Assembly: GCA_017624285.1 (NCBI GenBank)
Contig: JAGANI010000033.1
Span: forward strand, 822 to 64,821
Reading direction: 5' to 3'
Length of the DNA: 64,000 nt
From: Clostridia bacterium
GTDB lineage: Bacteria; Bacillota; Clostridia; Christensenellales; Borkfalkiaceae
Numbering within the stretch: the first letter of the stretch is position 1; every line of letters begins with the position of its first letter. Below the pieces are notes generated by a model. It ran no database searches, had not been told where the DNA came from, and saw only the letters and a list, made by a program, of their open reading frames with translations. Positions 1 through 64,000 of this stretch are shown one piece after another. The position numbers were made by a program, and so were the translations under genes.

Positions 1-864
1 CGATAATGCAACAGTACGTTGTTGCCCTTGCGAGCCGTAGTGGCGCACGTCCGTACCGTTTAACACAAACTTGATATCTTCCCTATGTGGACCGACGTTG
101 GTAAAGCCCAACTTTAAGTCTTTATCGACGCTATCGGCTAAAGCGTTATACATGATATCAGCGATTTCAGACTCCGTGCCTTTGATGGAATTTTCAGGAG
201 AAATTTTTAAAACTTCCCCACCGGATATCTCGCTATGGATTTTTTTAGCAACTGGCGCTAAGCGTGAAATAAAATCGTTCCTAGCGGAAAATATTTTTGC
301 AGCTTCTTGACAAAGCTGGGTATCCCAAACGGGTAACGTTTCTTTAATCATCAACCTATCGGGGTTTTTAAGTAGGTTGTTGCGTTGCGCCAAAATTTTG
401 TTGTAACGGCATAACGCGTAAAAATACTTCTTACTCATTTGTGAGAGAGAAATATTCATAAACCGACGACGGTCTTCTGGGGATTCCTGCACGAGTTTAA
501 GTTCCTGCGGGTTGAAAAACACGCTATTAATATTACCAAAAATATCGCCCATCTTAGCGACTTTAGCGCCGTTGACTTTAACTTCCTTCTCGCCAGAAGC
601 GGTTAAAACGGCTTCTACGCTGACGTTACCGACGTTAGATTTTGCCTTACCGACGATGCGGGCGACGTCCTCACCACTTTTGATAAGCTGTTTATCACGC
701 GTGGCGCGTGGCGAATAACCCGTGCAAAGATAAAACATGGCTTCAGCCATATTAGTCTTACCCTGTGCGTTTGCGCCCGTTAAAATATTGATTCCGTTAG
801 AAAAAACAAAGGTTTCTTCCTTATACGAACGGAAATTTGTAAGTGATAAACTTTCAATAAACAT
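1..864 (-). CDS. recF: DNA replication and repair protein RecF (N-terminal 288 codons; the gene runs off the left edge)
   Basis: Absent from the ORF track because it has no stop in the window. Minus-strand translation from ATG at 864 reads MFIESLSLTNFRSYKEETFVFSNGINILTGANAQGKTNMAEAMFYLCTGYSPRA... with the RecF/SMC Walker A GxNxQGKT. The frame stays open to position 1. Confidence 0.85.
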   Translation of the reverse strand, partial: MFIESLSLTNFRSYKEETFVFSNGINILTGANAQGKTNMAEAMFYLCTGYSPRATRDKQLIKSGEDVARIVGKAKSNVGNVSVEAVLTASGEKEVKVNGAKVAKMGDIFGNINSVFFNPQELKLVQESPEDRRRFMNISLSQMSKKYFYALCRYNKILAQRNNLLKNPDRLMIKETLPVWDTQLCQEAAKIFSARNDFISRLAPVAKKIHSEISGGEVLKISPENSIKGTESEIADIMYNALADSVDKDLKLGFTNVGPHREDIKFVLNGTDVRHYGSQGQQRTVALS

Positions 865-971
865 CTTTAAATCTCAACTAAAATCGAAAATTGTGTAAAA
901 ATCGCTTTATTTATTTTCAAAATTATTATATAATTTTTTCACCCCAAATGCAACTTTAAGAGGAAATAAAA

Positions 972-2315
972 ATGGAAAGTTACGAAATATTATGGAATAA
1001 CGCCCTTGTGGACTTGCAAAATACAATGCATCATACAGCGTATTCCACGTTTATAAAGTCGCTTACGGCTGTTGATTTAAAAAACGGTAAGGTTATTATT
1101 TGGTGTAAAACCAACCTTATTGCCGAAACCGTTAATAAAAAGTATGCGGATTATATTCGCGCTGCCGTGTCTAAAGCGTCTAACGGGGTAATTGCCGATT
1201 ACGAGCTTATCGTAGGTGCTGATAAAAGTACTGCTGGTAACCAAACTAAAAAATTTACGGAAAGCGCGCCTAGCGCTACTTTTACAGGTTCACCCGTAAA
1301 CCCTAAATTTACTTTTGATTCATTTGTCGTTGGTAGTTCTAACGAGCTTATTTACGCTGCGGCAAAATCCGTTGCAGAAAACCCTGGGGAATCTTTTAAC
1401 CCCCTATTTATTTACGGTGGCACGGGTTTAGGTAAAACGCATATACTTATGGCTATCGCTAACGAGCTTAAAATTAAACAGCCGTCTAAAACCGTTTTAT
1501 ACGCTACTTGCGAGCAGTTTACTAATCAGTTAATCGATTCTATAAGTAAAGGCAAAAACAATAGTGCGGAATTCCGTTCAACCTTTAGGGGCGTTGATAT
1601 ACTTTTAATTGACGATATACAATTTTTAAGTGGTAAGCAAAGCACCCAGTCGGAGTTTTTCCATACCTTTAACGAACTTATTATGCAAAATAAGCAAATC
1701 GTTTTGGCATCCGACCGTCCCCCGCACGAAATTGAAGTTTTAGAAGAACGTTTACGCACCCGTTTTGAAGGTGGTTTATTAGCAGACGTACAAAAACCAG
1801 ATATCGAAACGAGAATCGCTATATTAAAAAAGAAGGCTGAAGAAAAGAAGGTTATCGTAGATATTAAAGTGTTATCTTATATCGCTGAAAAGAGTGATGA
1901 AGATATCAGATCACTTATCGGTAAACTTACTAAGGTTATATTTGCATCACAATTACACGAAAAACCGATAAATATCGACCTTGTTAACGAAGCGTTAAAA
2001 GAAAGCGTTACCGATATACAAGAAGAAGTTAAGATTGACGATATAATTAGTTGCGTAGCAGATTTTTATAAAATTAAAAAGTCTGATATGCTTGGTAAAA
2101 AGAAGAATAAAGAGTTTGTTGAACCTAGACAAATTTGCATTTATTTAATAACTGAACTTTTAAATTTACCGTTAGTAACGATAGGTCAAAAAATGGGTGG
2201 TAGGGACCACGCAACGGTTATTTACGCAAGGGATAAGATTGCCGACTTATTAAAATTAGACATAACCTTAGCAACCCAAGTAAACGACCTTAAAAATTTA
2301 ATCCTTAAAAAATAA
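972..2315 (+). CDS. dnaA: Chromosomal replication initiator DnaA
   Basis: 447 aa. AAA+ Walker A GGTGLGKTHIL, Walker B LLIDDIQF, and a C-terminal DnaA-box-binding helix region (GGRDHATVIYA). RBS AAGAGGAAA upstream. Confidence 0.97.
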   Translation: MESYEILWNNALVDLQNTMHHTAYSTFIKSLTAVDLKNGKVIIWCKTNLIAETVNKKYADYIRAAVSKASNGVIADYELIVGADKSTAGNQTKKFTESAPSATFTGSPVNPKFTFDSFVVGSSNELIYAAAKSVAENPGESFNPLFIYGGTGLGKTHILMAIANELKIKQPSKTVLYATCEQFTNQLIDSISKGKNNSAEFRSTFRGVDILLIDDIQFLSGKQSTQSEFFHTFNELIMQNKQIVLASDRPPHEIEVLEERLRTRFEGGLLADVQKPDIETRIAILKKKAEEKKVIVDIKVLSYIAEKSDEDIRSLIGKLTKVIFASQLHEKPINIDLVNEALKESVTDIQEEVKIDDIISCVADFYKIKKSDMLGKKKNKEFVEPRQICIYLITELLNLPLVTIGQKMGGRDHATVIYARDKIADLLKLDITLATQVNDLKNLILKK

Positions 2316-2360
2316 TAAAAAACTAAAGTAAATAAAGCCAAATTTTTGGCTTTGACACGA

Positions 2361-2387
2361 AAAACCGCATACGTATGCGGTTTTTTT
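2361..2387 (+). terminator. Intrinsic terminator after dnaA, preceded by a second hairpin at 2334-2353
   Basis: aaaaCCGCATACGTATGCGGttttttt. An upstream hairpin AAAGCCAAAttTTTGGCTTT is also present. Confidence 0.7.
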
Positions 2388-2396
2388 GGAGATAGT

Positions 2397-4256
2397 ATGA
2401 ACAACACTTATATCGAAACAACTTGCGACGCCGTAGTAATAGGCGCAGGCCACGCCGGGTGTGAATCTGCCTTAGCGCTTGCCCGTCTTGGCTTTGATAC
2501 CGTTATGCTTACCTTAAATTTGGAAAGCATAGCCTTTATGGCGTGCAATCCGTCGATCGGTGGTACAGCAAAAGGTCATCTTGTAAGGGAAATTGACGCC
2601 TTAGGTGGCGAAATGGGTATAAACGCAGATAAGGCGTGTATGCAACTAAGGATGCTTAACCGTGGTAAAGGTTCAGCCGTGCAATCACTTAGGTCGCAAT
2701 CAGATAAACACTTATACCACGCTTTAATGAAAAAAACACTTGAGGAAACAAAAAACCTACGCATCTTACAAGGCGAAGCTGTTGAAATTTTAACTAAAGA
2801 CGGCGTAGTTACCGGCGTAAAAAACTCCTTTGGTGGCGTAATTAACTGTAAAACGGTAATTTTGGCGACGGGTGTTTACTTAAATGCGGAAATCACCGCG
2901 GGTGAGTGGCAAGCAAACCAAGGCCCTAACGGCTTTGCGCCCGCAAACGCGCTTACCAAAAATCTTATCGACTTAGGTTTTACCGTAAGGCGTTTTAAGA
3001 CTGGTACGCCTGCAAGGGTTGACGGCAAGACGGTTGATTATAGTAAGTGTGAAATTCAACCTGGCGAAACTGAAATTTACCCCTTTTCCTTTATGTCGGA
3101 TAATCCGCCGGAAAAACAAACGCCGTGCTATTTAACCTATACTAACGAAAAAACCCACCAAATTATTAGGGATAATTTAACCCGTTCCCCCCTATACTCC
3201 GGTTTAATAGTTGGTATCGGCCCGAGATACTGCCCGTCGATAGAAACTAAAATTATGCGCTTTGCCGATAAAGAGCGCCATCAAATATTTTTAGAACCAG
3301 AAGGTGGCTTAACTAACGAAGTTTACGTACAAGGTATGTCGACTTCACTCCCCCACGACGTTCAAAAAGCCATGTATAGGACTATACCGGGGCTTGAAAA
3401 TTGTGAAATTATGCGTTACGCCTACGCCATTGAGTACGACGCTATCGATAGTACCGAACTTAAACTTTCGTTAGAGTTTAAAAAGGTTGAAGGCTTGTTT
3501 TGCGCAGGTCAAATAAACGGCACGTCAGGGTATGAAGAAGCTGGCGCGCAAGGTCTTATTGCAGGTATAAACGCAGGCTTAAAAATGCAAGGTAAACCCC
3601 CTATTATATTAAAACGCGACCAGGCGTATATCGGCGTTTTGATTGACGACCTTGTTACCAAAGGCACGGACGAGCCTTATAGAATTATGACGTCACGCGC
3701 AGAACACAGGGTTTTACTCCGCCAAGATAACGCCGACGTAAGACTTACCGAGATAGGTAGAAGCGTTGGTTTAGTTACCGACGAGCGTTACGACAGATTT
3801 TTAAAACGCATAGAAAATTACGAAAAGGCTAAAGTAGAAGCTGAAGTAGTGCGTTCACCCAAAGACGTGGAAGAATTCGTTTGCAGTTACGGTTTTAACA
3901 CGCTTAACGGCGGGTTAAGTTATAAAGATATGGTAAAACGCGGTATACCGATTAAAGATATACGCAAACGCTTTGACGCATTTAAGGGCTTAAGAGAAGA
4001 TACCCTTGAAATGCTTGAAACCGACTATAAGTACGAAGGCTACTTAAAAAAGGGTTTGGAGCAGATTGAACGCGCCAAAAAGATGGAAGAAAAGGTTTTA
4101 CCAAAGGATATAGATTACCTTAAAATTGACGGTCTTAGGCTTGAAGCAAGGGAAGCTTTAGATAAAATCCGTCCCGAAAACTTAGGTCAAGCCGGCAGAA
4201 TTTACGGCGTAAATCCAGCCGACGTCGCCGTCTTAATGGTGTATCTTAAAAAATAA
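2397..4256 (+). CDS. mnmG: tRNA uridine 5-carboxymethylaminomethyl modification enzyme MnmG (GidA)
   Basis: FAD motif [12 protein letters not shown], GidA signatures ([28 protein letters not shown]). I moved the start to ATG 2397 (GGAG 6 nt upstream) because the track start 2346 lies inside the dnaA terminator. Confidence 0.95.
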
Positions 4257-4259
4257 TAA

Positions 4260-4709
4260 GTCATTCTGAGCAAAACTTTTGTTTTGCGTGAGAATCCCCT
4301 GTACTCTCTTGTCATTCTGAGCGTAGCGCGAGAATCCCCCACCTTAGAAAATTGAAAAAGGGAGATTGTCACGCTCGTTATACTCGCTCACAATGACGGT
4401 AATTAGTGGAGATTATCACGTCGCTATCACTCCTCATAATGGCAGCAAAACAATTGTCATTCTAAGCGTAGCGTAAGAATCCCCTGTACTCTCTTGTCAT
4501 TCTGAGCGTAGCGTGAGAATCCCCCACCTTAGAAAATTACAAAAACGGAGATTGCCACGCTCGTTATACTCGCTCACAATGACGGTAATTAGTGGAAATT
4601 ATCACGTCGCTAACGCTCCTCACAATGACAGGTTTGTTTTATTGTCATTCTGAGCGTAGCGTGAGAATCCCCCACCTTAGAGAATTGAAAATGGGAGATT
4701 GCCACGCTC
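4260..4709. repeat. REP-like nested-palindrome repeat cluster 1 (about 10 units, both orientations)
   Basis: Units are GTCATTCTGAGC-(4-16 nt)-CGTGAGAATCCCC. The inverted variant is GGAGATTGTCACG-(loop)-CTCACAATGAC. Conserved linkers (ccttagaaaattacaaaaa, ctgtactctctt) join the units. There is a higher-order repeat of about 185-196 bp (4311.. vs 4496..). The cluster starts 4 nt after the mnmG stop. Confidence 0.9.
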
Positions 4710-4814
4710 CCACTTGCTTACAGTTTGGTAATGCACGCAACAGGCGTTTGCCAAAGCATCTTGCGTGATACCAGCCTGCTTTCTTAAATTTTTAAGGTTT
4801 TTATTAAAAGCCAT
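4677..4814 (-). pseudogene. Truncated XRE-family helix-turn-helix gene (45 codons) ending inside the repeat cluster
   Basis: Own translation: MAFNKNLKNLRKQAGITQDALANACCVHYQTVSKWERGNLPFSIL*. This is the typical HTH_3 N-terminus up to the WERG motif. The codons from ERGNLP onward are repeat-unit sequence (GAGCGTGGCAATCTCC). Confidence 0.5.
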
Positions 4815-5022
4815 AATACCCTACCCTTTTTTGATAACTTTATTATACAACCAATTAACTTTTCCGTCAAGGGGTAATAAAACACGGTTTTATTATAGAT
4901 TTGTTTATAAATGCGTAGTTATACAGCGTTTTACAGCAAAAGTTGGTAGTGGTGCGTTACGACGCTTTTTTACAACCGTTTATTTGATTGACTTTTTTTT
5001 GATAAAAGTTTACAATTACTTT

Positions 5023-5367
5023 AAAGTCGGTTGTGTAATCGCGGGAACGCTATTAAAGGCGTTAATGAGGAAAGTCCGAGCATCGTAGAGCAGGGCGCCG
5101 GAGAAATCCCGGTGGGGGTGACCCTAAGGAAAGTGCAACAGAAATATACCGCCATTTATTTGGTAAGGATGGAAAGGCGAGGTAAGAGCTCACCGTCCCT
5201 ACGGTAACGCAGGGAGCCATGTAAACCCCGTCCGATGCAAGATTGACAAAATACCCACGTGGGTTGCTCGCCCGGGTATTTTATTAAAACATCGCTGGAG
5301 GCATACGGAGACGTTTGTCGTAGATAAATGATTACACTAGACAGAACTCGGCTTATAGACCGACTTT
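5023..5367 (+). ncRNA. rnpB: RNase P RNA
   Basis: Conserved P4 strands GAGGAAAGTCCGAGC (5') and ACAGAACTCGGCTTAT (3'), internal GGTAAGAGCTCACC. The P1 pairing is AAAGTCGGT (5023) with ACCGACTTT (5359-5367). The overlapping + ORF 4765-5088 is spurious. Confidence 0.9.
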
Positions 5368-5395
5368 GCGGTTGGAGTTATCCAACCGCTTTTTT
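5368..5395 (+). terminator. Intrinsic terminator of rnpB
   Basis: GCGGTTGGAgttaTCCAACCGC followed by TTTTTT. Confidence 0.8.
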
Positions 5396-5489
5396 GCGCC
5401 TTTTATTACCTAACGGGAACTTCTTTACGGTAAACGGCTAAAAATTTTAAATACGTACTTGATTTTTGCCACATAAATTAATAAGTAAA

Positions 5490-5514
5490 GGGGCATCGGT
5501 TAACCCGATGCCCC
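5490..5514. terminator. GC-rich hairpin, candidate terminator for the minus-strand rubrerythrin transcript (or bidirectional)
   Basis: GGGGCATCGGttaacCCGATGCCCC flanked by A/T-rich runs on both sides. Confidence 0.45.
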
Positions 5515-5879
5515 CTCTTTTAGCGTTAAAAAAACGCTGCTGCTATTAATAACGATATTTATTTAATTTATAATAGTAATATTCTTTTAAATTTTAATAC
5601 TTTACTATTGTTTTTTATAAATAACGTGTATTTACGGTAAAATAGCCGTATACGTACTGCGTTATTTTATAAAATAATTAATTATAAATCGTCAACGTCT
5701 TGAACGGGTGTTTCTAAATAATCGTAAAAATCTATACCCGTGTAAGACCCATAACTATCAAAAAAACTATCGCTTTCGATAAGATTACTTACAGGCTTTT
5801 TCGCTTTGATTGCTTTTTTCCTGTTTTTGGTTTTTAGCAGACTTAGTGTTGTTTTTTGAAGATTTTCTCATACATACTC

Positions 5880-6449
5880 CTATAACTTTATCTCTATAAA
5901 GCCTTGTGTTGAGCCACATAACGGACAAACGTCCCACCCACTTGAAGACGTTTCGATATGACCACACTCGCTACAACGCCACATAGTTGGCTTAGTTAAA
6001 TTGTATAATTGGTCGTTATCGTAACCGTTTAGTAGATAGTTTAGTTTATCTGCATGTTGACGCTCTACCTCAGCAATAAGTTTATACTTTTTGGCTATTT
6101 CGTCAAAACCCTCGTCAATGGCAACTTGGGCAAACTTATCGTAAATGAGCGACTCATCTTTTTCAGATTTCACAGCATTTTCAAGCCCCGTCTTTATATC
6201 TTGACCCATAAACGGATAACCAGCGGTAAACTCAATATTTTGATAACCACCGTCGTTTACGATAAAATCAAAAAAGACTTTTGCGTGTTTGACTTCGTTT
6301 TTTGCCAAACTTTTTATCTCGTCAGATAAAATTTTATAGCCGGCGTTTAAGCACTTTTCGGCAATAAATTGATATCTTAAACCTGCTTGCGCTTCGCCTG
6401 CAAAACTTCTTGCTAGGTTAATTAAAGTTTTGGATTTATTCAGCTGCAT
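5880..6449 (-). CDS. rbr: Rubrerythrin
   Basis: 189 aa. Ferritin-like di-iron domain (EAQAGLRYQF..., EVKHAKVF, ERQHADKL) plus a C-terminal rubredoxin-like CxxC...CxxC (CSECGH...CPLCG). Confidence 0.9.
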   Translation of the reverse strand: MQLNKSKTLINLARSFAGEAQAGLRYQFIAEKCLNAGYKILSDEIKSLAKNEVKHAKVFFDFIVNDGGYQNIEFTAGYPFMGQDIKTGLENAVKSEKDESLIYDKFAQVAIDEGFDEIAKKYKLIAEVERQHADKLNYLLNGYDNDQLYNLTKPTMWRCSECGHIETSSSGWDVCPLCGSTQGFIEIKL

Positions 6450-6796
6450 AACTTCCTCCCTTCGCTTATTATTGTGTGAAGGGCGTTTTGTTTTATACCA
6501 AAAAAATCAAAAAATTTTTATTTTTTTATTATTTTTATAACTAAAAATTGAAAAATTAACTTTTTTTGTTAATTTTTATACTACTAAATTTTACTACTAA
6601 ATTTATTAAAATATAAAAAAACGACAGTGAACGGGGTGCGTTTTTTTGATTTTTGATGTTAAATATATAATAATTTTTAGCATTTACTAAATTTTGACGT
6701 AAATTAAATATTTTATAAAGGGTTTACAAAAATACTTTATTTTTGTATAATAAAAGTAATATTTGCAAAAATAAATTCTATTTTAGGAGATCGTTT

Positions 6797-8302
6797 ATGT
6801 TTTACGGAATCTTTTTTGCTCTTGCAGTAGGTTCGGTTTTGGCATTGTACTTTACCAAAATTTGCAAATCTACAAATCCTTTAATCGAAAGGATTGCTAA
6901 AATATTAGTAATCGTTTGGATGTCAATCTACTTTATTAACCTTTTCTTACCAGATGGTTTAGTGCTTCGTACCTATAACGACACTTCAATATATCAATCT
7001 GGCGAAAATACTTGGTTTGTAATGCTTAGATGGTGCAACGACGTTGCCTTTTTGGTTTTACCCGTAGCGGTATTTTTCAAAAAAGATTTATTTATCAAGA
7101 TTACAGGCTACTTTTTAAGTATAGTGTGCCTAGTAAACGTTATTTGCTACTTTAAGTATATCGCTTTTTATACTTCACCCCTTGGCGCAGGTATTGCCGA
7201 AATACGTTTTTTAAGCGAAGGCGCAAAAGCATTTTTAAGGGACGCTACGTTTAGGAGTTTTTACTTTGGCGTAATGATGTACCTTGAATTAATTTTAATT
7301 GCTTATATCTTTATCCGCCACTTTGACGTATTAAAAAATCAAATGGTAGATTTATTTACCGGCAAAGCAAACGTAAAGGGTATACTTTTAGGGCTTGGCG
7401 CATTTTTACTTATATTTTTATCAATCGTACCGATCTATGCACCGCAATACATTTTTAAAGGTTACTCTAGATCAGACGTACAAGCGTTTGATACCTTTAA
7501 GATGGCTGAACCCTTCCATATAATTTGGGTAGTTATGGTAATTGTTGAGGGCGTTGCTTTAACCCTTTTATTTAGAAAAAAGGATTACGAAACTAAGTAT
7601 ATCGTAGTATTGATGCTTGCGTTATCGCTAGTTATGCAATACAACCAAATGTTTACGTGTATTGGCGAAATAACCGCGCACAGGATGCCTTTCCAACTCT
7701 GTAACATGGCTGGTTTATTTATACTTGTTATGTTGCTTACAAGAAGCGAAAGGATGTATCACTTTACCTTAGTTATAAACGCGGTAGGCGCTTTAATTGC
7801 TATGGCGCTTTGCGATACTTCACCTTTTGGCGTTGCTTACGTTATGAACATCCACTACATGCTAGAACACACCAACGTTATCTTAGCGCCCATACTTTGC
7901 GCTACGCTAGGGTTATTCCCGAAACTTAAGTCTAAACACGTTATCGACTTTTTAGTTGGCTGGGTAGTATACTTTACGTTTATTTTACTAGTTGGCGGTA
8001 CGTTTAGGGGCTTACACAACCTTGGTGGGCCGAACGCTGACTATTGGGACGCTAACTACTTGTTTATGTTTGATAAGGCTGAAACCAGCAGTATCGTAGG
8101 CTTTATTGGTCCTTTATTTGATATTAACTTTACGTTATTTAACTTCTTTACGTTTAACCTAACACAAGCTTTAATCTTTTTGGTATTCCCGCTTATTTGC
8201 ACGGGCGTGTTCTTCTTGATGAAGGTTTTACTAAACATCGGTAAAAAGACAGACGTCTTCCCTGAAGGCGCTGATGAATTAAAAGCAAAACTTAAAATTT
8301 AA
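6797..8302 (+). CDS. Polytopic integral membrane protein; the C-terminal half resembles the YwaF/TIGR02206 family
   Basis: More than 10 hydrophobic segments. The motif RMPFQLCNMAGLFILVMLLT...GALIAMALCD resembles the LPLHLC signature of TIGR02206. Start moved to ATG 6797 (AGGAG 7 nt upstream). Confidence 0.6.
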   Translation: MFYGIFFALAVGSVLALYFTKICKSTNPLIERIAKILVIVWMSIYFINLFLPDGLVLRTYNDTSIYQSGENTWFVMLRWCNDVAFLVLPVAVFFKKDLFIKITGYFLSIVCLVNVICYFKYIAFYTSPLGAGIAEIRFLSEGAKAFLRDATFRSFYFGVMMYLELILIAYIFIRHFDVLKNQMVDLFTGKANVKGILLGLGAFLLIFLSIVPIYAPQYIFKGYSRSDVQAFDTFKMAEPFHIIWVVMVIVEGVALTLLFRKKDYETKYIVVLMLALSLVMQYNQMFTCIGEITAHRMPFQLCNMAGLFILVMLLTRSERMYHFTLVINAVGALIAMALCDTSPFGVAYVMNIHYMLEHTNVILAPILCATLGLFPKLKSKHVIDFLVGWVVYFTFILLVGGTFRGLHNLGGPNADYWDANYLFMFDKAETSSIVGFIGPLFDINFTLFNFFTFNLTQALIFLVFPLICTGVFFLMKVLLNIGKKTDVFPEGADELKAKLKI

Positions 8303-8316
8303 CTAAGGATAAAAAA

Positions 8317-9366
8317 ATGAACTATCACCGCTCTAAACTGCTTGGTAGTGAGGCGGTTTTAAGTTTTTCAGCCACAAATGCGTTAAGACTTATCTTTGAA
8401 TTTATGGTGCTTATACACCATTTATACGATACGTTTACCCCGATAGGACCATTTTTTTCAAGCACGTTTGGTCCGATAGCCGTGGGCGGTTTTATACTGA
8501 TATCGGGCTACGGGGTCGGTAAAAGCTTTATTAAAAAGGGCGATGCCTATCGTGCAAGATTGATTTTTGAACGCATCCCCCGTAACTATTTAATGATAGT
8601 AACAGTAAATTTAGTTTATCTATTTTTGTTTTTATACGGGGGTAACTTATTTAATAGTGCAGAAGGCGCTATTGCATCAGTATTATATTTACCGTTTTTA
8701 CCCGATTACGAAACGCTTTCGCACTATATATACTTTTTGGCTGATTTAATGATTTACTATATACTATTTGCAGGTATAAGTTACTTATTTAAAAAGCTTA
8801 AAAACCCCTTGCTTTGGACGGCAATAACAATGTTTGGCCTTTGCTTTGTAACGATGGTCGTGCTAGAAATTATAAATGGCGCAACCGGTAATAACGGCGC
8901 AATGCGTGGCGCATTATGCTTCCCTGCAGGATTAATAATTGCTTGTTTTGATGACGAAATTGTAAAAGCAATATATAAACGTGGCCCATTAATTTGTATA
9001 GCGCTGATGCTACCATTAGTACCGTGTGCGTTTTTTTGGGAAGAAAATATCCCTTACGAATACTTAATGCCACTATTTTTCTCACTAGGACTTTGCATGC
9101 TATTTTTCCAAGTTAAGTTTAATAGTAAAGTTATTAACTACCTGGCAAGTTTAGTTTTATACGTATACGTCTCGCACGAGTTTATTAGAGAATTTTTAAG
9201 GATGAAGTTTACAGGTTTTTTAACACACAAGCTATCCTTTTTAACCTTAAAAAATGAAATTTTTATAATAACGATAATAGCATCTTTAGTATTTGCCGTA
9301 CTTTGCGATTTAATTAAACGTCTTATTAAACTAATAAATAAACAGCGTAAAATTAAAAGGACGTAA
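8317..9366 (+). CDS. Membrane acyltransferase (acyltransferase family 3-like)
   Basis: 349 aa and about 10 TM segments. The N-terminal ALRLIFEFMVLIHHL and ISGYG patterns are typical of OafA-type acyltransferases. RBS AAGGA upstream. The family call is by pattern only. Confidence 0.5.
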   Translation: MNYHRSKLLGSEAVLSFSATNALRLIFEFMVLIHHLYDTFTPIGPFFSSTFGPIAVGGFILISGYGVGKSFIKKGDAYRARLIFERIPRNYLMIVTVNLVYLFLFLYGGNLFNSAEGAIASVLYLPFLPDYETLSHYIYFLADLMIYYILFAGISYLFKKLKNPLLWTAITMFGLCFVTMVVLEIINGATGNNGAMRGALCFPAGLIIACFDDEIVKAIYKRGPLICIALMLPLVPCAFFWEENIPYEYLMPLFFSLGLCMLFFQVKFNSKVINYLASLVLYVYVSHEFIREFLRMKFTGFLTHKLSFLTLKNEIFIITIIASLVFAVLCDLIKRLIKLINKQRKIKRT

Positions 9367-9383
9367 ACTTTGCTTAAATTAAA

Positions 9384-9752
9384 AACGACCCCATACGGGG
9401 GTTGCCGTTAGGGATTTTTAGTTCATAATAAAAGTATAGCCCACTATACTTCGCTTTAAGGCGAAATATGGTGGGCTTTATCTTTACCACAAAAGATTAA
9501 GATAATTTGGTTTTATTTTTAGCCTTGTGGCTAAAAGTTATATTGCTTGTTTTACAAGCAGTTATATTTTGGCTACGCCAAAGTTATATTAAATAAATCC
9601 ACAACTTGCCGTAGGCAAATATCACTGCCGATAGGCAATATCACTTTGAAAAATATCTTGCTTTGCAAGGAAATTTTTCAAATTATCACAAATCCGCAAG
9701 GATTTATTTAGTTGTCGCAATTCCCTACGAGAAGAGCGACTACGGGGTCGTT
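9384..9752. repeat. Hairpin-rich 369-bp intergenic insert with imperfect inverted termini (possibly MITE-like)
   Basis: The termini are AACGACCCCaTA...GTTAGGGAtTT (left) and the reverse complement of AACGACCCCgTA...GTAGGGAaTT (right). The interior holds one long hairpin (9441-9478) and seven 4-5-bp mini-hairpins (9521-9703), each followed by AGTTATATT (x3) or AATATCACT (x2). Confidence 0.4.
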
Positions 9753-9758
9753 ATTTTT

Positions 9759-10808
9759 TTAACGATATTCATCTAACACTTGTTTAAGTAAAGTCGGTCT
9801 ATCCGTCATAATACCGTCGCAAGATAACTCAATTAAAGTACGCATATCATGAGCATCGTCAATAGTCCAATACTGAACTGCAATATTATGCTCGTGCGCT
9901 TTATTAATTAAATTTTTAGTCGCTAAGTTAAAACCGTATTCTTCCATAGGGATTTGTAAAACGGCAATTTTATCAAAATACAAATTATCAATCTGTAAAA
10001 GCGATAACGCATAAAAAGCAATTACACCTGTTATTGCTGGAGAATACATATAATCTTCGGGCACAGTGCCTGTGTTTTTAAGTTTTTGTATTTTACTAAA
10101 TATACCAGGGTGGAAACTTGCAAGGTTAACCCTATCGAAGGCATCATACTTATCGATAATTTTAACACACTCAGCTATTGCCTTTTCGCCCCACTCGCCC
10201 GATTGTTTAATTTCTACACTAATCTTATTATTAGGAAAGGTTTTAATCAATTCCTCTAACGTGGTAACAAGATAAACTTCGCTATCCCTACCTTCTAAAG
10301 AATTTGTAACGTTAGGTAAATCTTTTGGTTTAACAGCTTTGCCGTTATAATCGGTGTAAATTTCAATCGAAGCGCCTTCTTTTAATACTTGATCTTCCGT
10401 GGGATTATCATAACCAAAATTAACTGGCTTACCCCCGTCAGCAGGGTTAGAAAGTAAATCGGTATAAAGCCAATCTTTAATTTCGCCAGTAACGTTTGTT
10501 GTGCCGTCTAAACGCTCGTCGTGGCACAAAATTACGACACCGTCCTTAGTTATTGAAACGTCAGTTTCAAAAATAACGTTTCTATCAATCGAGTAAGCAT
10601 TATAAAAAGCTTCTAACGTATTACCAGGGAACTCATCCGCACCACCACGATGCGCGATTAAATCAGGTAACCTACCATGCTTTAACAAGGGATTATCGTA
10701 CTTATAGTTTTGCTGTCTTGGAAATACCGCTATAACGGAATACACCACTAAAATTGACGTGATAATTATGGCGAACTTACGCCAGTTAAACTTCTTTTTT
10801 TCTTTCAT
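9759..10808 (-). CDS. Membrane-anchored glycerophosphodiester phosphodiesterase (GDPD family)
   Basis: N-terminal TM anchor, then the GDPD motifs AHRGG..PGNTLEAF, ETDV..TKDGVVILCHD, and W(T)IDD near the C-terminus. Confidence 0.85.
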   Translation of the reverse strand: MKEKKKFNWRKFAIIITSILVVYSVIAVFPRQQNYKYDNPLLKHGRLPDLIAHRGGADEFPGNTLEAFYNAYSIDRNVIFETDVSITKDGVVILCHDERLDGTTNVTGEIKDWLYTDLLSNPADGGKPVNFGYDNPTEDQVLKEGASIEIYTDYNGKAVKPKDLPNVTNSLEGRDSEVYLVTTLEELIKTFPNNKISVEIKQSGEWGEKAIAECVKIIDKYDAFDRVNLASFHPGIFSKIQKLKNTGTVPEDYMYSPAITGVIAFYALSLLQIDNLYFDKIAVLQIPMEEYGFNLATKNLINKAHEHNIAVQYWTIDDAHDMRTLIELSCDGIMTDRPTLLKQVLDEYR

Positions 10809-10863
10809 AGTAACTCTTTTTGCCTACGTTTACCCAAAACTGTGGGTAACGGGTGGCTTGTTT

Positions 10864-12135
10864 TTATTTTTTTGTTGTTAAATTTACAAGCGCTTGCTTA
10901 TAGATTTGATACATTTTAAGCAAATTATTTTCGGACAAATATTCATTTGGCTCGTGTATAGCGCCGTCGGCATCTTTAAATTCTGGACCGAACGCTACGC
11001 CAGACTCAAATACCGAACTAAACGTTGCGCCCGAGCAAGAATACGGCTCGGCATCTTCACCAGTAACTTGGTTATATGCAGATAATAAGCCTTGAACAAT
11101 TTCAGAATTTTTATCCACAAATAACGGATCTCTACCTTTATGGGCAACAAAATCGATACCCGTTGCCTTAAATTTTGGTATAAAATCTTCTAAAAGCATT
11201 TTTGCAGGAACTCTAAAATCTGCGATAAGCGTAATAAAACCATCATCTTGACTGACGATATCAGGCGATAACGTTGCTAAGCCAGTTTCGTTGCCGATTG
11301 AAGTAATTTTTAATTCATCATCAAACAAATATTTAATTAAAGGTGTAACTGAGCCTTTATCGACTTCATCAATATATTTTAATAGTGGTAAAATAGCATT
11401 TTTGCCAAGTTCAGGCTTACTGCCGTGGGCAGATTTACCGAAACTTTCAATCAAATCCCCTTTATGACTAAGACCGTATTTTGCAAGTAAAACTTCGTCC
11501 ACAGGACCGTTTACGGACGCGTATGCGCATACTGCGTTAACCACCGTGCCACCTTTAAAATTTTTGAAAACACCACTATACGGGTGCTTAAATTCTATCC
11601 TATTAGGACCTTTTTCAGCATACACTACGGGGAAGTTACCGTCTGGTGAAAAACCAACTTTAGGCATAGTAGATTTTGTTTTAAAATATTCCACGTCGCC
11701 CCAGCCCGATTCCTCGTCTAAGCCGATCAAAAATCTTACCTTTTTAGTTAAGTCGCCATATTCATCTAAAACGTCTTTTAAAGCGTATAAACACAAAAGC
11801 ACAGGCCCTTTATCGTCAGCGACGCCGCGGCCATAAAAAACGCCGTCTAAATTAGTTAAAGTAAAAGGGTCGGTATTCCAGCCGTCGAGGGGCGCAGGCA
11901 CTACGTCTAGATGACCTATTATGCCCAACTCCTCACCTTCACCAACGACGATTTCACCCATATAGCCGTCGTAATCGATAACGTTAAAACCCAAACGGTT
12001 TGCAATAGCAGTAAACGTTTTATAAGCATCGTCTACGCCTTGACCGAAAGGTTTATTAGGTAATGGGGCGCTTTTAACCGATTTAGCGCCTATTAAAGCA
12101 GTAAAGTCTTTTATGAACTGGTCGTAATTTTTCAT
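10864..12135 (-). CDS. pepV: M20-family dipeptidase (PepV/Sapep-like)
   Basis: 423 aa. GHLDVVPA...W..DPF, GRGVADDKGP, and an EE metal-binding pair in LDEESGWGD. Confidence 0.8.
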   Translation of the reverse strand: MKNYDQFIKDFTALIGAKSVKSAPLPNKPFGQGVDDAYKTFTAIANRLGFNVIDYDGYMGEIVVGEGEELGIIGHLDVVPAPLDGWNTDPFTLTNLDGVFYGRGVADDKGPVLLCLYALKDVLDEYGDLTKKVRFLIGLDEESGWGDVEYFKTKSTMPKVGFSPDGNFPVVYAEKGPNRIEFKHPYSGVFKNFKGGTVVNAVCAYASVNGPVDEVLLAKYGLSHKGDLIESFGKSAHGSKPELGKNAILPLLKYIDEVDKGSVTPLIKYLFDDELKITSIGNETGLATLSPDIVSQDDGFITLIADFRVPAKMLLEDFIPKFKATGIDFVAHKGRDPLFVDKNSEIVQGLLSAYNQVTGEDAEPYSCSGATFSSVFESGVAFGPEFKDADGAIHEPNEYLSENNLLKMYQIYKQALVNLTTKK

Positions 12136-12369
12136 TTAATAATCTCCGCCAAACGTTTACTTAGTAAGATAACGTAAACAATAAATTTAAGTGTAAAAAT
12201 ATAAACGTTCCTAAAAAAAGAACTCTTTTTTGATAAACATATACTATTAACATATTTATTATACTATACTTTTATAAAAATTAAATAAAAAAGCAAGCAA
12301 AAAAGTTAAATTGTAATAAAAATATACGTTTTAATTTGCTTTTTATTTCTTTTATGTTAAAATACTATT

Positions 12370-13125
12370 ATGGAAACGAAAGAAACACCCCACGCCAAAC
12401 ATAGAGAGCGGATGATAAATAAATTTTTGCTTAATCCTGACTCTTTTGCCGAGCACGAACTTTTAGAGATACTTTTATATGCAGTTATAAAGCGTCAAGA
12501 TACTAACGCTTTAGCACATAGGATTTTATCTTATTTTAACAACCTAAAAGCAGTATTCGACGCTGATATAGAAACTTTGCAAAAAATCAAAGGCGTAGGT
12601 ATACGCGTGGCTACGCATATCAAAACGATAGGGCTTATTATGTATAAGGCATATATGGATAATAAGTCCACTACTATAAAGACTTTAAAATCGTTTGAAA
12701 CTTTTAAACAAGTCGTTAAAGACTATTTTAAAGACACCAGTACGGAAAAGTTTATGGTTTTTTATTTAGACGATAAAAACAAAATTATTTCCGTAAACGA
12801 ACATACGTCTAAAAATAGCGAGTACGTTACGATAGATACTTCGCTTTTATTAGATCAACTTGCGATATTAAAGCCCAAACAAGTAGTTATAGCACATAAT
12901 CACCCAAGTGGCTCGGTTTCACCATCTAATGCAGATGATTATACCACAAGTAAGTTAGTTATGTTGCTTAAACTACACGATGTTTCTTTATTAGACCATA
13001 TTATAATCGGTAAGGACAAGTATTACAGTTATTTTGCCGAAGGCAGACTACAAAACATACAAAAGATTACCGATATCGATAAAATACTACAAAAATCCAT
13101 TTCGGAGGATAATTATGAAAGTTAG
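12370..13125 (+). CDS. radC: RadC-family JAB/MPN domain protein
   Basis: N-terminal HhH region (ELLEILLY, IKGVG) and a C-terminal JAMM motif HNHPSGSVSPSNAD. Confidence 0.85.
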   Translation: METKETPHAKHRERMINKFLLNPDSFAEHELLEILLYAVIKRQDTNALAHRILSYFNNLKAVFDADIETLQKIKGVGIRVATHIKTIGLIMYKAYMDNKSTTIKTLKSFETFKQVVKDYFKDTSTEKFMVFYLDDKNKIISVNEHTSKNSEYVTIDTSLLLDQLAILKPKQVVIAHNHPSGSVSPSNADDYTTSKLVMLLKLHDVSLLDHIIIGKDKYYSYFAEGRLQNIQKITDIDKILQKSISEDNYES

Positions 13126-14548
13126 AACTAGATTTGCCCCCAGTCCTACTGGGTATCTACATATCGGTGGTTTAAGAACCGCCCTTTACGGATATTTATT
13201 TGCAAAACAACGTGGTGGCGACTTTATACTTAGAATTGAAGACACCGACACAACAAGATACGTTGACGGCTCAGTACAAATTATTTACGACACAATGCGT
13301 GATTCTGGCGTTATGTATGACGAAGGTCCTGACGTTGGTGGCGACTACGGCCCGTACGTTCAAAGTGAAAGGAAGGACCTTTATAAAGAATATGCTGAAA
13401 AGCTGGTTGAACTTGGTGGGGCATATTATTGTTTTTGTGATAGCGAACGTATTGCATCATTAAAAGATGAAAACGGTAACGTTAGATACGATAAACATTG
13501 TTTAAATTTATCTAAGGAAGAAATTAAAGCAAAAATCGATGCTGGCGAACCTTACGTTATCAGACAAAACGTTCCACTTGAAGGCTCAGGCAGTTATCAC
13601 GACTTAGTTTACGGCGATATCACCGTTGATTATAAAGATATTGAAGACGGCATCTTGTTAAAAAGCGACGGCATGCCCACTTATAACTTTGCAAACGTTA
13701 TCGACGACCACCTTATGGGCATCACACACGTTATCCGTGGTATTGAATATTTATCATCCACCCCCAAATATAACTTGATGTACGACGCCTTCGGTTGGGA
13801 AAGACCTGTTTATATCCATTTACCCCCGATTATGAAAGACGCGCAACATAAATTATCTAAGCGCAACGGCGATGCAAGTTATGCTGATTTTGTTGAAAAG
13901 GGTTACGTTAAGCAATCAATCATCAACTATATCGCTTTACTCGGTTGGAGTCCAAAAAGTAATACTGAAAAGATGTCGTTACAAGAACTGACAGACAACT
14001 TCTCGTTAGAAGGCATCTCAAAATCACCTTCCATATTTGACGACGTTAAGCTTAGATGGCTTTCTGGCGAATATATTAAAGAAATGTCTATGGAAGAGTT
14101 TAAAGCTAACTGCTACCCCTTCCTTAAGGATAGTAAAGCATACGGCAAGTATGATGAAGATAAGCTTTTATCTTTAGTTAAGACAAGAGTACAAATTTAT
14201 AGTGAAATTCCATCTAAAATCGACTTCTTAGAAGAATTTACTGCTTACGACTTAAATTTATATGAAAACAGCAAGCAAAAATCTTCTATAGCAGTTGCTA
14301 AAGACGTATTGCCCAAAATTAAAGAAGTTTTATCAAACGTTACCGACTGGCAAAACTCCACACTCTTCACCGCATTAGTTGATTTATCTACCAAGTTAGA
14401 AATTAAAAAGCAAGCAATCCTTTGGATTACAAGAATTGCTATTACTGGCAAAGAAGCTACCGCAGGCGGTGCAACTGAAGTTGCTGATATTTTAGGTAAA
14501 GATAAAACTTTAGAAAGAATCGATTATTCAATTAATCTTTTAGGTTAA
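13115..14548 (+). CDS. gltX: Glutamate--tRNA ligase
   Basis: MKVRTRFAPSPTGYLHIGGLRTAL (HIGH motif) and KLSKRNG (KMSKS motif). Start set to ATG 13115 with GGAGGA at 13104-13109. It overlaps the radC stop by 11 nt. Confidence 0.95.
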   Translation: MKVRTRFAPSPTGYLHIGGLRTALYGYLFAKQRGGDFILRIEDTDTTRYVDGSVQIIYDTMRDSGVMYDEGPDVGGDYGPYVQSERKDLYKEYAEKLVELGGAYYCFCDSERIASLKDENGNVRYDKHCLNLSKEEIKAKIDAGEPYVIRQNVPLEGSGSYHDLVYGDITVDYKDIEDGILLKSDGMPTYNFANVIDDHLMGITHVIRGIEYLSSTPKYNLMYDAFGWERPVYIHLPPIMKDAQHKLSKRNGDASYADFVEKGYVKQSIINYIALLGWSPKSNTEKMSLQELTDNFSLEGISKSPSIFDDVKLRWLSGEYIKEMSMEEFKANCYPFLKDSKAYGKYDEDKLLSLVKTRVQIYSEIPSKIDFLEEFTAYDLNLYENSKQKSSIAVAKDVLPKIKEVLSNVTDWQNSTLFTALVDLSTKLEIKKQAILWITRIAITGKEATAGGATEVADILGKDKTLERIDYSINLLG

Positions 14549-14595
14549 TATTTACGCAACAACCAACGCGAAACAAAATAAAACAATTAATTAAT

Positions 14596-14634
14596 AAAGA
14601 CCTGATACAAAAGTAATCAGGTCTTTATTTTTTA
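14596..14634 (+). terminator. Intrinsic terminator after gltX
   Basis: AAAGACCTGATacaaaagtaATCAGGTCTTT followed by ATTTTTT. Confidence 0.8.
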
Positions 14635-14838
14635 TTAAAATTTGATTTTGTTGAAAAATAGAGTATATAGTGCAAGTTAATTTTACTTGATTATTTATAC
14701 CAAATATTATCGTAATTTTAACGATAAACTGGTCATTCAATAACAAAATAAGCCATAAAAAGCCGTTTTTTACTAAAAACAGCATAATTTTTAGTATAAA
14801 TCACTATAAAACATAATTAAATATCGAAATAGTATTTA

Positions 14839-15408
14839 TTAGCAAACATTTGGGGCAATAAAGCCCGATTCTTCACTAAAAAATTTATATATACCGTCGG
14901 CAATAACCCTAGCCATAGTATACACAAAAGATAATCTGGTTAAATTAAATAGATTGTTATTACCTGGCGACCTGCCAGCAACAACCCCCACGATAGAACA
15001 ATCACCAATACTAGGCAAATCTTTGTCAACCCCCAAACCTGGGCGTAAACCGTGGCCTAAAACCTTAACGTAACCCACCTCAAAATCATCGCCAATACCG
15101 GCGTCAATGGCTAAAACAATAGAATTTGGATGCAATTTTTTAATATATTTACCAATAAAAGCCACCTCTTTAGCAGTTACTGGCTGCCCCAAACAGCCAT
15201 AAACGTATGCAGGTATGTCTAAATTAATTAAAAATGTCCCCAAAAGCGGACCTAAACTATCGCCCATAACCAAATCAGAACCGACACAAACTACTACAAC
15301 GTCTTTATTTTTACCCAATATATCTTCAATAGCACATGAGATTTTATATGGTGCATTTGGGGTTTTTATGCTATACATATATTGTTTTTGCACTTTAAGT
15401 TTACTCAT
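14839..15408 (-). CDS. yyaC: YyaC-family putative sporulation protease (GPR/hydrogenase-maturation protease fold)
   Basis: 189 aa. VVVCVGSDLVMGDSLGPLLG and AIDAGIG motifs as in B. subtilis YyaC, which is also origin-proximal. Confidence 0.75.
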   Translation of the reverse strand: MSKLKVQKQYMYSIKTPNAPYKISCAIEDILGKNKDVVVVCVGSDLVMGDSLGPLLGTFLINLDIPAYVYGCLGQPVTAKEVAFIGKYIKKLHPNSIVLAIDAGIGDDFEVGYVKVLGHGLRPGLGVDKDLPSIGDCSIVGVVAGRSPGNNNLFNLTRLSFVYTMARVIADGIYKFFSEESGFIAPNVC

Positions 15409-15625
15409 GGCTAAATTATTGCCAAAACCGCCCCAAAATATACTTAAAAAAGTAAATTACATCATTATTTTACTTAAATACTCATCATTTATTACAGTAT
15501 ATATACCTATATAAAATATAATAAAAAACATTAAAAATAAGCAAAATTTAGTAAGCGCGTGCCAAATTTTAACCATTTTTGGGGCATTTTTTGATATAAA
15601 AATCCTTTAACCGATTTTTTTTCGA

Positions 15626-15641
15626 TGTTTCACGTGGAACT
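15626..15641. promoter_or_regulatory. parS centromere-like site 1
   Basis: TGTTTCACGTGGAACT matches the palindromic Firmicute parS consensus TGTTNCACGTGAAACA (read on either strand) at 15 of 16 positions. Confidence 0.8.
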
Positions 15642-15653
15642 GTTTTTGGCGTA

Positions 15654-15669
15654 TGTTTCACGTGAAACG
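15654..15669. promoter_or_regulatory. parS centromere-like site 2
   Basis: TGTTTCACGTGAAACG, 15 of 16 matches to the parS consensus, 28 bp from site 1. Confidence 0.8.
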
Positions 15670-16980
15670 TTTTGCGTCCAACCAAATATTGTTTATGATA
15701 ATATTAATATACTGCAAATCTATCTTAAAAAGCAACAATAAAATATAAAATGGCATTTTTACATATTAAAAACGCTATAATAAATTAAATTTTATTATGC
15801 GCCCTTGATAAATGGCGAAATAAAACATATATAATTAAAATATTATAAAGCACAAAAAAGCTAAACGTTAAAAAAAGTATATTAAGATATAATATCTGTG
15901 TTTATTATTTAGGATTTTACAACACTAAAAACTCCGTCTGAAGATAAGCAACGTAAAACCTTTAATATATTAAAATTATTAAGGTCATAAAACAGGAGTT
16001 TACTTATTATAATAACAAATACAGCTTAAAAACCTTAAATTTGTAAATTTATCAATAATTTATAGTATATTATATATAATATGTGCTATATATTAAGATG
16101 TTTTGCAAAATTATGTAATTTTACTTAAAAAGTATGCTTTTAAAATAGTTAAATAACAAGGATGCAACGTTCCACCATATATATCTTAAGACTTATTAAA
16201 TAAAATAATCCGATAAAATACCAAATAAGATTAATCAATATACATAAAATTACACGGTAATCTAATATAAAACCATACGTTACCTATAAAAATATCAATA
16301 GTTAGCTAAGATAGATATAAATTATATAAAAAACACTAAACATTATTAAATATGCAACATACTTGGGTGATTTTATATGGTTTAATCATAAAATGGCTTA
16401 AATCTTTAAAAAATTATTACATGGGCAAAGCTAATTAAAAAACTTTACATTTTCGTTAAAAATAAGCTATTTTTGATTAAATTTTAAGCATTTTTTACTA
16501 TTTTTGCTAAAATATTAATTTTTTTAAAAATTAGGGTAATTTTATACTATTTACTTTAATTTAAGTGGATTTTAAAATAAAATCACCTAATAAATAGTGA
16601 TTTTTTAAAATACGCAGATTATAAAATGTAAAATTTTATCATTTTTTCAAAAAATTAATAATAGCAACTTGGTTTGCTTTCAAATAACCACTAAAATAGT
16701 TATTTAACCATTACCCGTAGTTTTATCAACATTATTTGTTAATAAATTGAAAATTTATTTTAATGATTTTTTAAAATAATAAAACGTAAATTGTGATTTT
16801 TTAAATTTATAAAATTATCAGTATTTTTCTATTAAAAGCAAACATTTGCTAACAACTATTGTCAATAGGTAATTTATTTAATTATTTACTTGATTTTTTA
16901 TAATTTTTTTTATATTATAATATATAATAATATAGTAAAATACCGTTTTTATTCGGTTTAACCATTATAAGGAGCACTTA

Positions 16981-19119
16981 ATGAAAAAATCAAACGCAAA
17001 AAAAATATTTTTGGTGCTAGGTGTTATCGCAATAATTGTAGCTATTATTGCAGTTGTATCATCTTTAACAAAGCCCAAAAAGATTGACAAAGTAGATTTT
17101 GATAATATTGTCTACGTAAATAACGTATTACCAGACGGCCAAAAGAACGATCCTACTGCCCAGTCAGTTAGAAGAAATGAGCTTATTTCCGACCTAATAG
17201 GGGTGGACGGGGTCCAAAATGCTAAAATTACTACCATATATTACGCTGGTGGAGAAGCAACTTTTGAAGTTACCTATAAGTTAGGTGAAGCTAATAGATC
17301 AATGAAGTTCTCATTTTTCTATCACACTCATCCAACCACTGATGATTTAAATGCTTTATCACAACTTGGTATTAATTATAGTTTTTCTAACCCTAATTCA
17401 GGCGCAATTTGGTCATATTTATCACCATTATTCTCGATAATTCTTTGTTTAATAATTGTTTTCTTTATTATGCGAGCTAGCGGTGGTGGCACAAAAGGCG
17501 CTATTAACTTCGCAAAAACCAATGCTAGGTTAAGTACAAACGTCAAAATTCGTTTTTCAGACGTAGCTGGCGCTGAAGAAGAAAAAGAAGAACTTAAAGA
17601 AATCGTAGATTTCCTTAAAGCACCTAAAAAGTTTGCTGATTTAGGCGCAAGAATCCCCAAAGGCGTACTTATGGTAGGCCCTCCAGGTACTGGTAAAACG
17701 CTTTTTGCTAAAGCCGTTGCTGGTGAAGCTGGTGTGCCGTTCTTCTCAATTTCTGGTTCAGACTTTGTTGAAATGTTCGTTGGTGTAGGCGCTTCACGTG
17801 TTAGAGATTTGTTTGAAGTTGCTAAAAAAAGTATGCCGTGTATCGTTTTTATTGACGAAATCGACGCAGTTGGTAGACAACGTGGTACTGGTTTAGGTGG
17901 TGGTAACGACGAAAAGGAACAAACCCTTAACCAATTACTTGTTGAAATGGACGGTTTTAACTCTAACGATAGCATAATTATTATGGCGGCAACTAACCGT
18001 GCGGATATTTTAGACCCCGCTCTTATGCGTCCTGGCAGATTTGATAGACAAATCCACGTTAACATGCCTGACGTACGTGGGCGTGAAGCAATTTTAAGAG
18101 TCCACGCAAGAAACAAACCCCTTGCAAATAACGTTAACTTAAAGATCGTTGCACGTATGACGGGTGGTTTTTCTGGCGCTGACTTAGAAAACTTATTAAA
18201 CGAAGCCGCAATTTTAGCAGCACGTGATAATAGAAAGGCGATCACCAACAAAGACTTATACGAAGGTATCAACAAAGTAACGATGGGTCCTGCTAGAAAG
18301 TCTAAATTAGTTACCGAAACAGACAAACGCCTTACCGCTTATCACGAATCTGGCCACGCTGTTTTAGCAAAATTATTAAAAAACTGCCACCCCGTTCACG
18401 AGGTAACCATAATTCCACGTGGTCAAGCCGGTGGTTATACCGCTATGAGACCTGATAATGATGATTCATACAACACTAAAAATCAATTCTTAGATATTAT
18501 CACAATGTCTTTAGGTGGTAGGGTTGCTGAAGAGCTTGTTATCAAAGATATAAGCACGGGCGCATACGGTGATATCCGTCAGGTAACTGAAATGGCCAAA
18601 CACATGGTTGTTGATTATGGTATGAGCGATGCAGTTGGTGCAATTAATTACGGTTCTAATGGGGAAGTATTTATCGGTAGAGATATGGCTTCGCACGTTA
18701 CGTATAGCGAAAAAACCGCATCCCTTATCGATAGTGAAGTAAAACGTATCGTTGACGAAGCTTTAGAAAAGGCTCGTAAGCTTTTATCAGAAAACAGAGC
18801 GCTTCTAGACGTAATGGCTAGAGTGTTAATTGAAAAACAAACAATTTATGCCGAAGAAGTCAACTTAATTATGGAAGGTAAATCAGCTGAAGAGGTTATC
18901 GAGTTTATGAATAAAAACGAAGAAGCCTTATCCGAAAATCCTTTTGCACGAGATTTAAGGAAAGCCCCTAACTTAGATAATAACCCCGAAGTTAAAGAAG
19001 GTAACGAAGCTACAGTTGAAACCGTTTCAAATAATGAAGAACCTAATAATAATTTACCCAAAAATGAAGAAACGGCGGATACCGTACCTGAAGAAAATAA
19101 CGAAAATACAGATAAATAA
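16981..19119 (+). CDS. ftsH: ATP-dependent zinc metalloprotease FtsH
   Basis: Two TM segments, AAA+ Walker A GPPGTGKT, Walker [13 protein letters not shown] region, zinc motif HESGH. RBS AAGGAG upstream. Confidence 0.97.
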
Positions 19120-19193
19120 TAATTTATCGCACGAAAATTAAAAGTCCGTTATGATAACGGTAAATGCGTTTAGCGCAAAAAAGGATGATTAAA

Positions 19194-19967
19194 ATGGGTA
19201 AAATAATTGCTTTTGCAAACCAAAAAGGTGGCGTAGGTAAAACTACAACGTGCGTCAACTTAGCAGCATATTTAGCAAAAATGGGTCTAAAAATACTTAT
19301 CGTTGATATGGACCCTCAAGGTAATGCTACAACGGGACTCGGTATTATAAAAAGTTCGTTAGATTATTCCGTTTATAACGTTATGACGGAAGAAGTTGAC
19401 GCTAAAGGCGCTACCATTGAAACTTTAGTTGAAAATTTATATATAATCCCGTCTGATATCGATTTAGCCGGTGCTGAAGTAGAACTCGTATACACTAAAG
19501 AGCGTGAAAAGGTTTTAAAAAAGGCGCTTTCTTTAGTTAAACAAAATTACGATTATATTTTAATTGATTGCCCTCCATCGCTAGGTTTATTAACGATAAA
19601 CTCTTTAACAACGGCAGACGGGGCTATAATTCCTATCCAAAGCGAGTATTACGCTTTAGAAGGTTTAAGCCAACTTATGAACAGTATTAAACTTGTAAAA
19701 AGGCACTTAAATCCTTCGCTTCAAATCGAAGGCGTTCTTTTAACTATGAACGATAGCCGTGCTACTATGTCAAAGCAAATTGCTGAAGAAATTAAAAAAT
19801 TCTTTGGTAATAAACTTTATAACACTGTTATCCCACGTAACGTTAAACTTGCTGAAGCTCCCAGTCACGGCGTTCCGATAATGATGCACGATACGCGTTG
19901 TAACGGTGCTAAAGCTTACAAGGCTTTTTCTGAAGAGTTTTATAAAAAAGAACGTGGTGAATTATAA
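19194..19967 (+). CDS. soj: Chromosome partitioning ATPase ParA/Soj
   Basis: Deviant Walker A NQKGGVGKTTT, DMDPQGN, IDCPPSLG. Start set to ATG 19194 (AAGGA upstream) rather than 19164. Confidence 0.93.
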   Translation: MGKIIAFANQKGGVGKTTTCVNLAAYLAKMGLKILIVDMDPQGNATTGLGIIKSSLDYSVYNVMTEEVDAKGATIETLVENLYIIPSDIDLAGAEVELVYTKEREKVLKKALSLVKQNYDYILIDCPPSLGLLTINSLTTADGAIIPIQSEYYALEGLSQLMNSIKLVKRHLNPSLQIEGVLLTMNDSRATMSKQIAEEIKKFFGNKLYNTVIPRNVKLAEAPSHGVPIMMHDTRCNGAKAYKAFSEEFYKKERGEL

Positions 19968-20074
19968 TATATTAACAAATATCAATAATTTATAAATTTT
20001 CACAAAAAAACACCCCGTTAAGGGGTTAAATAAAAAATATTTTATACAGTTAAACCTAAGATAAGGAGAAAATT

Positions 20075-20974
20075 ATGAAAAAGAAAGGTCTCGGTCGTGG
20101 ACTTGCGGCAATTTTTTCGGAAGCGGAAGAAGATTACGGTAAAAATCTTTTATTTGACGAAGGTGATGAAATTTCATCATCAGTAACGGAAGTTGCTATC
20201 GGTTCAGTTTACGCAAACCCTAACCAGCCTAGAAAGGTCTTTGACGAAACTGCTTTAAACGAACTTGCTTCATCAATATCTAAACACGGCGTTATTATGC
20301 CCATAATCGTCAATAAAAACCAAGATGGTTATATGATTATCGCTGGTGAAAGAAGATGGCGTGCAAGCCGTATTGCAGGCTTAAAAAACGTACCCGTTAT
20401 AGTTAAAAACTATAACGAACGTCAAATTAAAGAAATTTCTTTAATAGAAAACTTACAGCGTGAAGATTTAAACCCTATCGAATCTGCTACCGCGATGAAA
20501 TCTTTAATGGAAGATTACGGTTTAACACAAGAAGAACTCGCTGATAGAATAGGTAAATCACGTCCTGCAATTGCGAACACGCTTAGACTTTTAAATTTAT
20601 CGCCGGAAGTTATTAAGTTAGTCGCTAATAACGACTTATCTGCTGGTCACGCAAGGGCAATTATCACTATGCCGGAAAACGACCAAGTAAAACTTGCAAA
20701 AGAAATTATTAAAACGGGTATGTCCGTTCGTGACGTAGAAAATAAAGTTAAAGATTTCTTTACCCCACCGGAAGAAAAAGTTAAACAAAGACCTAAAATC
20801 GAACAAAGTGCTGATTTAAAAGAATTCATCAACCGTATGCAACGCATTTTAGGTACTAAAGTTAACGCAATTGGTAACGATAATAAAGGTAGAATTTACA
20901 TTGACTATTATATGAGAGAAGATTTAGATAGAATTTCTGATATACTAGACTTTGTTGAAAGAAACCGTAAATAA
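20075..20974 (+). CDS. spo0J: Chromosome partitioning protein ParB/Spo0J
   Basis: ParB box GERRWRA, an HTH region (TQEELADRIGKSRPAIANTLRLL), and the N-terminal KGLGRGL motif. Confidence 0.93.
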   Translation: MKKKGLGRGLAAIFSEAEEDYGKNLLFDEGDEISSSVTEVAIGSVYANPNQPRKVFDETALNELASSISKHGVIMPIIVNKNQDGYMIIAGERRWRASRIAGLKNVPVIVKNYNERQIKEISLIENLQREDLNPIESATAMKSLMEDYGLTQEELADRIGKSRPAIANTLRLLNLSPEVIKLVANNDLSAGHARAIITMPENDQVKLAKEIIKTGMSVRDVENKVKDFFTPPEEKVKQRPKIEQSADLKEFINRMQRILGTKVNAIGNDNKGRIYIDYYMREDLDRISDILDFVERNRK

Positions 20975-21029
20975 TCATTTTGGTAACGTTTTAATACGAC
21001 TGTTTACTTGAAACTATACCAAAATATAG

Positions 21030-21476
21030 GTGTTAAATAATATTATGATGTTTTATATATGGCTTGCTATAACGTTATTAGCAATAATTATAGAGTTTAT
21101 TACAACTGATTTAATTTCTATTTGGTTTGTACCATCTGGTATAATTTGTATAATACTTGCGTTAGTTAACGTTAATCCCATAATACAAATTACTGTTTTT
21201 ATCGTTTTAAGTGTGGTTTTAATACTTACTTTAAGAAAACAACTTGCTAAGTATTTAAATAAAAACACAGCAAAATTAAATCACGATTCTATTATTGGTC
21301 AAAAAGTTAAATTAATATCACCAGTTAGTTACGATAATCCCGGTTCTGCTAAAATAAACGGTTTAATTTGGAGTGTTGTTTCTAAAAACCCTCAAGAAGA
21401 TATTCCTTCAGATACTTACGTTTTAATTTTAGAAATTTCAGGTAATAAATTAATTGTGGAAAAAATAAAGGACTAA
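21030..21476 (+). CDS. NfeD-family membrane protein
   Basis: Three N-terminal TM segments plus a C-terminal OB-like domain (G.AKINGLIWSV). It sits immediately upstream of an SPFH gene, the usual pairing. The start is ambiguous (GTG 21030 or ATG 21045). Confidence 0.75.
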   Translation: MLNNIMMFYIWLAITLLAIIIEFITTDLISIWFVPSGIICIILALVNVNPIIQITVFIVLSVVLILTLRKQLAKYLNKNTAKLNHDSIIGQKVKLISPVSYDNPGSAKINGLIWSVVSKNPQEDIPSDTYVLILEISGNKLIVEKIKD

Positions 21477-21540
21477 TTTTATTAAAACTTACCCCGTTAC
21501 GGTATTAAAATCAATTTTTTATATAAAGGAGGTAAAAATT

Positions 21541-22404
21541 TTGGGTTTATATATCGCTTTAGGCATTATCGCCGTAATACTTTTTATAATTTTAATTTCA
21601 TGCGTTAAAGTTGTACGTCAATCAACCACCGTTATAGTTGAAAGACTTGGTAAATATCACAAAACTTTACAAACAGGTATACATTTTATTGCACCGTTTT
21701 TTGATAAGGTTTTACCAGCTATTTCTTTAAAAGAAAAAGTTGCAGATTTTCCCCCCCAACCAGTTATTACAAAAGATAACGTTACTATGCAAATTGATAC
21801 CGTAGTATATTTTCAAATAACCGACCCTAAACTTTACACTTATGGTGTAGAAAAACCTTTAATGGCTATTGAAAATTTTACTGCTACCACTTTAAGAAAC
21901 TTAGTTGGTGAATTAGAACTTGACGGTACTTTAACTTCTAGAGATACCGTAAATAGCAAAATGCGTATTATTTTAGACGAAGCCACAGATCCTTGGGGTA
22001 TTAAAGTTAACCGTGTAGAATTAAAAAATATTTTACCACCAAGAGATATTCAACAGGCGATGGAAAAACAAATGCGTGCCGAACGTGAAAGACGTGAACA
22101 AATTTTAAAAGCTGAAGGCGAAAAACGCGCTAATATCCTAGTTGCTGAAGGTGAAAAAGAAGCCATGATATTACGCGCAGAAGCTAAAAAACAATCTTTA
22201 ATAGCTGAAGCCGAAGGTAATGCAGAAGCAATTAGATTAATTAATGAAGCAAATCCAAACGCAGCTTATTTAACTATTAAAGGTTACGAAGCTCTTAAAA
22301 ACGTTGCTGACGGTCAATCTACAAAGATTATCGTACCTAGTGAAATTCAAAACGTAACAGGTTTACTTGCAAGTTTAAAAGCAGTAGTTGATGATAAAAA
22401 ATAA
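21541..22404 (+). CDS. SPFH/band 7 (stomatin-like) protein
   Basis: TTG start with AAGGAGG 8 nt upstream. One TM segment, an SPFH core (VVERLGKYHKTL..., TKDNV...), and a C-terminal coiled coil rich in AEAE/KQ. Confidence 0.88.
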   Translation: MGLYIALGIIAVILFIILISCVKVVRQSTTVIVERLGKYHKTLQTGIHFIAPFFDKVLPAISLKEKVADFPPQPVITKDNVTMQIDTVVYFQITDPKLYTYGVEKPLMAIENFTATTLRNLVGELELDGTLTSRDTVNSKMRIILDEATDPWGIKVNRVELKNILPPRDIQQAMEKQMRAERERREQILKAEGEKRANILVAEGEKEAMILRAEAKKQSLIAEAEGNAEAIRLINEANPNAAYLTIKGYEALKNVADGQSTKIIVPSEIQNVTGLLASLKAVVDDKK

Positions 22405-22410
22405 TTAAAA

Positions 22411-22436
22411 AAAGGGGCTTATAACCCCTTTTATTT
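22411..22436 (+). terminator. Intrinsic terminator after the SPFH gene
   Basis: AAGGGGcttataaCCCCTT followed by TTATTT. Confidence 0.65.
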
Positions 22437-22473
22437 AACAAAAAAACACACCCGTTATGGGGTTAATTTAATT

Positions 22474-22995
22474 ATGGAACTATTTAATAAAATAAAAAAC
22501 CCTGTTATTATGGGTGAGCGTTTAATTTTAAGAGACATAAATAAAAAAGATATTGATTCTTATTATGATTTATATACTGATGAAGATTTAAATAAGTACT
22601 GGGGTTATAATTATAAAGAAGACTTACCAGATTTAAATATTAAAAAAGACTATTTTTACAATTTCCAGCAAAGTTTAAAAGATAATAAACAAGAATATTC
22701 TTTAGCGGTTACTTTAAATGATTTTTTAATAGGTGAAGTCGTCTTACATAATTTTACCTGTAATTCGGTTGAAACTGGTATTAGGATTAGTAAAAAATAT
22801 CAGTCTTTTGGATACGGCAGGGAAGCTTTAACTCTTTTAATTAATTATGTAAAAGAAGTTATTAAACCAGACTATATTACGTCAAAATGCTATAAAATTA
22901 ACATACGTAGCGAACTTTTACTTACAAAATGCGGTTTTATATTTAAAAATGAAGATGAAATTTATAAGCATTTTATAATAGATTTAACTAAATAA
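22474..22995 (+). CDS. GNAT-family N-acetyltransferase (RimJ/RimL-like)
   Basis: 173 aa. LILRDI... N-terminus and the acetyl-CoA pocket pattern Q..GYGREAL. Confidence 0.75.
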   Translation: MELFNKIKNPVIMGERLILRDINKKDIDSYYDLYTDEDLNKYWGYNYKEDLPDLNIKKDYFYNFQQSLKDNKQEYSLAVTLNDFLIGEVVLHNFTCNSVETGIRISKKYQSFGYGREALTLLINYVKEVIKPDYITSKCYKINIRSELLLTKCGFIFKNEDEIYKHFIIDLTK

Positions 22996-23027
22996 AAAAC
23001 TCTGGTTATTTGCCAGAGTTTTTTTTC
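22994..23027. terminator. Bidirectional terminator between the convergent GNAT and YpsA-like genes
   Basis: aaaaaACTCTGGttatttgCCAGAGTtttttttt. Confidence 0.75.
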
Positions 23028-23034
23028 CTTTTGT

Positions 23035-23502
23035 TTAATTTTTAAAATAAATAACGTTTTTATTATTTTCAACAGCATATTTAACTGTAAAATACGTCCC
23101 GCCAGAACTTTTATTTAAGTAACAAAAAACATTATCAGCTTTATCTACCATAAATTTATTACGTTTTTTCATACAATAATCGTCGTAATCAAGCTGTAAA
23201 AAATAAACTTTATCAGCAGAATCTATCATATTAATATAATCTAGTTTTTGTTTTTTATTAAACTTATCGCTTTGCCCTAAACAAGGTATACAAGCAATTA
23301 AATAAATTTCATATTCACTTTTTAACGTAAGTAACGTCTTAAAACAAGCGGTATCAAAACCAAGCGCCATGCCTATATAAAAAAATTTATTTCCTTTATT
23401 AATTAAAGATATAAGTTCCTCTCTTAACTTAATAAAATCAAAATTTTTACCTAATATACGATGCCCTGTTATCGCTACGCTTTTATCTTTTTCTTCTATC
23501 AT
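23035..23502 (-). CDS. DUF1273/YpsA-like SLOG-family protein
   Basis: 155 aa. ITGHR... start and GMALGFD motif as in the UPF0398/YpsA family. It overlaps the rsmG stop by 4 nt, so the two genes are probably co-transcribed. Confidence 0.6.
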   Translation of the reverse strand: MIEEKDKSVAITGHRILGKNFDFIKLREELISLINKGNKFFYIGMALGFDTACFKTLLTLKSEYEIYLIACIPCLGQSDKFNKKQKLDYINMIDSADKVYFLQLDYDDYCMKKRNKFMVDKADNVFCYLNKSSGGTYFTVKYAVENNKNVIYFKN

Positions 23503-24194
23503 AAAGGGGATTTTCTCTCTTTACCCCTGCCACGGGGGTATTTTTCTGGGGTATTTTTAATTTTATCAACTATAACAATACATCTTTTTGATTCAAATAA
23601 ATTATAGTTAATTTTGTCTTTTAGTTTACCACCTAAAATTGAAAAAGCATTTAAACTTTCTTTAACTTCTTCTTCAGCATCACCTTTTAAAGCAACAAAA
23701 CTACCACCTTTTTTTACAAAAGGTAAACAATACTCACTTAAAGTATTAAGTCTAGCAACAGCCCTTGCCGTACAGGTATCAAAAGCCTCTCTATACTTGA
23801 TATTTTTAGCAAGTTCTTCCGCGCGTCCATTTAAAACGGTAATACCCGTTAGCCCTAATTTTTCAATAACAACGTTTAAAAACATACATTTTTTTTCAGT
23901 AGCCTCTAACATTGTTACTTCTATATCAGGGTTTATAATTTTTATAGGAATTGCTGGAAAACCACCACCAGATCCTATATCAATAAGTTTACCTTTAACG
24001 TATTTTGCACCGATAGCACTATCAACAAAGTGTTTTTTTACAATCTCTTCATCATCGGTTATAGCAGTAATATTAAATTTTTCATTATACTCTTTTAATA
24101 AATCTTTATACTGGTTAAATAAGTTAACCTGATTATCATCTATTAAAATACCTTTTTCAATAAAGTAATTTTTCATAACTTTATTATAACACAC
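23499..24194 (-). CDS. rsmG: 16S rRNA (guanine527-N7)-methyltransferase RsmG (GidB)
   Basis: SAM motif IDIGSGGGFPAIP, plus ...ARAVA.L..L.E...P. An alternative start is at 24176 (MKNYF). Confidence 0.92.
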   Translation of the reverse strand: MCYNKVMKNYFIEKGILIDDNQVNLFNQYKDLLKEYNEKFNITAITDDEEIVKKHFVDSAIGAKYVKGKLIDIGSGGGFPAIPIKIINPDIEVTMLEATEKKCMFLNVVIEKLGLTGITVLNGRAEELAKNIKYREAFDTCTARAVARLNTLSEYCLPFVKKGGSFVALKGDAEEEVKESLNAFSILGGKLKDKINYNLFESKRCIVIVDKIKNTPEKYPRGRGKERKSPL

Positions 24195-24626
24195 ATTTTT
24201 TTATTTATAAAGTTTTTTAACAAATTTAGGTGAAAAAGTTATCTACATAATTGTTAATTGTTGATAATTTTGTAAGTTTTTGATATTTATAATTTTTTAC
24301 TTTTTGCTTATCAACTTTTTTATAAAATTTATTTTAACTTATCAACGTTGTTATTAATATTTATTCAACTTTAAAATTGAGTGATTTTCTCACGCTTTTT
24401 TATGGTTGTTAACAATTTCAACAGTCTATATTATTATTACATATTATATTTAATTTAAAATAAAAATAACTTACAATCTAAAAGGGATGATGGCTTTTTA
24501 CTTTATATTTTTATAAAAAAACATAGTTTTAATGTTGATAAATTTTTTATCAAAAGATTTGATTTTTTATTATATATATATTATAATATAATTACTATAT
24601 ATTTTTGTGTTTATTTAGGAGTATGT
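24195..24626. other. Candidate oriC: DnaA-box cluster plus an AT-rich unwinding region
   Basis: Six 9-mers lie within 1-2 mismatches of TTATCCACA. They are TTATCTACA 24239-24247, TGTTGATAA 24259-24267, TTATCAACT 24308-24316, TTATCAACG 24349-24357, TGTTGATAA 24533-24541 and TTATCAAAA 24547-24555. A nearly pure A/T stretch follows at 24560-24605, directly upstream of dnaN. Confidence 0.6.
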
Positions 24627-25730
24627 ATGAAATTAATCTGTAACGGTCTTGATTTATCAAGTGCGGTATTAACCGTATCAAAAGCGGTTTCATCAAAAAC
24701 CACCAACCCTATTTTAGAAGGTATTCATCTTAAATGTGTTGGGGACAATCTTGTTTTAACTGCTACCGATACTGAACTCACTATTGAAAAGACTATTAAA
24801 GCAGACGTTTTAATGGAAGGTGAAACTGTTGTTACTGGTAGGATTTTTGGCGATTTCGTTAAAAAATTGGAAAGTGAACAAGTTGAGCTTTCTAAATTAG
24901 ATGGTAACGAGTTAACTATTAGATATTCTGATTCAAACTCTAAAATGCAAGTTTTCCCTGCGGAAGAGTTTCCTAAAATTAATAAAGATATTAACGAAAA
25001 TTATTTTGAATTAAAGCAATCCGACTTTAAATCTATTGTCGAAAAGACTGTTTTTGCCTGCGCTACAGATGAAAGTAGACCTATTTTAAAAGGTTGCTTA
25101 TTTGAAATTGAAGATGGTATTTTAACAGCAGTTGCTCTTGATGGTTTTAGGATGAGCGTTGTTGAAAAGGAAGTTTTATCGGGTAGTGGTAATTTTAAAG
25201 CAATCGTGCCGGCAAGGACTCTTAACGAAATAACCCGTCTATTAGAAAAAGATGAAGATTTATTAAAAGTAAGCGTTCAAAAAAATAGTTTAATGGTTTC
25301 AATAGGTTCAACGGTATTAATTTCTAGACTTATTGAAGGGGAATTTATTAAATATAAACAAATTTTACCCACAAACTTTATAACTAACGTTAGGATAAAT
25401 AAGCAACTTTTAATAAATTCAATTGAAAGGGCTAGCGTAGTTGCTAAATCCGATAAGTTAAATATTATTAGATTTGACGTCAAGGAAGAATTTTTAAATA
25501 TCTCTTCTAAATCAGAAATCGGTTACGTTAACGAAAATATCGCTATTAATATGGATGGTAAAGACGTAATTATTGCTTTTAACGGTAAGTATTTATTAGA
25601 TTATCTTAAAACTACTGATGAAGAATTTATTTCAATGAACTTAAATTCACCCATTGATCCTTGCGTTATGAAACCATTAATTAATACGGATTATACTTAT
25701 TTATTAGTTCCTGTAAGGATTAACGGTTAA
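24627..25730 (+). CDS. dnaN: DNA polymerase III beta sliding clamp
   Basis: 367 aa. Typical N-terminus MKLICNGLDLSSAVLTVSKAVSSKTTNPILEGIHL and three-domain length. RBS AGGAG upstream. Confidence 0.95.
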   Translation: MKLICNGLDLSSAVLTVSKAVSSKTTNPILEGIHLKCVGDNLVLTATDTELTIEKTIKADVLMEGETVVTGRIFGDFVKKLESEQVELSKLDGNELTIRYSDSNSKMQVFPAEEFPKINKDINENYFELKQSDFKSIVEKTVFACATDESRPILKGCLFEIEDGILTAVALDGFRMSVVEKEVLSGSGNFKAIVPARTLNEITRLLEKDEDLLKVSVQKNSLMVSIGSTVLISRLIEGEFIKYKQILPTNFITNVRINKQLLINSIERASVVAKSDKLNIIRFDVKEEFLNISSKSEIGYVNENIAINMDGKDVIIAFNGKYLLDYLKTTDEEFISMNLNSPIDPCVMKPLINTDYTYLLVPVRING

Positions 25731-25805
25731 AAATAAAAAAAAGACAAAAAAAGTTCAAAAATAAGCTAAAAAAACGTCTTTAATTTTTTAAAGATATTAA
25801 AATAA

Positions 25806-25834
25806 TTGACAAACTTATCAAAAATAAATAAAAT
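25806..25834 (+). promoter_or_regulatory. Candidate sigma-A promoter of the rpmH operon, with a DnaA-box-like 9-mer in the spacer
   Basis: TTGACA (25806-25811), a 17-nt spacer, then TAAAAT (25829-25834). The spacer contains TTATCAAAA (25815-25823). Confidence 0.5.
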
Positions 25835-25895
25835 ATTAAAGGTTTTATTATAAAAATTAACTTTTAAGTTAAATAAATAAAGGAAGGATTAAATT

Positions 25896-26030
25896 ATGAA
25901 AAGAACTTATCAACCGAAAAAAAGACAAAGAAGTAAAGTTCACGGTTTCAGAGCAAGGATGAAATCACAAGGCGGTAGAAACGTTTTAAAAAGAAGAAGA
26001 AATAAAGGTCGTCATAAACTTTCCGCTTAA
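25896..26030 (+). CDS. rpmH: 50S ribosomal protein L34
   Basis: Below the ORF-track size cutoff. Own translation: [56 protein letters not shown] upstream. Confidence 0.95.
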
Positions 26031-26046
26031 TTAAAGAAGGTAAATT

Positions 26047-26364
26047 TTGGATAACAGACTGAAAAAAGAAAAGGATTTCGAAAAAGTTTTTAAAAAAGGG
26101 CAAAGGGCCTTTTCAGATACGGTTACTTTATATTATTTACCTGCAGATGATTTTAAAGTGGGTTTTGCCGTTAGTAAAAAACATGGTAAAAGCGTAAAAC
26201 GTAACCGTATTAAAAGACTTTTAAGAGAATCTTTCAGAAGTTTTAAGTTGAAAGATACTCAAAACTTCTTTTTTGTTATTATCCCAAAGGTTAAGGAAGA
26301 ATACCGTCTTGATCTTTTTAAAAGGGATATGAATTATATTTTCAGGAAAATTAAGGTATTATAA
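26047..26364 (+). CDS. rnpA: Ribonuclease P protein component
   Basis: 105 aa, TTG start, basic, with the motif VSKKHGKSVKRNRIKRLLRE (RNR motif). Canonical position after rpmH. Confidence 0.9.
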   Translation: MDNRLKKEKDFEKVFKKGQRAFSDTVTLYYLPADDFKVGFAVSKKHGKSVKRNRIKRLLRESFRSFKLKDTQNFFFVIIPKVKEEYRLDLFKRDMNYIFRKIKVL

Positions 26365-26597
26365 TGTTAAAATATATAAGTATACGTCTTATTAAATTTT
26401 ATCAAAAATATCTGTCGCGTCACGATTGTAGGTTTATACCAAGTTGCTCAGAGTATACGCTTGAAGCAATTTTAAAGCACGGTTTTTTTAAAGGTGTGCT
26501 TTTAGGAATGTGGCGCATTTTACGCTGTAATCCGTTTTCTAAGGGTGGCTTTGATAAAGTACCCGACAAAAAAAGCGATTTAAAGTGGGTTTATTAG
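26364..26597 (+). CDS. yidD: Membrane protein insertion efficiency factor YidD
   Basis: 77 aa. YQKYLS....CRF.PSCSEY...A....G and the RCNPFSKGGFD motif. Confidence 0.9.
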   Translation: MLKYISIRLIKFYQKYLSRHDCRFIPSCSEYTLEAILKHGFFKGVLLGMWRILRCNPFSKGGFDKVPDKKSDLKWVY

Positions 26598-26598
26598 T

Positions 26599-28032
26599 AT
26601 GAATTTTATATCTATAGGAAATTTACCCGAAGTTTCGGGGTTAACTTGGTTAGTTGCTAAAATTATAACTTGGCCGGGTTCAATCGCGTTAGGTATCGTT
26701 ATATTTACCTTAATGCTTAAATTAATAACGTTAGTTTTTGATTATTATTCTAGGGCGTCTATGCGTAAATCATCTTTAAAGATGAAAGAAATGCGTCCAG
26801 AACTTGAAAGATTACAAGTTCAATATAAGGATAATAAAGAACTTTACGCGCAAAAAGTATCTTCTCTTTACAAAAAGCAGGGGTACAGTATGTTTGGTTC
26901 TTGCTTACCAACCATTATTACTTTAGTAATTTTTATTATCGTCTTAAACGCTTTCCAAAATTATTCAGAATTCCAAAATAAAGAAAACGTTTATCATATG
27001 GCGCTTTCTTATAACGAAGTTATTGTTGAAGGTTTCGAGCGTGACGACGATATCGTAAAAGTAGTTTCTAAAAACGGTCAAGAAGATATTTATATCGACG
27101 TAAATAAGTTTTGGTCTGATACAAACACTACTAAATCAGTAGATGATACAGACCCTAACAATATTAAAATTGAAGCAGTTAATACCTTAACGGGTGTTAA
27201 TAACAATGGTTCTACTTTTGATTTAATTTGTTTGGCAACCGTTAAAACAGCTGACGGCGTAACGATTACAAACTATAGCTTTACTACTACTAACGGTTAT
27301 ATAGTAGTTAAATATTCAGCTACAACCGATACGACGGGTGCGCTTTTAGATGGTCAAACTTTTATTAAAGGCGGTTATTCTGCTCTTGAAGGTGCTGAAT
27401 CAAAAACTAATTTACTTAAAGGTGATTTCAATAATAATTTAACCGCTAACGGTTTAACTTTTGATGATTACCGTAAAGCAAATAACTACGGCGATAATTA
27501 CACCTTCACGACTTTCTTAAAAGAAATTCAAGAAGAAAAAGCTGCCGACACTTATTATAACGAAAGGGAATCTTTCCTTTGGGTTAAAAATATTTGGAAA
27601 AAGGACGTAACCTTTGATAATCCTATGATTGAAAACAAGGGAGACGTGGTTAAAGGCGACGACTTTGATAAATTAGTTGTAGACTTAAAAGATGATTTAG
27701 TTGACGAGCAACACAACGGTTACTTTATTTTAGTAGCGCTTACTATTATAAGTACACTTTTAACGCAGTTGGTTAATAAAAACAGCCAAAAAGACCAGAT
27801 GGAATTAGGCACGGTTGACGGTCAAGGCGCTATGACGCAAAAGATGATGATGTGGATGATGCCTATCATGATGGCAGTGTTTGCATTTATGTATTCGGCA
27901 GCCTTCTCAATTTATATTATAACCAGTACCCTTTTAAGTCTTATAACTACCATTTGTATCAATAAGATAGTAGATTACAAATTTAATAAAGAAAATAAAA
28001 AAGAAGAAATAAATATCGTAAGAAGAGGTTAA
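26599..28032 (+). CDS. yidC: Membrane protein insertase YidC, with an unusually large extracytoplasmic insertion
   Basis: Conserved blocks KLITLVFDYYSRASMRK...MRPELERLQ..YK, GSCLPTIITL, FLWVKNIW..D, and a C-terminal TM pair. About 200 extra residues lie between the GSCLP helix and the FLW motif. Confidence 0.88.
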   Translation: MNFISIGNLPEVSGLTWLVAKIITWPGSIALGIVIFTLMLKLITLVFDYYSRASMRKSSLKMKEMRPELERLQVQYKDNKELYAQKVSSLYKKQGYSMFGSCLPTIITLVIFIIVLNAFQNYSEFQNKENVYHMALSYNEVIVEGFERDDDIVKVVSKNGQEDIYIDVNKFWSDTNTTKSVDDTDPNNIKIEAVNTLTGVNNNGSTFDLICLATVKTADGVTITNYSFTTTNGYIVVKYSATTDTTGALLDGQTFIKGGYSALEGAESKTNLLKGDFNNNLTANGLTFDDYRKANNYGDNYTFTTFLKEIQEEKAADTYYNERESFLWVKNIWKKDVTFDNPMIENKGDVVKGDDFDKLVVDLKDDLVDEQHNGYFILVALTIISTLLTQLVNKNSQKDQMELGTVDGQGAMTQKMMMWMMPIMMAVFAFMYSAAFSIYIITSTLLSLITTICINKIVDYKFNKENKKEEINIVRRG

Positions 28033-28034
28033 TT

Positions 28035-28817
28035 ATGGAATTTACCGGTAAAACCGTTCAAGAAGCCATTGAAGAAGGCTTAAAACAGTTAGGTTTAACT
28101 GAAAACGACGTTACTATTACCGTTGTAGAAGAACCTGTTAAAGGTTTATTTGGCAAAATTAAAAAACCCGCTAAGGTAGAAATTAATAAAAACTATACCG
28201 ACGGCGAAAAGGCTGTAAATTTTTTAGACGGTTTATTTAATAAATTAAGTATCGAAGCTAAGGCAAAATTAGTTTCTGAAGACGAACAAATCGAAATCGA
28301 AGTTATCACAACTTCTTCCGCCGCTTTAATCGGTTATAGGGGCGAGATTTTAGATTCTTTACAAACGTTAGCAGGCGCAGTCGCAAACACAGGTAAAAAG
28401 GAATATCGCCGTGTAGTAGTTAATTGCGAAGGCTATCGTGAAAAGAGAGAAGACACCTTAATTAACTTGGCACACAGGTTAGAAGAAAAGGCTGTTAAAT
28501 TAGGTAGGGACGTTACCTTAGAACCTATGAGTCCTTACGAAAGAAGAATTATCCACTCCGCTTTATCTAATAGCGAAAAGGTAGTAACTAAGTCGGAAGG
28601 TAAAGAACCTAATCGTTTTGTAGTTATCGTTCCTAACGAGAAAAAACCCCAAAAGGAAAGATTTGACCGTAAAGGCGGTAAAGACTTTAAGGGTGGTAAG
28701 AAGTTCGACCGTAAGGGTGGCAAAGATTTTAAGGGTGAAAAAAAAGCAGATGCACCTAAAAGAAAATCCCCCACAAGCTTTGGTACTTTTTTAGGCAATT
28801 CACTTAAAAACGACTAA
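28035..28817 (+). CDS. khpB: RNA-binding protein KhpB/Jag (Jag_N, KH, R3H)
   Basis: N-terminal MEFTGKTVQEAIEEGLKQLG, an R3H region (MSPYERRIIHSAL), and a Lys/Gly-rich tail with the tandem duplication FDRKGGKDFKG(G/E)KK. Confidence 0.88.
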   Translation: MEFTGKTVQEAIEEGLKQLGLTENDVTITVVEEPVKGLFGKIKKPAKVEINKNYTDGEKAVNFLDGLFNKLSIEAKAKLVSEDEQIEIEVITTSSAALIGYRGEILDSLQTLAGAVANTGKKEYRRVVVNCEGYREKREDTLINLAHRLEEKAVKLGRDVTLEPMSPYERRIIHSALSNSEKVVTKSEGKEPNRFVVIVPNEKKPQKERFDRKGGKDFKGGKKFDRKGGKDFKGEKKADAPKRKSPTSFGTFLGNSLKND

Positions 28818-28830
28818 TTAGTTAAATAAA

Positions 28831-28860
28831 AAAATCCCCGTATTTCGGGGATTTTTATTT
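28831..28860. terminator. Bidirectional terminator between khpB and lysA
   Basis: aaaaaaATCCCCGtatttCGGGGATttttatttt. Confidence 0.75.
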
Positions 28861-28908
28861 TGCTAAAAATTTAAAATTAAACTTAACGTATATCGCTATT
28901 TTGTATTT

Positions 28909-30201
28909 TTAAACGTCTAAACTAACTAAATCAGCGTAAGTTTCACGCCTTACTAAAAGTTTGTCCTCGCCGTTTTCTATACCAACGATGGGTGGACGGG
29001 GTATTTTATTGTAATTAGACGCCATAGCATAATTATATGCGCCTGTACATAAAACTGCAATAATATCGCCACGCGTTGGTTTTGGCATTTTAACGTTTTC
29101 CTGTATAAGGTCGCCACTTTCACAACAACGTCCTGCTATAGTGCAAACGTAATCGCAAGGTTTTTCTATTTTAGTTGCATTTAGCACGGTGTAGGCAGAT
29201 TGATATAAAGCGTATCTTGGGTTATCCGTCATACCACCGTCGATAGAAACGTAGTTTTTGTAACCTTTAATCTCTTTAACGCTACCTGCAGTATAAAGGG
29301 TTATACCACTATCTGCAACAATTGACCTACCAGGCTCTAAAATCACGTCGGGCAAGTTAATTTTTAACCCCGTTGCTATGCGTTTAAGGTTATCGCCTAA
29401 TTCTTTAATGCGCTTAGTGTAATCAATTTCAGGGTCGGTTTCTACGTATTTTACACCAAAACCACCACCTAGGTTTAATAATTTAACTTCGTAGTTAAAA
29501 GTATCTTTTACCGCTTTAATAAAATTAAGCATAATTTCACCCGCAAAAATAAAGGGTGAACTTTCAAATATTTGCGAACCTATATGAGAGTGAAAACCGC
29601 ATAAAGTTACGTTTTTATAACTTAATACCTTGCCAACTAATTCAATCGCCTGACCCGTTTCAATAGGCGTACCAAATTTAGAGTCCACCTTACCGGTATT
29701 TATTGCAGAGTGGGTGTGTGGGTCGATGCCCGGTGTAATACGAAGCAGTATTTTTTGTTTTACGCCCTTACTAAAAGCATATGCGTCAATTTTTTCAACC
29801 TCTTCAATATTATCTGCAACAAAGTAGCCAATTTTATTATCGATGGCATATTCAATATCAGCGTCAGTCTTGTTATTCCCATGGAAAAACGCCTTATCAA
29901 CGTCAAAACCGGCGTTTAAAGCCGTGTAAATTTCACCAGACGATACCGTATCTATACCCATGCCTTCTTCAGAGCAAATTCTATAAATACCAGTAAAACA
30001 TAGCGCTTTACTTGCAAACGAAACGCTACTACCTTCCGAAATATAAGTTTTTACAGCGGAAAGGTATTCACGCATCCTGCCCCTAATTTTATCAATATCA
30101 AGCGCCATAAGTGGCGTGCCGTATTTAGTTGTTAGATAGGTGGCTTTTTTGTTTTTAAATGCAAGTTCGCCATCTATTATAGATAAATTATCAAATAACA
30201 T
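28909..30201 (-). CDS. lysA: Diaminopimelate decarboxylase
   Basis: 430 aa. PLP-binding fold-type III pattern (FASKA), GFHSHIGSQ, EPGRSIVA, CESGD. Confidence 0.93.
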   Translation of the reverse strand: MLFDNLSIIDGELAFKNKKATYLTTKYGTPLMALDIDKIRGRMREYLSAVKTYISEGSSVSFASKALCFTGIYRICSEEGMGIDTVSSGEIYTALNAGFDVDKAFFHGNNKTDADIEYAIDNKIGYFVADNIEEVEKIDAYAFSKGVKQKILLRITPGIDPHTHSAINTGKVDSKFGTPIETGQAIELVGKVLSYKNVTLCGFHSHIGSQIFESSPFIFAGEIMLNFIKAVKDTFNYEVKLLNLGGGFGVKYVETDPEIDYTKRIKELGDNLKRIATGLKINLPDVILEPGRSIVADSGITLYTAGSVKEIKGYKNYVSIDGGMTDNPRYALYQSAYTVLNATKIEKPCDYVCTIAGRCCESGDLIQENVKMPKPTRGDIIAVLCTGAYNYAMASNYNKIPRPPIVGIENGEDKLLVRRETYADLVSLDV

Positions 30202-30241
30202 AAAAATCCTTATTCTTCAAAACAGAAGGTAACGTATACCG

Positions 30242-31006
30242 TTATTTTCCGCTTAAAAGCATCTTCATATCGTATAAACCAGCGCTTTTATTAAATAAAT
30301 ATTTAACTGCTGCAACTGCGCCGTCTGCAAAAACCGCACGGGTGTGCGCTTGGTGTTTAAAAGATAAAGTTTCCGTATCGGTAGATATAATTACTTCGTG
30401 TATACCTACGATAGAGCCGTATCTAATAGAAGAAATACCTATTTCATCTTTTTGCTTTTTCATAAAACCGTTTCTACCAGTTAAAACGGTCATTTCTGGA
30501 CGTGCTTCTTTAACAAAATCAGCAAGCATTAAAGCCGTACCGCTGGGCGCGTCTAATTTTTTATCGTGATGCGTTTCAATAATTTCAATTTCAGCATCCT
30601 TCATCGCTAAAACGGCGTTTTTTACAGCGTTCCCTAATACCGCAACGCCCACCGACATATTGCCAGAGTAAAATATTGCCGTTTTTTTACTTGCTTGTTT
30701 TATTAAAGTAAGTTCGTCTTCCGTCTGCCCAGTCGTACAAATTACGGTGGGTATTTTTTTATCTATCGCGAAGTTTGTTACCGGTAACGTCGTTACGTGG
30801 TTAGAAAAGTCCACTAAAACGTCGTAGTCCTCTTTTAAAAGGGTTAATTCCAACGCGGTTTCGGTAACCTTTTGGGGTAAACCTAAAGGGTAATCTGGCA
30901 TAAATTTGTCAACAAAAGCGATACCCGTTACGTCGTTTTCCTTACATAATGCCGTGTAAACAGCGTTGCCCATCCTGCCTGATGCGCCGTGTATAATAAC
31001 CTTCAT
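30242..31006 (-). CDS. dapB: 4-hydroxy-tetrahydrodipicolinate reductase
   Basis: 254 aa. N-terminal GASGRMG NAD(P) motif and E..HH.K.DAPSGTA substrate motif. Confidence 0.92.
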   Translation of the reverse strand: MKVIIHGASGRMGNAVYTALCKENDVTGIAFVDKFMPDYPLGLPQKVTETALELTLLKEDYDVLVDFSNHVTTLPVTNFAIDKKIPTVICTTGQTEDELTLIKQASKKTAIFYSGNMSVGVAVLGNAVKNAVLAMKDAEIEIIETHHDKKLDAPSGTALMLADFVKEARPEMTVLTGRNGFMKKQKDEIGISSIRYGSIVGIHEVIISTDTETLSFKHQAHTRAVFADGAVAAVKYLFNKSAGLYDMKMLLSGK

Positions 31007-31015
31007 TTGTCCCCC

Positions 31016-31906
31016 TTAAACGTCCAAACCTTGCTTTCTCATTAAGTCAAGCATAATTTTTTCCTTTCCCTCGTCCATAGTAGTCAAGGGAAGACGTAAA
31101 CTGTTTTCACAAAAACCCATATGCGCTACTGCGCTTTTAACCGGTATAGGGTTAACTTCCGAAAAGAGTGAATCGGTTAAAGCGTGTAATTCATACTGAA
31201 GTTTACAAGCGCCTTCAATATCGCCGGCAAAGTACTTTTTGCAAATCTCACAAGTCTTTCTAGGTAAAATATTAGATAAAACCGAAATTGCGCCCACACC
31301 GCCAAGCGACATAAGTGGTACTATTTGGTCGTCGTTGCCAGAGTATAAGTCGAGTTTTCCGTGTACGTAGCTCATAGTTTCAACTATTTTGCTAATATTG
31401 CCGTTTGCCTCTTTAATAGCAACGATATTTTCGTGTTCAGCAAGCGCTTTATAGGTAGAAGGCTCGATATTAACGCCCGTTCTTGACGGAACGTTGTATA
31501 AAATAACGGGTTTATCACTCTTATCAGCGATAAGTTCGTACATTTCCTTTAAGCCTTTTTGCGTAGCCTTATTATAATAGGGCGAAACCACTAATACGCC
31601 GTCCACACCAGCTTTGCAAGCCGTTTTAGTAAGGTTTATTGCGTACGAAGTGTCGTTACTACCAGTACCTGCAATAACAGGTACTTTACCACAAGCCCTA
31701 TCAACGGTGTATTCGATAACCTTAACGTGCTCGTCATCGGTAAGGGTAGAGCCTTCACCCGTAGTGCCGGCAACAACTAATGCGTCGATACCTTCAGCAA
31801 TTTGCCAATCGATAAATTTACCAAAAGAATCGTAATCAACTTCACCATTTTTAAAAGGTGTAACTAATGCCGTTGCGATACCAGTAAAAATTCTCTTTTT
31901 TTGCAT
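31016..31906 (-). CDS. dapA: 4-hydroxy-tetrahydrodipicolinate synthase
   Basis: MQKKRIFTGIATALVTPF..., GTTGE, catalytic Lys in VAIKEA. Start moved to ATG 31906 (AGGAG 7 nt upstream). The longer track ORF up to 32014 overlaps the riboswitch. Confidence 0.93.
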   Translation of the reverse strand: MQKKRIFTGIATALVTPFKNGEVDYDSFGKFIDWQIAEGIDALVVAGTTGEGSTLTDDEHVKVIEYTVDRACGKVPVIAGTGSNDTSYAINLTKTACKAGVDGVLVVSPYYNKATQKGLKEMYELIADKSDKPVILYNVPSRTGVNIEPSTYKALAEHENIVAIKEANGNISKIVETMSYVHGKLDLYSGNDDQIVPLMSLGGVGAISVLSNILPRKTCEICKKYFAGDIEGACKLQYELHALTDSLFSEVNPIPVKSAVAHMGFCENSLRLPLTTMDEGKEKIMLDLMRKQGLDV

Positions 31907-31926
31907 AACGAAAACTCCTTTTTTCA

Positions 31927-32137
31927 TAAAAAAATGCGGTTGGGGAAGCCCAAAACCGCAACTAAAAGCGACTTTTGATAGCACCCCACTAAACATAGTG
32001 ACAGTCCAAAGCATATTATGCCTTGCCCCAACGCGTAGCCCTTACGGACGGGGTACGCATTTCGGCGATTTTAACGTTCTTACGTAAGCAATACCGTGTA
32101 ACTAACGTAATACTCTTATCAATCGCGCCTCTATCGA
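31927..32137 (-). promoter_or_regulatory. Lysine riboswitch (L-box) with terminator expression platform, leader of dapA-dapB-lysA
   Basis: The minus strand reads ...AGAGGCGCgattgataagAGTA...GCCGAAat...cgtTGGgg...ggaCTGTCActat...agTGGggtGCTAtc. The terminator GCGGTTTTGGGcttcCCCAACCGC + ATTTTTTT (31927-31960) follows. Confidence 0.85.
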
Positions 32138-32416
32138 TATTAAAAGTTTAGCACACACGTTATTTTATGTCAACTGTTTTTTAAAAGTAACTTATTTTAG
32201 TTGTAATCTTTAAAAAAACGTGAAATTTTATTGTATTTTATCTAAAAAGATCTAAAAAGTTTAGTATTTTTTCCGTTAAAAACGTTATTTTTGAAGATAA
32301 TATTTTTACTTTTTTAATATGGCATAATTATTTGTAATAATTAAAAATTGTAATAAAAAGCAGTTTTAAAGCAAAACTAAAAAGCAATTTTGTTATAGTT
32401 TAAGACAAAATTGTTA

Positions 32417-32445
32417 TTGAAAATTTGCTTTAAATATGTTATATT
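32417..32445 (+). promoter_or_regulatory. Candidate promoter of lipoprotein module 1
   Basis: TTGAAA, a 17-nt spacer, then TATATT preceded by TGt. The region is AT-rich, so chance matches are likely. Confidence 0.35.
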
Positions 32446-32553
32446 TTTTAATGAAGAGTGCGGTTTTTTTATTAAATCTACCGCAAAATCAACAGGGTTT
32501 AACTTATAAAATAGGGTAAATTCCTTAAACTCATTTATAAAAAGGAGGGTAAC

Positions 32554-35500
32554 ATGAAAAGATTTATACCTTTACTATTGGCTTTAGCTATGATATTGCC
32601 GTGTTTTGCCTTAGCGTGTCAAAAGCCTAAGGGCGACGGTGGTACTACCGGTGGTGGTGGAAACACTAATACCCCTACTACGGTTGAACTTATCAAGGAT
32701 AAAACGTATTTTGATGAGGTTGGCGAAATCGATTCTTCTACTGGTGAAGAATATAACAACTTTACGGATAAGCTTTTTTATCGTAACGACGTAGACTTTA
32801 TCTGTGCGGATACCTTTGTTTTCCAATGTACTGACGAAACCGATACTGAAAACTTCGGTAAATTCTTTTTATACGGTACTACGGGTGTTGGTATTTTCAA
32901 CTGTTTCGTTTCGGACGATTTAACTAGTTGGTCGCCAAAAGCTGGCGCGTACGTATGGCCTAACGGTGGTTGGGAAAAAGCCGATTGTTGGGCGCCGGAA
33001 CTTATCTATGATAAAGACGCTGACCCTGCTGACTATGGTTTAGTAGACGATGGTATGGGTACGGGTGTTTACTTTTTCTATTACTCGGCATCGTCGCATC
33101 AAGACTTTTTACCATCATATTGCTTCCAGTTAGGTTTAGCAGTGGGTACTTCACCCTATGGCCCTTTCACTATGTATAATGGTGAAGAATTAGGCGCTAA
33201 AATCGGTGGTGTAGATTATTCTTTAGAAGAAAATTATAACAACCATCGTAAAGAGCATGACGGTGAAGACTTCACTTACCGTGGTCGTGTTGGCGATACC
33301 ATTACTAACGACGACGCATGGTGGAACGTTTCCGCAATCCGCGCATCTTTAACCTTCCAGTTTGAAAATAGAGATAAAGCAGGCAACTGGGTAGACCCCG
33401 ACGGTAATATCGTTGACGAGTCTACTGTAGACGCTACCTTTATTCCTGAAACTGCTAAGTATTTATTATACGACAAAGGTCAAGGTCCTATTAGAGTTTT
33501 AGACCCGTCCCCCTTTGTTGATCCTAAAACTGGTGATAGATATTTATATTTTGCACTTCGTTCGGAAGCTAGTGCGTTTATCGATCCAGACGGCTTTGGT
33601 ACGCAACAAGCACAAAGTGCGTTTGCCGTAAAGATGCTTAATAACGACTGGACGCAGATTGATTATTCTTCCTTAACGCAAATATCACGTGGTTTAGTAA
33701 ACTTTGTTTGTGAAGACGCAGTTGCCGACTACGTAGAACAAGCTAACGCTTTTGATCCTTCTTTATATCCCCTTGGTCAAAAGGAATTAAATCTTAACAC
33801 TTTAGTGATGGGTGAAAACACCGCTGAAACTTATATGAACGATTACGACTGTAACGAAGGTCCGTTCGTTTACTATAACGAAGACACGGGTTTGTACTAC
33901 TCGGTAGTATCTATCGGTAGTTACCAAGACGGTACGTATTCACTCTGTCAATCTATCGCATATCATCCCATGGGTCCGTGGCGTAAACTTGCGCTTGAAG
34001 AAGGCGGTTTAGTGCTTACCACTAACTATGGTCAAACAACTGATATGGTAACTGGTCCTGGTCATAACTCCTTTATTAAGGTTGGGGACGAACTTATCAA
34101 CGTTTACCACAAACACTTAGACATTAAGGTTAGTGATTTACAACGTGGTCCTGCTACCGATAGGGTAGTATTTGTTAAAAACAACACCGGTATTTACGTA
34201 ATGCATACTAATGGTCCTACAAATACCGTTCAACCTTTAATTTATGGTACAGGCGCTACCGAATACGATAATATCGCCGACGAAGCTATCGTTACTTCAA
34301 CTGCAACCGATAAAACTTCAGTATCTAACTTAACTGACGGCGTTATTCCGGTACACGATAACTCGTTACACCCATATTTAAGCGAGTACGAGTTCGCTGA
34401 TGCTAAAGACGTAATCACTTTAAAATTTGATAACTATAAAGCAATCACTTCCATCCTTATATACAACAGTAGATTTTACGATAAGGCTTTTTATGAAATC
34501 GCCAAGATAGAAATGGATGCTAAAATGAACGGTAAAGAGTTCACGGCAGTTATCAATAATTTACAATTCTATTGGGAAAAGTATGAGTTCGCTATTGGTG
34601 GCAAACTTAATCCGGGCGCGCCCGCAGTTGCCGTATTTGACGAACTTGCCGTAAAAGAAATCCGTATCACCATCAATAACACTAACGACGTCGACTTAGG
34701 TTTCTCTGGTAAGGTTGCTTTATCTGAAATTATGGTTTTAGGTAAACCTGATTACACCCCCGACGTACAAGGTGATGGTAGCAAAAATATAGATATTGCT
34801 GAATTCCCCCATGCAAACGAAAAGCAATACGTTACTTACGAAAGCGTTACCGTTGACGGTATTATAGATTCCGATGAGTGGGGCGATATAATTCCGCTTA
34901 CCAAGGAGGTTTATCCCGGTGGCGTTAAGCATACTGTAACTACTTCAGCAAAACTTTTAGAGAAGGGCGTAGCGGTATACTTTAAGGTAGAAGGCGCACC
35001 CGTATACTACAATTTCTACAGATCTATCTTTGATAACTCTGGTATCGAGCTTTATATTACCGACGGTAAATTAGGTAATGCAAGAAACGGTGGCTGGGGT
35101 ATTCAGTTATCGGCAGGTGGGGTATATGCATCACAAAAATACATCACGTTTGGCGATAACAATAACGGTTACGTTACTTGCAACTTAGAAATTGATTTAG
35201 ACACCGTCGTTGACGGCATTATGAACGATTCCGAAGCTGATACTTATTATTTAGAAGCGTATATTCCGTGGGATTTATTAGGCTTTGACGAAAAGCCAGC
35301 AACTATAATGATGGATGCCTGCGTAATGTATACCACCGAGTACGTTGGTAAGCGTTCAGACTGGGTATCACTTGCTAAAACTTTCCACGACGATTACGGT
35401 TGGTTATTACCACAAACGTGGTTTAGATTTAACGAAGACGGTTATTATGACGAAGAAGCCAACTACGGCTTATGGCGTGTAAGTAAATACCAAGATGCGT

Positions 35501-38139
35501 TCATCGTAGGTGAGAACGGCGTCGATATCACTATCGATAGCAAAACTGACCGTTGGAACCACGCAACGCTTTTCGTAATGCAAAATGGCACGTTTAACGG
35601 CAACACGTATCAACAAGCAAAATTCTTTGCTCCGTCGGTTGCTTTCCCTGAACTTGAAAAATACGATAAAGACGAACAATACGAGTCCCAAACCAGCGCG
35701 TTGATGTACGAGCGTGGTTGCAGAATCACCGTTGACTTAGTTTACGTTTACGGCGACTGGGCGGTAAGATTCGGTTCACCTTGGTGGAAACGTGTAGTTT
35801 TAACTGAAACACAAGCAAATCTTTTAAGGGACGGCGAAAAGGGCTTAACTATCGGTCTTATGGTTGAAGGCAGTAAAGCAACCTTCTACGTAGACGACGG
35901 CAACGGCGTTATGACACCGTGCATCACGGTAGATTTAAACGATGCTGGTTACGACCCGACCGCTGCAATTAAACTTGGTATTGGCGCAAACTGTGATAGC
36001 GTTATTAAAGATTATCTTTCATTTAACGACGTTAAAACCATCCCATACGTTGTAAACGGTGGTGAAGATTTAATCGGTGGTAAAGTAGTCGTAACGGGTA
36101 TTGGCAAAAATGCTAAAGCAGTAGTAGTACCCGACGCTGGTTACGCGCTTGATACCTTTACCGTAAACGGTCAAGCAGTAGATGGTTTAATTTATCAAGC
36201 AGGTGTAATGGCAGCTCCGATGTTAGATATTTTAGTTACTTTCAAACAAGTTGACGGCGTTGCAGTAAATTTAAACGTTCAATATGGTTTTGGTTATACT
36301 GGCTACAGCGTTTACGCTGATAACTCGGTTACTTTTGACGATGGCGAAAACAAGTATTTCACCGTAACGGATAGTAACGGGTGCGCTAATATTACTTTAC
36401 CTAAGGGCAGTTACACAGTATACGGCACTTATTTAGAGCCTATTACTGTAACTATTGACGATAAAACGTCATACGATATTAACTTGCTTAAAAAATCTTT
36501 CGTTGAATTCATCAACGTAAACGATAATCAAATTATCGCGTCTAGTTCAGCAATCGACGGCGGTAACATCAAATACGACGGCGCACCTGGCTTATCGGGT
36601 GAAAACAGTTCTAAAGAAACCCGCCTTTACATGACGCCGTATATGGACTTTAGCGGTCCTGTCGTAGTTACGTTTAACTATAAGTTACAATTAAATTGTA
36701 AAAACTTAGTAGGTATTCAGTTCTATGGCGATTCCACCGACGATTTAAATTACTTTAATATCGGTACTTGGAATAACGAAAACTTATTCGTTAAAATTTA
36801 CAACAATAACCCTGCTATCTATCTTGACGAAACTATCGTTACTGAAGATGACGTAAAATACTCTAAGGTAGAATTCACCGTTATGATTAACGGTCAAGTA
36901 GCAGACCTTTATTATAAAAATAGCAGTGGCAATATCGTTTACGTTGGCACTTGCAATAAAGGCTTTGATATTAATAGAATTGCGTTCCGTTCAGCAGTAC
37001 ACGGTGGCACGTGGGAAATCAGCAATATCAAGGTATTTGAAGGCGACCTTGGTCAGACGGAATATAATAAATTCTCCGCACCCGTTACGGCATCTTCTGC
37101 AGAAAACGTTACCGTTAAAGCAGATGAAGCAAGATATTTAAAAGAAAACGTTATCACTATTATTCCTGACGTTGGTTATATCGTAAAAGCTGTTAAGGTA
37201 AATGGTCAAGAACTTTCTATGACGCTCGTTGATGGTAATACTGTTGCTAAGTTTACCCATAACGATTTAACGGTTACTTCTTACAACGTTGAAGTTACCG
37301 CTATAAAAGCAGTTATAACTACTGCTACTATAAGCGTAAAAACACAAAAGAGTAACTCTTCTGCGGACGTTTTACCTGACGACACGATAGTTACTATCGA
37401 AAACGCTGGTTCTCAAATTAGCGCACCCGTTACAGGTGGTATCGTTACTTTTGATGCAATCCCCGCAGGCTCGTATAAGTTATATATCGATGGTTATAAA
37501 TCCTATACCTTTGATATTAGCGAAGACGGTTTTGATGGCGAAGTTATTTTATACTATATTCCTTTCGTTGAAAACACTATCGCAGATATTTCTTTATCTA
37601 ACGAAGGTAAAGTAAACTTTGTTGATTGGAGCGAAAAGAACTGGTTATACTTTAAAGATAGTGGCATTAAGTTTGTTTCAATGGTTGTATACGACCACTT
37701 AGCTAGGGAAGCATCTGCAACAGCCGATTATGCCGGCACTACCATTAGGGTAGGTAGCGAACTCGGTTGGGGTACACACTACTTAGGACCTGATAAGAGT
37801 GGTACTGGCGCACCGTTATGGCGTTTAAGATGGTCAACCGCCACTTGGAAGGCTTTTGCTATCGGTGGTGATTTACAAGCAAAACTTACTGCACCTACTA
37901 TCGGCTTAAAGATTGCGCTTGCAATAGACGGCGCTAACGCTTACGGTCTTGTTGAAGATGGCGCTGGTAATTTAGTCGTTTACGCAAAATTTGTAAACCC
38001 CAATGCAAACAAAGGTGCCGTTTGGGGCGATATCGATTGTTTATGCGCAGCCGCTGGCCACGCACAAATTAAGGATTTAGTTTACTCTACTTCAATCCCT
38101 GCTGATATTGCTACGCTTATTAGTAACTTCCAAGGCTAA
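32554..38139 (+). CDS. Giant surface lipoprotein, module 1 (fused form, 1861 aa): GH43-like propeller + discoidin-like + CBM9/DOMON-like + Ig-like and ConA/LamG-like modules
   Basis: Signal peptide MKRFIPLLLALAMILPCFALAC (lipobox) and a G/T-rich linker. Propeller motifs CADTFVFQC, LYGTT, CWAPE, LDPSPFVDP, NEGPFVYY, GPGHNSF. CBM9-like DGIIDSDEWG...YYLEAYIPW. RBS AAGGAGGG upstream. Confidence 0.85.
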   Translation: MKRFIPLLLALAMILPCFALACQKPKGDGGTTGGGGNTNTPTTVELIKDKTYFDEVGEIDSSTGEEYNNFTDKLFYRNDVDFICADTFVFQCTDETDTENFGKFFLYGTTGVGIFNCFVSDDLTSWSPKAGAYVWPNGGWEKADCWAPELIYDKDADPADYGLVDDGMGTGVYFFYYSASSHQDFLPSYCFQLGLAVGTSPYGPFTMYNGEELGAKIGGVDYSLEENYNNHRKEHDGEDFTYRGRVGDTITNDDAWWNVSAIRASLTFQFENRDKAGNWVDPDGNIVDESTVDATFIPETAKYLLYDKGQGPIRVLDPSPFVDPKTGDRYLYFALRSEASAFIDPDGFGTQQAQSAFAVKMLNNDWTQIDYSSLTQISRGLVNFVCEDAVADYVEQANAFDPSLYPLGQKELNLNTLVMGENTAETYMNDYDCNEGPFVYYNEDTGLYYSVVSIGSYQDGTYSLCQSIAYHPMGPWRKLALEEGGLVLTTNYGQTTDMVTGPGHNSFIKVGDELINVYHKHLDIKVSDLQRGPATDRVVFVKNNTGIYVMHTNGPTNTVQPLIYGTGATEYDNIADEAIVTSTATDKTSVSNLTDGVIPVHDNSLHPYLSEYEFADAKDVITLKFDNYKAITSILIYNSRFYDKAFYEIAKIEMDAKMNGKEFTAVINNLQFYWEKYEFAIGGKLNPGAPAVAVFDELAVKEIRITINNTNDVDLGFSGKVALSEIMVLGKPDYTPDVQGDGSKNIDIAEFPHANEKQYVTYESVTVDGIIDSDEWGDIIPLTKEVYPGGVKHTVTTSAKLLEKGVAVYFKVEGAPVYYNFYRSIFDNSGIELYITDGKLGNARNGGWGIQLSAGGVYASQKYITFGDNNNGYVTCNLEIDLDTVVDGIMNDSEADTYYLEAYIPWDLLGFDEKPATIMMDACVMYTTEYVGKRSDWVSLAKTFHDDYGWLLPQTWFRFNEDGYYDEEANYGLWRVSKYQDAFIVGENGVDITIDSKTDRWNHATLFVMQNGTFNGNTYQQAKFFAPSVAFPELEKYDKDEQYESQTSALMYERGCRITVDLVYVYGDWAVRFGSPWWKRVVLTETQANLLRDGEKGLTIGLMVEGSKATFYVDDGNGVMTPCITVDLNDAGYDPTAAIKLGIGANCDSVIKDYLSFNDVKTIPYVVNGGEDLIGGKVVVTGIGKNAKAVVVPDAGYALDTFTVNGQAVDGLIYQAGVMAAPMLDILVTFKQVDGVAVNLNVQYGFGYTGYSVYADNSVTFDDGENKYFTVTDSNGCANITLPKGSYTVYGTYLEPITVTIDDKTSYDINLLKKSFVEFINVNDNQIIASSSAIDGGNIKYDGAPGLSGENSSKETRLYMTPYMDFSGPVVVTFNYKLQLNCKNLVGIQFYGDSTDDLNYFNIGTWNNENLFVKIYNNNPAIYLDETIVTEDDVKYSKVEFTVMINGQVADLYYKNSSGNIVYVGTCNKGFDINRIAFRSAVHGGTWEISNIKVFEGDLGQTEYNKFSAPVTASSAENVTVKADEARYLKENVITIIPDVGYIVKAVKVNGQELSMTLVDGNTVAKFTHNDLTVTSYNVEVTAIKAVITTATISVKTQKSNSSADVLPDDTIVTIENAGSQISAPVTGGIVTFDAIPAGSYKLYIDGYKSYTFDISEDGFDGEVILYYIPFVENTIADISLSNEGKVNFVDWSEKNWLYFKDSGIKFVSMVVYDHLAREASATADYAGTTIRVGSELGWGTHYLGPDKSGTGAPLWRLRWSTATWKAFAIGGDLQAKLTAPTIGLKIALAIDGANAYGLVEDGAGNLVVYAKFVNPNANKGAVWGDIDCLCAAAGHAQIKDLVYSTSIPADIATLISNFQG

Positions 38140-38177
38140 TGCGTTAAAAATTTAATACGTAGTACGTTTTTTACGAC

Positions 38178-38214
38178 AAAACCCCCTGTTTTTTGGTAAA
38201 GCAGGGGGTTTTAT
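38178..38214 (+). terminator. Intrinsic terminator after module 1
   Basis: AAACCCCCTGttttttggtaaagCAGGGGGTTT followed by TAT. Confidence 0.7.
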
Positions 38215-38240
38215 ATTGCCTTTATCACAAAAAATAATAT

Positions 38241-38440
38241 GTCATTCTGAGCAAAACCTGTTTTGCGTGAGAATCTCCTACATTAGAAAATTATACAGGG
38301 GATTATTACGTCGCTATCGCTCCTCATAATGACGGTAAAAACGGGGGGATTATCACGTCGCTAACGCTCCTCATAATGACGTAACACGCTTGTCATTCTG
38401 AGAAAGCCTTTTGGCTTTCGTGAGAATCTCCTACCATAGA
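38241..38440. repeat. REP-like nested-palindrome repeat cluster 2 (4 units)
   Basis: Same family as 4260-4709: GTCATTCTGAGCaaaacctgttttGCGTGAGAATCTCC, then two inverted GGGGATTAT(T/C)ACGTCGCT..CTCCTCATAATGAC units, then GTCATTCTGAGaaagccttttggctttCGTGAGAATCTCC. Confidence 0.9.
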
Positions 38441-38677
38441 AATAAATTAGCTATTTTTATCAAGGTGATGCCTTACGCGATAAGCTCTTATCTAAAAAGG
38501 GAAAATGTAAAAATTCCCTACAAAACCATATTAAAAAAGTAAAAATTTAGCATTGAAAGACTTTTTTAAGTTTGCTATAATTAAAATGCAAGGTGTGCTA
38601 TTGAGGTAAAAAAGCAAAAATCGCTAAAAAATGGTAATTTTAATAGAATTTTGTATATTAAAAAATCAAAAAGGGTC

Positions 38678-38706
38678 TTGAATTTTTACTTTTTATATGT
38701 TAATAT
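38678..38706 (+). promoter_or_regulatory. Candidate promoter of lipoprotein module 2
   Basis: TTGAAT, a 17-nt spacer, then TAATAT. AT-rich context. Confidence 0.3.
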
Positions 38707-38898
38707 AAAATTACTGACCATTTTAGGCGTTATTATTTGCAAAAATGATAATAACCTAAGATTATTCCACCAAATATACGATTTTGTGGGTTGTTTTTTA
38801 CTGTTTTTAGGTTTATACTTATAGTATTATAGGTAGGTTTTTCAAATTAAGTTAAATTTTCGTCATTAAAATGACGTGTTTATATTAAAGGAGGAGTT

Positions 38899-41800
38899 AT
38901 GAAAAAGCTAATTACAATTTTAATCGCAATTATGATGTGCTTTAGCGTAATCGCCTGCACCAACAACAATAATAACGGTGGTGGTAACGGCGGCGCTGGC
39001 GACAGCAATTACGTACAGCTCATCAAAAACCAAACGTATTACGATCAAGTAGGCGTTATCGATAGTCTTACTGGTGTAGAGTTACAATCAAACTACACTA
39101 AAAACCTTTTCTATCGTAACAACGTTCCCTTTACTTGTGCCGATCCGTTTGCTTTCCAATGTACTGACGTTACTGATGAAGTTAACTACGGCAAGTTCTT
39201 TTTATACGGGACTGCTAGCGTAGGTGTATTCAACTGTTTTGAAAGTACCGACTTAGTAAGTTGGGAGCGTAAATTTGGCGCATATCAATGGCAAAACGAA
39301 GGTTGGGAAAAATCCGACTGTTGGGCGCCTGAAGTTGCTTACGATAAAGATGCAGACCCTGCTGATTACGGTTTAGAAGACGACGGTATCGGTCAAGGTG
39401 TGTACTTTTTCTACTATTCAGCATCTTCTTGGGTAGATTACATGCCCGACAACCAACGTGTTTTAGGTTTAGCAGTAGGTACTTCACCTTATGGTCCTTT
39501 CACTATGTATAATGGTGAAGAATTAGGCGCTAAAATCGGTGGTATCGATTACGGCACGGAAGACGGCTACTCTAACTTACAAGCAGCGTTCGATTCAGAT
39601 ACTGCAAAAGGCCGTGTTGGCGACGTTATCTCTATGGACGACCCATGGTTTAACGATTCCGCAGCGCGCGCATCGCTTTCTTTCCAGTTTGAAAATAAAG
39701 ATAAAGCAGGTAGTTGGGTAGACCCTGACGGCAACGTCGTTGATGAAAACACCCCCGACGCTACTTATATTCCTGAAAACGCCGCTTATATGGAAGTTGA
39801 CGAAGGCGCAGGTTGGATTACTTGTATCGACCCGCATCCTTACGTAGACCCCATTGACGGTCAAAAGTATTTATATTTCTCACTTTCCGGTGGCTCAAGA
39901 AGTGGTTATGACCAATACGGTTTACCTTACTGGCAAGGTCAACAAGTTTACGCAGTAAAAATGCTCGATAACGACTGGACTCAAATCGATTATTCTTCGA
40001 TGGTAAGATGTACCCGTGGTACTATCAACGTTATCTCTGACGCCGCTGCTGAAGCTTACCAAGACGACGCTGATAACTTCGACGCAAGTTTATATCCTTT
40101 AGGTCATCAAGAAGGCGACTTAGGTCTTGTGGTTGAAAGGGCAGAAGCAGAGTGCAGAATGTCTCAAGCAGGCGTTAACGAAGGTCCTTTCGTTCTTTAT
40201 AACGAAGATACCGGTTTATACTACATGACTATTTCCGTAGCAGGCTATACCGATTCTTCATACTCTTTAGTACAACTTACCGCTTATAGACCTACTGGTC
40301 CGTGGCGTAAGTTAGATTTAGACGAAGGCGCAGTAGTGCTTTCTACCGACGTTGGTAAAGCTATGGATAACGTTTTTGGTCCTGGCCACCACTCGTTTAT
40401 TCAGGTTGGGGACGAACTTATCAACGTTTACCACAAACACATTAACTACGCGCAATCAGTACATAACCGTGGTCCTGCAGTTGATAGGGTACAATGGGTT
40501 AAAAACAACCAAGGTATGACCGTTTTACATACTAACGGTCCGTCTACTGCTGTTCAACCGTTAATTTATGGTACTGGCGCTACTGAATACGATAACATCG
40601 CTGACGAAGCAACTATCACCACAACGGCTTCGACCGAAAGATATCTCGATGCTTTAAACGACGGTGTTGTTAGAATCCATAACGAAGACGTAGCTGCACA
40701 CCTTCACGAATATGAATTTGAAGACGCTACTAACGTTATTACCTTAAAATTTGATAGCTATAAGGCAATCACTGGTCTTATGATTTATAACAGTAGATTG
40801 ACTGATAGTTCTTTCTTAAATATCGCTAAGATTGAAATGGACGCTAAAATGAACGGTAAAGAGTTCACCGCGTATATTGAAAATCTTGAAATGTATTGGG
40901 ATAAATACACCTTTGCAAACGCATACGATATTTTACCGGGTTCTTCCGCAGTAGCAGTATTTGACGAACTCGCTATTAAAGAAATCCGCATTACCGTTAA
41001 CAATATTAACGATGCCGAAGCAGGTTACTCTGGTTATACGGCAATTTCAGATATCGTAGTTTTAGGTAAACCTGACTACACACCTAACGTTACTGGCGAC
41101 AACAGTGGCAACGTAACTATTAAAAATTATAACAACGTTAAACAAGAAGTTCGTGGCGTATACGACGGCTACACCATCGATGGTATTTTATCTGACGACG
41201 AATGGGGTCATTTAAATAGCTACGAAACCACCTTAAAGGTTGGTGGCGTTGACCACGACATCACTACGTCTATGGCGTTCACCTCAAAAGGTCTTGTCGT
41301 ATACTGGTCGGTATTGGGCGCACCTGCGTTCGTTAACCCCGACAGAGATATGCACAACAACTCTGGTATGGAAATTTACCTCGCTCCAGGTGATGCCGTT
41401 ACCACGTTAAACAAAGCTTGGCAGATTGAACTTTTCTACGACGGTACTTATGGTTCTACCAAATGGATTCAATTTGGTAACGGTTCACACGACGGTTATG
41501 CATCCTGTAACTCGTTTATCGATTGTTACGGTCAAGTAGATGGTATACCTAACGATGCTTCAAACAACGGTTACGTTTTAGAAGCGTATATCCCGTGGGA
41601 AATTTTTGGTCTTACCGAAGCGCCTGAATCAATGATGATGGACGGTGCAGTATTATACTGTCCTACCTATAACGGCAAGCGTGAAGCTTGGGTATCACTT
41701 TCATCCAACTTACGTCCTACGTATCAATGGAATAACCCGCAATCTTGGTATCGTTTCGATTCCGATGGCTGGGTAGATGACATTAACTTCGATGGTCACT

Positions 41801-44469
41801 GGGTATATACTGGTTATGAATCCGGCTTTATTGTTGGCGAAGACGGCTTAACTGTTGAAGTATTTAATCCTGAAGATCCGTGGAACTACGCTGCCCCTGT
41901 AAATATTCAGGCAGTAGGTCAGTTTGGTAACCCCGTATATCATCAAGCAAACTTCTTTGCTCCATCTATATACAATAGTGATTTAGCAGTTTACGAAAAT
42001 AATCCTAATGAAGAAACTTGCTTAAACGGTCTTTGGACTTCACAAGGTACGAAAGTTTCAGTTGAAACACAATATAACCAGGGTAATTGGTATTTACGTT
42101 TCGCTGGTCCGTGGTGGAATAACGCTCAACTTTCTGAAGCACAAGTAGCTTTATATAAAGATGCTAATAAGGGTTTACCGATCGGTTTATACGTTGACGG
42201 CAACACCGCAATCGCTTACGCTGACGACGGCACGGGTACGATGATTAAGATGATTACCATCGACGTTTCTTCAAAAGTTACTGGTTTTGATACAAGCTTA
42301 CCGTTTAAGGTAGGTATACACGCACAATGCGATTCTATTATTAAAAACCACGTAATATTTGGTGCAGCAACTACCGTTCCTTATATCGTTAACAATGGTG
42401 AGGCTTTAGTTGGCGGTAGCGTAACGGTTACCGGTAATATGACTGCTTCTACCATAACGGTTACCCCAGATGCTGGTTACGCGCTTGATAAACTTATCGT
42501 AAACGGTCAAGAAGTTAACTCTTTAGTTTGCAATGCAAGTTCACCCGTTCTTAATATTATCGTTACCTTTAAAGAAGTTGCTGGTGATACAGTTACTATC
42601 ACGTTAAACGGTGGCTTTGGCTACGAAGAAGCTAAACCTTTAGTAGGCGTGGCTGTATCTTTAATTGACGGCACGGATAATTATTACGGCGTAGTTGGCG
42701 CAGACGGCAAGGTAACGCTTACTATACCTGAAGGCGAATACACCTTAACCGCACAAGGTTACGCAAGCGCTACTATCGTAATCGACGGCGAAGATGCTTA
42801 TAGTGCAACTCTTATCAGAAACGTTTTCGGTAGACTTGATTACGGTAATTTAATCCCCGAAACTGCTTTCTTCCACGATAACGGTAGCATTAACGGTGCA
42901 ATCGTTTACTACGATGGTTCTCAAGCAGCGTTAGGTGATCCCGCCGGCGAAGCTGACGAAGCAAGATTTTATATTAACGAGCACGTTGATTTTAGTGGTC
43001 CAGTTGTATTAACTTATACCTTAAATATTCAACTTAACGTTAGGGCGTTTGCTCCTGTTGAATTTAATAGTAAATTTATGTGTAACTTCGGCGTATGGGA
43101 TAACGAAAGCTTAATTTACAAAAAGTACAACGCTAATCCTGCTATCAATATGAGCGTTCCTAAAAACACCCTTTCCGGCAAGACTTACGCAGTTGTAGAT
43201 TTCATCGTTATCGTTGAAGGCGCAAATGCAACCATTTTATACAAAGACGTTAACGGCGCAATAGTTTATATTGATACCTTCTCTCAAAACGAAAAAATCA
43301 CATCCATTAACTTCCGTACGGCAAACCACGGTGGTTATATCGGTTTTGAACGCGTTAAGGTTTACGATGGTGAAGGTGCTTTAGCGTTAATTGATAGTTA
43401 TGGCGCAAGCATTACTGTTGAGAATAATGATAACGCTACCGTAACCGCACAAAATAAGATTAAGTTTAACGAAACCGCTGATATCGTTATCACCCCTGCT
43501 GAAAATTATAAAATTTCCGCAGTCAAGATTAACGGTCAAGACGTAACTTTCTCTGCAAATATAGACGGTACAGTAGAACTTGAACTTACCCATAGCAATA
43601 TGGATATTGACGAATACGTTATCGAAGTTTCTGCTATCTTAAGCGTTATGACGACTGCTACGTTTAACGTATCTAGTGCAAAAGCTTACACCACCCCCGC
43701 TCCTATTGCTGACGGCACGGTTGTTACCGTAAAAGGCACTATGGGTACTTATACTCAGGCAGTAGTTGACGGCAAAATTTCCTTTACCGAAATTGCTTCA
43801 GGTGATTATCAACTTTCTATCAACGGCTACGTTTCCGCTACCGTTACGATTGATTCGGACGGCTTTGACGGCGACGTTACCTTAATGTATAATCCTTTTG
43901 TTGAAAGTTCTCATATGGATGTTTCTGGTATCGGTTCAGGTACGGTTAAATTCTTAAACAAGAGCACTGACGCCGTTAACTTAAAGGACGAAGATATTAA
44001 GTTCTTCTCTGCAAGAATTGTTGATAAAATCGATTTAAATTCACATGCTTTAGAAGCAACTTCCGATATCGGTGGTACTAAGATTTGGTTTATAAACGGC
44101 AACGGCGAAAAGGCTAACTGGGAAACCCAATACTTAGGACCTAACGCGCAATACGGTGGTAACGGTTCTAGCCCGCATTACCGTGTTCGTTTCCAAAATT
44201 CTTGGGAATATTACAATATCAGCACCACTTTACAAGACAACTTAGTTAACCCCGACAAGGGCTTAACCTTAGCAGTTGCATGTAAAAATGGTAAAGTTTA
44301 CGGCTTCATTAAAGACGAAGCAGATAACTGGGTATTATGTGTAGACTTTGATAAGTACACAGGTGATTTCCGTATTTTAGGCGTATGTTCTGAATTCGGC
44401 GCATCTACCTTACACGACGTATATTACTCCACTACTATCCCTGCTGAAGTTGACGCGCTTATCGTATAA
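38899..44469 (+). CDS. Giant surface lipoprotein, module 2 (fused form, 1856 aa), paralog of 32554-38139
   Basis: Signal peptide MKKLITILIAIMMCFSVIAC and an N/G linker. Collinear with module 1 (CADPFAFQC, CWAPE, IDPHPYVDP, NEGPFVLY, GPGHHSF; DGILSDDEWG...GYVLEAYIPW). RBS AAGGAGGAG upstream. Confidence 0.85.
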   Translation: MKKLITILIAIMMCFSVIACTNNNNNGGGNGGAGDSNYVQLIKNQTYYDQVGVIDSLTGVELQSNYTKNLFYRNNVPFTCADPFAFQCTDVTDEVNYGKFFLYGTASVGVFNCFESTDLVSWERKFGAYQWQNEGWEKSDCWAPEVAYDKDADPADYGLEDDGIGQGVYFFYYSASSWVDYMPDNQRVLGLAVGTSPYGPFTMYNGEELGAKIGGIDYGTEDGYSNLQAAFDSDTAKGRVGDVISMDDPWFNDSAARASLSFQFENKDKAGSWVDPDGNVVDENTPDATYIPENAAYMEVDEGAGWITCIDPHPYVDPIDGQKYLYFSLSGGSRSGYDQYGLPYWQGQQVYAVKMLDNDWTQIDYSSMVRCTRGTINVISDAAAEAYQDDADNFDASLYPLGHQEGDLGLVVERAEAECRMSQAGVNEGPFVLYNEDTGLYYMTISVAGYTDSSYSLVQLTAYRPTGPWRKLDLDEGAVVLSTDVGKAMDNVFGPGHHSFIQVGDELINVYHKHINYAQSVHNRGPAVDRVQWVKNNQGMTVLHTNGPSTAVQPLIYGTGATEYDNIADEATITTTASTERYLDALNDGVVRIHNEDVAAHLHEYEFEDATNVITLKFDSYKAITGLMIYNSRLTDSSFLNIAKIEMDAKMNGKEFTAYIENLEMYWDKYTFANAYDILPGSSAVAVFDELAIKEIRITVNNINDAEAGYSGYTAISDIVVLGKPDYTPNVTGDNSGNVTIKNYNNVKQEVRGVYDGYTIDGILSDDEWGHLNSYETTLKVGGVDHDITTSMAFTSKGLVVYWSVLGAPAFVNPDRDMHNNSGMEIYLAPGDAVTTLNKAWQIELFYDGTYGSTKWIQFGNGSHDGYASCNSFIDCYGQVDGIPNDASNNGYVLEAYIPWEIFGLTEAPESMMMDGAVLYCPTYNGKREAWVSLSSNLRPTYQWNNPQSWYRFDSDGWVDDINFDGHWVYTGYESGFIVGEDGLTVEVFNPEDPWNYAAPVNIQAVGQFGNPVYHQANFFAPSIYNSDLAVYENNPNEETCLNGLWTSQGTKVSVETQYNQGNWYLRFAGPWWNNAQLSEAQVALYKDANKGLPIGLYVDGNTAIAYADDGTGTMIKMITIDVSSKVTGFDTSLPFKVGIHAQCDSIIKNHVIFGAATTVPYIVNNGEALVGGSVTVTGNMTASTITVTPDAGYALDKLIVNGQEVNSLVCNASSPVLNIIVTFKEVAGDTVTITLNGGFGYEEAKPLVGVAVSLIDGTDNYYGVVGADGKVTLTIPEGEYTLTAQGYASATIVIDGEDAYSATLIRNVFGRLDYGNLIPETAFFHDNGSINGAIVYYDGSQAALGDPAGEADEARFYINEHVDFSGPVVLTYTLNIQLNVRAFAPVEFNSKFMCNFGVWDNESLIYKKYNANPAINMSVPKNTLSGKTYAVVDFIVIVEGANATILYKDVNGAIVYIDTFSQNEKITSINFRTANHGGYIGFERVKVYDGEGALALIDSYGASITVENNDNATVTAQNKIKFNETADIVITPAENYKISAVKINGQDVTFSANIDGTVELELTHSNMDIDEYVIEVSAILSVMTTATFNVSSAKAYTTPAPIADGTVVTVKGTMGTYTQAVVDGKISFTEIASGDYQLSINGYVSATVTIDSDGFDGDVTLMYNPFVESSHMDVSGIGSGTVKFLNKSTDAVNLKDEDIKFFSARIVDKIDLNSHALEATSDIGGTKIWFINGNGEKANWETQYLGPNAQYGGNGSSPHYRVRFQNSWEYYNISTTLQDNLVNPDKGLTLAVACKNGKVYGFIKDEADNWVLCVDFDKYTGDFRILGVCSEFGASTLHDVYYSTTIPAEVDALIV

Positions 44470-44485
44470 ACTTTAACTAAAAAAG

Positions 44486-44518
44486 AAAGCATCTCACTTT
44501 TAAGTGGGATGCTTTTTA
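44486..44518 (+). terminator. Intrinsic terminator after module 2
   Basis: AAAGCATCTCACttttaaGTGGGATGCTTT followed by TT. Confidence 0.7.
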
Positions 44519-44666
44519 TATGTAAAATTTTAAATGCTAAAAAGTTAATCTATATATATGGTATATATTGATATATTTAATTAATAATAATTTAAACCGT
44601 TATATATGCTGTTTTACGGTCTTACAAATAAAACAAAAAATCACAGTAATATATACAAAAAACCCA

Positions 44667-44695
44667 TTGAAATGGATTATTTTTTAGTGTATTAT
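44667..44695 (+). promoter_or_regulatory. Candidate promoter of lipoprotein module 3
   Basis: TTGAAA, a 17-nt spacer, then TATTAT. A perfect TATAAT lies 3 nt further downstream. AT-rich context. Confidence 0.3.
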
Positions 44696-44744
44696 AATAT
44701 TAAGGCGTATTTTTTGCGCTTTTAGTAAAAGAAGGAGGTTTTTT

Positions 44745-47012
44745 ATGAGGAAACTTTTTACCCTTATACTTTCGGGTTTAATGCTTTTTTCCATTTTGTT
44801 ATCCGGCTGTAATACCGACGATAACGCAAACGCATTTTTACCCAAAGTATACGCATTAGGTACGGGCAGTGGTCAAAGTGTAACTGGCGTAACGGAAGAC
44901 GGCAAGCCTTACGCTACTATGCTTGAAGACGTTCATTACAGTAACGAAATCGGTGTTTATGACGAAAGCTCCCGTAACGAGATTGTAGAAGTTTATAACA
45001 AAGACGTATTTTATCGTAACAACAACTGGTTCGAGTGCGCCGACCCCGCCGTTTTTAGGTGCGAGGACGTTACCGATACTGAAAATTACGGTAAATACTA
45101 CTTATACGGCACGACTGACGTTGGTGTTTTTAACTGTTACGAAAGTCTTGATTTAGTTAGCTGGAAGCCTAAATACCCCGCTTATATGTATAGCGAGGGT
45201 GGTTGGGAAGGCAAAGAAAGCTGGGCGCCCGAAGTTGTTTGGGATAAAAACGCCGACCGCGAACTTTGTGGTTTAGACCCCAACGCTAAAGGTACTGGTG
45301 TGTATTATTTATTTTATACCGCAGGCCCGTCGTCTAAATATTACTATATGGCTGATACCGTTAGAGATTTAGATTTAGGTTTAGCAGTATCAACTTCACC
45401 CTACGGCCCGTTTGTTGCGTGGAGTGGGGTAGAGCAGGGCGCAACAATAGGTGGCGTTAATTATGCTGAAGCGGAAAATTATCAAAAATATACCACTTAT
45501 AAAGATAAAGATTTAGCTGAAGTTCCCGAACACGGCAGACGTAATGGTGAAGTTACTCGCGACGATATCTGGTTTAACATCCCTGCAATGCGCGCGTCGA
45601 TGACCTTCCAATATAATAATAGGGAAAACGCTGGTAAGTGGGTGGATGCCGACGGCAACGTAGTACCACAAAACACAGCAGGTGCTACTTTTGTACCCGA
45701 ACAAGCTAGATTTATGGAACTTGACGAAGGTGTTGGCAACGCTGTTTTATTAGATTCACATCCGTTTATCGACCCCGTTACTGGGGATTACTATATGTAT
45801 TTTAGTAGATCTGCGCAAGATACGCAAACTTCACGTATTTTTGACGAATACGGTCCTGTGTTCGATTTCCAATCGATTTACGCAGTAAAAATGCTTAATA
45901 ATAACTGGGGTCAGGTGGATTATTCTACCGTAACTAGGGTTATGCGCCCCAAACTTAACTTTATTAACGAGCTTGCTTGCGACGGCTACTATGAAGACGC
46001 TAAAAACTTTGATAATACACCTTATAATATAAAGGTCGACGAAGTCAAGGGTGCTACTGAAAACCCTTGGACTTGTGCCCCGTGTGATTCCGACCAGGAC
46101 GAAATCAAAATTAACGAAGGTCCTTATATGATCTATAACCCAGAGTGTGGTTTGTATTATCTTATGCTTTCGTCTGGGACTTATTCAAGAAACGCTTACG
46201 CGGTTAACCTTTGCGTAGGTTACTCACCTTTAGGACCTTTCAGAAAATTATCTTGTGAAGAAGGCGGTTTAGCGTTATCTGTAGATAATGGCGCTACTAC
46301 CGAAGTTATGCGTGGCGTAGGTCACCACTCTATGATTCAACTTGGCGACGATTTAGTTATGTGCTATCACCACCAAGTTAATCCTACTGGCGACGTTCAC
46401 TCTCGTGCGCCCACAATTGATAGGGTTGTTTGGACTGTAAACGGCAACGGATTACCCGTTATGTATACCAACGGGGCTACAAATACCGTTCAACCTAAGA
46501 TTTACGGCATTGGCGCAACTAAGTACGATATCATCTCTACCGACGCTGTTTTAACTGCAAAGGGTGGCACAAACTATAACGATTTAAGTTTACTTACAGA
46601 CGGTGTTATACCCGTTCATCCAAACTCTAGAATTTCACCTTTTATAAAGGAGTTTTCCTTCTCCGATAGTTCAATTACCTTTGTGTTTAGCTTTAGCGAA
46701 TATCGCAAGATTGTTTCGGTAATGGTATATCAAAGTTTAAATTGGGATTACACCTTTAACGAAATTGCTAAAATCGAAATGGATGCTAAAATCAATGGTA
46801 TTGAAGGCGTGCTTATTATCGAAAATTTAGCTTACAACTGGGATTTAGGCATGCAGGATAATAACGAGCTTATGCGCGCAGGTTCTAACGCAGTTGCCGT
46901 GTTTGAAGAAGTCGATTGTAAAGAAGTACGCATTACGGTAAATAAGCCGTATTCGGACTACGACGTGCATATTCCCGAAATTTACATTTTGGGCGTACCT
47001 AAAAATGCGTAA
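44745..47012 (+). CDS. Surface lipoprotein, module 3 head (755 aa): GH43-like propeller + discoidin-like domain only
   Basis: Signal peptide MRKLFTLILSGLMLFSILLSGC. Motifs CADPAVFRC, LYGTT, SWAPE, LDSHPFIDP, NEGPYMIY, GVGHHSM. It ends ...IYILGVPKNA*, exactly where the fused paralogs read ...VLGKPDYTP. Confidence 0.85.
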   Translation: MRKLFTLILSGLMLFSILLSGCNTDDNANAFLPKVYALGTGSGQSVTGVTEDGKPYATMLEDVHYSNEIGVYDESSRNEIVEVYNKDVFYRNNNWFECADPAVFRCEDVTDTENYGKYYLYGTTDVGVFNCYESLDLVSWKPKYPAYMYSEGGWEGKESWAPEVVWDKNADRELCGLDPNAKGTGVYYLFYTAGPSSKYYYMADTVRDLDLGLAVSTSPYGPFVAWSGVEQGATIGGVNYAEAENYQKYTTYKDKDLAEVPEHGRRNGEVTRDDIWFNIPAMRASMTFQYNNRENAGKWVDADGNVVPQNTAGATFVPEQARFMELDEGVGNAVLLDSHPFIDPVTGDYYMYFSRSAQDTQTSRIFDEYGPVFDFQSIYAVKMLNNNWGQVDYSTVTRVMRPKLNFINELACDGYYEDAKNFDNTPYNIKVDEVKGATENPWTCAPCDSDQDEIKINEGPYMIYNPECGLYYLMLSSGTYSRNAYAVNLCVGYSPLGPFRKLSCEEGGLALSVDNGATTEVMRGVGHHSMIQLGDDLVMCYHHQVNPTGDVHSRAPTIDRVVWTVNGNGLPVMYTNGATNTVQPKIYGIGATKYDIISTDAVLTAKGGTNYNDLSLLTDGVIPVHPNSRISPFIKEFSFSDSSITFVFSFSEYRKIVSVMVYQSLNWDYTFNEIAKIEMDAKINGIEGVLIIENLAYNWDLGMQDNNELMRAGSNAVAVFEEVDCKEVRITVNKPYSDYDVHIPEIYILGVPKNA

Positions 47013-47026
47013 GGGGGTAAGTAGAT

Positions 47027-49918
47027 ATGAAAAGATTATTTAAAGTTTTACTTTTATCCCTTATAGTTGCAATTTCAGCCGTAGGTTTTATGGCTTGCAA
47101 AAACAAAAACGACGATGGCGGTAGCGGCGGTGGTGGCGGCGGAACTCCCCCCACTCCTATCGAAGCACCTTTATACAATAACGAATCTCGCGACCCTAAA
47201 TACAACGTTTATAACGGTATTACCGTTGACGGCGTAGTTTCTTTAAATGAGTGGGACAAATACGACAGTTTAGTGTTTGAGGAAATGCAAATCGGTGGTG
47301 TATCGCACTACGTAGAGTGGGGTTCAACTTTCTCTGACGAAGGCGTGGTATTCTTTGCCAAAGTTTTAGGCTCACCGGCATACTATAATCCCGAACGTCT
47401 TATTTACGAAAATTCTGGTGTAGAACTTTTCCTCGCACCCCGTGGCGAAACTAATTTAGAAGACGGCAAAACTTGGGAAATCGAGCTTTTCCCCAACGGC
47501 GAATATGGTTCTCACTTATGGTCGGCTTACGGCGATATTAAGGGCGCGTATCGTCGCGCTAACTGTGATATCGATATCGTTGGCACGGTTGACGGCGAAT
47601 TAAACTCTCCACAAAACAACGGCTATACTATAGAGTGGATGATTCCTTGGCTCTATTTAGGGTTAGATGAAGCCCCCGCTTATGTTAATGCGGATTTAGC
47701 CGTTATGTATTGCCCGTCTTACACTGGTAAGCGTGAAGCGTGGGTATCATTACGTAACACGCATGGCGAAAGTTTCTCTTGGACTAATCCTTACGAGTGG
47801 TACGCTTTCACTAAAGACGGTGTGTTTGACGAAAACGGCGCTACGTTATATACTGTAAACGGTAATACAACCCCCGTTGGTGGGTCTATTGAAGTTTTAG
47901 GTAGTTATAAAGACGGGACTACCGTCGTGGCAAAGCCCGAAAATGGTTATCAATTAAAGTCGTTAAAAGTAAACGGCGTACAAGTTAATGCGTTAAGTTA
48001 TAGCGTTTCGGCAAAATTCGACAGACATCTTGATATCGAAGTAGAATTTAAGCCTATCGAAGGCAACCCCTTTACGTTTGTGCCTAAGGCTGGTTATGCT
48101 TATACGGAAAAATTACCAGTTGGGACAGACGTTCCTATAACCTTAGTTGGCGATAACGGTATTTACGCAGGTATTACCGACGAGGACGGCAAGGCTATTA
48201 TTTATGCACCCGATGGCGATTATAGCGTTATTATACCTAACTATAACGGTGGTAGTTTAACCCTTAATTACGATCAAAACGGCGATAACGTTTATGAAAT
48301 CGTGCTTGTTAAAGGTGTTTTAGCAACCACTGGTACTGGTGCTACTTTAACCGATAACGAAAGTGCTTCGGGCGCAACGTTAACAGGCGTAATTAGTGAT
48401 ACCGATAGATTATTATCTGGCTTTGGTAGTTTGGGCGTAGATTTTAGTGGTAAAGTTATTTTAGATTACGTCTACGGCGTAGATGGGTCTTCAATTGCTT
48501 GTACCTTTATTAGATGGTCGTCTTTAGCAAATACCTTCTATAATAACCAAGTTGCTTGGCAATCAAATAAACTTATCTTAAAAGAAGATGAGAAGTCCGT
48601 TAAGGAAGTTTTAGGCACAGGCATTATCGAAGCAAATATTATTTACGTTGTAGAAGATAATAAAGTTGCTTGTTACTTAAAGACGGGGGACGTATACGAG
48701 CATTTATTCACAAACGTTGCAGGTGGCAAGGTAACTGGCTTTAGTTTTGAGTCTGTTGAAAATAGAGGTACGTATTACTATAAAAACATAAAAGTTTACG
48801 ACGGCGTTTATGCGGAAAATTATAGTAAAGCGATAGTATCCGCAACCGAAAACCCTGACGTAACTATTGCTATAAGTAAAGAAAACGTAAGCTTTGGCGA
48901 TACTATTACCTTTACAGCATCCCCTAACGAAGGTGATACTTCCGTTATGATAACCGGTGTAACCCTTAACGGTAATCCTGTTGATTACAGCACCGATGCT
49001 AACGGCGTAGTAACGTACACCTTTACCCATTTAGGTGGTGTAGATGCTTATAATTTTGTAGTAAATACTATTAAAGTTAATAGTGATCCTGTTGAATTCA
49101 CCGTTAAGCATAAATTTGCTTATTTAGACCCCGCTTTGGTATCAAACGGCGCACAATTTACCATTTCTGGGACAGAAGGCACGTTTACTGGTACTGTAAA
49201 TAACGGTAAAATTTCTATTAAAATCCCCGACGGTGTATTTACCATTTCTGGGCTAGGGTACGCTTCAACTACTATCACGGTAGAAAACGGCTACGCTAAC
49301 TTAAACGAAGTTGTCTTATTAAGACAGGTAATTTCGCACTACGGTAGTTACGGTTCACTCGTTACCGACGGCACTAACGGTGCAAACGGTGGTAGTGTTG
49401 ATTTTGGTTCAAATACTTCAGTTAAATTTATTAAAGACTATTTCTATTTTGGCGAATCCGTTGACTGGAGCAAGTTAGCCGTTATCGAATACGACTTTAC
49501 CTTATCTAACGACGCTAAAATATTTAGTGGTATTTTCTTCCGTTCAAACGATAAGTTAAACACCACGCACTTTGGCGCTTACTTTAATCAAGGTTCTTGG
49601 GCAGGTTCTAACATAAATATACGTCATAACGATAATAAAACCACGCAATACGTAGCCAATGCTGATAACAGTATATCAGACGGCTCAAGCGTTACTATAA
49701 AGGTAGTATGCGTATCTAACGGCACTACGGTTGATTTTTACGTTATCAATAAATCGGGCGTTATTAATAAGGTATTTACCGAAACCGTTACCGATAGCTT
49801 TACCCACGTTATGACCAAGATTGACGACCACGAATCCGGCTCTTGTAAGTGGACCAACGTTAAAATTTACGATGGCAACGACGCTACCGTAAAACTTACC
49901 GAACTTGGTATTAACTAA
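47027..49918 (+). CDS. Surface lipoprotein, module 3 tail (963 aa): CBM9/DOMON-like + Ig-like + ConA/LamG-like modules
   Basis: Starts 14 nt after the head gene. It has its own signal peptide MKRLFKVLLLSLIVAISAVGFMAC and a G/P linker, then DGVVSLNEWD...GYTIEWMIPW. It is homologous to the C-terminal two thirds of modules 1 and 2. Confidence 0.85.
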   Translation: MKRLFKVLLLSLIVAISAVGFMACKNKNDDGGSGGGGGGTPPTPIEAPLYNNESRDPKYNVYNGITVDGVVSLNEWDKYDSLVFEEMQIGGVSHYVEWGSTFSDEGVVFFAKVLGSPAYYNPERLIYENSGVELFLAPRGETNLEDGKTWEIELFPNGEYGSHLWSAYGDIKGAYRRANCDIDIVGTVDGELNSPQNNGYTIEWMIPWLYLGLDEAPAYVNADLAVMYCPSYTGKREAWVSLRNTHGESFSWTNPYEWYAFTKDGVFDENGATLYTVNGNTTPVGGSIEVLGSYKDGTTVVAKPENGYQLKSLKVNGVQVNALSYSVSAKFDRHLDIEVEFKPIEGNPFTFVPKAGYAYTEKLPVGTDVPITLVGDNGIYAGITDEDGKAIIYAPDGDYSVIIPNYNGGSLTLNYDQNGDNVYEIVLVKGVLATTGTGATLTDNESASGATLTGVISDTDRLLSGFGSLGVDFSGKVILDYVYGVDGSSIACTFIRWSSLANTFYNNQVAWQSNKLILKEDEKSVKEVLGTGIIEANIIYVVEDNKVACYLKTGDVYEHLFTNVAGGKVTGFSFESVENRGTYYYKNIKVYDGVYAENYSKAIVSATENPDVTIAISKENVSFGDTITFTASPNEGDTSVMITGVTLNGNPVDYSTDANGVVTYTFTHLGGVDAYNFVVNTIKVNSDPVEFTVKHKFAYLDPALVSNGAQFTISGTEGTFTGTVNNGKISIKIPDGVFTISGLGYASTTITVENGYANLNEVVLLRQVISHYGSYGSLVTDGTNGANGGSVDFGSNTSVKFIKDYFYFGESVDWSKLAVIEYDFTLSNDAKIFSGIFFRSNDKLNTTHFGAYFNQGSWAGSNINIRHNDNKTTQYVANADNSISDGSSVTIKVVCVSNGTTVDFYVINKSGVINKVFTETVTDSFTHVMTKIDDHESGSCKWTNVKIYDGNDATVKLTELGIN

Positions 49919-49950
49919 ATAAAGCGCAACACGCTTAATTAAATAAAATT

Positions 49951-49982
49951 AAGACGCTACTTTTTTGGTGGCGTCTTTTTTT
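49951..49982 (+). terminator. Intrinsic terminator after module 3 (a paralogous copy lies at 57414-57449)
   Basis: AAGACGCtacttttttggtgGCGTCTT followed by TTTTTT. Confidence 0.7.
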
Positions 49983-50007
49983 GCATGATTTTTTAGTATT
50001 AACAAAA

Positions 50008-50530
50008 GGGGATTGTCACGCTCGTTGTTACTTCTCACAATTACGGGTAGATACGTGGGGGAGGCACTCTCGTTGTTACTTCTCACAATGACAAAAAATA
50101 ATATGTCATTCTGAGCAAAACTTCTGTTTTGCGTGAGAATCCCCTACCTTAGAAAATTACAAAACGGGGGATTGTCACGCTTACGCTCACAATGACAGCA
50201 ACACAATTGTCATTCCGAGCAAAACTTCTGTTTTGCGTGAGAATCCCCTACATTAGAAAATTATACAGGGGATTGTTACGCTCGTTGTTACTTTTCACAA
50301 TGGCAGGATTATTTTTATTGTCATTCTGAGAAAGCCTTTTGGCTTTCGTAAGAATCCCCTGTACTCTCTTGTCATTCTGAGTAGGACTTTTGTCCTACGT
50401 GAGAATCTCCTACCTTAGAAAATTACAAAAAGGGAGATTGTCACGTCGCTGACGCTCCTCACAATGACGTAAACAAATGGTGGCATCCTAAGTAAACTTC
50501 GTTTGCGTGAGAATCCCCTATCATAGAAAG
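50008..50530. repeat. REP-like nested-palindrome repeat cluster 3 (about 10 units)
   Basis: Same GTCATTCTGAG...GAGAATCCCC / GGGATTGTCACG...CACAATGAC family. It shares linkers with cluster 1 (ctgtactctctt, ccttagaaaattacaaaa) and cluster 2 (ctacattagaaaattatacagggg). Confidence 0.9.
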
Positions 50531-50566
50531 TAATTAGTCATTTTTAGTAATGCAACGCCTTTCGCA

Positions 50567-50576
50567 CCCCCCCCCC
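50567..50576. repeat. C10 homopolymer, inverted partner of the G10 tract at 50651-50660
   Basis: ttcgcaCCCCCCCCCCaccataat. It lies 74 nt upstream of the G10 tract, and the flanks are partly complementary (ATAAT/ATTAT, AGTGG/CCACT). Confidence 0.9.
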
Positions 50577-50635
50577 ACCATAATAAACGCAGTGGGCTAC
50601 AATTTAATAATGGATTAAAATAGTTTTAAAACCAC

Positions 50636-50666
50636 TTGACAAAAATTATTGGGGGGGGGGTATACT
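50636..50666 (+). promoter_or_regulatory. Candidate promoter with a G10 tract inside the -35/-10 spacer (possible slipped-strand phase switch)
   Basis: TTGACA (50636-50641), then the 19-nt spacer aaaattattGGGGGGGGGG, then TATACT (50661-50666). It points toward module 4. Losing two G would give the optimal 17-nt spacer. Confidence 0.4.
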
Positions 50667-50830
50667 AATTGTATAAACTGTAAAGTTGCCTTTTTGCATA
50701 AAAATTTTCTTAAAATGTATAAAATTTAAAAAATCACTATTATTTTTTAAAAAATAGCAAGATTTACCATTTTTTTCATTATATAATGTGATTAGAAGTT
50801 GCATAAACATTGTTTTTTTTAATTTTGCTA

Positions 50831-50859
50831 TTGACAAAATATAAATTATAATTTATATT
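50831..50859 (+). promoter_or_regulatory. Second candidate promoter upstream of module 4
   Basis: TTGACA, a 17-nt spacer, then TATATT, about 300 nt upstream of the 51161 start. Confidence 0.35.
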
Positions 50860-51160
50860 ATTATTGTACAATAGGGGAGTATCCCACTAAAAAACGGTTC
50901 TATTTGGCACAAATATAACTACTTTTAGGCAAATGTGGATTATTTTACAACCCAAAAAAGAATTATTTTACAATTAAATGCACTATTTTTTTTGTAAAAT
51001 AAAATTACTGGGCGGTTTCTGGGTAAAAACCAGCGCCAAAAACGCTATACGCGTTAATTAAATAGTTATTATACGCTTATGCACGTGTGCCAACTTTTGG
51101 GAGTAAGTTGTGTGGACGTGTTTTGGAGCGTTAAATATAAATAATAACAAGGAGAGATTT

Positions 51161-53446
51161 ATGAGAAAGTTATTTACAATGATTCTTGCAGGGTTAATGC
51201 TTTTCACTGTAGTACTTACTGGCTGTAAACCTGAAGAAGGTCAAGTTAACAGCGGCGTAAGTGGCTTTGGCGCAAGCATTTACTCACAAGCAACCGGTGG
51301 CACTGATCAAAGCGTACACGGCGTAACGGCTGATGGCAGACCCACCGCAACACTTGTAGAAGGCGTTCATTACAGTGATGAAATCGGCGTATACGATGAA
51401 GACAACAAGCGCGAAAGCATTGAAGTCTATAATAAAGACATCTTCTATCGTAACGATACTTGGTTCACTTGTGCTGACCCTGCTACTTTTAGATGTGAGG
51501 ACGAAACCGATCCTGAAAACTACGGTAAGTTTTTTATGTACGGTACAACAGGCGTAGGTATTTACAACTGTTTCGTTTCAGACGACTTAGTTAGTTGGAA
51601 GCCTAGGGCTGCAGCATACGTATGTCCTCTTGACGGTTGGGAAGGCTTAGATACTTGGGCGCCCGAAGTTATTTGGGATAAAAACGCTGATAGAGCATCT
51701 TACGGCTTAAATCCTGAAGATAAGGGTACTGGCGTATACTTTATTTTCTATACCGCAGGTCCTTCACAAAAATATTACTATCAAACTGATACAACTCGTA
51801 ACTTAGAGTTAGGTTTAGCAGTATCAACTAGCCCCTGTGGTCCTTTCCAAATGTGGAATGGTGTAGAAAAGGGCGCAACTATTGCCGGCGTTAACTACGG
51901 CACTGCTGAAGGTTATCAAAAATATACCACTTATAAAGATAAAGATTTAGCTGAAGTTCCCGAACACGGCAGACGTAATAATGAAGTTACCAACGACGAT
52001 ATTTGGTTTAACGTTCCCGCAGTTCGTGCATCGCTTGATTTCCAATTCAAAAACAAGGATAAAGCAGGCAACTGGGTAGATCCCGATGGCAATATCGTTG
52101 ATCCCGACCAAGTTGATAATGCAACCTATATTTATCCTAACGCAAAACATATGCCCGCAAACGACTCTCATTCGGGTATGGTTAACCTTGACGCTAACCC
52201 CTTTGTAGATCCACAAACTGGTGAATATTATATGTATTTCTCACGTGGTCAAAGTGGTCCTATAACTTCATATCAAGATGAAAAAGGCACTATTTATGCA
52301 GGTCAAACTATTTACGTTGTTAAGATGATTGATAGGGACTGGTCACAAGTTGATTATTCTTCCGTAAATATGATCGTTCGTCCACACTTATCTTTCGTTT
52401 CTCAAGCAGCGTGTGACGATTATTACGAACAAGCTAAAAACTTCGACAATACTCCTTATAAAATTAAAGTTGACGAAGTTAAAGGCGCAACCGAAAACCC
52501 CTTTACTTGGGATTTTGTAAACTCCGATACTTGTGCAAGTAAAATTAACGAAGGCCCACATATGTACTATAATGCTGATTGTGGTCTTTACTACTTATCC
52601 TTCTCCGCAGGTAACTACGGCGTTAACACTTACGCTTCTAACTTAGTAGTAGGTTATAGCCCGATGGGTCCGTTCAGAAAGTTAACTTATGAAGAAGGCG
52701 GCGCAATGCTTACCGTTGACCTTGGTAGAACCAGCGACGTTATGAGCGGTGTTGGTCACCACTCTTTCGTAACCGTTGGTGATGAACTTATCATTAACTA
52801 CCACCGTCAATTAGACCCCAAAGGTAACTACCACAACCGTGGTCCTGCTATCGATAGGGTACAATGGGTACTTAACGAAAACGGTTTACCAGTTATGTAC
52901 ACTAACGGTCCTTCTAACACGATACAACCTATCGTTTACGGCACAGGTCAAACTAAGTACGATATCATCTCTGACGAAGCAACCGTTTCCGCTATAGGCA
53001 ATGCAACTTATAACGATTTAAGTTTATTAAACGATGGTCTTATTAGGGTTCACCCGTCTGGCGACTTAATCGGTCCTTTCGTAAAAGATTTCGAGTTTAA
53101 TGGTAGCGAACTTACTTTAGTATTCAACTTTGGTGAATACCGTGATATCGCTGCAATAATGGTATATCAAAACAGTGTTTGGGAATACACCTTTAACGAT
53201 GTTGCTAAGATCGAAATGGACGTATTAAAAGACGGCATTGACGGCGTATTTATTATTGAAAACTTAAAATACGACTGGGATATGGGTGAACAAGTTGATG
53301 CAGGCAACATGCGTCCCGCAACTAGCGCAAACGCTGTGTTTGAAGAAGTTAAATGTAAAGAAGTTCGTGTTACGGTAAAAGCACCGTATGCAGATCCCGT
53401 TCGTATACCTGAAATTTACATTTTAGGCGTACCTAAAAATGCGTAA
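51161..53446 (+). CDS. Surface lipoprotein, module 4 head (761 aa): GH43-like propeller + discoidin-like domain
   Basis: Start set to ATG 51161 (AAGGAGAG upstream). Signal peptide MRKLFTMILAGLMLFTVVLTGC. Motifs CADPATFRC, MYGTT, TWAPE, LDANPFVDP, NEGPHMYY, GVGHHSF. It ends ...IYILGVPKNA* like module 3. Confidence 0.85.
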   Translation: MRKLFTMILAGLMLFTVVLTGCKPEEGQVNSGVSGFGASIYSQATGGTDQSVHGVTADGRPTATLVEGVHYSDEIGVYDEDNKRESIEVYNKDIFYRNDTWFTCADPATFRCEDETDPENYGKFFMYGTTGVGIYNCFVSDDLVSWKPRAAAYVCPLDGWEGLDTWAPEVIWDKNADRASYGLNPEDKGTGVYFIFYTAGPSQKYYYQTDTTRNLELGLAVSTSPCGPFQMWNGVEKGATIAGVNYGTAEGYQKYTTYKDKDLAEVPEHGRRNNEVTNDDIWFNVPAVRASLDFQFKNKDKAGNWVDPDGNIVDPDQVDNATYIYPNAKHMPANDSHSGMVNLDANPFVDPQTGEYYMYFSRGQSGPITSYQDEKGTIYAGQTIYVVKMIDRDWSQVDYSSVNMIVRPHLSFVSQAACDDYYEQAKNFDNTPYKIKVDEVKGATENPFTWDFVNSDTCASKINEGPHMYYNADCGLYYLSFSAGNYGVNTYASNLVVGYSPMGPFRKLTYEEGGAMLTVDLGRTSDVMSGVGHHSFVTVGDELIINYHRQLDPKGNYHNRGPAIDRVQWVLNENGLPVMYTNGPSNTIQPIVYGTGQTKYDIISDEATVSAIGNATYNDLSLLNDGLIRVHPSGDLIGPFVKDFEFNGSELTLVFNFGEYRDIAAIMVYQNSVWEYTFNDVAKIEMDVLKDGIDGVFIIENLKYDWDMGEQVDAGNMRPATSANAVFEEVKCKEVRVTVKAPYADPVRIPEIYILGVPKNA

Positions 53447-53460
53447 GGAGGTAAATTAAT

Positions 53461-56400
53461 ATGAAAAAATTATTTAAAGTTTTACTTCTTGCACTTTTAG
53501 TAGTAGTTTCAGCTATCGGCGTTATGGCTTGCAATAACAAAAACAACGATGGCGGCGGCGGTGGTGGTACACCCCCCACACCCACAACACCTATCTATCC
53601 CGATCAATACCATGACGAATCCCGTGATCCTGACTTTAATGTATACAACGGCATCACGCTTGACGGTGTAATGTCTGATGGCGAGTGGGATAACTATAAC
53701 GTTTACGAAACTGAAATTAGCCTCGGTGGTGTTGACCACGACGTTATTTGGTGTTCAACCTTCTCTAACGAAGGCGCGGTTTTCGCTATTCAAGTAGAAG
53801 GTACTCCCGTTTATTACAACATTAATAGGAGTATGACGGAAAACTCCGGTATCGAAATTTACGTTGCCCCTGGTGGCACTACCGACGTTATGGGTAAGGC
53901 TTGGCAGATGGAAATTATGCCTAACGGCATTTACCAAACCCACTTATGGCATAGTTTTGGCGGTCATAACGGTTACCGTACTGCAAACGCATATCTTGAA
54001 GTAGAAGGCACTGTTTTAGGTGCTCCGTTAAACGATCCTAACAGTACTGGTTACGTTATCGAGTGGATGATCCCTTGGAGCGTTTTCGGTTACAATTCTA
54101 ACCAAAAGCCCTCTCATATCAATATGGACGTAGCGTTCCTTTATTGCTCAACCTTTAACGGTCCTCGTGACGCTTGGGTTTCTATGCGTCAAACCAAAGA
54201 AAATAAAATTTACTCTTGGACTAATCCTTCGTCCTGGTATACTCTTACCGAATTTGGTTTCTATAATGAAGACGGCGATATCTTATCCGTTATCAACGAC
54301 GGTGAAGAAGTTGTAAACGGTACTGTTGAAGTATCGGGTACATTTAAAGAAGGTGGCGCAGTAGTAATTACCCCTGATGATGGTTACGTATTAAAATCAC
54401 TCGTTATCAATGGTAAAAAAGTTAACTCTTTATACTACTCAATGGCTCCTGCAAGTGAAAGGGTATTATACATCGACGTAGAATTTAAACCTGCTATAGG
54501 TAACCCCGTTGACTTTAACGTTGTAGGCGGTTACGTTTATACCGAAAAGGTAAATCTTGGCAAAAATATATCATTTGCGCTCACTAATGAGGCTGGCGAA
54601 GTATTCGTTGGTCTTACTGATGACGACGGCGTGGCTACCGTTTACGTTCCCGATGGCGAATATGCTTATTCAATGGACGGTTACACGGGTGGTACGGTTA
54701 CGGTAAACTCTGCAGATAACGTAGCGTACGATTTAACCTTCACTAAGATTGGTATTTCTGCTGATGGTAAAGGCGCAACTATTTCTGGTCTTGATTCTAC
54801 CGATGGCGTTACCATTATCGGTACGCCTAGCAGCACTCTCCGTATGCTCAACGGTTTCGGTTCTAACTCTAGCGTTGACTTTAATGGTAAAGTAGTAGTT
54901 GAATACGATTACGAAGTAGAATTAGGTCAAAAGACTTGTACCTTCCTTAGATGGTTAACCACTGCTGATACCTTCTATAACAACCAAGTTGCTTGGGTTG
55001 GTGCTAACTATATCGATCTTAAACAAAAGGAAACGATCGTTACGAGAGTTCCTGGTGATCCCGACGGTATTGCAAGGGTACATATCGTTTACGTTATCGA
55101 AGACAACACGGCTACGTGTTTCTTAAAGACTACCGACGGTTACGAGTTATTATTTACCAACGTTGCAGCTGGCAAAATCACTGGTTACTATTTAGAATCC
55201 GTTGAAAACGAAACTTACTACGCATATAAAAACTTCAAAGTTTACGACGGCGTATTTGCAAATCAAATTGCAAAAGCACCTTTAACGGTTTCTTCCACTG
55301 GTGAAAGTTCTGTAGAATTTAACAAGCCTCAAGCATCTTTAGGTGATCTTATCACGGTTACCGTTACACCTAATGAAGCAACAGAAGGTAAAAACGTCGT
55401 TACTTCGGTTAAAATCAATAACGAAGACGTTGATTACGTTGTAAATGCTGACGGCACTATCGTTGCTGAGTTCAGACACAACGGCAATATTCCTGCGTAC
55501 GACGTTGCAGTTACTACCGCTAACGTTAACCCTGTAGAAGTTGACTTATCTATTAAGATTACCGATATTAAAGATAATCTTTTCGCTTTAGCTAATAAAG
55601 ATTTCAAGGTAAGTGGCGTTTTAACTGCTTTTGGTACAACCGATGCTGATGGTAATGCAACTCTCGAACTCGTTGACGGTTCATACATTATCGAAGTTGA
55701 CGGCTACCTTAAATCTACCTTTGTGGTAGCAGACGGCGCGCTTACTACCGATAATATCTTAATTGCTGAAAATATCTTCATTGAAACCGATAAGTTTGAC
55801 TACGGCTTCAATACTGCTGAAGGTTACTGGTTTACTTCTTATCAAAGTGTAAATAAGTTATACTTTATTGATGACAGGATTGCTGAAGGCGACGTTATTA
55901 GTTTTACCTATACTGGTAAAGTAAAACAAGGCGCTAACCACTACCCAGAAATTCAAGTATTTGATAACAACGGTAACTCTATCTGCTTACAACTTTCACA
56001 ATGGAACGGCACACTCAATCTTAAAGACGTTGCTGCCAAAACAGTTTACGCTATTGCTAATGACGTAGAGTCTTACACGGCAAATTTATGTCTCGTATTA
56101 ACTAACGGCGTTATCGAAGTTTACTTTGCAGACGGTACTTATATTACCGCGATAAAAGGTGTTCGTTCTTCCAGCGGCAATGATGGCGCATCGTTTGGCG
56201 ACTTTGCTTCCTTCCATTGGCATTTCGAAACCGATAACCCAGCACCTGGTAACTGGAAGATTTCTAACTTCAAGGTATTAAGGGCTGCTGCGGTTGATAC
56301 CATTATCAATGCTGAAACCGCTGACGTAGTTATTAAAAACGCTAAGGGCGATACTTTAAATGCTATACCTTTTGCATTAGACGTTAAGATTTACGTAACA

Positions 56401-57378
56401 CCTACTGCTGGTAATTACTTAAAGTCTATTAAGGTTAACGGCGTAGTTCAAGCGATCTCTTACGAAGACGACAAAGCTTACGTTGCTTTAAAGTATCAAT
56501 CTCTTGACCCCGTTACTATCGAAGTTATCACTACTGATACTGAAATTATAACTAAATCCGTAGCGCTTTCCTTAAGCCACAAGTTTGCTTACGCTAGCGC
56601 TTCTGCTTTAGCAAACGGTACTGCAGTTAAATTAGTTGGTGAAGATTCCGCTATCACGCTTAACGTTACCGATGGTAAGATTAACGCAACCTTACCGGTT
56701 GGCAGTTATCAAGTTGTTGTTGATTACCACGCTCCGTACACCTTAGTTATTGATGACTCCACTTCTAGTGAGTTAGACGTAGTATTATTACGTAAAGTAA
56801 TTACTCACTACGGTGATTATAGCTCTTATATAACTAACGACGGTACTGATGGTACTAACGGCGCATCAATCGTTGCTCCTGGTGGTACTCAGTTTATCAG
56901 ACAGTACTTCTACTTTGCTGAAAGCGTTGACTTTAACCAAGCAAACATTGTCGAATACAACCTTACTATGGATACTTCTTGTCAAGTATTTAGTGGTTTA
57001 TTCTATCGTGGTGGCGATAAGTTGTCAGTTGACGGTTTCTATACTTACTTCAACCAAGGTTGTTGGAAATCAAGCGTAATCTGGTTACGTAAACAAGATG
57101 CAAGCGATAGTCAATATACCGCAAACGCTGATAACGCTAATATGAACGGTTCTTTACTTACCGTTAAAGTAGTTGTTGTTACCTCCGGTAATGAGATTAA
57201 GTATTACGTTATTGATAAAGAGGGTAGCGTTAATTTAGTTCACACTAGCGAAAAGCCGACCGTGACACACGTTATGACTAAGATTGACGATTGTACCGGT
57301 ACGTTAAAGTGGGAAAACATCAAAGTTTACGACGGTGCTGACGTAGCAACCAGACTTACCGAACTTGGCATTAACTAA
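53461..57378 (+). CDS. Surface lipoprotein, module 4 tail (1305 aa): CBM9/DOMON-like + Ig-like + extra ConA/LamG-like modules
   Basis: Starts 14 nt after the head gene, with AGGAGG upstream. Signal peptide MKKLFKVLLLALLVVVSAIGVMAC and a G/P/T linker, then DGVMSDGEWD...GYVIEWMIPW. The C-terminus ...KWENIKVYDGADVATRLTELGIN matches the module 3 tail. Confidence 0.85.
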   Translation: MKKLFKVLLLALLVVVSAIGVMACNNKNNDGGGGGGTPPTPTTPIYPDQYHDESRDPDFNVYNGITLDGVMSDGEWDNYNVYETEISLGGVDHDVIWCSTFSNEGAVFAIQVEGTPVYYNINRSMTENSGIEIYVAPGGTTDVMGKAWQMEIMPNGIYQTHLWHSFGGHNGYRTANAYLEVEGTVLGAPLNDPNSTGYVIEWMIPWSVFGYNSNQKPSHINMDVAFLYCSTFNGPRDAWVSMRQTKENKIYSWTNPSSWYTLTEFGFYNEDGDILSVINDGEEVVNGTVEVSGTFKEGGAVVITPDDGYVLKSLVINGKKVNSLYYSMAPASERVLYIDVEFKPAIGNPVDFNVVGGYVYTEKVNLGKNISFALTNEAGEVFVGLTDDDGVATVYVPDGEYAYSMDGYTGGTVTVNSADNVAYDLTFTKIGISADGKGATISGLDSTDGVTIIGTPSSTLRMLNGFGSNSSVDFNGKVVVEYDYEVELGQKTCTFLRWLTTADTFYNNQVAWVGANYIDLKQKETIVTRVPGDPDGIARVHIVYVIEDNTATCFLKTTDGYELLFTNVAAGKITGYYLESVENETYYAYKNFKVYDGVFANQIAKAPLTVSSTGESSVEFNKPQASLGDLITVTVTPNEATEGKNVVTSVKINNEDVDYVVNADGTIVAEFRHNGNIPAYDVAVTTANVNPVEVDLSIKITDIKDNLFALANKDFKVSGVLTAFGTTDADGNATLELVDGSYIIEVDGYLKSTFVVADGALTTDNILIAENIFIETDKFDYGFNTAEGYWFTSYQSVNKLYFIDDRIAEGDVISFTYTGKVKQGANHYPEIQVFDNNGNSICLQLSQWNGTLNLKDVAAKTVYAIANDVESYTANLCLVLTNGVIEVYFADGTYITAIKGVRSSSGNDGASFGDFASFHWHFETDNPAPGNWKISNFKVLRAAAVDTIINAETADVVIKNAKGDTLNAIPFALDVKIYVTPTAGNYLKSIKVNGVVQAISYEDDKAYVALKYQSLDPVTIEVITTDTEIITKSVALSLSHKFAYASASALANGTAVKLVGEDSAITLNVTDGKINATLPVGSYQVVVDYHAPYTLVIDDSTSSELDVVLLRKVITHYGDYSSYITNDGTDGTNGASIVAPGGTQFIRQYFYFAESVDFNQANIVEYNLTMDTSCQVFSGLFYRGGDKLSVDGFYTYFNQGCWKSSVIWLRKQDASDSQYTANADNANMNGSLLTVKVVVVTSGNEIKYYVIDKEGSVNLVHTSEKPTVTHVMTKIDDCTGTLKWENIKVYDGADVATRLTELGIN

Positions 57379-57413
57379 TACTATTAAGCATAAAGCTTAA
57401 TTAAACTAAAACT

Positions 57414-57449
57414 AAAGACGCTACCTTTTGGTGGCGTCTTATTTTTTTT
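57414..57449 (+). terminator. Intrinsic terminator after module 4
   Basis: AAAGACGCTACCttttGGTGGCGTCTT followed by ATTTTTTTT. Confidence 0.75.
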
Positions 57450-57470
57450 ACCCCGTTAGTGGGGTGGGTA

Positions 57471-57499
57471 TTGACATTATATTGTTACAATGGTAAAAT
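57471..57499 (+). promoter_or_regulatory. Candidate promoter of the epimerase-family gene
   Basis: TTGACA, a 17-nt spacer, then TAAAAT, 20 nt upstream of a G7-containing Shine-Dalgarno region. Confidence 0.45.
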
Positions 57500-57519
57500 A
57501 GTAAAAAAGGGGGGGACGT

Positions 57520-58488
57520 ATGCGGTATATTATTACAGGCGCTTCAGGGCATATAGGCAATAATTTGGTTAGGTATATTAATAAGGTAGAACCAACTGCT
57601 AAAGTCGTTGTGCTTACAAGGCGCAAAATCGGGGTAGAACTCGACGGCACAAACTGTACGCAAGTTTTATGTGATATTTTAAGTGAAGATTTTTTATCTT
57701 CCTTCATTACGTCTGACGATATCGTAGTGCATTTAGCGGGTGTTATAGATTTAACCGATAAAAAGCAGGATTTACTTTATAGCGTAAATTATCTAGGCGC
57801 AAAAACTATCACCGACGTATGCTTAAAGCTTAACGTAAAAAAATACGTTTACGCAGGCAGTGTAGACGGCATTTATAAACCTAGCGACGTTTTAATAACC
57901 GAGCCTGATAGTTATCCAATAGATAATTTAATCGGTGGCTACGCCAAGACAAAAGCCCTTGCAACGGGGTACGTAAAAGACGTAATAAGCCGTAATCCCG
58001 ATTTTAACGGTGCTTTCGTTTTGCCCTCTGCCGTCATTGGCGAAAACGATTTTAAGCCTTCTGCGGTGGGTAGGGTAATCTTAAACGTTATTTCTAATAA
58101 AGCGGAAATCGGCTTAAAGGGTGGGTACAACTTCGTTGCCGTTTCTGACGTTGTTAAAGCAATTTATAAGTTGGCAAATTCTTCTATTAGGGACGGCTTT
58201 ATTTTATCGGGTGAATCCGTCGATATCAAACAATTTTACGGCTATATAAACAAAGTTATAAACCGTAACGCTAAACCTATAATTTTACCGACCTTCGTTG
58301 CAAAAATGGCGATACCGTTCGTTAAAATTTTAAACAAAATTACCCTTAAAGCCCTTTCAGACCCACATAATTATTCAAACAAAAAAGTGTCCGACGCTTT
58401 GGGTATTAACTTTTTATCGGCTGAGGACTCCATTAAAAAAGCGACGGAGTGGTTCGTTGCAAACAAAAGCCTTTTCGATAAAAAATAA
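57520..58488 (+). CDS. NAD(P)-dependent epimerase/dehydratase-family (extended SDR) protein
   Basis: 322 aa. Rossmann motif ITGASGHIGNNL and the catalytic YxxxK (YAKTK). Confidence 0.8.
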   Translation: MRYIITGASGHIGNNLVRYINKVEPTAKVVVLTRRKIGVELDGTNCTQVLCDILSEDFLSSFITSDDIVVHLAGVIDLTDKKQDLLYSVNYLGAKTITDVCLKLNVKKYVYAGSVDGIYKPSDVLITEPDSYPIDNLIGGYAKTKALATGYVKDVISRNPDFNGAFVLPSAVIGENDFKPSAVGRVILNVISNKAEIGLKGGYNFVAVSDVVKAIYKLANSSIRDGFILSGESVDIKQFYGYINKVINRNAKPIILPTFVAKMAIPFVKILNKITLKALSDPHNYSNKKVSDALGINFLSAEDSIKKATEWFVANKSLFDKK

Positions 58489-58522
58489 CGTTTATTATAA
58501 GGCGTAAAAATAATAAAAACAA

Positions 58523-58554
58523 AAAAATAGCCACCCCGTAGGGTGGCGTTTTTT
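58523..58554. terminator. Bidirectional terminator between the convergent epimerase and alcohol dehydrogenase genes
   Basis: aaaaaaataGCCACCCcgtaGGGTGGCgtttttt. Confidence 0.75.
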
Positions 58555-58566
58555 ATTAAACCGTTA

Positions 58567-59712
58567 TTAAATAAGTTTTCTGTAAAGCGCTTTAATGTCT
58601 TCAAGCGTGGGGTCTTTGGGGTTACCGGGACGGCAAGCGTCGTCCATAGCAGATTGGCTTAAAAAGTCTACGTCTTCGTCTTTTAATATGCCTTTTAAGT
58701 CTTGTGGGATGCCTACGTCGATAGATAACTGTTTAACTGCGTCTACGGCGGCTTTTCTGTATTCGTCCTGCGTCATATCGTCAACGCCCTTAACGCCCAT
58801 AGCCCTTGCAATTTCGCGATACTTATCCCCAGTTGCTTCAGCATTGTATTCCATAATAGTCGGAAGTAATATTGCGTTAGCGATGCCGTGCGGGGTATCG
58901 TAAAGCGCGCCTAAGCCGTGCGCCATAGAGTGTACTATACCTAAACCTACGTTACTAAAGCCCATACCTGCAACGTATTGACCAAGCGCCATGCCTTCTC
59001 TACCTTCTTTGGTGTTTGCAACTGCGCCACGTAAGGATTTTGATATAATTTCAATCGCTTTAAGGTGGAACATATCAGTCATTTCCCAAGCGCCTTTAGT
59101 GATATAACCTTCGATAGCGTGCGTTAAAGCGTCCATACCCGTTGCTGCGGTAAGACCTTTCGGCATAGAAGCCATCATTTCAGGGTCGATAACTGCAACT
59201 ACAGGGATATCGTGTACGTCTACGCAAACAAATTTACGCTTTTTTTCCACGTCGGTTATAACGTAGTTAATGGTAACTTCAGCAGCAGTACCAGCGGTAG
59301 TGGGTACTGCGATAATGGGTACGCAGGGGTTTTTAGTGGGGGCAACGCCTTCTAAAGAACGCACGTCTTCAAACTCTGGGTTAGCGATGATAATACCAAC
59401 TGCTTTAGCGGTATCCATACTAGAACCACCACCGATAGCAATTATACCTTGCGCGCCACTCTTTTTAAATGCTGCAACGCCCGTTTTAACGTTTTCGATA
59501 GTCGGGTTGGGTTTGATTTCAGAATATAATTCATACTCAATTTTAGCGTCGTCTAAAACGTCCAAAACCTTTTTGGTAACGCCAAACTTAACTAAATCGG
59601 GGTCAGAGCAAACAAAAACCTTGCTCATGCCTCTGCCTTTAACTTCCGCAGGGATTTCCTTAATACAACCTGCGCCGTGATAACTTGTTTCATTTAAAAC
59701 TATTCTTGCCAT
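58567..59712 (-). CDS. fucO: Iron-containing (group III) alcohol dehydrogenase, lactaldehyde reductase-like
   Basis: 381 aa. The N-terminus RIVLNETSYHGAGCIKEIP... parallels E. coli FucO. GGGSSMDTAK, metal-binding H..H (HSMAHGLGALYDTPHG). The specific substrate is inferred only. Confidence 0.8.
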   Translation of the reverse strand: MARIVLNETSYHGAGCIKEIPAEVKGRGMSKVFVCSDPDLVKFGVTKKVLDVLDDAKIEYELYSEIKPNPTIENVKTGVAAFKKSGAQGIIAIGGGSSMDTAKAVGIIIANPEFEDVRSLEGVAPTKNPCVPIIAVPTTAGTAAEVTINYVITDVEKKRKFVCVDVHDIPVVAVIDPEMMASMPKGLTAATGMDALTHAIEGYITKGAWEMTDMFHLKAIEIISKSLRGAVANTKEGREGMALGQYVAGMGFSNVGLGIVHSMAHGLGALYDTPHGIANAILLPTIMEYNAEATGDKYREIARAMGVKGVDDMTQDEYRKAAVDAVKQLSIDVGIPQDLKGILKDEDVDFLSQSAMDDACRPGNPKDPTLEDIKALYRKLI

Positions 59713-59820
59713 AATTTTTCTCCTATATCATATTTAAGGTATTTACCTACCTTATTATTTTACCATAATTAAAAGTAATATTCAATATCAATATTAATTT
59801 TAGTATTAAATTTCAATAAA

Positions 59821-60831
59821 TTATTTAACGATAATTTTCATTATAAACCCATCTTCAAAATAGGGGTTACCAGCGGATACGATTTGTGGTATCGGGCAGG
59901 GGATTACTAAACCGTCTTTAATATAGTAGCCGTCAAGATTAACGTAGTGCGCCGCGTGCCAATGTCCACAAAATACGCCTTTAATTACGTCTGCGTTAGA
60001 AGTTATAATATCGTAAACGTCGTTATCTTCTTTCGTGGAGCAAACCGTGCTACAAACCAAGTTTACTTTATCGTAAAAATTCTCGTGCGTAACGTTGCCT
60101 GGTGTAACTATAAAAGCGGGGTGATTTTGGTCGCAAATTTTTCTAGTAGAAATCGGCTCGTGTTGGAAGATAAGCACCGTTAAATTTTCTTTTTTAGCGC
60201 GTTTTATATCTTGCGTTAACTTTTCAACCTGTTCTTTATCATAATGCGATAATCCGTTGTTTATCGCAATAATTAGCACCCGTTCCCCCACTAATTTAGA
60301 TACGTAGTAGCTATTTGTATTCCAAAAGCCTTCGACAATCGCCTTTCTAGCTTCTAACGGCAGTTTATCTTTAACCCCCGTTTGCATTTGTTTTACGTAC
60401 TCGTGTCCACCCGGCGTACAAATATAGTCGGGGTAAGCTTCAAATATATATTTTTTTGCTAAGTATATAGTTCCCTTACTTAAAAAGTCTAAAATATCAC
60501 CGGTAATAACGCAAGCGTCAAAATACTTGCACGCTTCAAGCGCGCTTTTAGCACTTTTTAAAGCCTCGCCATCTTTTAGCCAAAGCCTATGTTTTTTAGT
60601 CAATAAAAGTTCTTCGTCAAGATAGTCTTCTTCCAAAAAATAGTTAAAGTGCAAATCGGTAAGTTGCGCAATAGTTATCGGCGACGATACGTTGGCGTTT
60701 ATTGTAAATTCACACACCACTTGGTTGCTTTCTTTTAACCGATAAACGCTTACTTCTTCACATGGATGGTCTAACGTAAAATCAAGTTTATCTTGCGCAA
60801 AAAACGCTTTTTTATCTTCAACAAAACCCAT
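59821..60831 (-). CDS. Calcineurin-like metallophosphoesterase
   Basis: Motifs QLTDLHF, ITGDILD, GHWHAAH. Start set to ATG 60831 (AAGGTG upstream); the track gives a GTG at 60840. Confidence 0.75.
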   Translation of the reverse strand: MGFVEDKKAFFAQDKLDFTLDHPCEEVSVYRLKESNQVVCEFTINANVSSPITIAQLTDLHFNYFLEEDYLDEELLLTKKHRLWLKDGEALKSAKSALEACKYFDACVITGDILDFLSKGTIYLAKKYIFEAYPDYICTPGGHEYVKQMQTGVKDKLPLEARKAIVEGFWNTNSYYVSKLVGERVLIIAINNGLSHYDKEQVEKLTQDIKRAKKENLTVLIFQHEPISTRKICDQNHPAFIVTPGNVTHENFYDKVNLVCSTVCSTKEDNDVYDIITSNADVIKGVFCGHWHAAHYVNLDGYYIKDGLVIPCPIPQIVSAGNPYFEDGFIMKIIVK

Positions 60832-61058
60832 AAAACACACCTTAAGTTTATATTATAATTTTAGCATAATTAAGGGGTTAATTCAACACGTATTTTTGCT
60901 ATTTTGCGTTAACTTTGCATAATTTTTGCGATTTTATATTGCGTTTAACCTGTTTTAATATTGTCTTGCAAGTGTAAATAAATTTTTTTTGCAAAATATT
61001 GCTAAAAATCAAGTTTTAGTGATATAATAATATATATCAACTAATTTTAGGAGCATTT

Positions 61059-61637
61059 ATGAAGATTTGTGTTTACGGGGCTTCATCCCCCACTATTGAT
61101 AAAGATTATATCGTAAAAACTGAAGCTTTAGGGCAACAGATGGTAAAAAGAGGGCACTCACTCGTGTTTGGTGGTGGCACTAACGGGCTTATGGGCGCAG
61201 TTGCGCGTGGCGTAAAGTCGCAAAACGGTCATATTTTGGGCGTTATACCTAAATTTTTCCGTCACGACCGTGTAGAAGTCATTTATACCGAGTGTGATGA
61301 GCTTGTCGAACCCGACACTATGAGAGAGCGTAAGCAGATTATGGAAGACAACGCCGACGCTTTTATCATAACCCCGGGTGGTATCGGCACTTTTGAAGAA
61401 TTTTACGAGATTTTAACCTTAAAACAACTTTGCCGTCATAATAAGCCTATTGCAATTTACAATATCAATAATTATTACGACGAAACTTTGCAAGTTATCT
61501 TAAAGGCGATTGAAAAGAACTTCGTTACTGAAAAGTGTAACGAGCTTTTTAAAGTTTGTAGTACTTTAGACGAAATTTTTACTTATATAGAGTCTAACCA
61601 ACCTCAGCTAGCACTTAAAGAGCTTAAAGAAGGTTAA
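61059..61637 (+). CDS. LOG-family (TIGR00730) nucleotide 5'-monophosphate nucleosidase
   Basis: 192 aa. GGGTNGLMGAVA and PGGIGTFEEF motifs. RBS AGGAG upstream. Confidence 0.85.
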   Translation: MKICVYGASSPTIDKDYIVKTEALGQQMVKRGHSLVFGGGTNGLMGAVARGVKSQNGHILGVIPKFFRHDRVEVIYTECDELVEPDTMRERKQIMEDNADAFIITPGGIGTFEEFYEILTLKQLCRHNKPIAIYNINNYYDETLQVILKAIEKNFVTEKCNELFKVCSTLDEIFTYIESNQPQLALKELKEG

Positions 61638-61746
61638 TAATTTAAAAGCATTTTTTGTGCTAATGGCAGGACGGGGTGCGTAAAACATTGTTTTTTAATA
61701 AAATTTGGGCGTTTTTTTGATAACTAAATAGGTTAATACGCTAATT

Positions 61747-61775
61747 ACGGTAGTACTAGTTACTACCGTTTTTTT
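61747..61775 (+). terminator. Intrinsic terminator after the LOG gene
   Basis: ACGGTAGTActagtTACTACCGT followed by TTTTTT. Confidence 0.8.
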
Positions 61776-61793
61776 ATGTAAAAAATAAAAAAA

Positions 61794-61832
61794 CTATACC
61801 CAACCTATACCAAAACTATACCTAAGGTATAG
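61794..61832. promoter_or_regulatory. Helically phased CTATACC repeats plus a palindrome, candidate regulator binding site
   Basis: CTATACC occurs at 61794, 61805 and 61816 (11-bp spacing). The third copy forms the perfect palindrome CTATACCtaaGGTATAG (61816-61832). TATACT lies at 61855-61860, with no good -35. Confidence 0.4.
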
Positions 61833-61954
61833 GGAAATCGCTTAAAAAATTTGTTATACTTAAAATACATAAAAGTATTTTATGGGCAAAAAAATAGGTT
61901 TTACTTAAAACCCAAATTAAAAAAATGCGGTAAAACCGCATATAGGAGGTTTTT

Positions 61955-64000
61955 ATGAAGTTAAAAGCAAAAAGTATTTTAGTAACTACTTTGCTGGCGC
62001 TAGCTTTTGCGTGTGGTATATTTTCGGCTATGCCTATAACTGCAAAAGCAGCAGACGTAGACAAAACTGTGCATTTTGCCATTACAGAACCGTTTGACGT
62101 GTATTTTGAAACAACTGGTTCAAATAACAATTATCCCGTATTGTTAAATAACGAAAACAAATTATCAGTTCCAATTCCACAATTATATAGAAAGGATACT
62201 TTAGATTTTGTGTTCGACGGTTGGTACATAGCGAATACTGATACAAAAATTACACAAGACTACGTATTTGATGGTTATACTGTTATTGTTGATAGATGGA
62301 CGTACTCTGAATTTGATAGTAATTATAAAGTATCAAATATAGAAATTAATAATCCAGAATTGACCATTGGTACAAAACAAGGTGAATATATTGCAGACGT
62401 TGCAATTGCTAACGTAGATGGCATAACACAAAATAGTGGTGTTAATTTTACCATTTACAAAGGGCTTAATAAAAGTGGTGATGTCCTTGTTGGCGATGAA
62501 ACTATTGAAATAGGCAAAAACTATTCAGCAGTTACGACTATCACGCTAAAAGATGGGTATAAGTTTGACGACCAATTAAGATTTACTTCAGATAATGGGC
62601 TTTGTGCAGATTACAAATTTAGAGGGAATTTCTTTACAAATCAATGGAGTACGTTAGCAACCCAAGTTGAAGTTGTCATCAACTTTGTGGGTGATGATGA
62701 ATATTATTTTTCTCAACAACCCGAATCCCGCACGCTTGAGAATTATTCCGAATATCATTACTGGTATGCTTTACAAGAACCTGATGATGCGGAAATTTTG
62801 AATAGCGTTGTATTGCAATACAAACAGCAAGACGAAAGTTGGGCATTGTTTGGTCCTGCAACGATGGTTGTTTCGCCTTATGCTGATAGGACGATAACTT
62901 TCCGTTTACTTGCTGATTACGGTGATGCCGGTTATATTTATAGCGAACCTTGGACAATTACTTGGGAAAAAGTTAACGGAACTATTGATGATATTCAACT
63001 TGGTGTTACAAGTCCTAAAGAGAATAATGCGCCAAGTTACGCTAAGGCAAATAGTGATCCTAGATATTATCAAGCATACGTAAACGACACTACCACACAA
63101 AATGGTATTACGTGGAGCGGAAGTGTTTCTGGCAATTTAGAAGTTGCAAATGCAATTTTTAATAAAACTGAAGATTATACCGTTTCTATTAAATTAGTAG
63201 CACAAGAAGGGTATTCTTTTGATATTGCTAATTTAACTGCAACTATTAATGCAAATAATGCGCAAGTAGCGGGAACTTCTGAAGAAGTTACGGTTACGTA
63301 TACTTTTGAAAAAGAATTGCCAAAAACTTATAACGTTTATTTTGGTTCTGGAGTTAAAGGAAGTGGCACAATGGAAACCGTTTCCGTTGCTGAAGGTGAA
63401 GAATACGAATTGCCAGTTTGTGAGTTTACTCCGTATACGAATTATAAATTTTCTTCTTGGAGTATTAGTGGGCAATTAAAAATGCCAGGCGATATAATAA
63501 ATATTACTGAAGATATAACAGTTTTTGCAATTTGGCAAGGTGTTTCTACTCCCGTTGCGGAAGGTTTTACAACCCAGCCAACTGGTGGAACAACGGCAAC
63601 GGGGGCTGTATTTACTGCGCAATTCGTTGTTGATTCAGGTATTGTGTTTGATAGCGTAAACGTATTACAATACGATTCTGAAACAGATACTTGGAACACG
63701 TTTGATAGTAGTACTGGCATTAGTGCAATTACGTCTGCTGGTAGAATCGTTGGCGCTGGATTTTCAAGTTCAACTCAAATTTCAGCGGTTTTAAGGATTT
63801 ACGCAGTTAGAGAAGGTTTAGCCGTTGCAAAAAGTGAGATTTTTGCAGTTAACTGGGTTGATTGCGAGTTTACTAAACAACCACAAGGTGCAAAAGTTGT
63901 AACGGGTTCTACTTATACTTTCAATTGGGATACTAACTTTGACGTAACAAGGTACAGGATTTTGTGCTTTGACGGAGAAGAGTGGAGCGCTATTGCTGAG
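61955..64000 (+). CDS. Secreted repeat protein (partial, continues past the right edge) with Listeria-Bacteroides-type (InlB B-repeat-like) modules
   Basis: Absent from the ORF track because it has no stop in the window. AGGAGG at 61944-61949 and ATG at 61955. Signal peptide MKLKAKSILVTTLLALAFACGIFSAMPITAKA. 682 codons are open to position 64000. It contains ...YNVYFGSGVKGSGTMETVSVAEGEEYELPVCEFTPYTNYKFSSWSISG.... Confidence 0.75.
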   Translation, partial: MKLKAKSILVTTLLALAFACGIFSAMPITAKAADVDKTVHFAITEPFDVYFETTGSNNNYPVLLNNENKLSVPIPQLYRKDTLDFVFDGWYIANTDTKITQDYVFDGYTVIVDRWTYSEFDSNYKVSNIEINNPELTIGTKQGEYIADVAIANVDGITQNSGVNFTIYKGLNKSGDVLVGDETIEIGKNYSAVTTITLKDGYKFDDQLRFTSDNGLCADYKFRGNFFTNQWSTLATQVEVVINFVGDDEYYFSQQPESRTLENYSEYHYWYALQEPDDAEILNSVVLQYKQQDESWALFGPATMVVSPYADRTITFRLLADYGDAGYIYSEPWTITWEKVNGTIDDIQLGVTSPKENNAPSYAKANSDPRYYQAYVNDTTTQNGITWSGSVSGNLEVANAIFNKTEDYTVSIKLVAQEGYSFDIANLTATINANNAQVAGTSEEVTVTYTFEKELPKTYNVYFGSGVKGSGTMETVSVAEGEEYELPVCEFTPYTNYKFSSWSISGQLKMPGDIINITEDITVFAIWQGVSTPVAEGFTTQPTGGTTATGAVFTAQFVVDSGIVFDSVNVLQYDSETDTWNTFDSSTGISAITSAGRIVGAGFSSSTQISAVLRIYAVREGLAVAKSEIFAVNWVDCEFTKQPQGAKVVTGSTYTFNWDTNFDVTRYRILCFDGEEWSAIAE

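Follow-up and report, generated by a model that had tools for sequence, protein, structure and literature searches.

Among the abundant bacteria of the gut are Christensenellaceae-like Clostridia and Oscillospiraceae, mostly uncultured and often studied for their links to host health; how they acquire carbohydrates is poorly known. A ∼25-kb array of six ORFs in a Clostridia MAG, a source that fits the originally predicted Gram-positive-type host, raises the question of what its giant products do. NCBI annotates the array proteins as 'hypothetical protein' (the B product is identical to 'MAG: hypothetical protein J6B16_03320 [Clostridia bacterium]' and the D2 product to J6B16_03340). The ORFs, whose coordinates and strand exactly match those first proposed, form four paralogous modules, each comprising a head and a tail and termed A, B, C1+C2 and D1+D2 (Table 1). 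For D1, the mechanically called ORF opens at GTG 51110; an AGGAG ribosome-binding site precedes the ATG at 51161. Predicted promoters ahead of A, B, C1 and D1 imply four transcription units. No further gene was found within the array, nothing but short repeats, promoter-like sites and terminators occurring in the gaps, in line with the claim that it encloses no transporter, regulator or other carbohydrate-active gene; none of these was found in the window either, that is, in the whole 64-kb stretch of DNA analysed. REP-like repeats occupy the gaps between the array genes.

Table 1. Coordinates of array features in the window (nucleotides) and in the encoded proteins (residues).
Feature	Nucleotides	Strand	Residues	Description
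Putative promoter, A	32417-32445	+		Consensus match
Module A	32554..38139	+	1861 aa	Fused form
A lipobox			Cys22	
A head, propeller	32764-34239		∼71-562	GH43
A head, beta-sandwich			563-736	
A head, key residues			D86, D317, E435; W146, E149, H504	First three catalytic
A tail, start			∼756-972	CBM9-like
A tail, next module			∼975-1158	A/B-specific, ∼185 aa
A distal tail, first unit			∼1316-1505 (beta-rich module)	Ig / CPD-reg / beta-rich module ending NIKVFEG
A distal tail, last unit				Ig / CPD-reg / C-terminal module
Hairpin and T-run after A	38178..38212	+		Inverted repeat; likely terminator
Putative sigma-70-like promoter, B	38553..38581	+		Best; TTGAAA-17-TATAAT with TG; consensus match
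Module B	38899..44469	+	1856 aa	Fused form; domain order as in A
B head, key residues			D82, D311, E428	Catalytic
Putative promoter, C1	44667-44695	+		Consensus match
C1	44745..47012	+	755 aa	Stand-alone head lipoprotein
C1 lipobox			Cys22	
C1, propeller			85-585	
C1, beta-sandwich			586-755	
C1, key residues			D100, D337, E458; W160, E163, H527	First three catalytic
C2	47027..49918	+	963 aa	Stand-alone tail lipoprotein
C2 lipobox			Cys24	
C2, start			56-272	CBM9-like
C2, remainder				Two Ig B-repeat-like / CPD-reg-like / ∼170-aa beta-rich units; helix, ...LTELGIN at end
Hairpin after C2	49951..49977	+		Strong, intrinsic-terminator-like; 11-bp stem, then T-run
Putative promoter, D1	50825-50859	+		Consensus match; conserved in another sample
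D1	51161..53446	+	761 aa	Stand-alone head lipoprotein
D1, key residues			D106, D344, E464	Catalytic
D2	53461..57378	+	1305 aa	Stand-alone tail lipoprotein
D2, domains			∼690-1035 (inserted unit)	As C2 plus one additional unit

By BLASTP, A and B are 45.5% identical over their full length, C1 and D1 61%, C2 and D2 44%, and the A/B heads are 42% identical to C1/D1 (E=0 in each case). Residues ∼745–970 of A/B further align with ∼50–270 of C2/D2 at 31–43% identity, and the distal tails share only ∼25% between paralogues. As judged from these alignments, the paralogy of the four modules is far above chance level, as originally claimed.

Several lines of evidence place the heads in glycoside hydrolase family GH43. 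The Pfam model PF04616 (cutoff 32.2 bits) matched B (9.1e-21, 74.9 bits) and C1 (5.5e-18, 65.8 bits); A and D1 were not reported in the single-protein search with this model, but they are 42–61% identical to B and C1, which do match it. Searching the PDB with a profile of the four heads retrieved 4qqs at 6e-19, and a 42-sequence head profile retrieved the same entry at 3e-54. Structure prediction agreed: for the AF2 model of C1 (pLDDT 89.2, pTM 0.88), the top Foldseek matches in the PDB were all GH43 proteins, with 4qqs, the nearest solved neighbour, at E=2e-19 and a TMt of 0.82. The profiles and the model thus concur with the predicted clan GH-F assignment and indicate that the core of the head (∼500 aa) is truly a five-bladed propeller of family GH43.

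In C1, D100, D337 and E458 align with Asp17 (base), Asp126 (modulator) and Glu195 (acid) of 4qqs, W160 with its sugar platform Trp72, and E163 and H527 with its metal ligands Glu75 and His256 (roles as in PMC4356313). None of these six positions varies among the four copies or across 42 homologues, and each copy contains the motifs CAD, WAPE, xDxxPxxDP, NEGP and GxGH without variation. The catalytic residues expected from these motifs, two Asp as base and modulator and a Glu as acid, are found in register with 4qqs in every head. Judging from residue conservation and the modelled fold, the four heads are probably active glycosidases.

The best match by both sequence and structure, HoGH43/HoAraf43 of Halothermothrix orenii (PDB 4QQS), shares with the heads the five-bladed propeller, the base, modulator and acid, the Trp platform and the Glu/His ligands, but it is a 315-aa single domain to which the heads are only ∼19% identical. 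Unlike HoGH43, they carry two large family-specific insertions between the blades, as had been anticipated, which approximately double the propeller region (∼500 aa), as well as a closely associated C-terminal beta-sandwich and a lipid anchor. HoGH43 is described as its organism's only GH43 enzyme, with no more than weak pNP-alpha-L-Araf activity, and was argued to work in the cytoplasm (PMC4356313). It belongs to subfamily GH43_33, and a neighbouring subfamily includes an alpha-glucanase (PMC5798181). Because activity of the sole characterised GH43_33 member is weak and ill-defined (PMC4356313) and the neighbouring subfamily contains this alpha-glucanase, the substrate cannot be inferred from the family. 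Among 1.84 billion representatives, only ∼11 clusters (50% identity) matched the whole head, and no characterised close homologue of the array proteins was found, consistent with an architecture outside any characterised family.

The domains beyond the propeller were harder to assign. The beta-sandwich that follows it had been called discoidin-like, a label we could not support: no Pfam family, PF00754 included, matched it at E≤10, and a 14-sequence profile found nothing in the PDB. In 820-aa relatives, the same region matches DUF7402 (PF24135) at threshold. The tails start with a CBM9-like domain, followed by two to three repeats of an Ig-like, a CarboxypepD_reg-like and a ∼170-aa beta-rich module. 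For the proposed CBM9/DOMON-like domain, the matches were consistent, CBM9 (PF06452) being the sole recurring Pfam family for the region (E≤0.01 in 3/4 window copies and 9/24 family members, best ∼1e-4; CBM9_1 at E=0.004 in C2), but all stayed below the gathering threshold (17–22 bits, in one instance 17.4–17.7, versus a 23.4-bit cutoff), and a 24-sequence profile matched no PDB chain at E≤0.4, solved CBM9 structures included. Pfam matches to Flg_new_2 and CarboxypepD_reg (both in B; Flg_new_2 at 4.5e-5 in D2) support the Ig-like modules, and modules end in the predicted (N/R)(I/V)KV(Y/F)(D/E)G signature. We could not substantiate the name ConA/LamG-like, as the ∼170-aa modules with the NIKVYDG ending gave neither a Pfam nor a PDB profile match; whole-tail Foldseek (model pLDDT 75.5) provided weak fold-level hints to neurexin/laminin LG domains, GH43/GH32 C-terminal sandwiches and phage 'ConA-like' proteins (TM ≤0.27). 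Cohesin, dockerin, SLH and LPXTG-type Pfam matches were absent from the tails. Capture of polymer by the distal modules is a speculative function.

All six N-termini combine a signal peptide with a lipobox Cys at position 20–24 under a PROSITE-PS51257-like rule; lipoproteins of this class are expected to have a positively charged n-region, a hydrophobic h-region and the Cys within residues 15–35. This Cys is invariant across 42 head homologues. The G/T/N/P-rich linkers are likewise present, and the array products are, as first proposed, predicted lipobox lipoproteins with a predicted surface location. The catalytic domain lies only ∼50–70 residues away from the lipid anchor, and such a short linker may hinder access to a polymer substrate through the wall.

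Do heads and tails act together? The C1 stop and the C2 start are 14 nt apart, with the C2 ribosome-binding site overlapping the C1 stop, and the 14-nt junction is common to C1-C2 and D1-D2. In the survey of related genomes, a giant ORF led by the CBM9-like domain lay beside the head in 30/61 loci and was fused to it in 8/61, giving 38 head-tail loci, all from gut Clostridia MAGs; in one locus (L012), the tail partner reaches ∼3300 aa. The supposed uniqueness of the architecture therefore holds for the local four-fold tandem expansion but not for the pairing of head and CBM9-like tail, which recurs. From the conserved adjacency and recurrent fusion, we infer that head and tail cooperate at the cell surface.

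The wider neighbourhood points to a role in nutrition. Related loci usually show the order AraC, solute-binding protein, two ABC permeases, head and tail, and of 68 loci, 42 had permeases, 36 had solute-binding proteins and 24 had AraC, with GH2, GH3 or GH31 in subsets. These operons strengthen the earlier suggestion of a glycan capture or degradation apparatus. The closest relatives, which share the dapA synteny, also have no transporter, regulator or other CAZyme beside the array; peculiar to this locus are its four tandem units and its lack of a transporter.

We therefore regard it as probable that the array represents four tandem extracellular GH43 units of a Christensenellales-like gut Clostridia MAG, which release sugars from glycans together with giant tail partners. 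Each unit would consist of a membrane-lipid-anchored GH43 enzyme, its propeller nearest to GH43_33, and a giant non-catalytic partner that starts with the CBM9-like domain, joined as one polypeptide (A, B) or made as two translationally coupled lipoproteins (C1-C2, D1-D2). The heads would use the inverting GH43 machinery that all four keep, with an Asp as base, a pKa-modulating Asp, a Glu as acid, a Trp platform at −1 and a metal site of Glu and His. Given the context in relatives, the unit may free mono- or oligosaccharides from a glycan outside the cell, which ABC transporters would then import. Speculatively, the four diverged paralogues differ in glycan specificity. The array is a lineage-restricted, uncharacterised variant of Gram-positive glycan-utilisation machinery.

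A bolder proposal, possible but doubtful, is that head and giant tail, both lipoproteins, together make up an undescribed surface glycan-processing complex at an ABC importer, with a new GH43 subfamily or specificity, here uncoupled from the transporter, multiplied four-fold near oriC and with at least one unit under a slippage-prone poly-G promoter. Such a complex would be analogous to the Sus-like utilisome of Bacteroidota, in which a surface GH lipoprotein and glycan-binding lipoproteins surround a transporter, as in the levan utilisome (PDB 8A9Y). The likeness lies in encoding a lipid-anchored hydrolase, a non-catalytic binding lipoprotein and an importer together; the array and its relatives differ in having no outer membrane, no SusC/SusD, an ABC importer and non-homologous proteins, and 8A9Y was only a distant propeller match in Foldseek.

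The units might instead cut polysaccharides of the bacterium itself, in its wall or capsule, during turnover, maturation or release, rather than dietary or host glycans. In its own genome and the closest relatives, the array indeed sits without transporter or regulator among housekeeping genes near oriC (dnaA, dnaN, yidC, jag and the dap operon), a NAD-dependent sugar epimerase gene is located directly downstream, and the short linker keeps the catalytic domain near the membrane. However, in most of the more distant relatives, the AraC/solute-binding protein/ABC-permease operons and GH2/GH3/GH31 neighbours form a nutrient-acquisition signature, and a single self-polymer hardly justifies four diverged paralogues, which makes envelope remodelling rather unlikely.

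We also considered a variable surface coat or adhesin array serving adhesion or immune evasion, with phase-variable expression and the GH43 head as a lectin. It would account for giant tandem surface proteins with fast-diverging distal modules and for the REP-like repeats. The only G/C homopolymers of ≥8 bases in the window, C10 and G10, are both upstream of D1; G10 occupies the spacer of a TTGACA-N19-TATACT promoter-like site and is one base shorter (G9) in another sample, and a related locus (L008) has a G12 tract in such a spacer ahead of its head gene. Yet a better, conserved promoter-like site lies closer to D1, no recombinase, DGR or convincing inverton was found, and the invariant catalytic residues speak against a lectin-like coat. 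Furthermore, a sister species keeps the order dapA, B-orthologue (66%), C1 (78%), C2 (62%) and D1 (80%), and array copies from other samples are 98–99.7% identical, which argues against this variant of the original prediction and leaves it very unlikely; the four paralogues appear to be old and maintained. Equally slim is the chance that head and tail are mere operon neighbours, an ordinary exo-glycosidase beside a surface protein with no relation to it: in 23/61 related loci, no CBM9-like partner accompanies the head, but the eight fusions span differently named MAG taxa and both junctions keep their predicted translational coupling.

Four tandem units releasing glycan sugars, our preferred reading, would extend known themes. 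Geobacillus AbnA (PDB 5HO0/5HP6), BT_3662 (5MSX) and Pc1,3Gal43A (7BYS), all among the Foldseek matches, similarly combine a GH43 propeller with beta-sandwich modules, but as single polypeptides with one to three other accessory domains, and with neither a partner reaching ∼3300 aa nor the split/fused dimorphism. In Gram-positive polysaccharide utilisation loci (gpPULs; Sheridan et al. 2016, PMC5320581), an extracellular GH, an ABC importer (solute-binding protein and two permeases) and AraC share one locus, as they do in many related loci (e.g. L005, L012, L025, L036, L037 and L044); the window, by contrast, has GHs only. That work does not describe, as gpPUL features, a giant partner lipoprotein led by a CBM9-like domain or lipid anchors on enzyme and partner alike, and its text uses 'lipoprotein' for SusD only.

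No concept is overturned, as multimodular surface GH43 enzymes and gpPULs are already established, and this general kind of glycan-degrading system is known; new is the locus context, a head-tail cassette beside sugar importers in gut Clostridia. Delineated here in dozens of MAGs is a conserved, unannotated cassette that pairs a GH43 lipoprotein with a giant lipoprotein led by the CBM9-like domain and usually includes an ABC importer. Its four naturally diverged heads in one genome are usable for mapping specificity in a GH43 clade with atypical characterised members, and the split/fused pair lends itself readily to testing whether enzyme and partner associate in a Gram-positive-type envelope.

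The tandem array probably encodes lipid-anchored extracellular GH43 enzymes, each with a giant non-catalytic β-sandwich partner, and as such would be a lineage-specific expansion of a cassette (GH43 head plus giant tail) that feeds an ABC importer elsewhere. All six open reading frames were recovered on the forward strand exactly where the original prediction had placed them. The mechanical ORF of D1 begins at GTG 51110, but AAGGAGAG stands before the ATG at 51161, a start that agrees with the N-terminus of C1. BLASTP among the six products resolved the four paralogous modules that had been proposed: identity was 45.5% between A and B over their full length, 61% between C1 and D1, and 44% between C2 and D2. 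The first ∼735 aa of A/B matched C1/D1 (42% identity), residues ∼745–970 of A/B had their counterpart in residues ∼50–270 of C2/D2 (31–43%), and the distal parts of A/B and C2/D2 were about 25% identical; C1 + C2 and D1 + D2 thus correspond to the A/B polypeptide split in two. The six N-termini all conform to a PROSITE-PS51257-type rule, in line with the predicted lipoboxes, and the lipobox Cys was invariant in 42 head homologues. NCBI annotates the array proteins as 'hypothetical'; the locus tags on record are J6B16_03320 (B) and J6B16_03340 (D2), an interval with space for exactly six genes if a tag step of five is assumed. The C-termini of C2 (49880–49915) and D2 (57340–57375) share a predicted helix and an identical ...LTELGIN ending, unlike the ends of the fused A and B; this ending may be a conserved motif, found only in the split form, for interaction or sorting.

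Features of the array and its surroundings
Feature	Position	Strand	Remarks
dnaA	972-2315		
RNase P RNA, bacterial class A	5023-5371	+	270 bits
dnaN	24627-25730		
Lysine riboswitch (Rfam RF00168)	31971-32141	-	95 bits; in front of dapA-dapB-lysA operon
A	32554-38139	+	fused head and tail
Terminator after A	38178-38212		hairpin + T-run, predicted from sequence
B	38899-44469	+	fused head and tail
C1	44745-47012	+	head
C2	47027-49918	+	tail
Terminator after C2	49951-49977		hairpin + T-run, predicted from sequence
D1	51161-53446	+	head
D2	53461-57378	+	tail

Pfam and NCBIfam returned almost nothing for the full-length proteins, the GH43 matches coming from trimmed heads only: the Pfam GH43 model matched the trimmed B head at 9e-21 and C1 at 5.5e-18, with no match for A or D1 as single trimmed heads. 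A profile of the four heads reached the GH43 structure 4qqs at 6e-19, and a 42-sequence family profile did so at 3e-54, its next matches being 3kst and 3qz4 (about 1e-34). The AlphaFold2 model of C1, built from the 42-sequence alignment, was confident (pLDDT 89.2, pTM 0.88); its best 50 PDB matches were GH43 propellers and a few GH32 levanase/inulinase propellers of the related clan, with a TM-score of 0.82 over the target for 4qqs. Six family-invariant columns (C1 numbering) align to functional residues of 4qqs (PMC4356313): D100 to the catalytic base Asp17, W160 to the −1 sugar platform Trp72, E163 to the metal ligand Glu75, D337 to the pKa modulator Asp126, E458 to the catalytic acid Glu195 and H527 to the second metal ligand His256. 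Since all six are kept in each of the four window heads, the ordered GH43 motif series was real and rightly read, including the catalytic Asp/Asp/Glu, and the heads would be active enzymes. Within GH43_33 only 4qqs has been characterised, and the first α-glucanase of the family belongs to the neighbouring GH43_34 (PMC5798181), so the usual arabinan/xylan default should not be assumed. Compared with ∼300 aa in 4qqs, the propeller region spans ∼500 aa here, the extra length lying in insertions after blades 2 and 3. In an exhaustive HMMER scan of 1.84 billion representatives, only about 11 clusters matched the whole 736-position head; 291 reached E<1e-30, mostly in three stretches and contiguously only over residues ∼427–731, and just 1226 reached E<1e-3, which marks a divergent, narrow GH43 clade. 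The ∼170-aa β-sandwich behind the propeller had no Pfam match and its profile retrieved nothing from the PDB, leaving 'discoidin-like' a tentative label; the same region in ∼820-aa relatives reached DUF7402 at threshold.

The tail was resembled by only five proteins among 5.8 billion at word-index level, itself and near-identical copies included. Its first domain, previously labelled CBM9, repeatedly matched CBM9_1 (in three of the four window copies and, among 24 family members, in 9; E-value at best about 1e-4), but below threshold (the one printed score was 17–18 bits against a cutoff of 23.4 bits), and a 24-sequence profile reached no solved CBM9 in the PDB. PDB matches of the four-copy profile to designer PPR proteins were rejected as a repeat artefact, as every per-domain i-Evalue was 44 or higher. 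Behind this domain follow units of an InlB-B-repeat-like Ig domain (Flg_new_2), as anticipated for the Ig-like modules, a CarboxypepD_reg-like sandwich and a ∼170-aa β-rich module ending in (N/R)(I/V)KV(Y/F)(D/E)G. The units are paralogous among themselves by BLASTP: C2 contains two of them, D2 an additional inserted one, and A and B each two along with a ∼185-aa module specific to A/B. The NIKVYDG modules gave no Pfam match and an empty PDB profile search. The AF2 model of C2 was moderate (pLDDT 75.5), and whole-chain Foldseek listed LamG/ConA-type proteins at very low TM only, so the LamG/ConA label stays tentative; searches of PDB and BFVD with this 963-aa model produced long low-TM alignments (DDB1, phage baseplate proteins) that were unusable for domain assignment. 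The tails, which may bind glycans, showed no cohesin, dockerin, SLH or sortase-type signals.

The bacterial RNase P RNA together with dnaA, mnmG, parA/parB, dnaN, yidC and jag identifies the window as the chromosomal origin (oriC) region; gltX and ftsH are also present. The direction of the array agrees with the rise in cumulative GC skew. Upstream, on the opposite strand, the lysine riboswitch precedes the lysA-dapB-dapA operon. The mechanical dapA ORF (start 32014) extends into the riboswitch, so translation probably begins at the ATG further downstream (MQKKRIF...). Beyond the array lie genes for an epimerase and an Fe-ADH. The 64-kb window holds no sugar transporter, regulator or other CAZyme, extending what had been claimed for the array alone. 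This absence of a transporter and the housekeeping neighbourhood favour remodelling of the cell's own envelope glycans by the array enzymes, which we nevertheless consider unlikely.

Predicted terminators, promoter-like sites upstream of A, B, C1 and D1, and 14-nt gaps at C1–C2 and D1–D2, where ribosome-binding site and head stop codon overlap, would divide the array into four transcription units. An invertible promoter upstream of B was dismissed: its AT-rich arms (38488–38516/38680–38708) are only 76% complementary and no recombinase was found. REP/MITE-like hairpin-forming repeats, all in one orientation, occur at 4285–4675, 38240–38445 and 50005–50535, filling the gaps after A and after C2. 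The unit is approximately AGGGGATTGTCACGC...CTCACAATGACA / TGTCATTCTGAG-hairpin-CGTGAGAATCCCCTAC, and its 18-mer TGCGTGAGAATCCCCTAC had 10 matches at ≤3 mismatches (0.02 expected). Samples seem to differ in copy number: the A–B gap is 759 bp here versus 1010 bp in another locus (L074), and the C2–D1 gap 1242 bp versus 751 bp in L075, from another sample of the same species. Upstream of D1, C10 (50567–50576) and G10 (50651–50660), 75 nt apart and mutually complementary, are the sole G/C homopolymers of at least 8 bases in the window, G10 occupying the spacer of a promoter-like TTGACA-N19-TATACT. In L075 (∼2491–2499) the tract is G9 and the ∼85-bp C10-to-G10 stretch, including TTGACA, is absent; a Christensenella MAG (L008, 1935–1946; head 45% identical) has G12 within TTGACA-N20-TAAACT, ∼700 bp upstream of the head gene. 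Slipped-strand regulation could explain the region, as could a small insertion. In other loci, G9 runs mostly appear to sit within coding sequence, as judged by eye from flanks conserved among homologous large ORFs, and are no evidence for regulation.

A relative (GCA_902462025.1) with the same jag...dapB-dapA synteny carries a single 743-aa head and one 2362-aa tail. In a sister species the order is dapA, B-orthologue (66%), C1 (78%), C2 (62%) and D1 (80%), with no A. A, C1, C2 and D1 recur at 98–99.7% identity in further samples of the species, with A–B and C2–D1–D2 adjacency unchanged; heads are more conserved than tails. The shared order and near-identical copies indicate that the duplications predate the species split and that the paralogues were maintained, which speaks against a fast-varying, phase-variable adhesin coat and makes it improbable. 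Maintenance fits subfunctionalisation, and the copies may differ in specificity.

We scanned one genome per GTDB species and obtained 66 loci, nearly all labelled MAGs. Hosts were mostly gut Clostridia (Christensenellaceae/Christensenella, Faecousia and other Oscillospiraceae, Erysipelotrichaceae, Tyzzerella), with a few weak matches in other phyla. Among 61 non-redundant head loci, a CBM9-like-led giant ORF (∼800 to 3300 aa) lay directly downstream of the head in 30 and was fused to it in 8; that head and tail are independent neighbours is correspondingly doubtful, and the two would associate physically. Tail partners of 2876–3320 aa occur in L012 (12418–22380), L025 (11737–20391) and L068 (2873–11503), the last with an N-terminal CBM9-like domain and a second, C-terminal GH43 head. 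A distant relative (P0005, 1832 aa; L003/L004, 10001–15499) has the reversed domain order, its GH43 head being C-terminal; the flanking genes encode an AraC regulator, a GFO/IDH/MocA oxidoreductase and an ABC protein of exporter type. Clustering of neighbours and Pfam on representatives revealed a recurrent order of AraC, large solute-binding protein (∼600 aa), two permeases, head and tail; of 68 loci, 42 had permeases, 36 solute-binding proteins and 24 AraC. The relatives' loci fit the definition of a Gram-positive PUL (PMC5320581), whereas the window does not. Subsets of loci contain GH2, GH3 or GH31; GH2, GH3 and GH31(+PA14) stand beside the cassette in L013, L016, L019, L022, L023, L029, L044, L046, L058 and L060. 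GH2, GH3, GH31 and GH43 together resemble the exo-enzyme set of xyloglucan-oligosaccharide breakdown, making these oligosaccharides a possible substrate lead.

We found no characterised homologue of the cassette and no literature on it, including for the family in Christensenellaceae and for DUF7402. GH43 enzymes, lipoproteins, Ig-like spacers and gpPULs are of already known kinds; new are a divergent, insertion-bearing GH43 clade, a giant lipoprotein partner that begins with the CBM9-like domain and shows split/fused dimorphism, and the four-fold origin-proximal expansion of the cassette. Head and giant tail partner would act together at the cell surface on extracellular glycan, and in relatives the cassette would feed an ABC importer.

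Follow-up and report, generated by a model that had tools for sequence, protein, structure and literature searches.

Slippage-prone C10 and G10 tracts between a REP-like repeat cluster and the conserved regulatory region of a lipoprotein gene module in an uncultured Clostridia bacterium

Results

The stretch of DNA analyzed here (64 kb, called the window) comes from a short-read metagenome-assembled genome (MAG) of an uncultured Clostridia bacterium. It represents the replication-origin region, in which dnaA, mnmG, rnpB, ftsH, parAB, rsmG, dnaN, yidC and jag come before four tandem modules of large lipoprotein genes (32554-57378). Apart from the repeat units, which alternate in orientation, all features below are given on the forward strand. 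Module 4 (51161-57378) encodes a 761-aa GH43-like lipoprotein and a 1305-aa lipoprotein. The 761-aa protein is 100% identical to MBO5285912.1 (J6B16_03335) and its homologues carry PF04616 (GH43), while the 755-aa protein of module 3 also matches GH43. A lipobox was found in 6/6 module proteins, with the motifs LTGC and VMAC in module 4, and the lipobox cysteine in both module 4 proteins agrees with the earlier note on this DNA, in which a promoter was said to face lipoprotein genes. With these predicted lipoprotein signal peptides, the module 4 products are expected to be exposed on the cell surface.

The spacer between module 3 and module 4 is 1,243 nt long. It opens with the intrinsic terminator of the module 3 operon (49951-49985), an 11-pair stem followed by a T run, which is conserved in three comparison loci (L001, L006 and L007) with T runs of different length. 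The terminator is followed by clustered palindromic units that alternate in orientation (50003-50531), with the forms GTCATTCTGAG..CGTGAGAATCCCCT and AGGGGATTGTCACGC..CTCACAATGACA and with C4-5 and G4-5 blocks on either side of an AT-rich spacer. Against an expectation of 1.9, the window has 22 copies of their 14-mer core, distributed over three intergenic clusters, of which the other two lie at about 4249-4712 and 38237-38432. These units are short imperfect palindromes with many intergenic copies, alternating orientation and a copy number that varies between strains, and they are thus REP/BIME-like. A scan of JGI metagenomes with the repeat-core pattern gave no match. The cluster is closed by a conserved 44-nt tail (50522-50565), identical without gaps at 33/44 positions to 38434-38477, where the module 2 upstream cluster ends, a score reached by 0/500 shuffles.

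The C10 tract (50567-50576) starts 2 nt after this tail and is followed by a unique inner segment of 74 nt (50577-50650) and by the G10 tract (50651-50660). Both tracts were read directly from the sequence at the coordinates given in the earlier note. They are the only G or C runs of at least 8 nt in the 64 kb, the longest runs after them being G7 (57509) and C7 (21751). A first-order model predicts 0.011 (G) and 0.004 (C) runs of at least 10 nt, so two such runs within 100 nt are far beyond chance. The regions upstream of modules 1-3 hold no G/C run of at least 7 nt, and the claim that such tracts are missing there was thus correct. Both tracts are real, slippage-prone simple sequence and non-random, and the pair sits between the variable REP-like cluster and a conserved regulatory region. 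That both arms measure exactly 10 nt is odd for neutral drift and counts against an account by simple sequence.

The conserved regulatory region contains an operator-like block, TAAAAAATCACTATT..TTTAAAAAAT (50724-50752), which is conserved across species. An exact 15-mer core of the block is found in a distant relative with about 47% protein identity (L013), and the block aligns with an orthologous locus (L004). The motif AAAAAATCAC occurs five times in the window against 0.63 expected, also upstream of module 3. The block looks like a conserved operator, and we regard it as a putative binding site for a classical regulator. It lies between the G10 tract with its proposed promoter and a second, canonical promoter about 170 nt further downstream, TTGACA-17-TATATT (50831-50859; hexamers 11/12), which is likely the main promoter of module 4. 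This second promoter had been pointed out in the earlier note, and it is identical in L001, L002 and L008. Related sequences precede module 1 (TTGAAA-17-TATATT), module 2 (TTGAAA-17-TATAAT and TTGAAT-17-TAATAT) and module 3 (TTGAAA-17-TATTAT), and a canonical promoter type with a 17-nt spacer is predicted to be common to all four lipoprotein modules. Downstream of the module 4 promoter, a 5' leader of about 300 nt (50866-51160) has a predicted structure of -74.8 kcal/mol (z = -3.1), with 0/100 shuffles as stable. A search of the intergenic region against Rfam gave nothing, either with gathering thresholds or with E-values relaxed to 1.

The earlier note had placed a distal promoter across the G tract, and its elements are all found in the sequence. 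TTGACA (50636-50641) and TATACT (50661-50666) are separated by 19 nt, composed of aaaattatt and G10. Among dinucleotide shuffles of the 1.24-kb intergenic region, 11.5% have one or more hexamer pairs with at least 11/12 matches and a spacer of 15-20 nt, and the pair taken alone is only mildly unexpected. Promoters of the sigma-70/sigma-A type work best with spacers of 17 +/- 1 nt, and because of this optimum we expect only weak activity from a promoter with a 19-nt spacer. Both hexamers might also have other origins. The sequence around the proposed -35, CACTTGACAAAAATTATT, is similar to the repeat-end motif CACAATGACAAAAAATAAT at 50084-50102, and TTGACA itself appears to be a version of the repeat end CACAATGACA with one or two bases changed. 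The proposed -10 falls within a 15-nt palindrome, TATAC-TAATT-GTATA (50661-50675), and makes up its left half; the palindrome appears as a stem in both RNA and DNA fold predictions and, together with TATACT, is conserved in L001 and L006. TTGACA-19-TATACT is therefore most likely a fortuitous juxtaposition. Against this account, the hexamers are very good (11/12) and the tract is placed exactly as a spacer switch would need, and a G8 tract would bring the hexamers to the consensus 17-nt spacing upstream of genes for surface lipoproteins.

Other readings of the tracts were rejected. Small ORFs (22-63 aa) starting in or near the tracts were dismissed, as they have neither a ribosome-binding site nor conservation. 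A sigma-54 promoter was rejected by eye, since GG-N10-GC is not present in register. A C-rich -35 element of a sigma-I promoter was rejected because the C10 context departs from the published consensus, ACCCCC--AA N15 CGAA or CCCYYAAA N13-14 CGWA (PMC4711584): the sequence after C10, ACCATAATAAACGCA, lacks an AA/AAA in register and shows CGCA where CGWA is expected.

The locus was compared with ENA contigs recovered by exact protein look-up, and two lineages cover the tract site: the window and a sister strain, which is present in two independent samples and assemblies (L001/L005, ERZ28593575; L006, ERZ27317653). The names of the ENA assembly records (XIEF21, TONG22, LIUQ22) suggest that they stem from ruminant-gut studies. 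Identity between the sister strain and the window is 98-99% for proteins and about 98% for nucleotides, but the intergenic region of the sister strain measures 752 nt against 1,243 nt. It is without about 460 nt of repeat units, the tail, the C10 tract, the 74-nt segment and TTGACA, and homology restarts at about 50637-50652, that is at the G tract, to continue at 95-98% from there to the gene. In both samples the sister sequence reads ...CTCACAATGACGAG-A8-G9-TATACTAATTG (in another excerpt GCTCACAATGACGAG-A8-G9-TATACTAATTGTATAAACTG), with A8G9 directly 5' of the same TATACT. The position of the -35 is occupied by ATGACG (4/6 match), a genuine repeat end, again 19 nt from TATACT (ag + A8 + G9).

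The G tract is thus real, heritable and different in length between lineages, with G10 in the window and G9 in L001/L005 and L006. The C10 arm (missing from L001, L005 and L006), the hairpin that it would form and the perfect -35 are strain-specific. Since the C10 arm and the 74 nt are confined to this strain, the pairing of the two inverted tracts, and with it the hairpin, arose recently and in this lineage only. As an origin of the sister haplotype, a simple deletion that joins repeat ends was rejected, because about 5 of the 10-11 nt immediately left of the G tract are different.

The comparison among related genomes that the earlier note called for therefore finds the G tract in the sister strain, as G9, and C10 and TTGACA in the window only. 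It finds no such tract in more distant loci. The orthologous locus L004 (81% protein identity) has neither repeat cluster nor G tract, and L013, in which three modules lie beside an AraC-family regulator, has no G/C run of at least 7 nt. Three further contigs (L007, L008 and L009) end before the tract, and assemblies of other samples have contig breaks 50-125 nt downstream of it. Only two lineages are comparable at the site, so arguments from conservation are weak. P0003 and P0004 were set aside as comparators: they are orthologues of module 3, not module 4, and their upstream regions are therefore not comparable. Exact look-ups of the 761-aa protein of the window and its NCBI twin (P0035) returned no contig, and an exact scan for the conserved 25-mer to the right of the G tract found no copy in GTDB species genomes or JGI metagenome contigs. 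A protein-profile scan of GTDB genomes gave no relative, and blastn of the intergenic region against plasmids gave no match.

The window derives from a MAG, and the earlier note had warned that the tracts could be sequencing or assembly artefacts. The source could be poly-G dark-cycle reads or a chimeric join in a short-read assembly, and the presence of C10 and the inner segment in this assembly only, as well as the contig breaks of other samples next to the tract, would fit such an origin. However, a G9 tract was recovered at this position from two samples, independent of one another and assembled with different assemblers, which speaks against the caveat for the G tract, while C10 comes from a single assembly. 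Dark-cycle poly-G gives long 3' tails and not internal 10-mers. Moreover, uniquely flanked tracts of 10 nt are shorter than any de Bruijn k-mer and so should have been spanned by real reads. We consider an artefact highly improbable, although the reported tract length may carry an error of +/-1.

The 13 kb that could be aligned between the two lineages show whether the G10/G9 difference stands out. Non-coding indels are almost all in homopolymers, and from the window to the sister strain they include T7 to T5 (49976), A6 to A5 (50889), T8 to T7 (57442) and G7 to G8 (57509). The last of these is a second polymorphic G tract (57509-57515), situated in the ribosome-binding site of an epimerase gene, with G7 in the window and G8 in L001 and L002. 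Since other homopolymers also vary by 1-2 nt, G10/G9 represents ordinary homopolymer instability and is not evidence of selection for switching. The polymorphism demonstrates that the tract is unstable, but not that the instability is used. Loss of one or two G had been proposed to move the spacer from 19 to 17 nt. The observed lengths do not show this shift: the pairs are TTGACA-19 and ATGACG-19, so the change in length brings the spacer no closer to 17 nt, and the two lineages do not straddle the optimum of 16-18 nt.

The C10 and G10 tracts form part of inverted arms (50569-50584 and 50645-50660) of 16 nt that are 88% complementary. They are predicted to form a stem-loop of about 94-96 nt with a G:C-rich base of 12 bp (A-C10-A/T-G10-T) and two more helices (ATAAT/ATTAT and AGTGG/CCACT). 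Its folding energy is -38.4 kcal/mol as RNA (z = -2.9; 1/200 shuffles as stable) and -19.5 kcal/mol as DNA (z = -2.2). The hairpin described in the earlier note, including its complementary flanks, thus folds as predicted, but it is absent from the sister strain. Since the sister strain lacks the C10 arm and the perfect -35 as well as this hairpin, none of the three is a conserved part of any device.

A stem-loop or cruciform of this kind could act as a barrier or insulator, or as a slippage or recombination hotspot that bounds rearrangements of the cluster. Such a role would agree with the stability of the predicted hairpin, which 1/200 shuffles equal, and with the break in homology between strains, which coincides with the G tract. 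However, the C10 arm is missing in the sister strain and the structure is therefore not conserved, a good intrinsic terminator ends the upstream operon 600 nt earlier, and the z-score of the DNA fold is modest (-2.2), with no covariation to assess. We regard a structural role as very unlikely.

The arms might instead belong to a miniature invertible element (inverton) that flips the 74-nt segment, and with it the -35, away from a fixed -10. The inverted arms of 16 nt and 88% complementarity, and the position of the -35 inside the segment with the -10 outside it, are what such an element would show. However, known invertible promoters are roughly 150-800 bp long and 74 bp is far below this range. 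Pfam scans of window ORFs of at least 120 aa detected no tyrosine or serine recombinase, and there is no recombinase or invertase gene among the window ORFs, although an enzyme encoded elsewhere in the genome might act in trans. The opposite orientation was seen in no assembly, and in L001 and L006 the segment is absent and not inverted. Among all the explanations considered here, we find inversion the hardest to believe.

The relation of the tracts to the repeats is less clear-cut. The flanks of the tracts resemble the edges of the repeat-unit spacers, and for the right flank the similarity to the repeat family is borderline (p = 0.035). Neither the repeat clusters (p = 0.94) nor the module 2 region (p = 0.19) resemble the inner 74 nt. 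The likeness of the flanks to the repeat family, suggested by sequence, is thus not statistically secure, and an origin of the entire C10-N74-G10 block as an expanded pair of repeats found no statistical support for the inner segment. A MITE was rejected, as the flanks (gca / tat) show no direct duplication. No second copy of the block was found in the window, the fetched loci or viral contigs, and the inner segment has no exact match in IMG/VR viral contigs.

Discussion

Taken together, the explanation that we lean towards is that C10 and G10 are a hypermutable tract pair bordering a REP-like cluster, and that any effect they have on a weak distal promoter would be no more than accessory. The two tracts would be slippage-prone sequence at the promoter-proximal edge of a rapidly rearranging repeat cluster. 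The G tract would be the older of the two, being common to the sister strain at another length, and C10 and the 74 nt would have been added in this strain only. With a -35 that is probably a variant of the repeat end (CACAATGACA) and a -10 that is half of a palindrome, the apparent promoter would have arisen by chance juxtaposition. Transcription of module 4 would start mainly from the conserved promoter at 50831-50859, which is probably controlled through the operator-like block at 50724-50752. The G tract would change in length through slipped-strand mispairing, as in any G9-G10 run. Tracts of G9 or G8 could then activate a secondary, unregulated promoter that adds to the main output, which would not amount to an on/off switch of the operon.

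The earlier note had proposed a slipped-strand phase-variation switch, in which gain or loss of G shifts the spacer between 19 nt (off), 18 nt and 17 nt (on). Part of the population would in that case make the module 4 lipoproteins from a strong distal promoter that works independently of the regulated proximal one. Several observations are in line with this proposal. The geometry is right and the hexamers match at 11/12 positions, the G tract is kept beside a conserved TATACT in three assemblies with lengths that differ between lineages, and the genes downstream encode lipoproteins. In addition, G9-G10 tracts are intrinsically hypermutable, as is established for contingency loci. On the other hand, the -35 is not conserved, with ATGACG in its place in the sister strain, both lineages have a 19-nt spacer and neither consensus sequence is thus in an "on" state, and the change from G10 to G9 is no larger than changes at other homopolymers. 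A conserved canonical promoter and an operator-like block lie downstream, the tract is missing from the 81% orthologue and the distant relatives examined, and the paralogous modules are without any such device. What stands of the proposal is an unstable G tract at a conserved -10-like hexamer. The -35 and the C10 arm lack conservation, the spacing is the same in both lineages, and the canonical promoter lies nearer the gene. A phase-variation switch is thus possible but unsupported, and we consider it unlikely.

A related scenario joins the repeats to switching. The end of a REP cluster might have supplied both the -35 (CACAATGACA) and the hypermutable G block, and in some strains of a ruminant-gut Clostridia species this would have created a repeat-derived, slipped-strand contingency promoter layered over the regulator-controlled promoter of the GH43-like surface lipoprotein operon. 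We find this decidedly unlikely. If true, it would be a case of REP elements seeding a switch, and to our knowledge spacer-length phase variation of carbohydrate-active surface enzymes in a commensal Firmicute is undescribed.

Phase variation through the promoter spacer is known from poly-G in porA and poly-C in opc of Neisseria meningitidis, TA repeats in hifA/B of Haemophilus influenzae, poly-A in vlp of Mycoplasma hyorhinis and poly-C in fim of Bordetella pertussis. As in these systems, the homopolymer studied here lies between -35-like and -10-like hexamers in front of surface lipoprotein genes and varies between strains, and the spacing would become optimal with the loss of one or two G. 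Unlike them, the -35 is unconserved in the sister strain and both lineages have a spacer of 19 nt. The conserved canonical promoter and the operator downstream mean that the tract does not gate the only promoter. The host is also different, an uncultured gut Clostridia commensal and not a host-adapted pathogen.

The intergenic poly-G contingency tracts of Campylobacter jejuni and Helicobacter pylori offer a second comparison. The locus shares with them G9-G10 tracts in an AT-rich genome, lengths that vary by +/-1 nt among close strains, and another G tract nearby, in a ribosome-binding site. However, these species have dozens of tracts, mostly in coding sequence, and are without full mismatch repair, while here there are two tracts of at least 8 nt in 64 kb, both at one locus.

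Two further kinds of elements are similar in part. In E. coli fimS, the polysaccharide promoters of Bacteroides and cwpV/flgB of Clostridioides difficile, inverted repeats flank a partial promoter upstream of surface-protein genes, as they do here. In contrast to these switches, the segment measures 74 nt, no recombinase gene is nearby, no alternative orientation was seen, and the arms are homopolymers that do not resemble recombinase cores. In common with REP/BIME clusters, the tracts end an array of short, imperfect, alternating palindromes, and such arrays recur in several intergenic regions with a strain-variable copy number. They differ from these clusters in that the inner 74 nt show no detectable similarity to the units and that 10-nt homopolymers are found in no other unit.

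Conclusion

A near-consensus promoter match that contains a homopolymer is insufficient for calling a switch. The locus also holds a caution for MAG-based scans, as two lineages are available at the site and contigs of other samples break beside it. Slipped-strand switching of expression has been documented mainly in host-adapted pathogens. If the G tract does toggle the distal promoter, an uncultured gut Clostridia would diversify a pair of surface glycoside-hydrolase lipoproteins through slipped-strand mispairing. As it stands, the locus shows how REP-like clusters and homopolymers lead to fast intergenic evolution between strains that are 98% identical.

Candidate regulatory elements upstream of module 4

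The tract of ten G residues upstream of module 4 (G10, 50651-50660) is directly followed by a perfect 15-nt palindrome, TATAC-TAATT-GTATA (50661-50675). As the left half of this palindrome is the proposed -10 hexamer, the sequence could equally be a protein-binding site.

Further downstream, we found a conserved operator-like block, TAAAAAATCACTATT..TTTAAAAAAT, at 50724-50752, at about 795-828 in the orthologous locus L004 and at 4680-4710 in L013, a distant relative with three modules. Its two half-sites are of the A6T type, with a distance of about 21 nt between them. The block is kept upstream of lipoprotein modules across organisms whose proteins are only about 47% identical, and in L013 it adjoins a gene for an AraC-family regulator. 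Additionally, a TATAAT/TATTAT hexamer begins exactly 42 nt past the shared 15-mer in both the window and L013. This constant distance points to an additional promoter near 50782-50787 that would depend on an activator.

The leader of about 300 nt that runs from the likely main promoter to the start codon of module 4 (50866-51160) is near-identical in L001, a contig of the sister strain, and in L002 and L008, two further contigs matching this region. It has a strong predicted structure (z = -3.1), with none of 100 shuffles being equally stable, and no match in Rfam. The leader may be a cis-regulatory RNA.

Genomic setting of the modules

The four tandem paralogous modules (32554-57378) encode very large lipoproteins of 1861, 1856, 755 + 963 and 761 + 1305 aa, most of which match nothing in Pfam beyond GH43 and a weak signal resembling InlB B-repeats. 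The terminators 3' of module 3 (49951-49985) and module 4 (57416-57449) are near-duplicates. On the other side, the regulatory region of module 1 is directly abutted by a lysine riboswitch on the minus strand (31971-32141), upstream of an operon of the dapA-dapB-lysA type.

Clusters of REP-like palindromic units in alternating orientation are located after stop codons at 4249-4712, 38237-38432 and 50003-50531. The units are built as GTCATTCTGAG-hairpin-CGTGAGAATCCCCT, with the inverse form AGGGGATTGTCACGC...CTCACAATGACA, and a conserved 44-nt tail closes two of the clusters. Their copy number varies, and strains that are 98% identical differ by about 460 nt in this respect. An exact search of JGI metagenome contigs with a 24-nt core pattern gave no hit.

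The gene order of the origin region is unusual for a Firmicute: mnmG (gidA) directly follows dnaA (972-4256), and dnaN (24627-25730) lies about 22 kb away, beyond stretches of very high AT content (GC 0.25-0.30) around 14-17 kb and 24-26 kb. A class A RNase P RNA is encoded on the plus strand at 5023-5371.

Contig breaks and a second G tract

Contigs from three other samples break off 50-150 nt past the G tract; in window coordinates, L002 starts at 50784, L008 starts at 50712 and L006, from the sister strain, ends at about 50807. These breaks, which may be due to strain heterogeneity or to the repeat cluster, restrict the number of comparable strains.

A second polymorphic G tract is found at 57509-57515 (11534-11541 in L001), reading A6G7 in the window and A6G8 in L001 and L002. 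This tract is the ribosome-binding site of an NAD-dependent epimerase gene, 4 nt 5' of the ATG, and because a canonical TTGACA-17-TAAAAT promoter lies immediately 5' of it, the epimerase leader is very short. The length of the tract could affect translation initiation of the epimerase.
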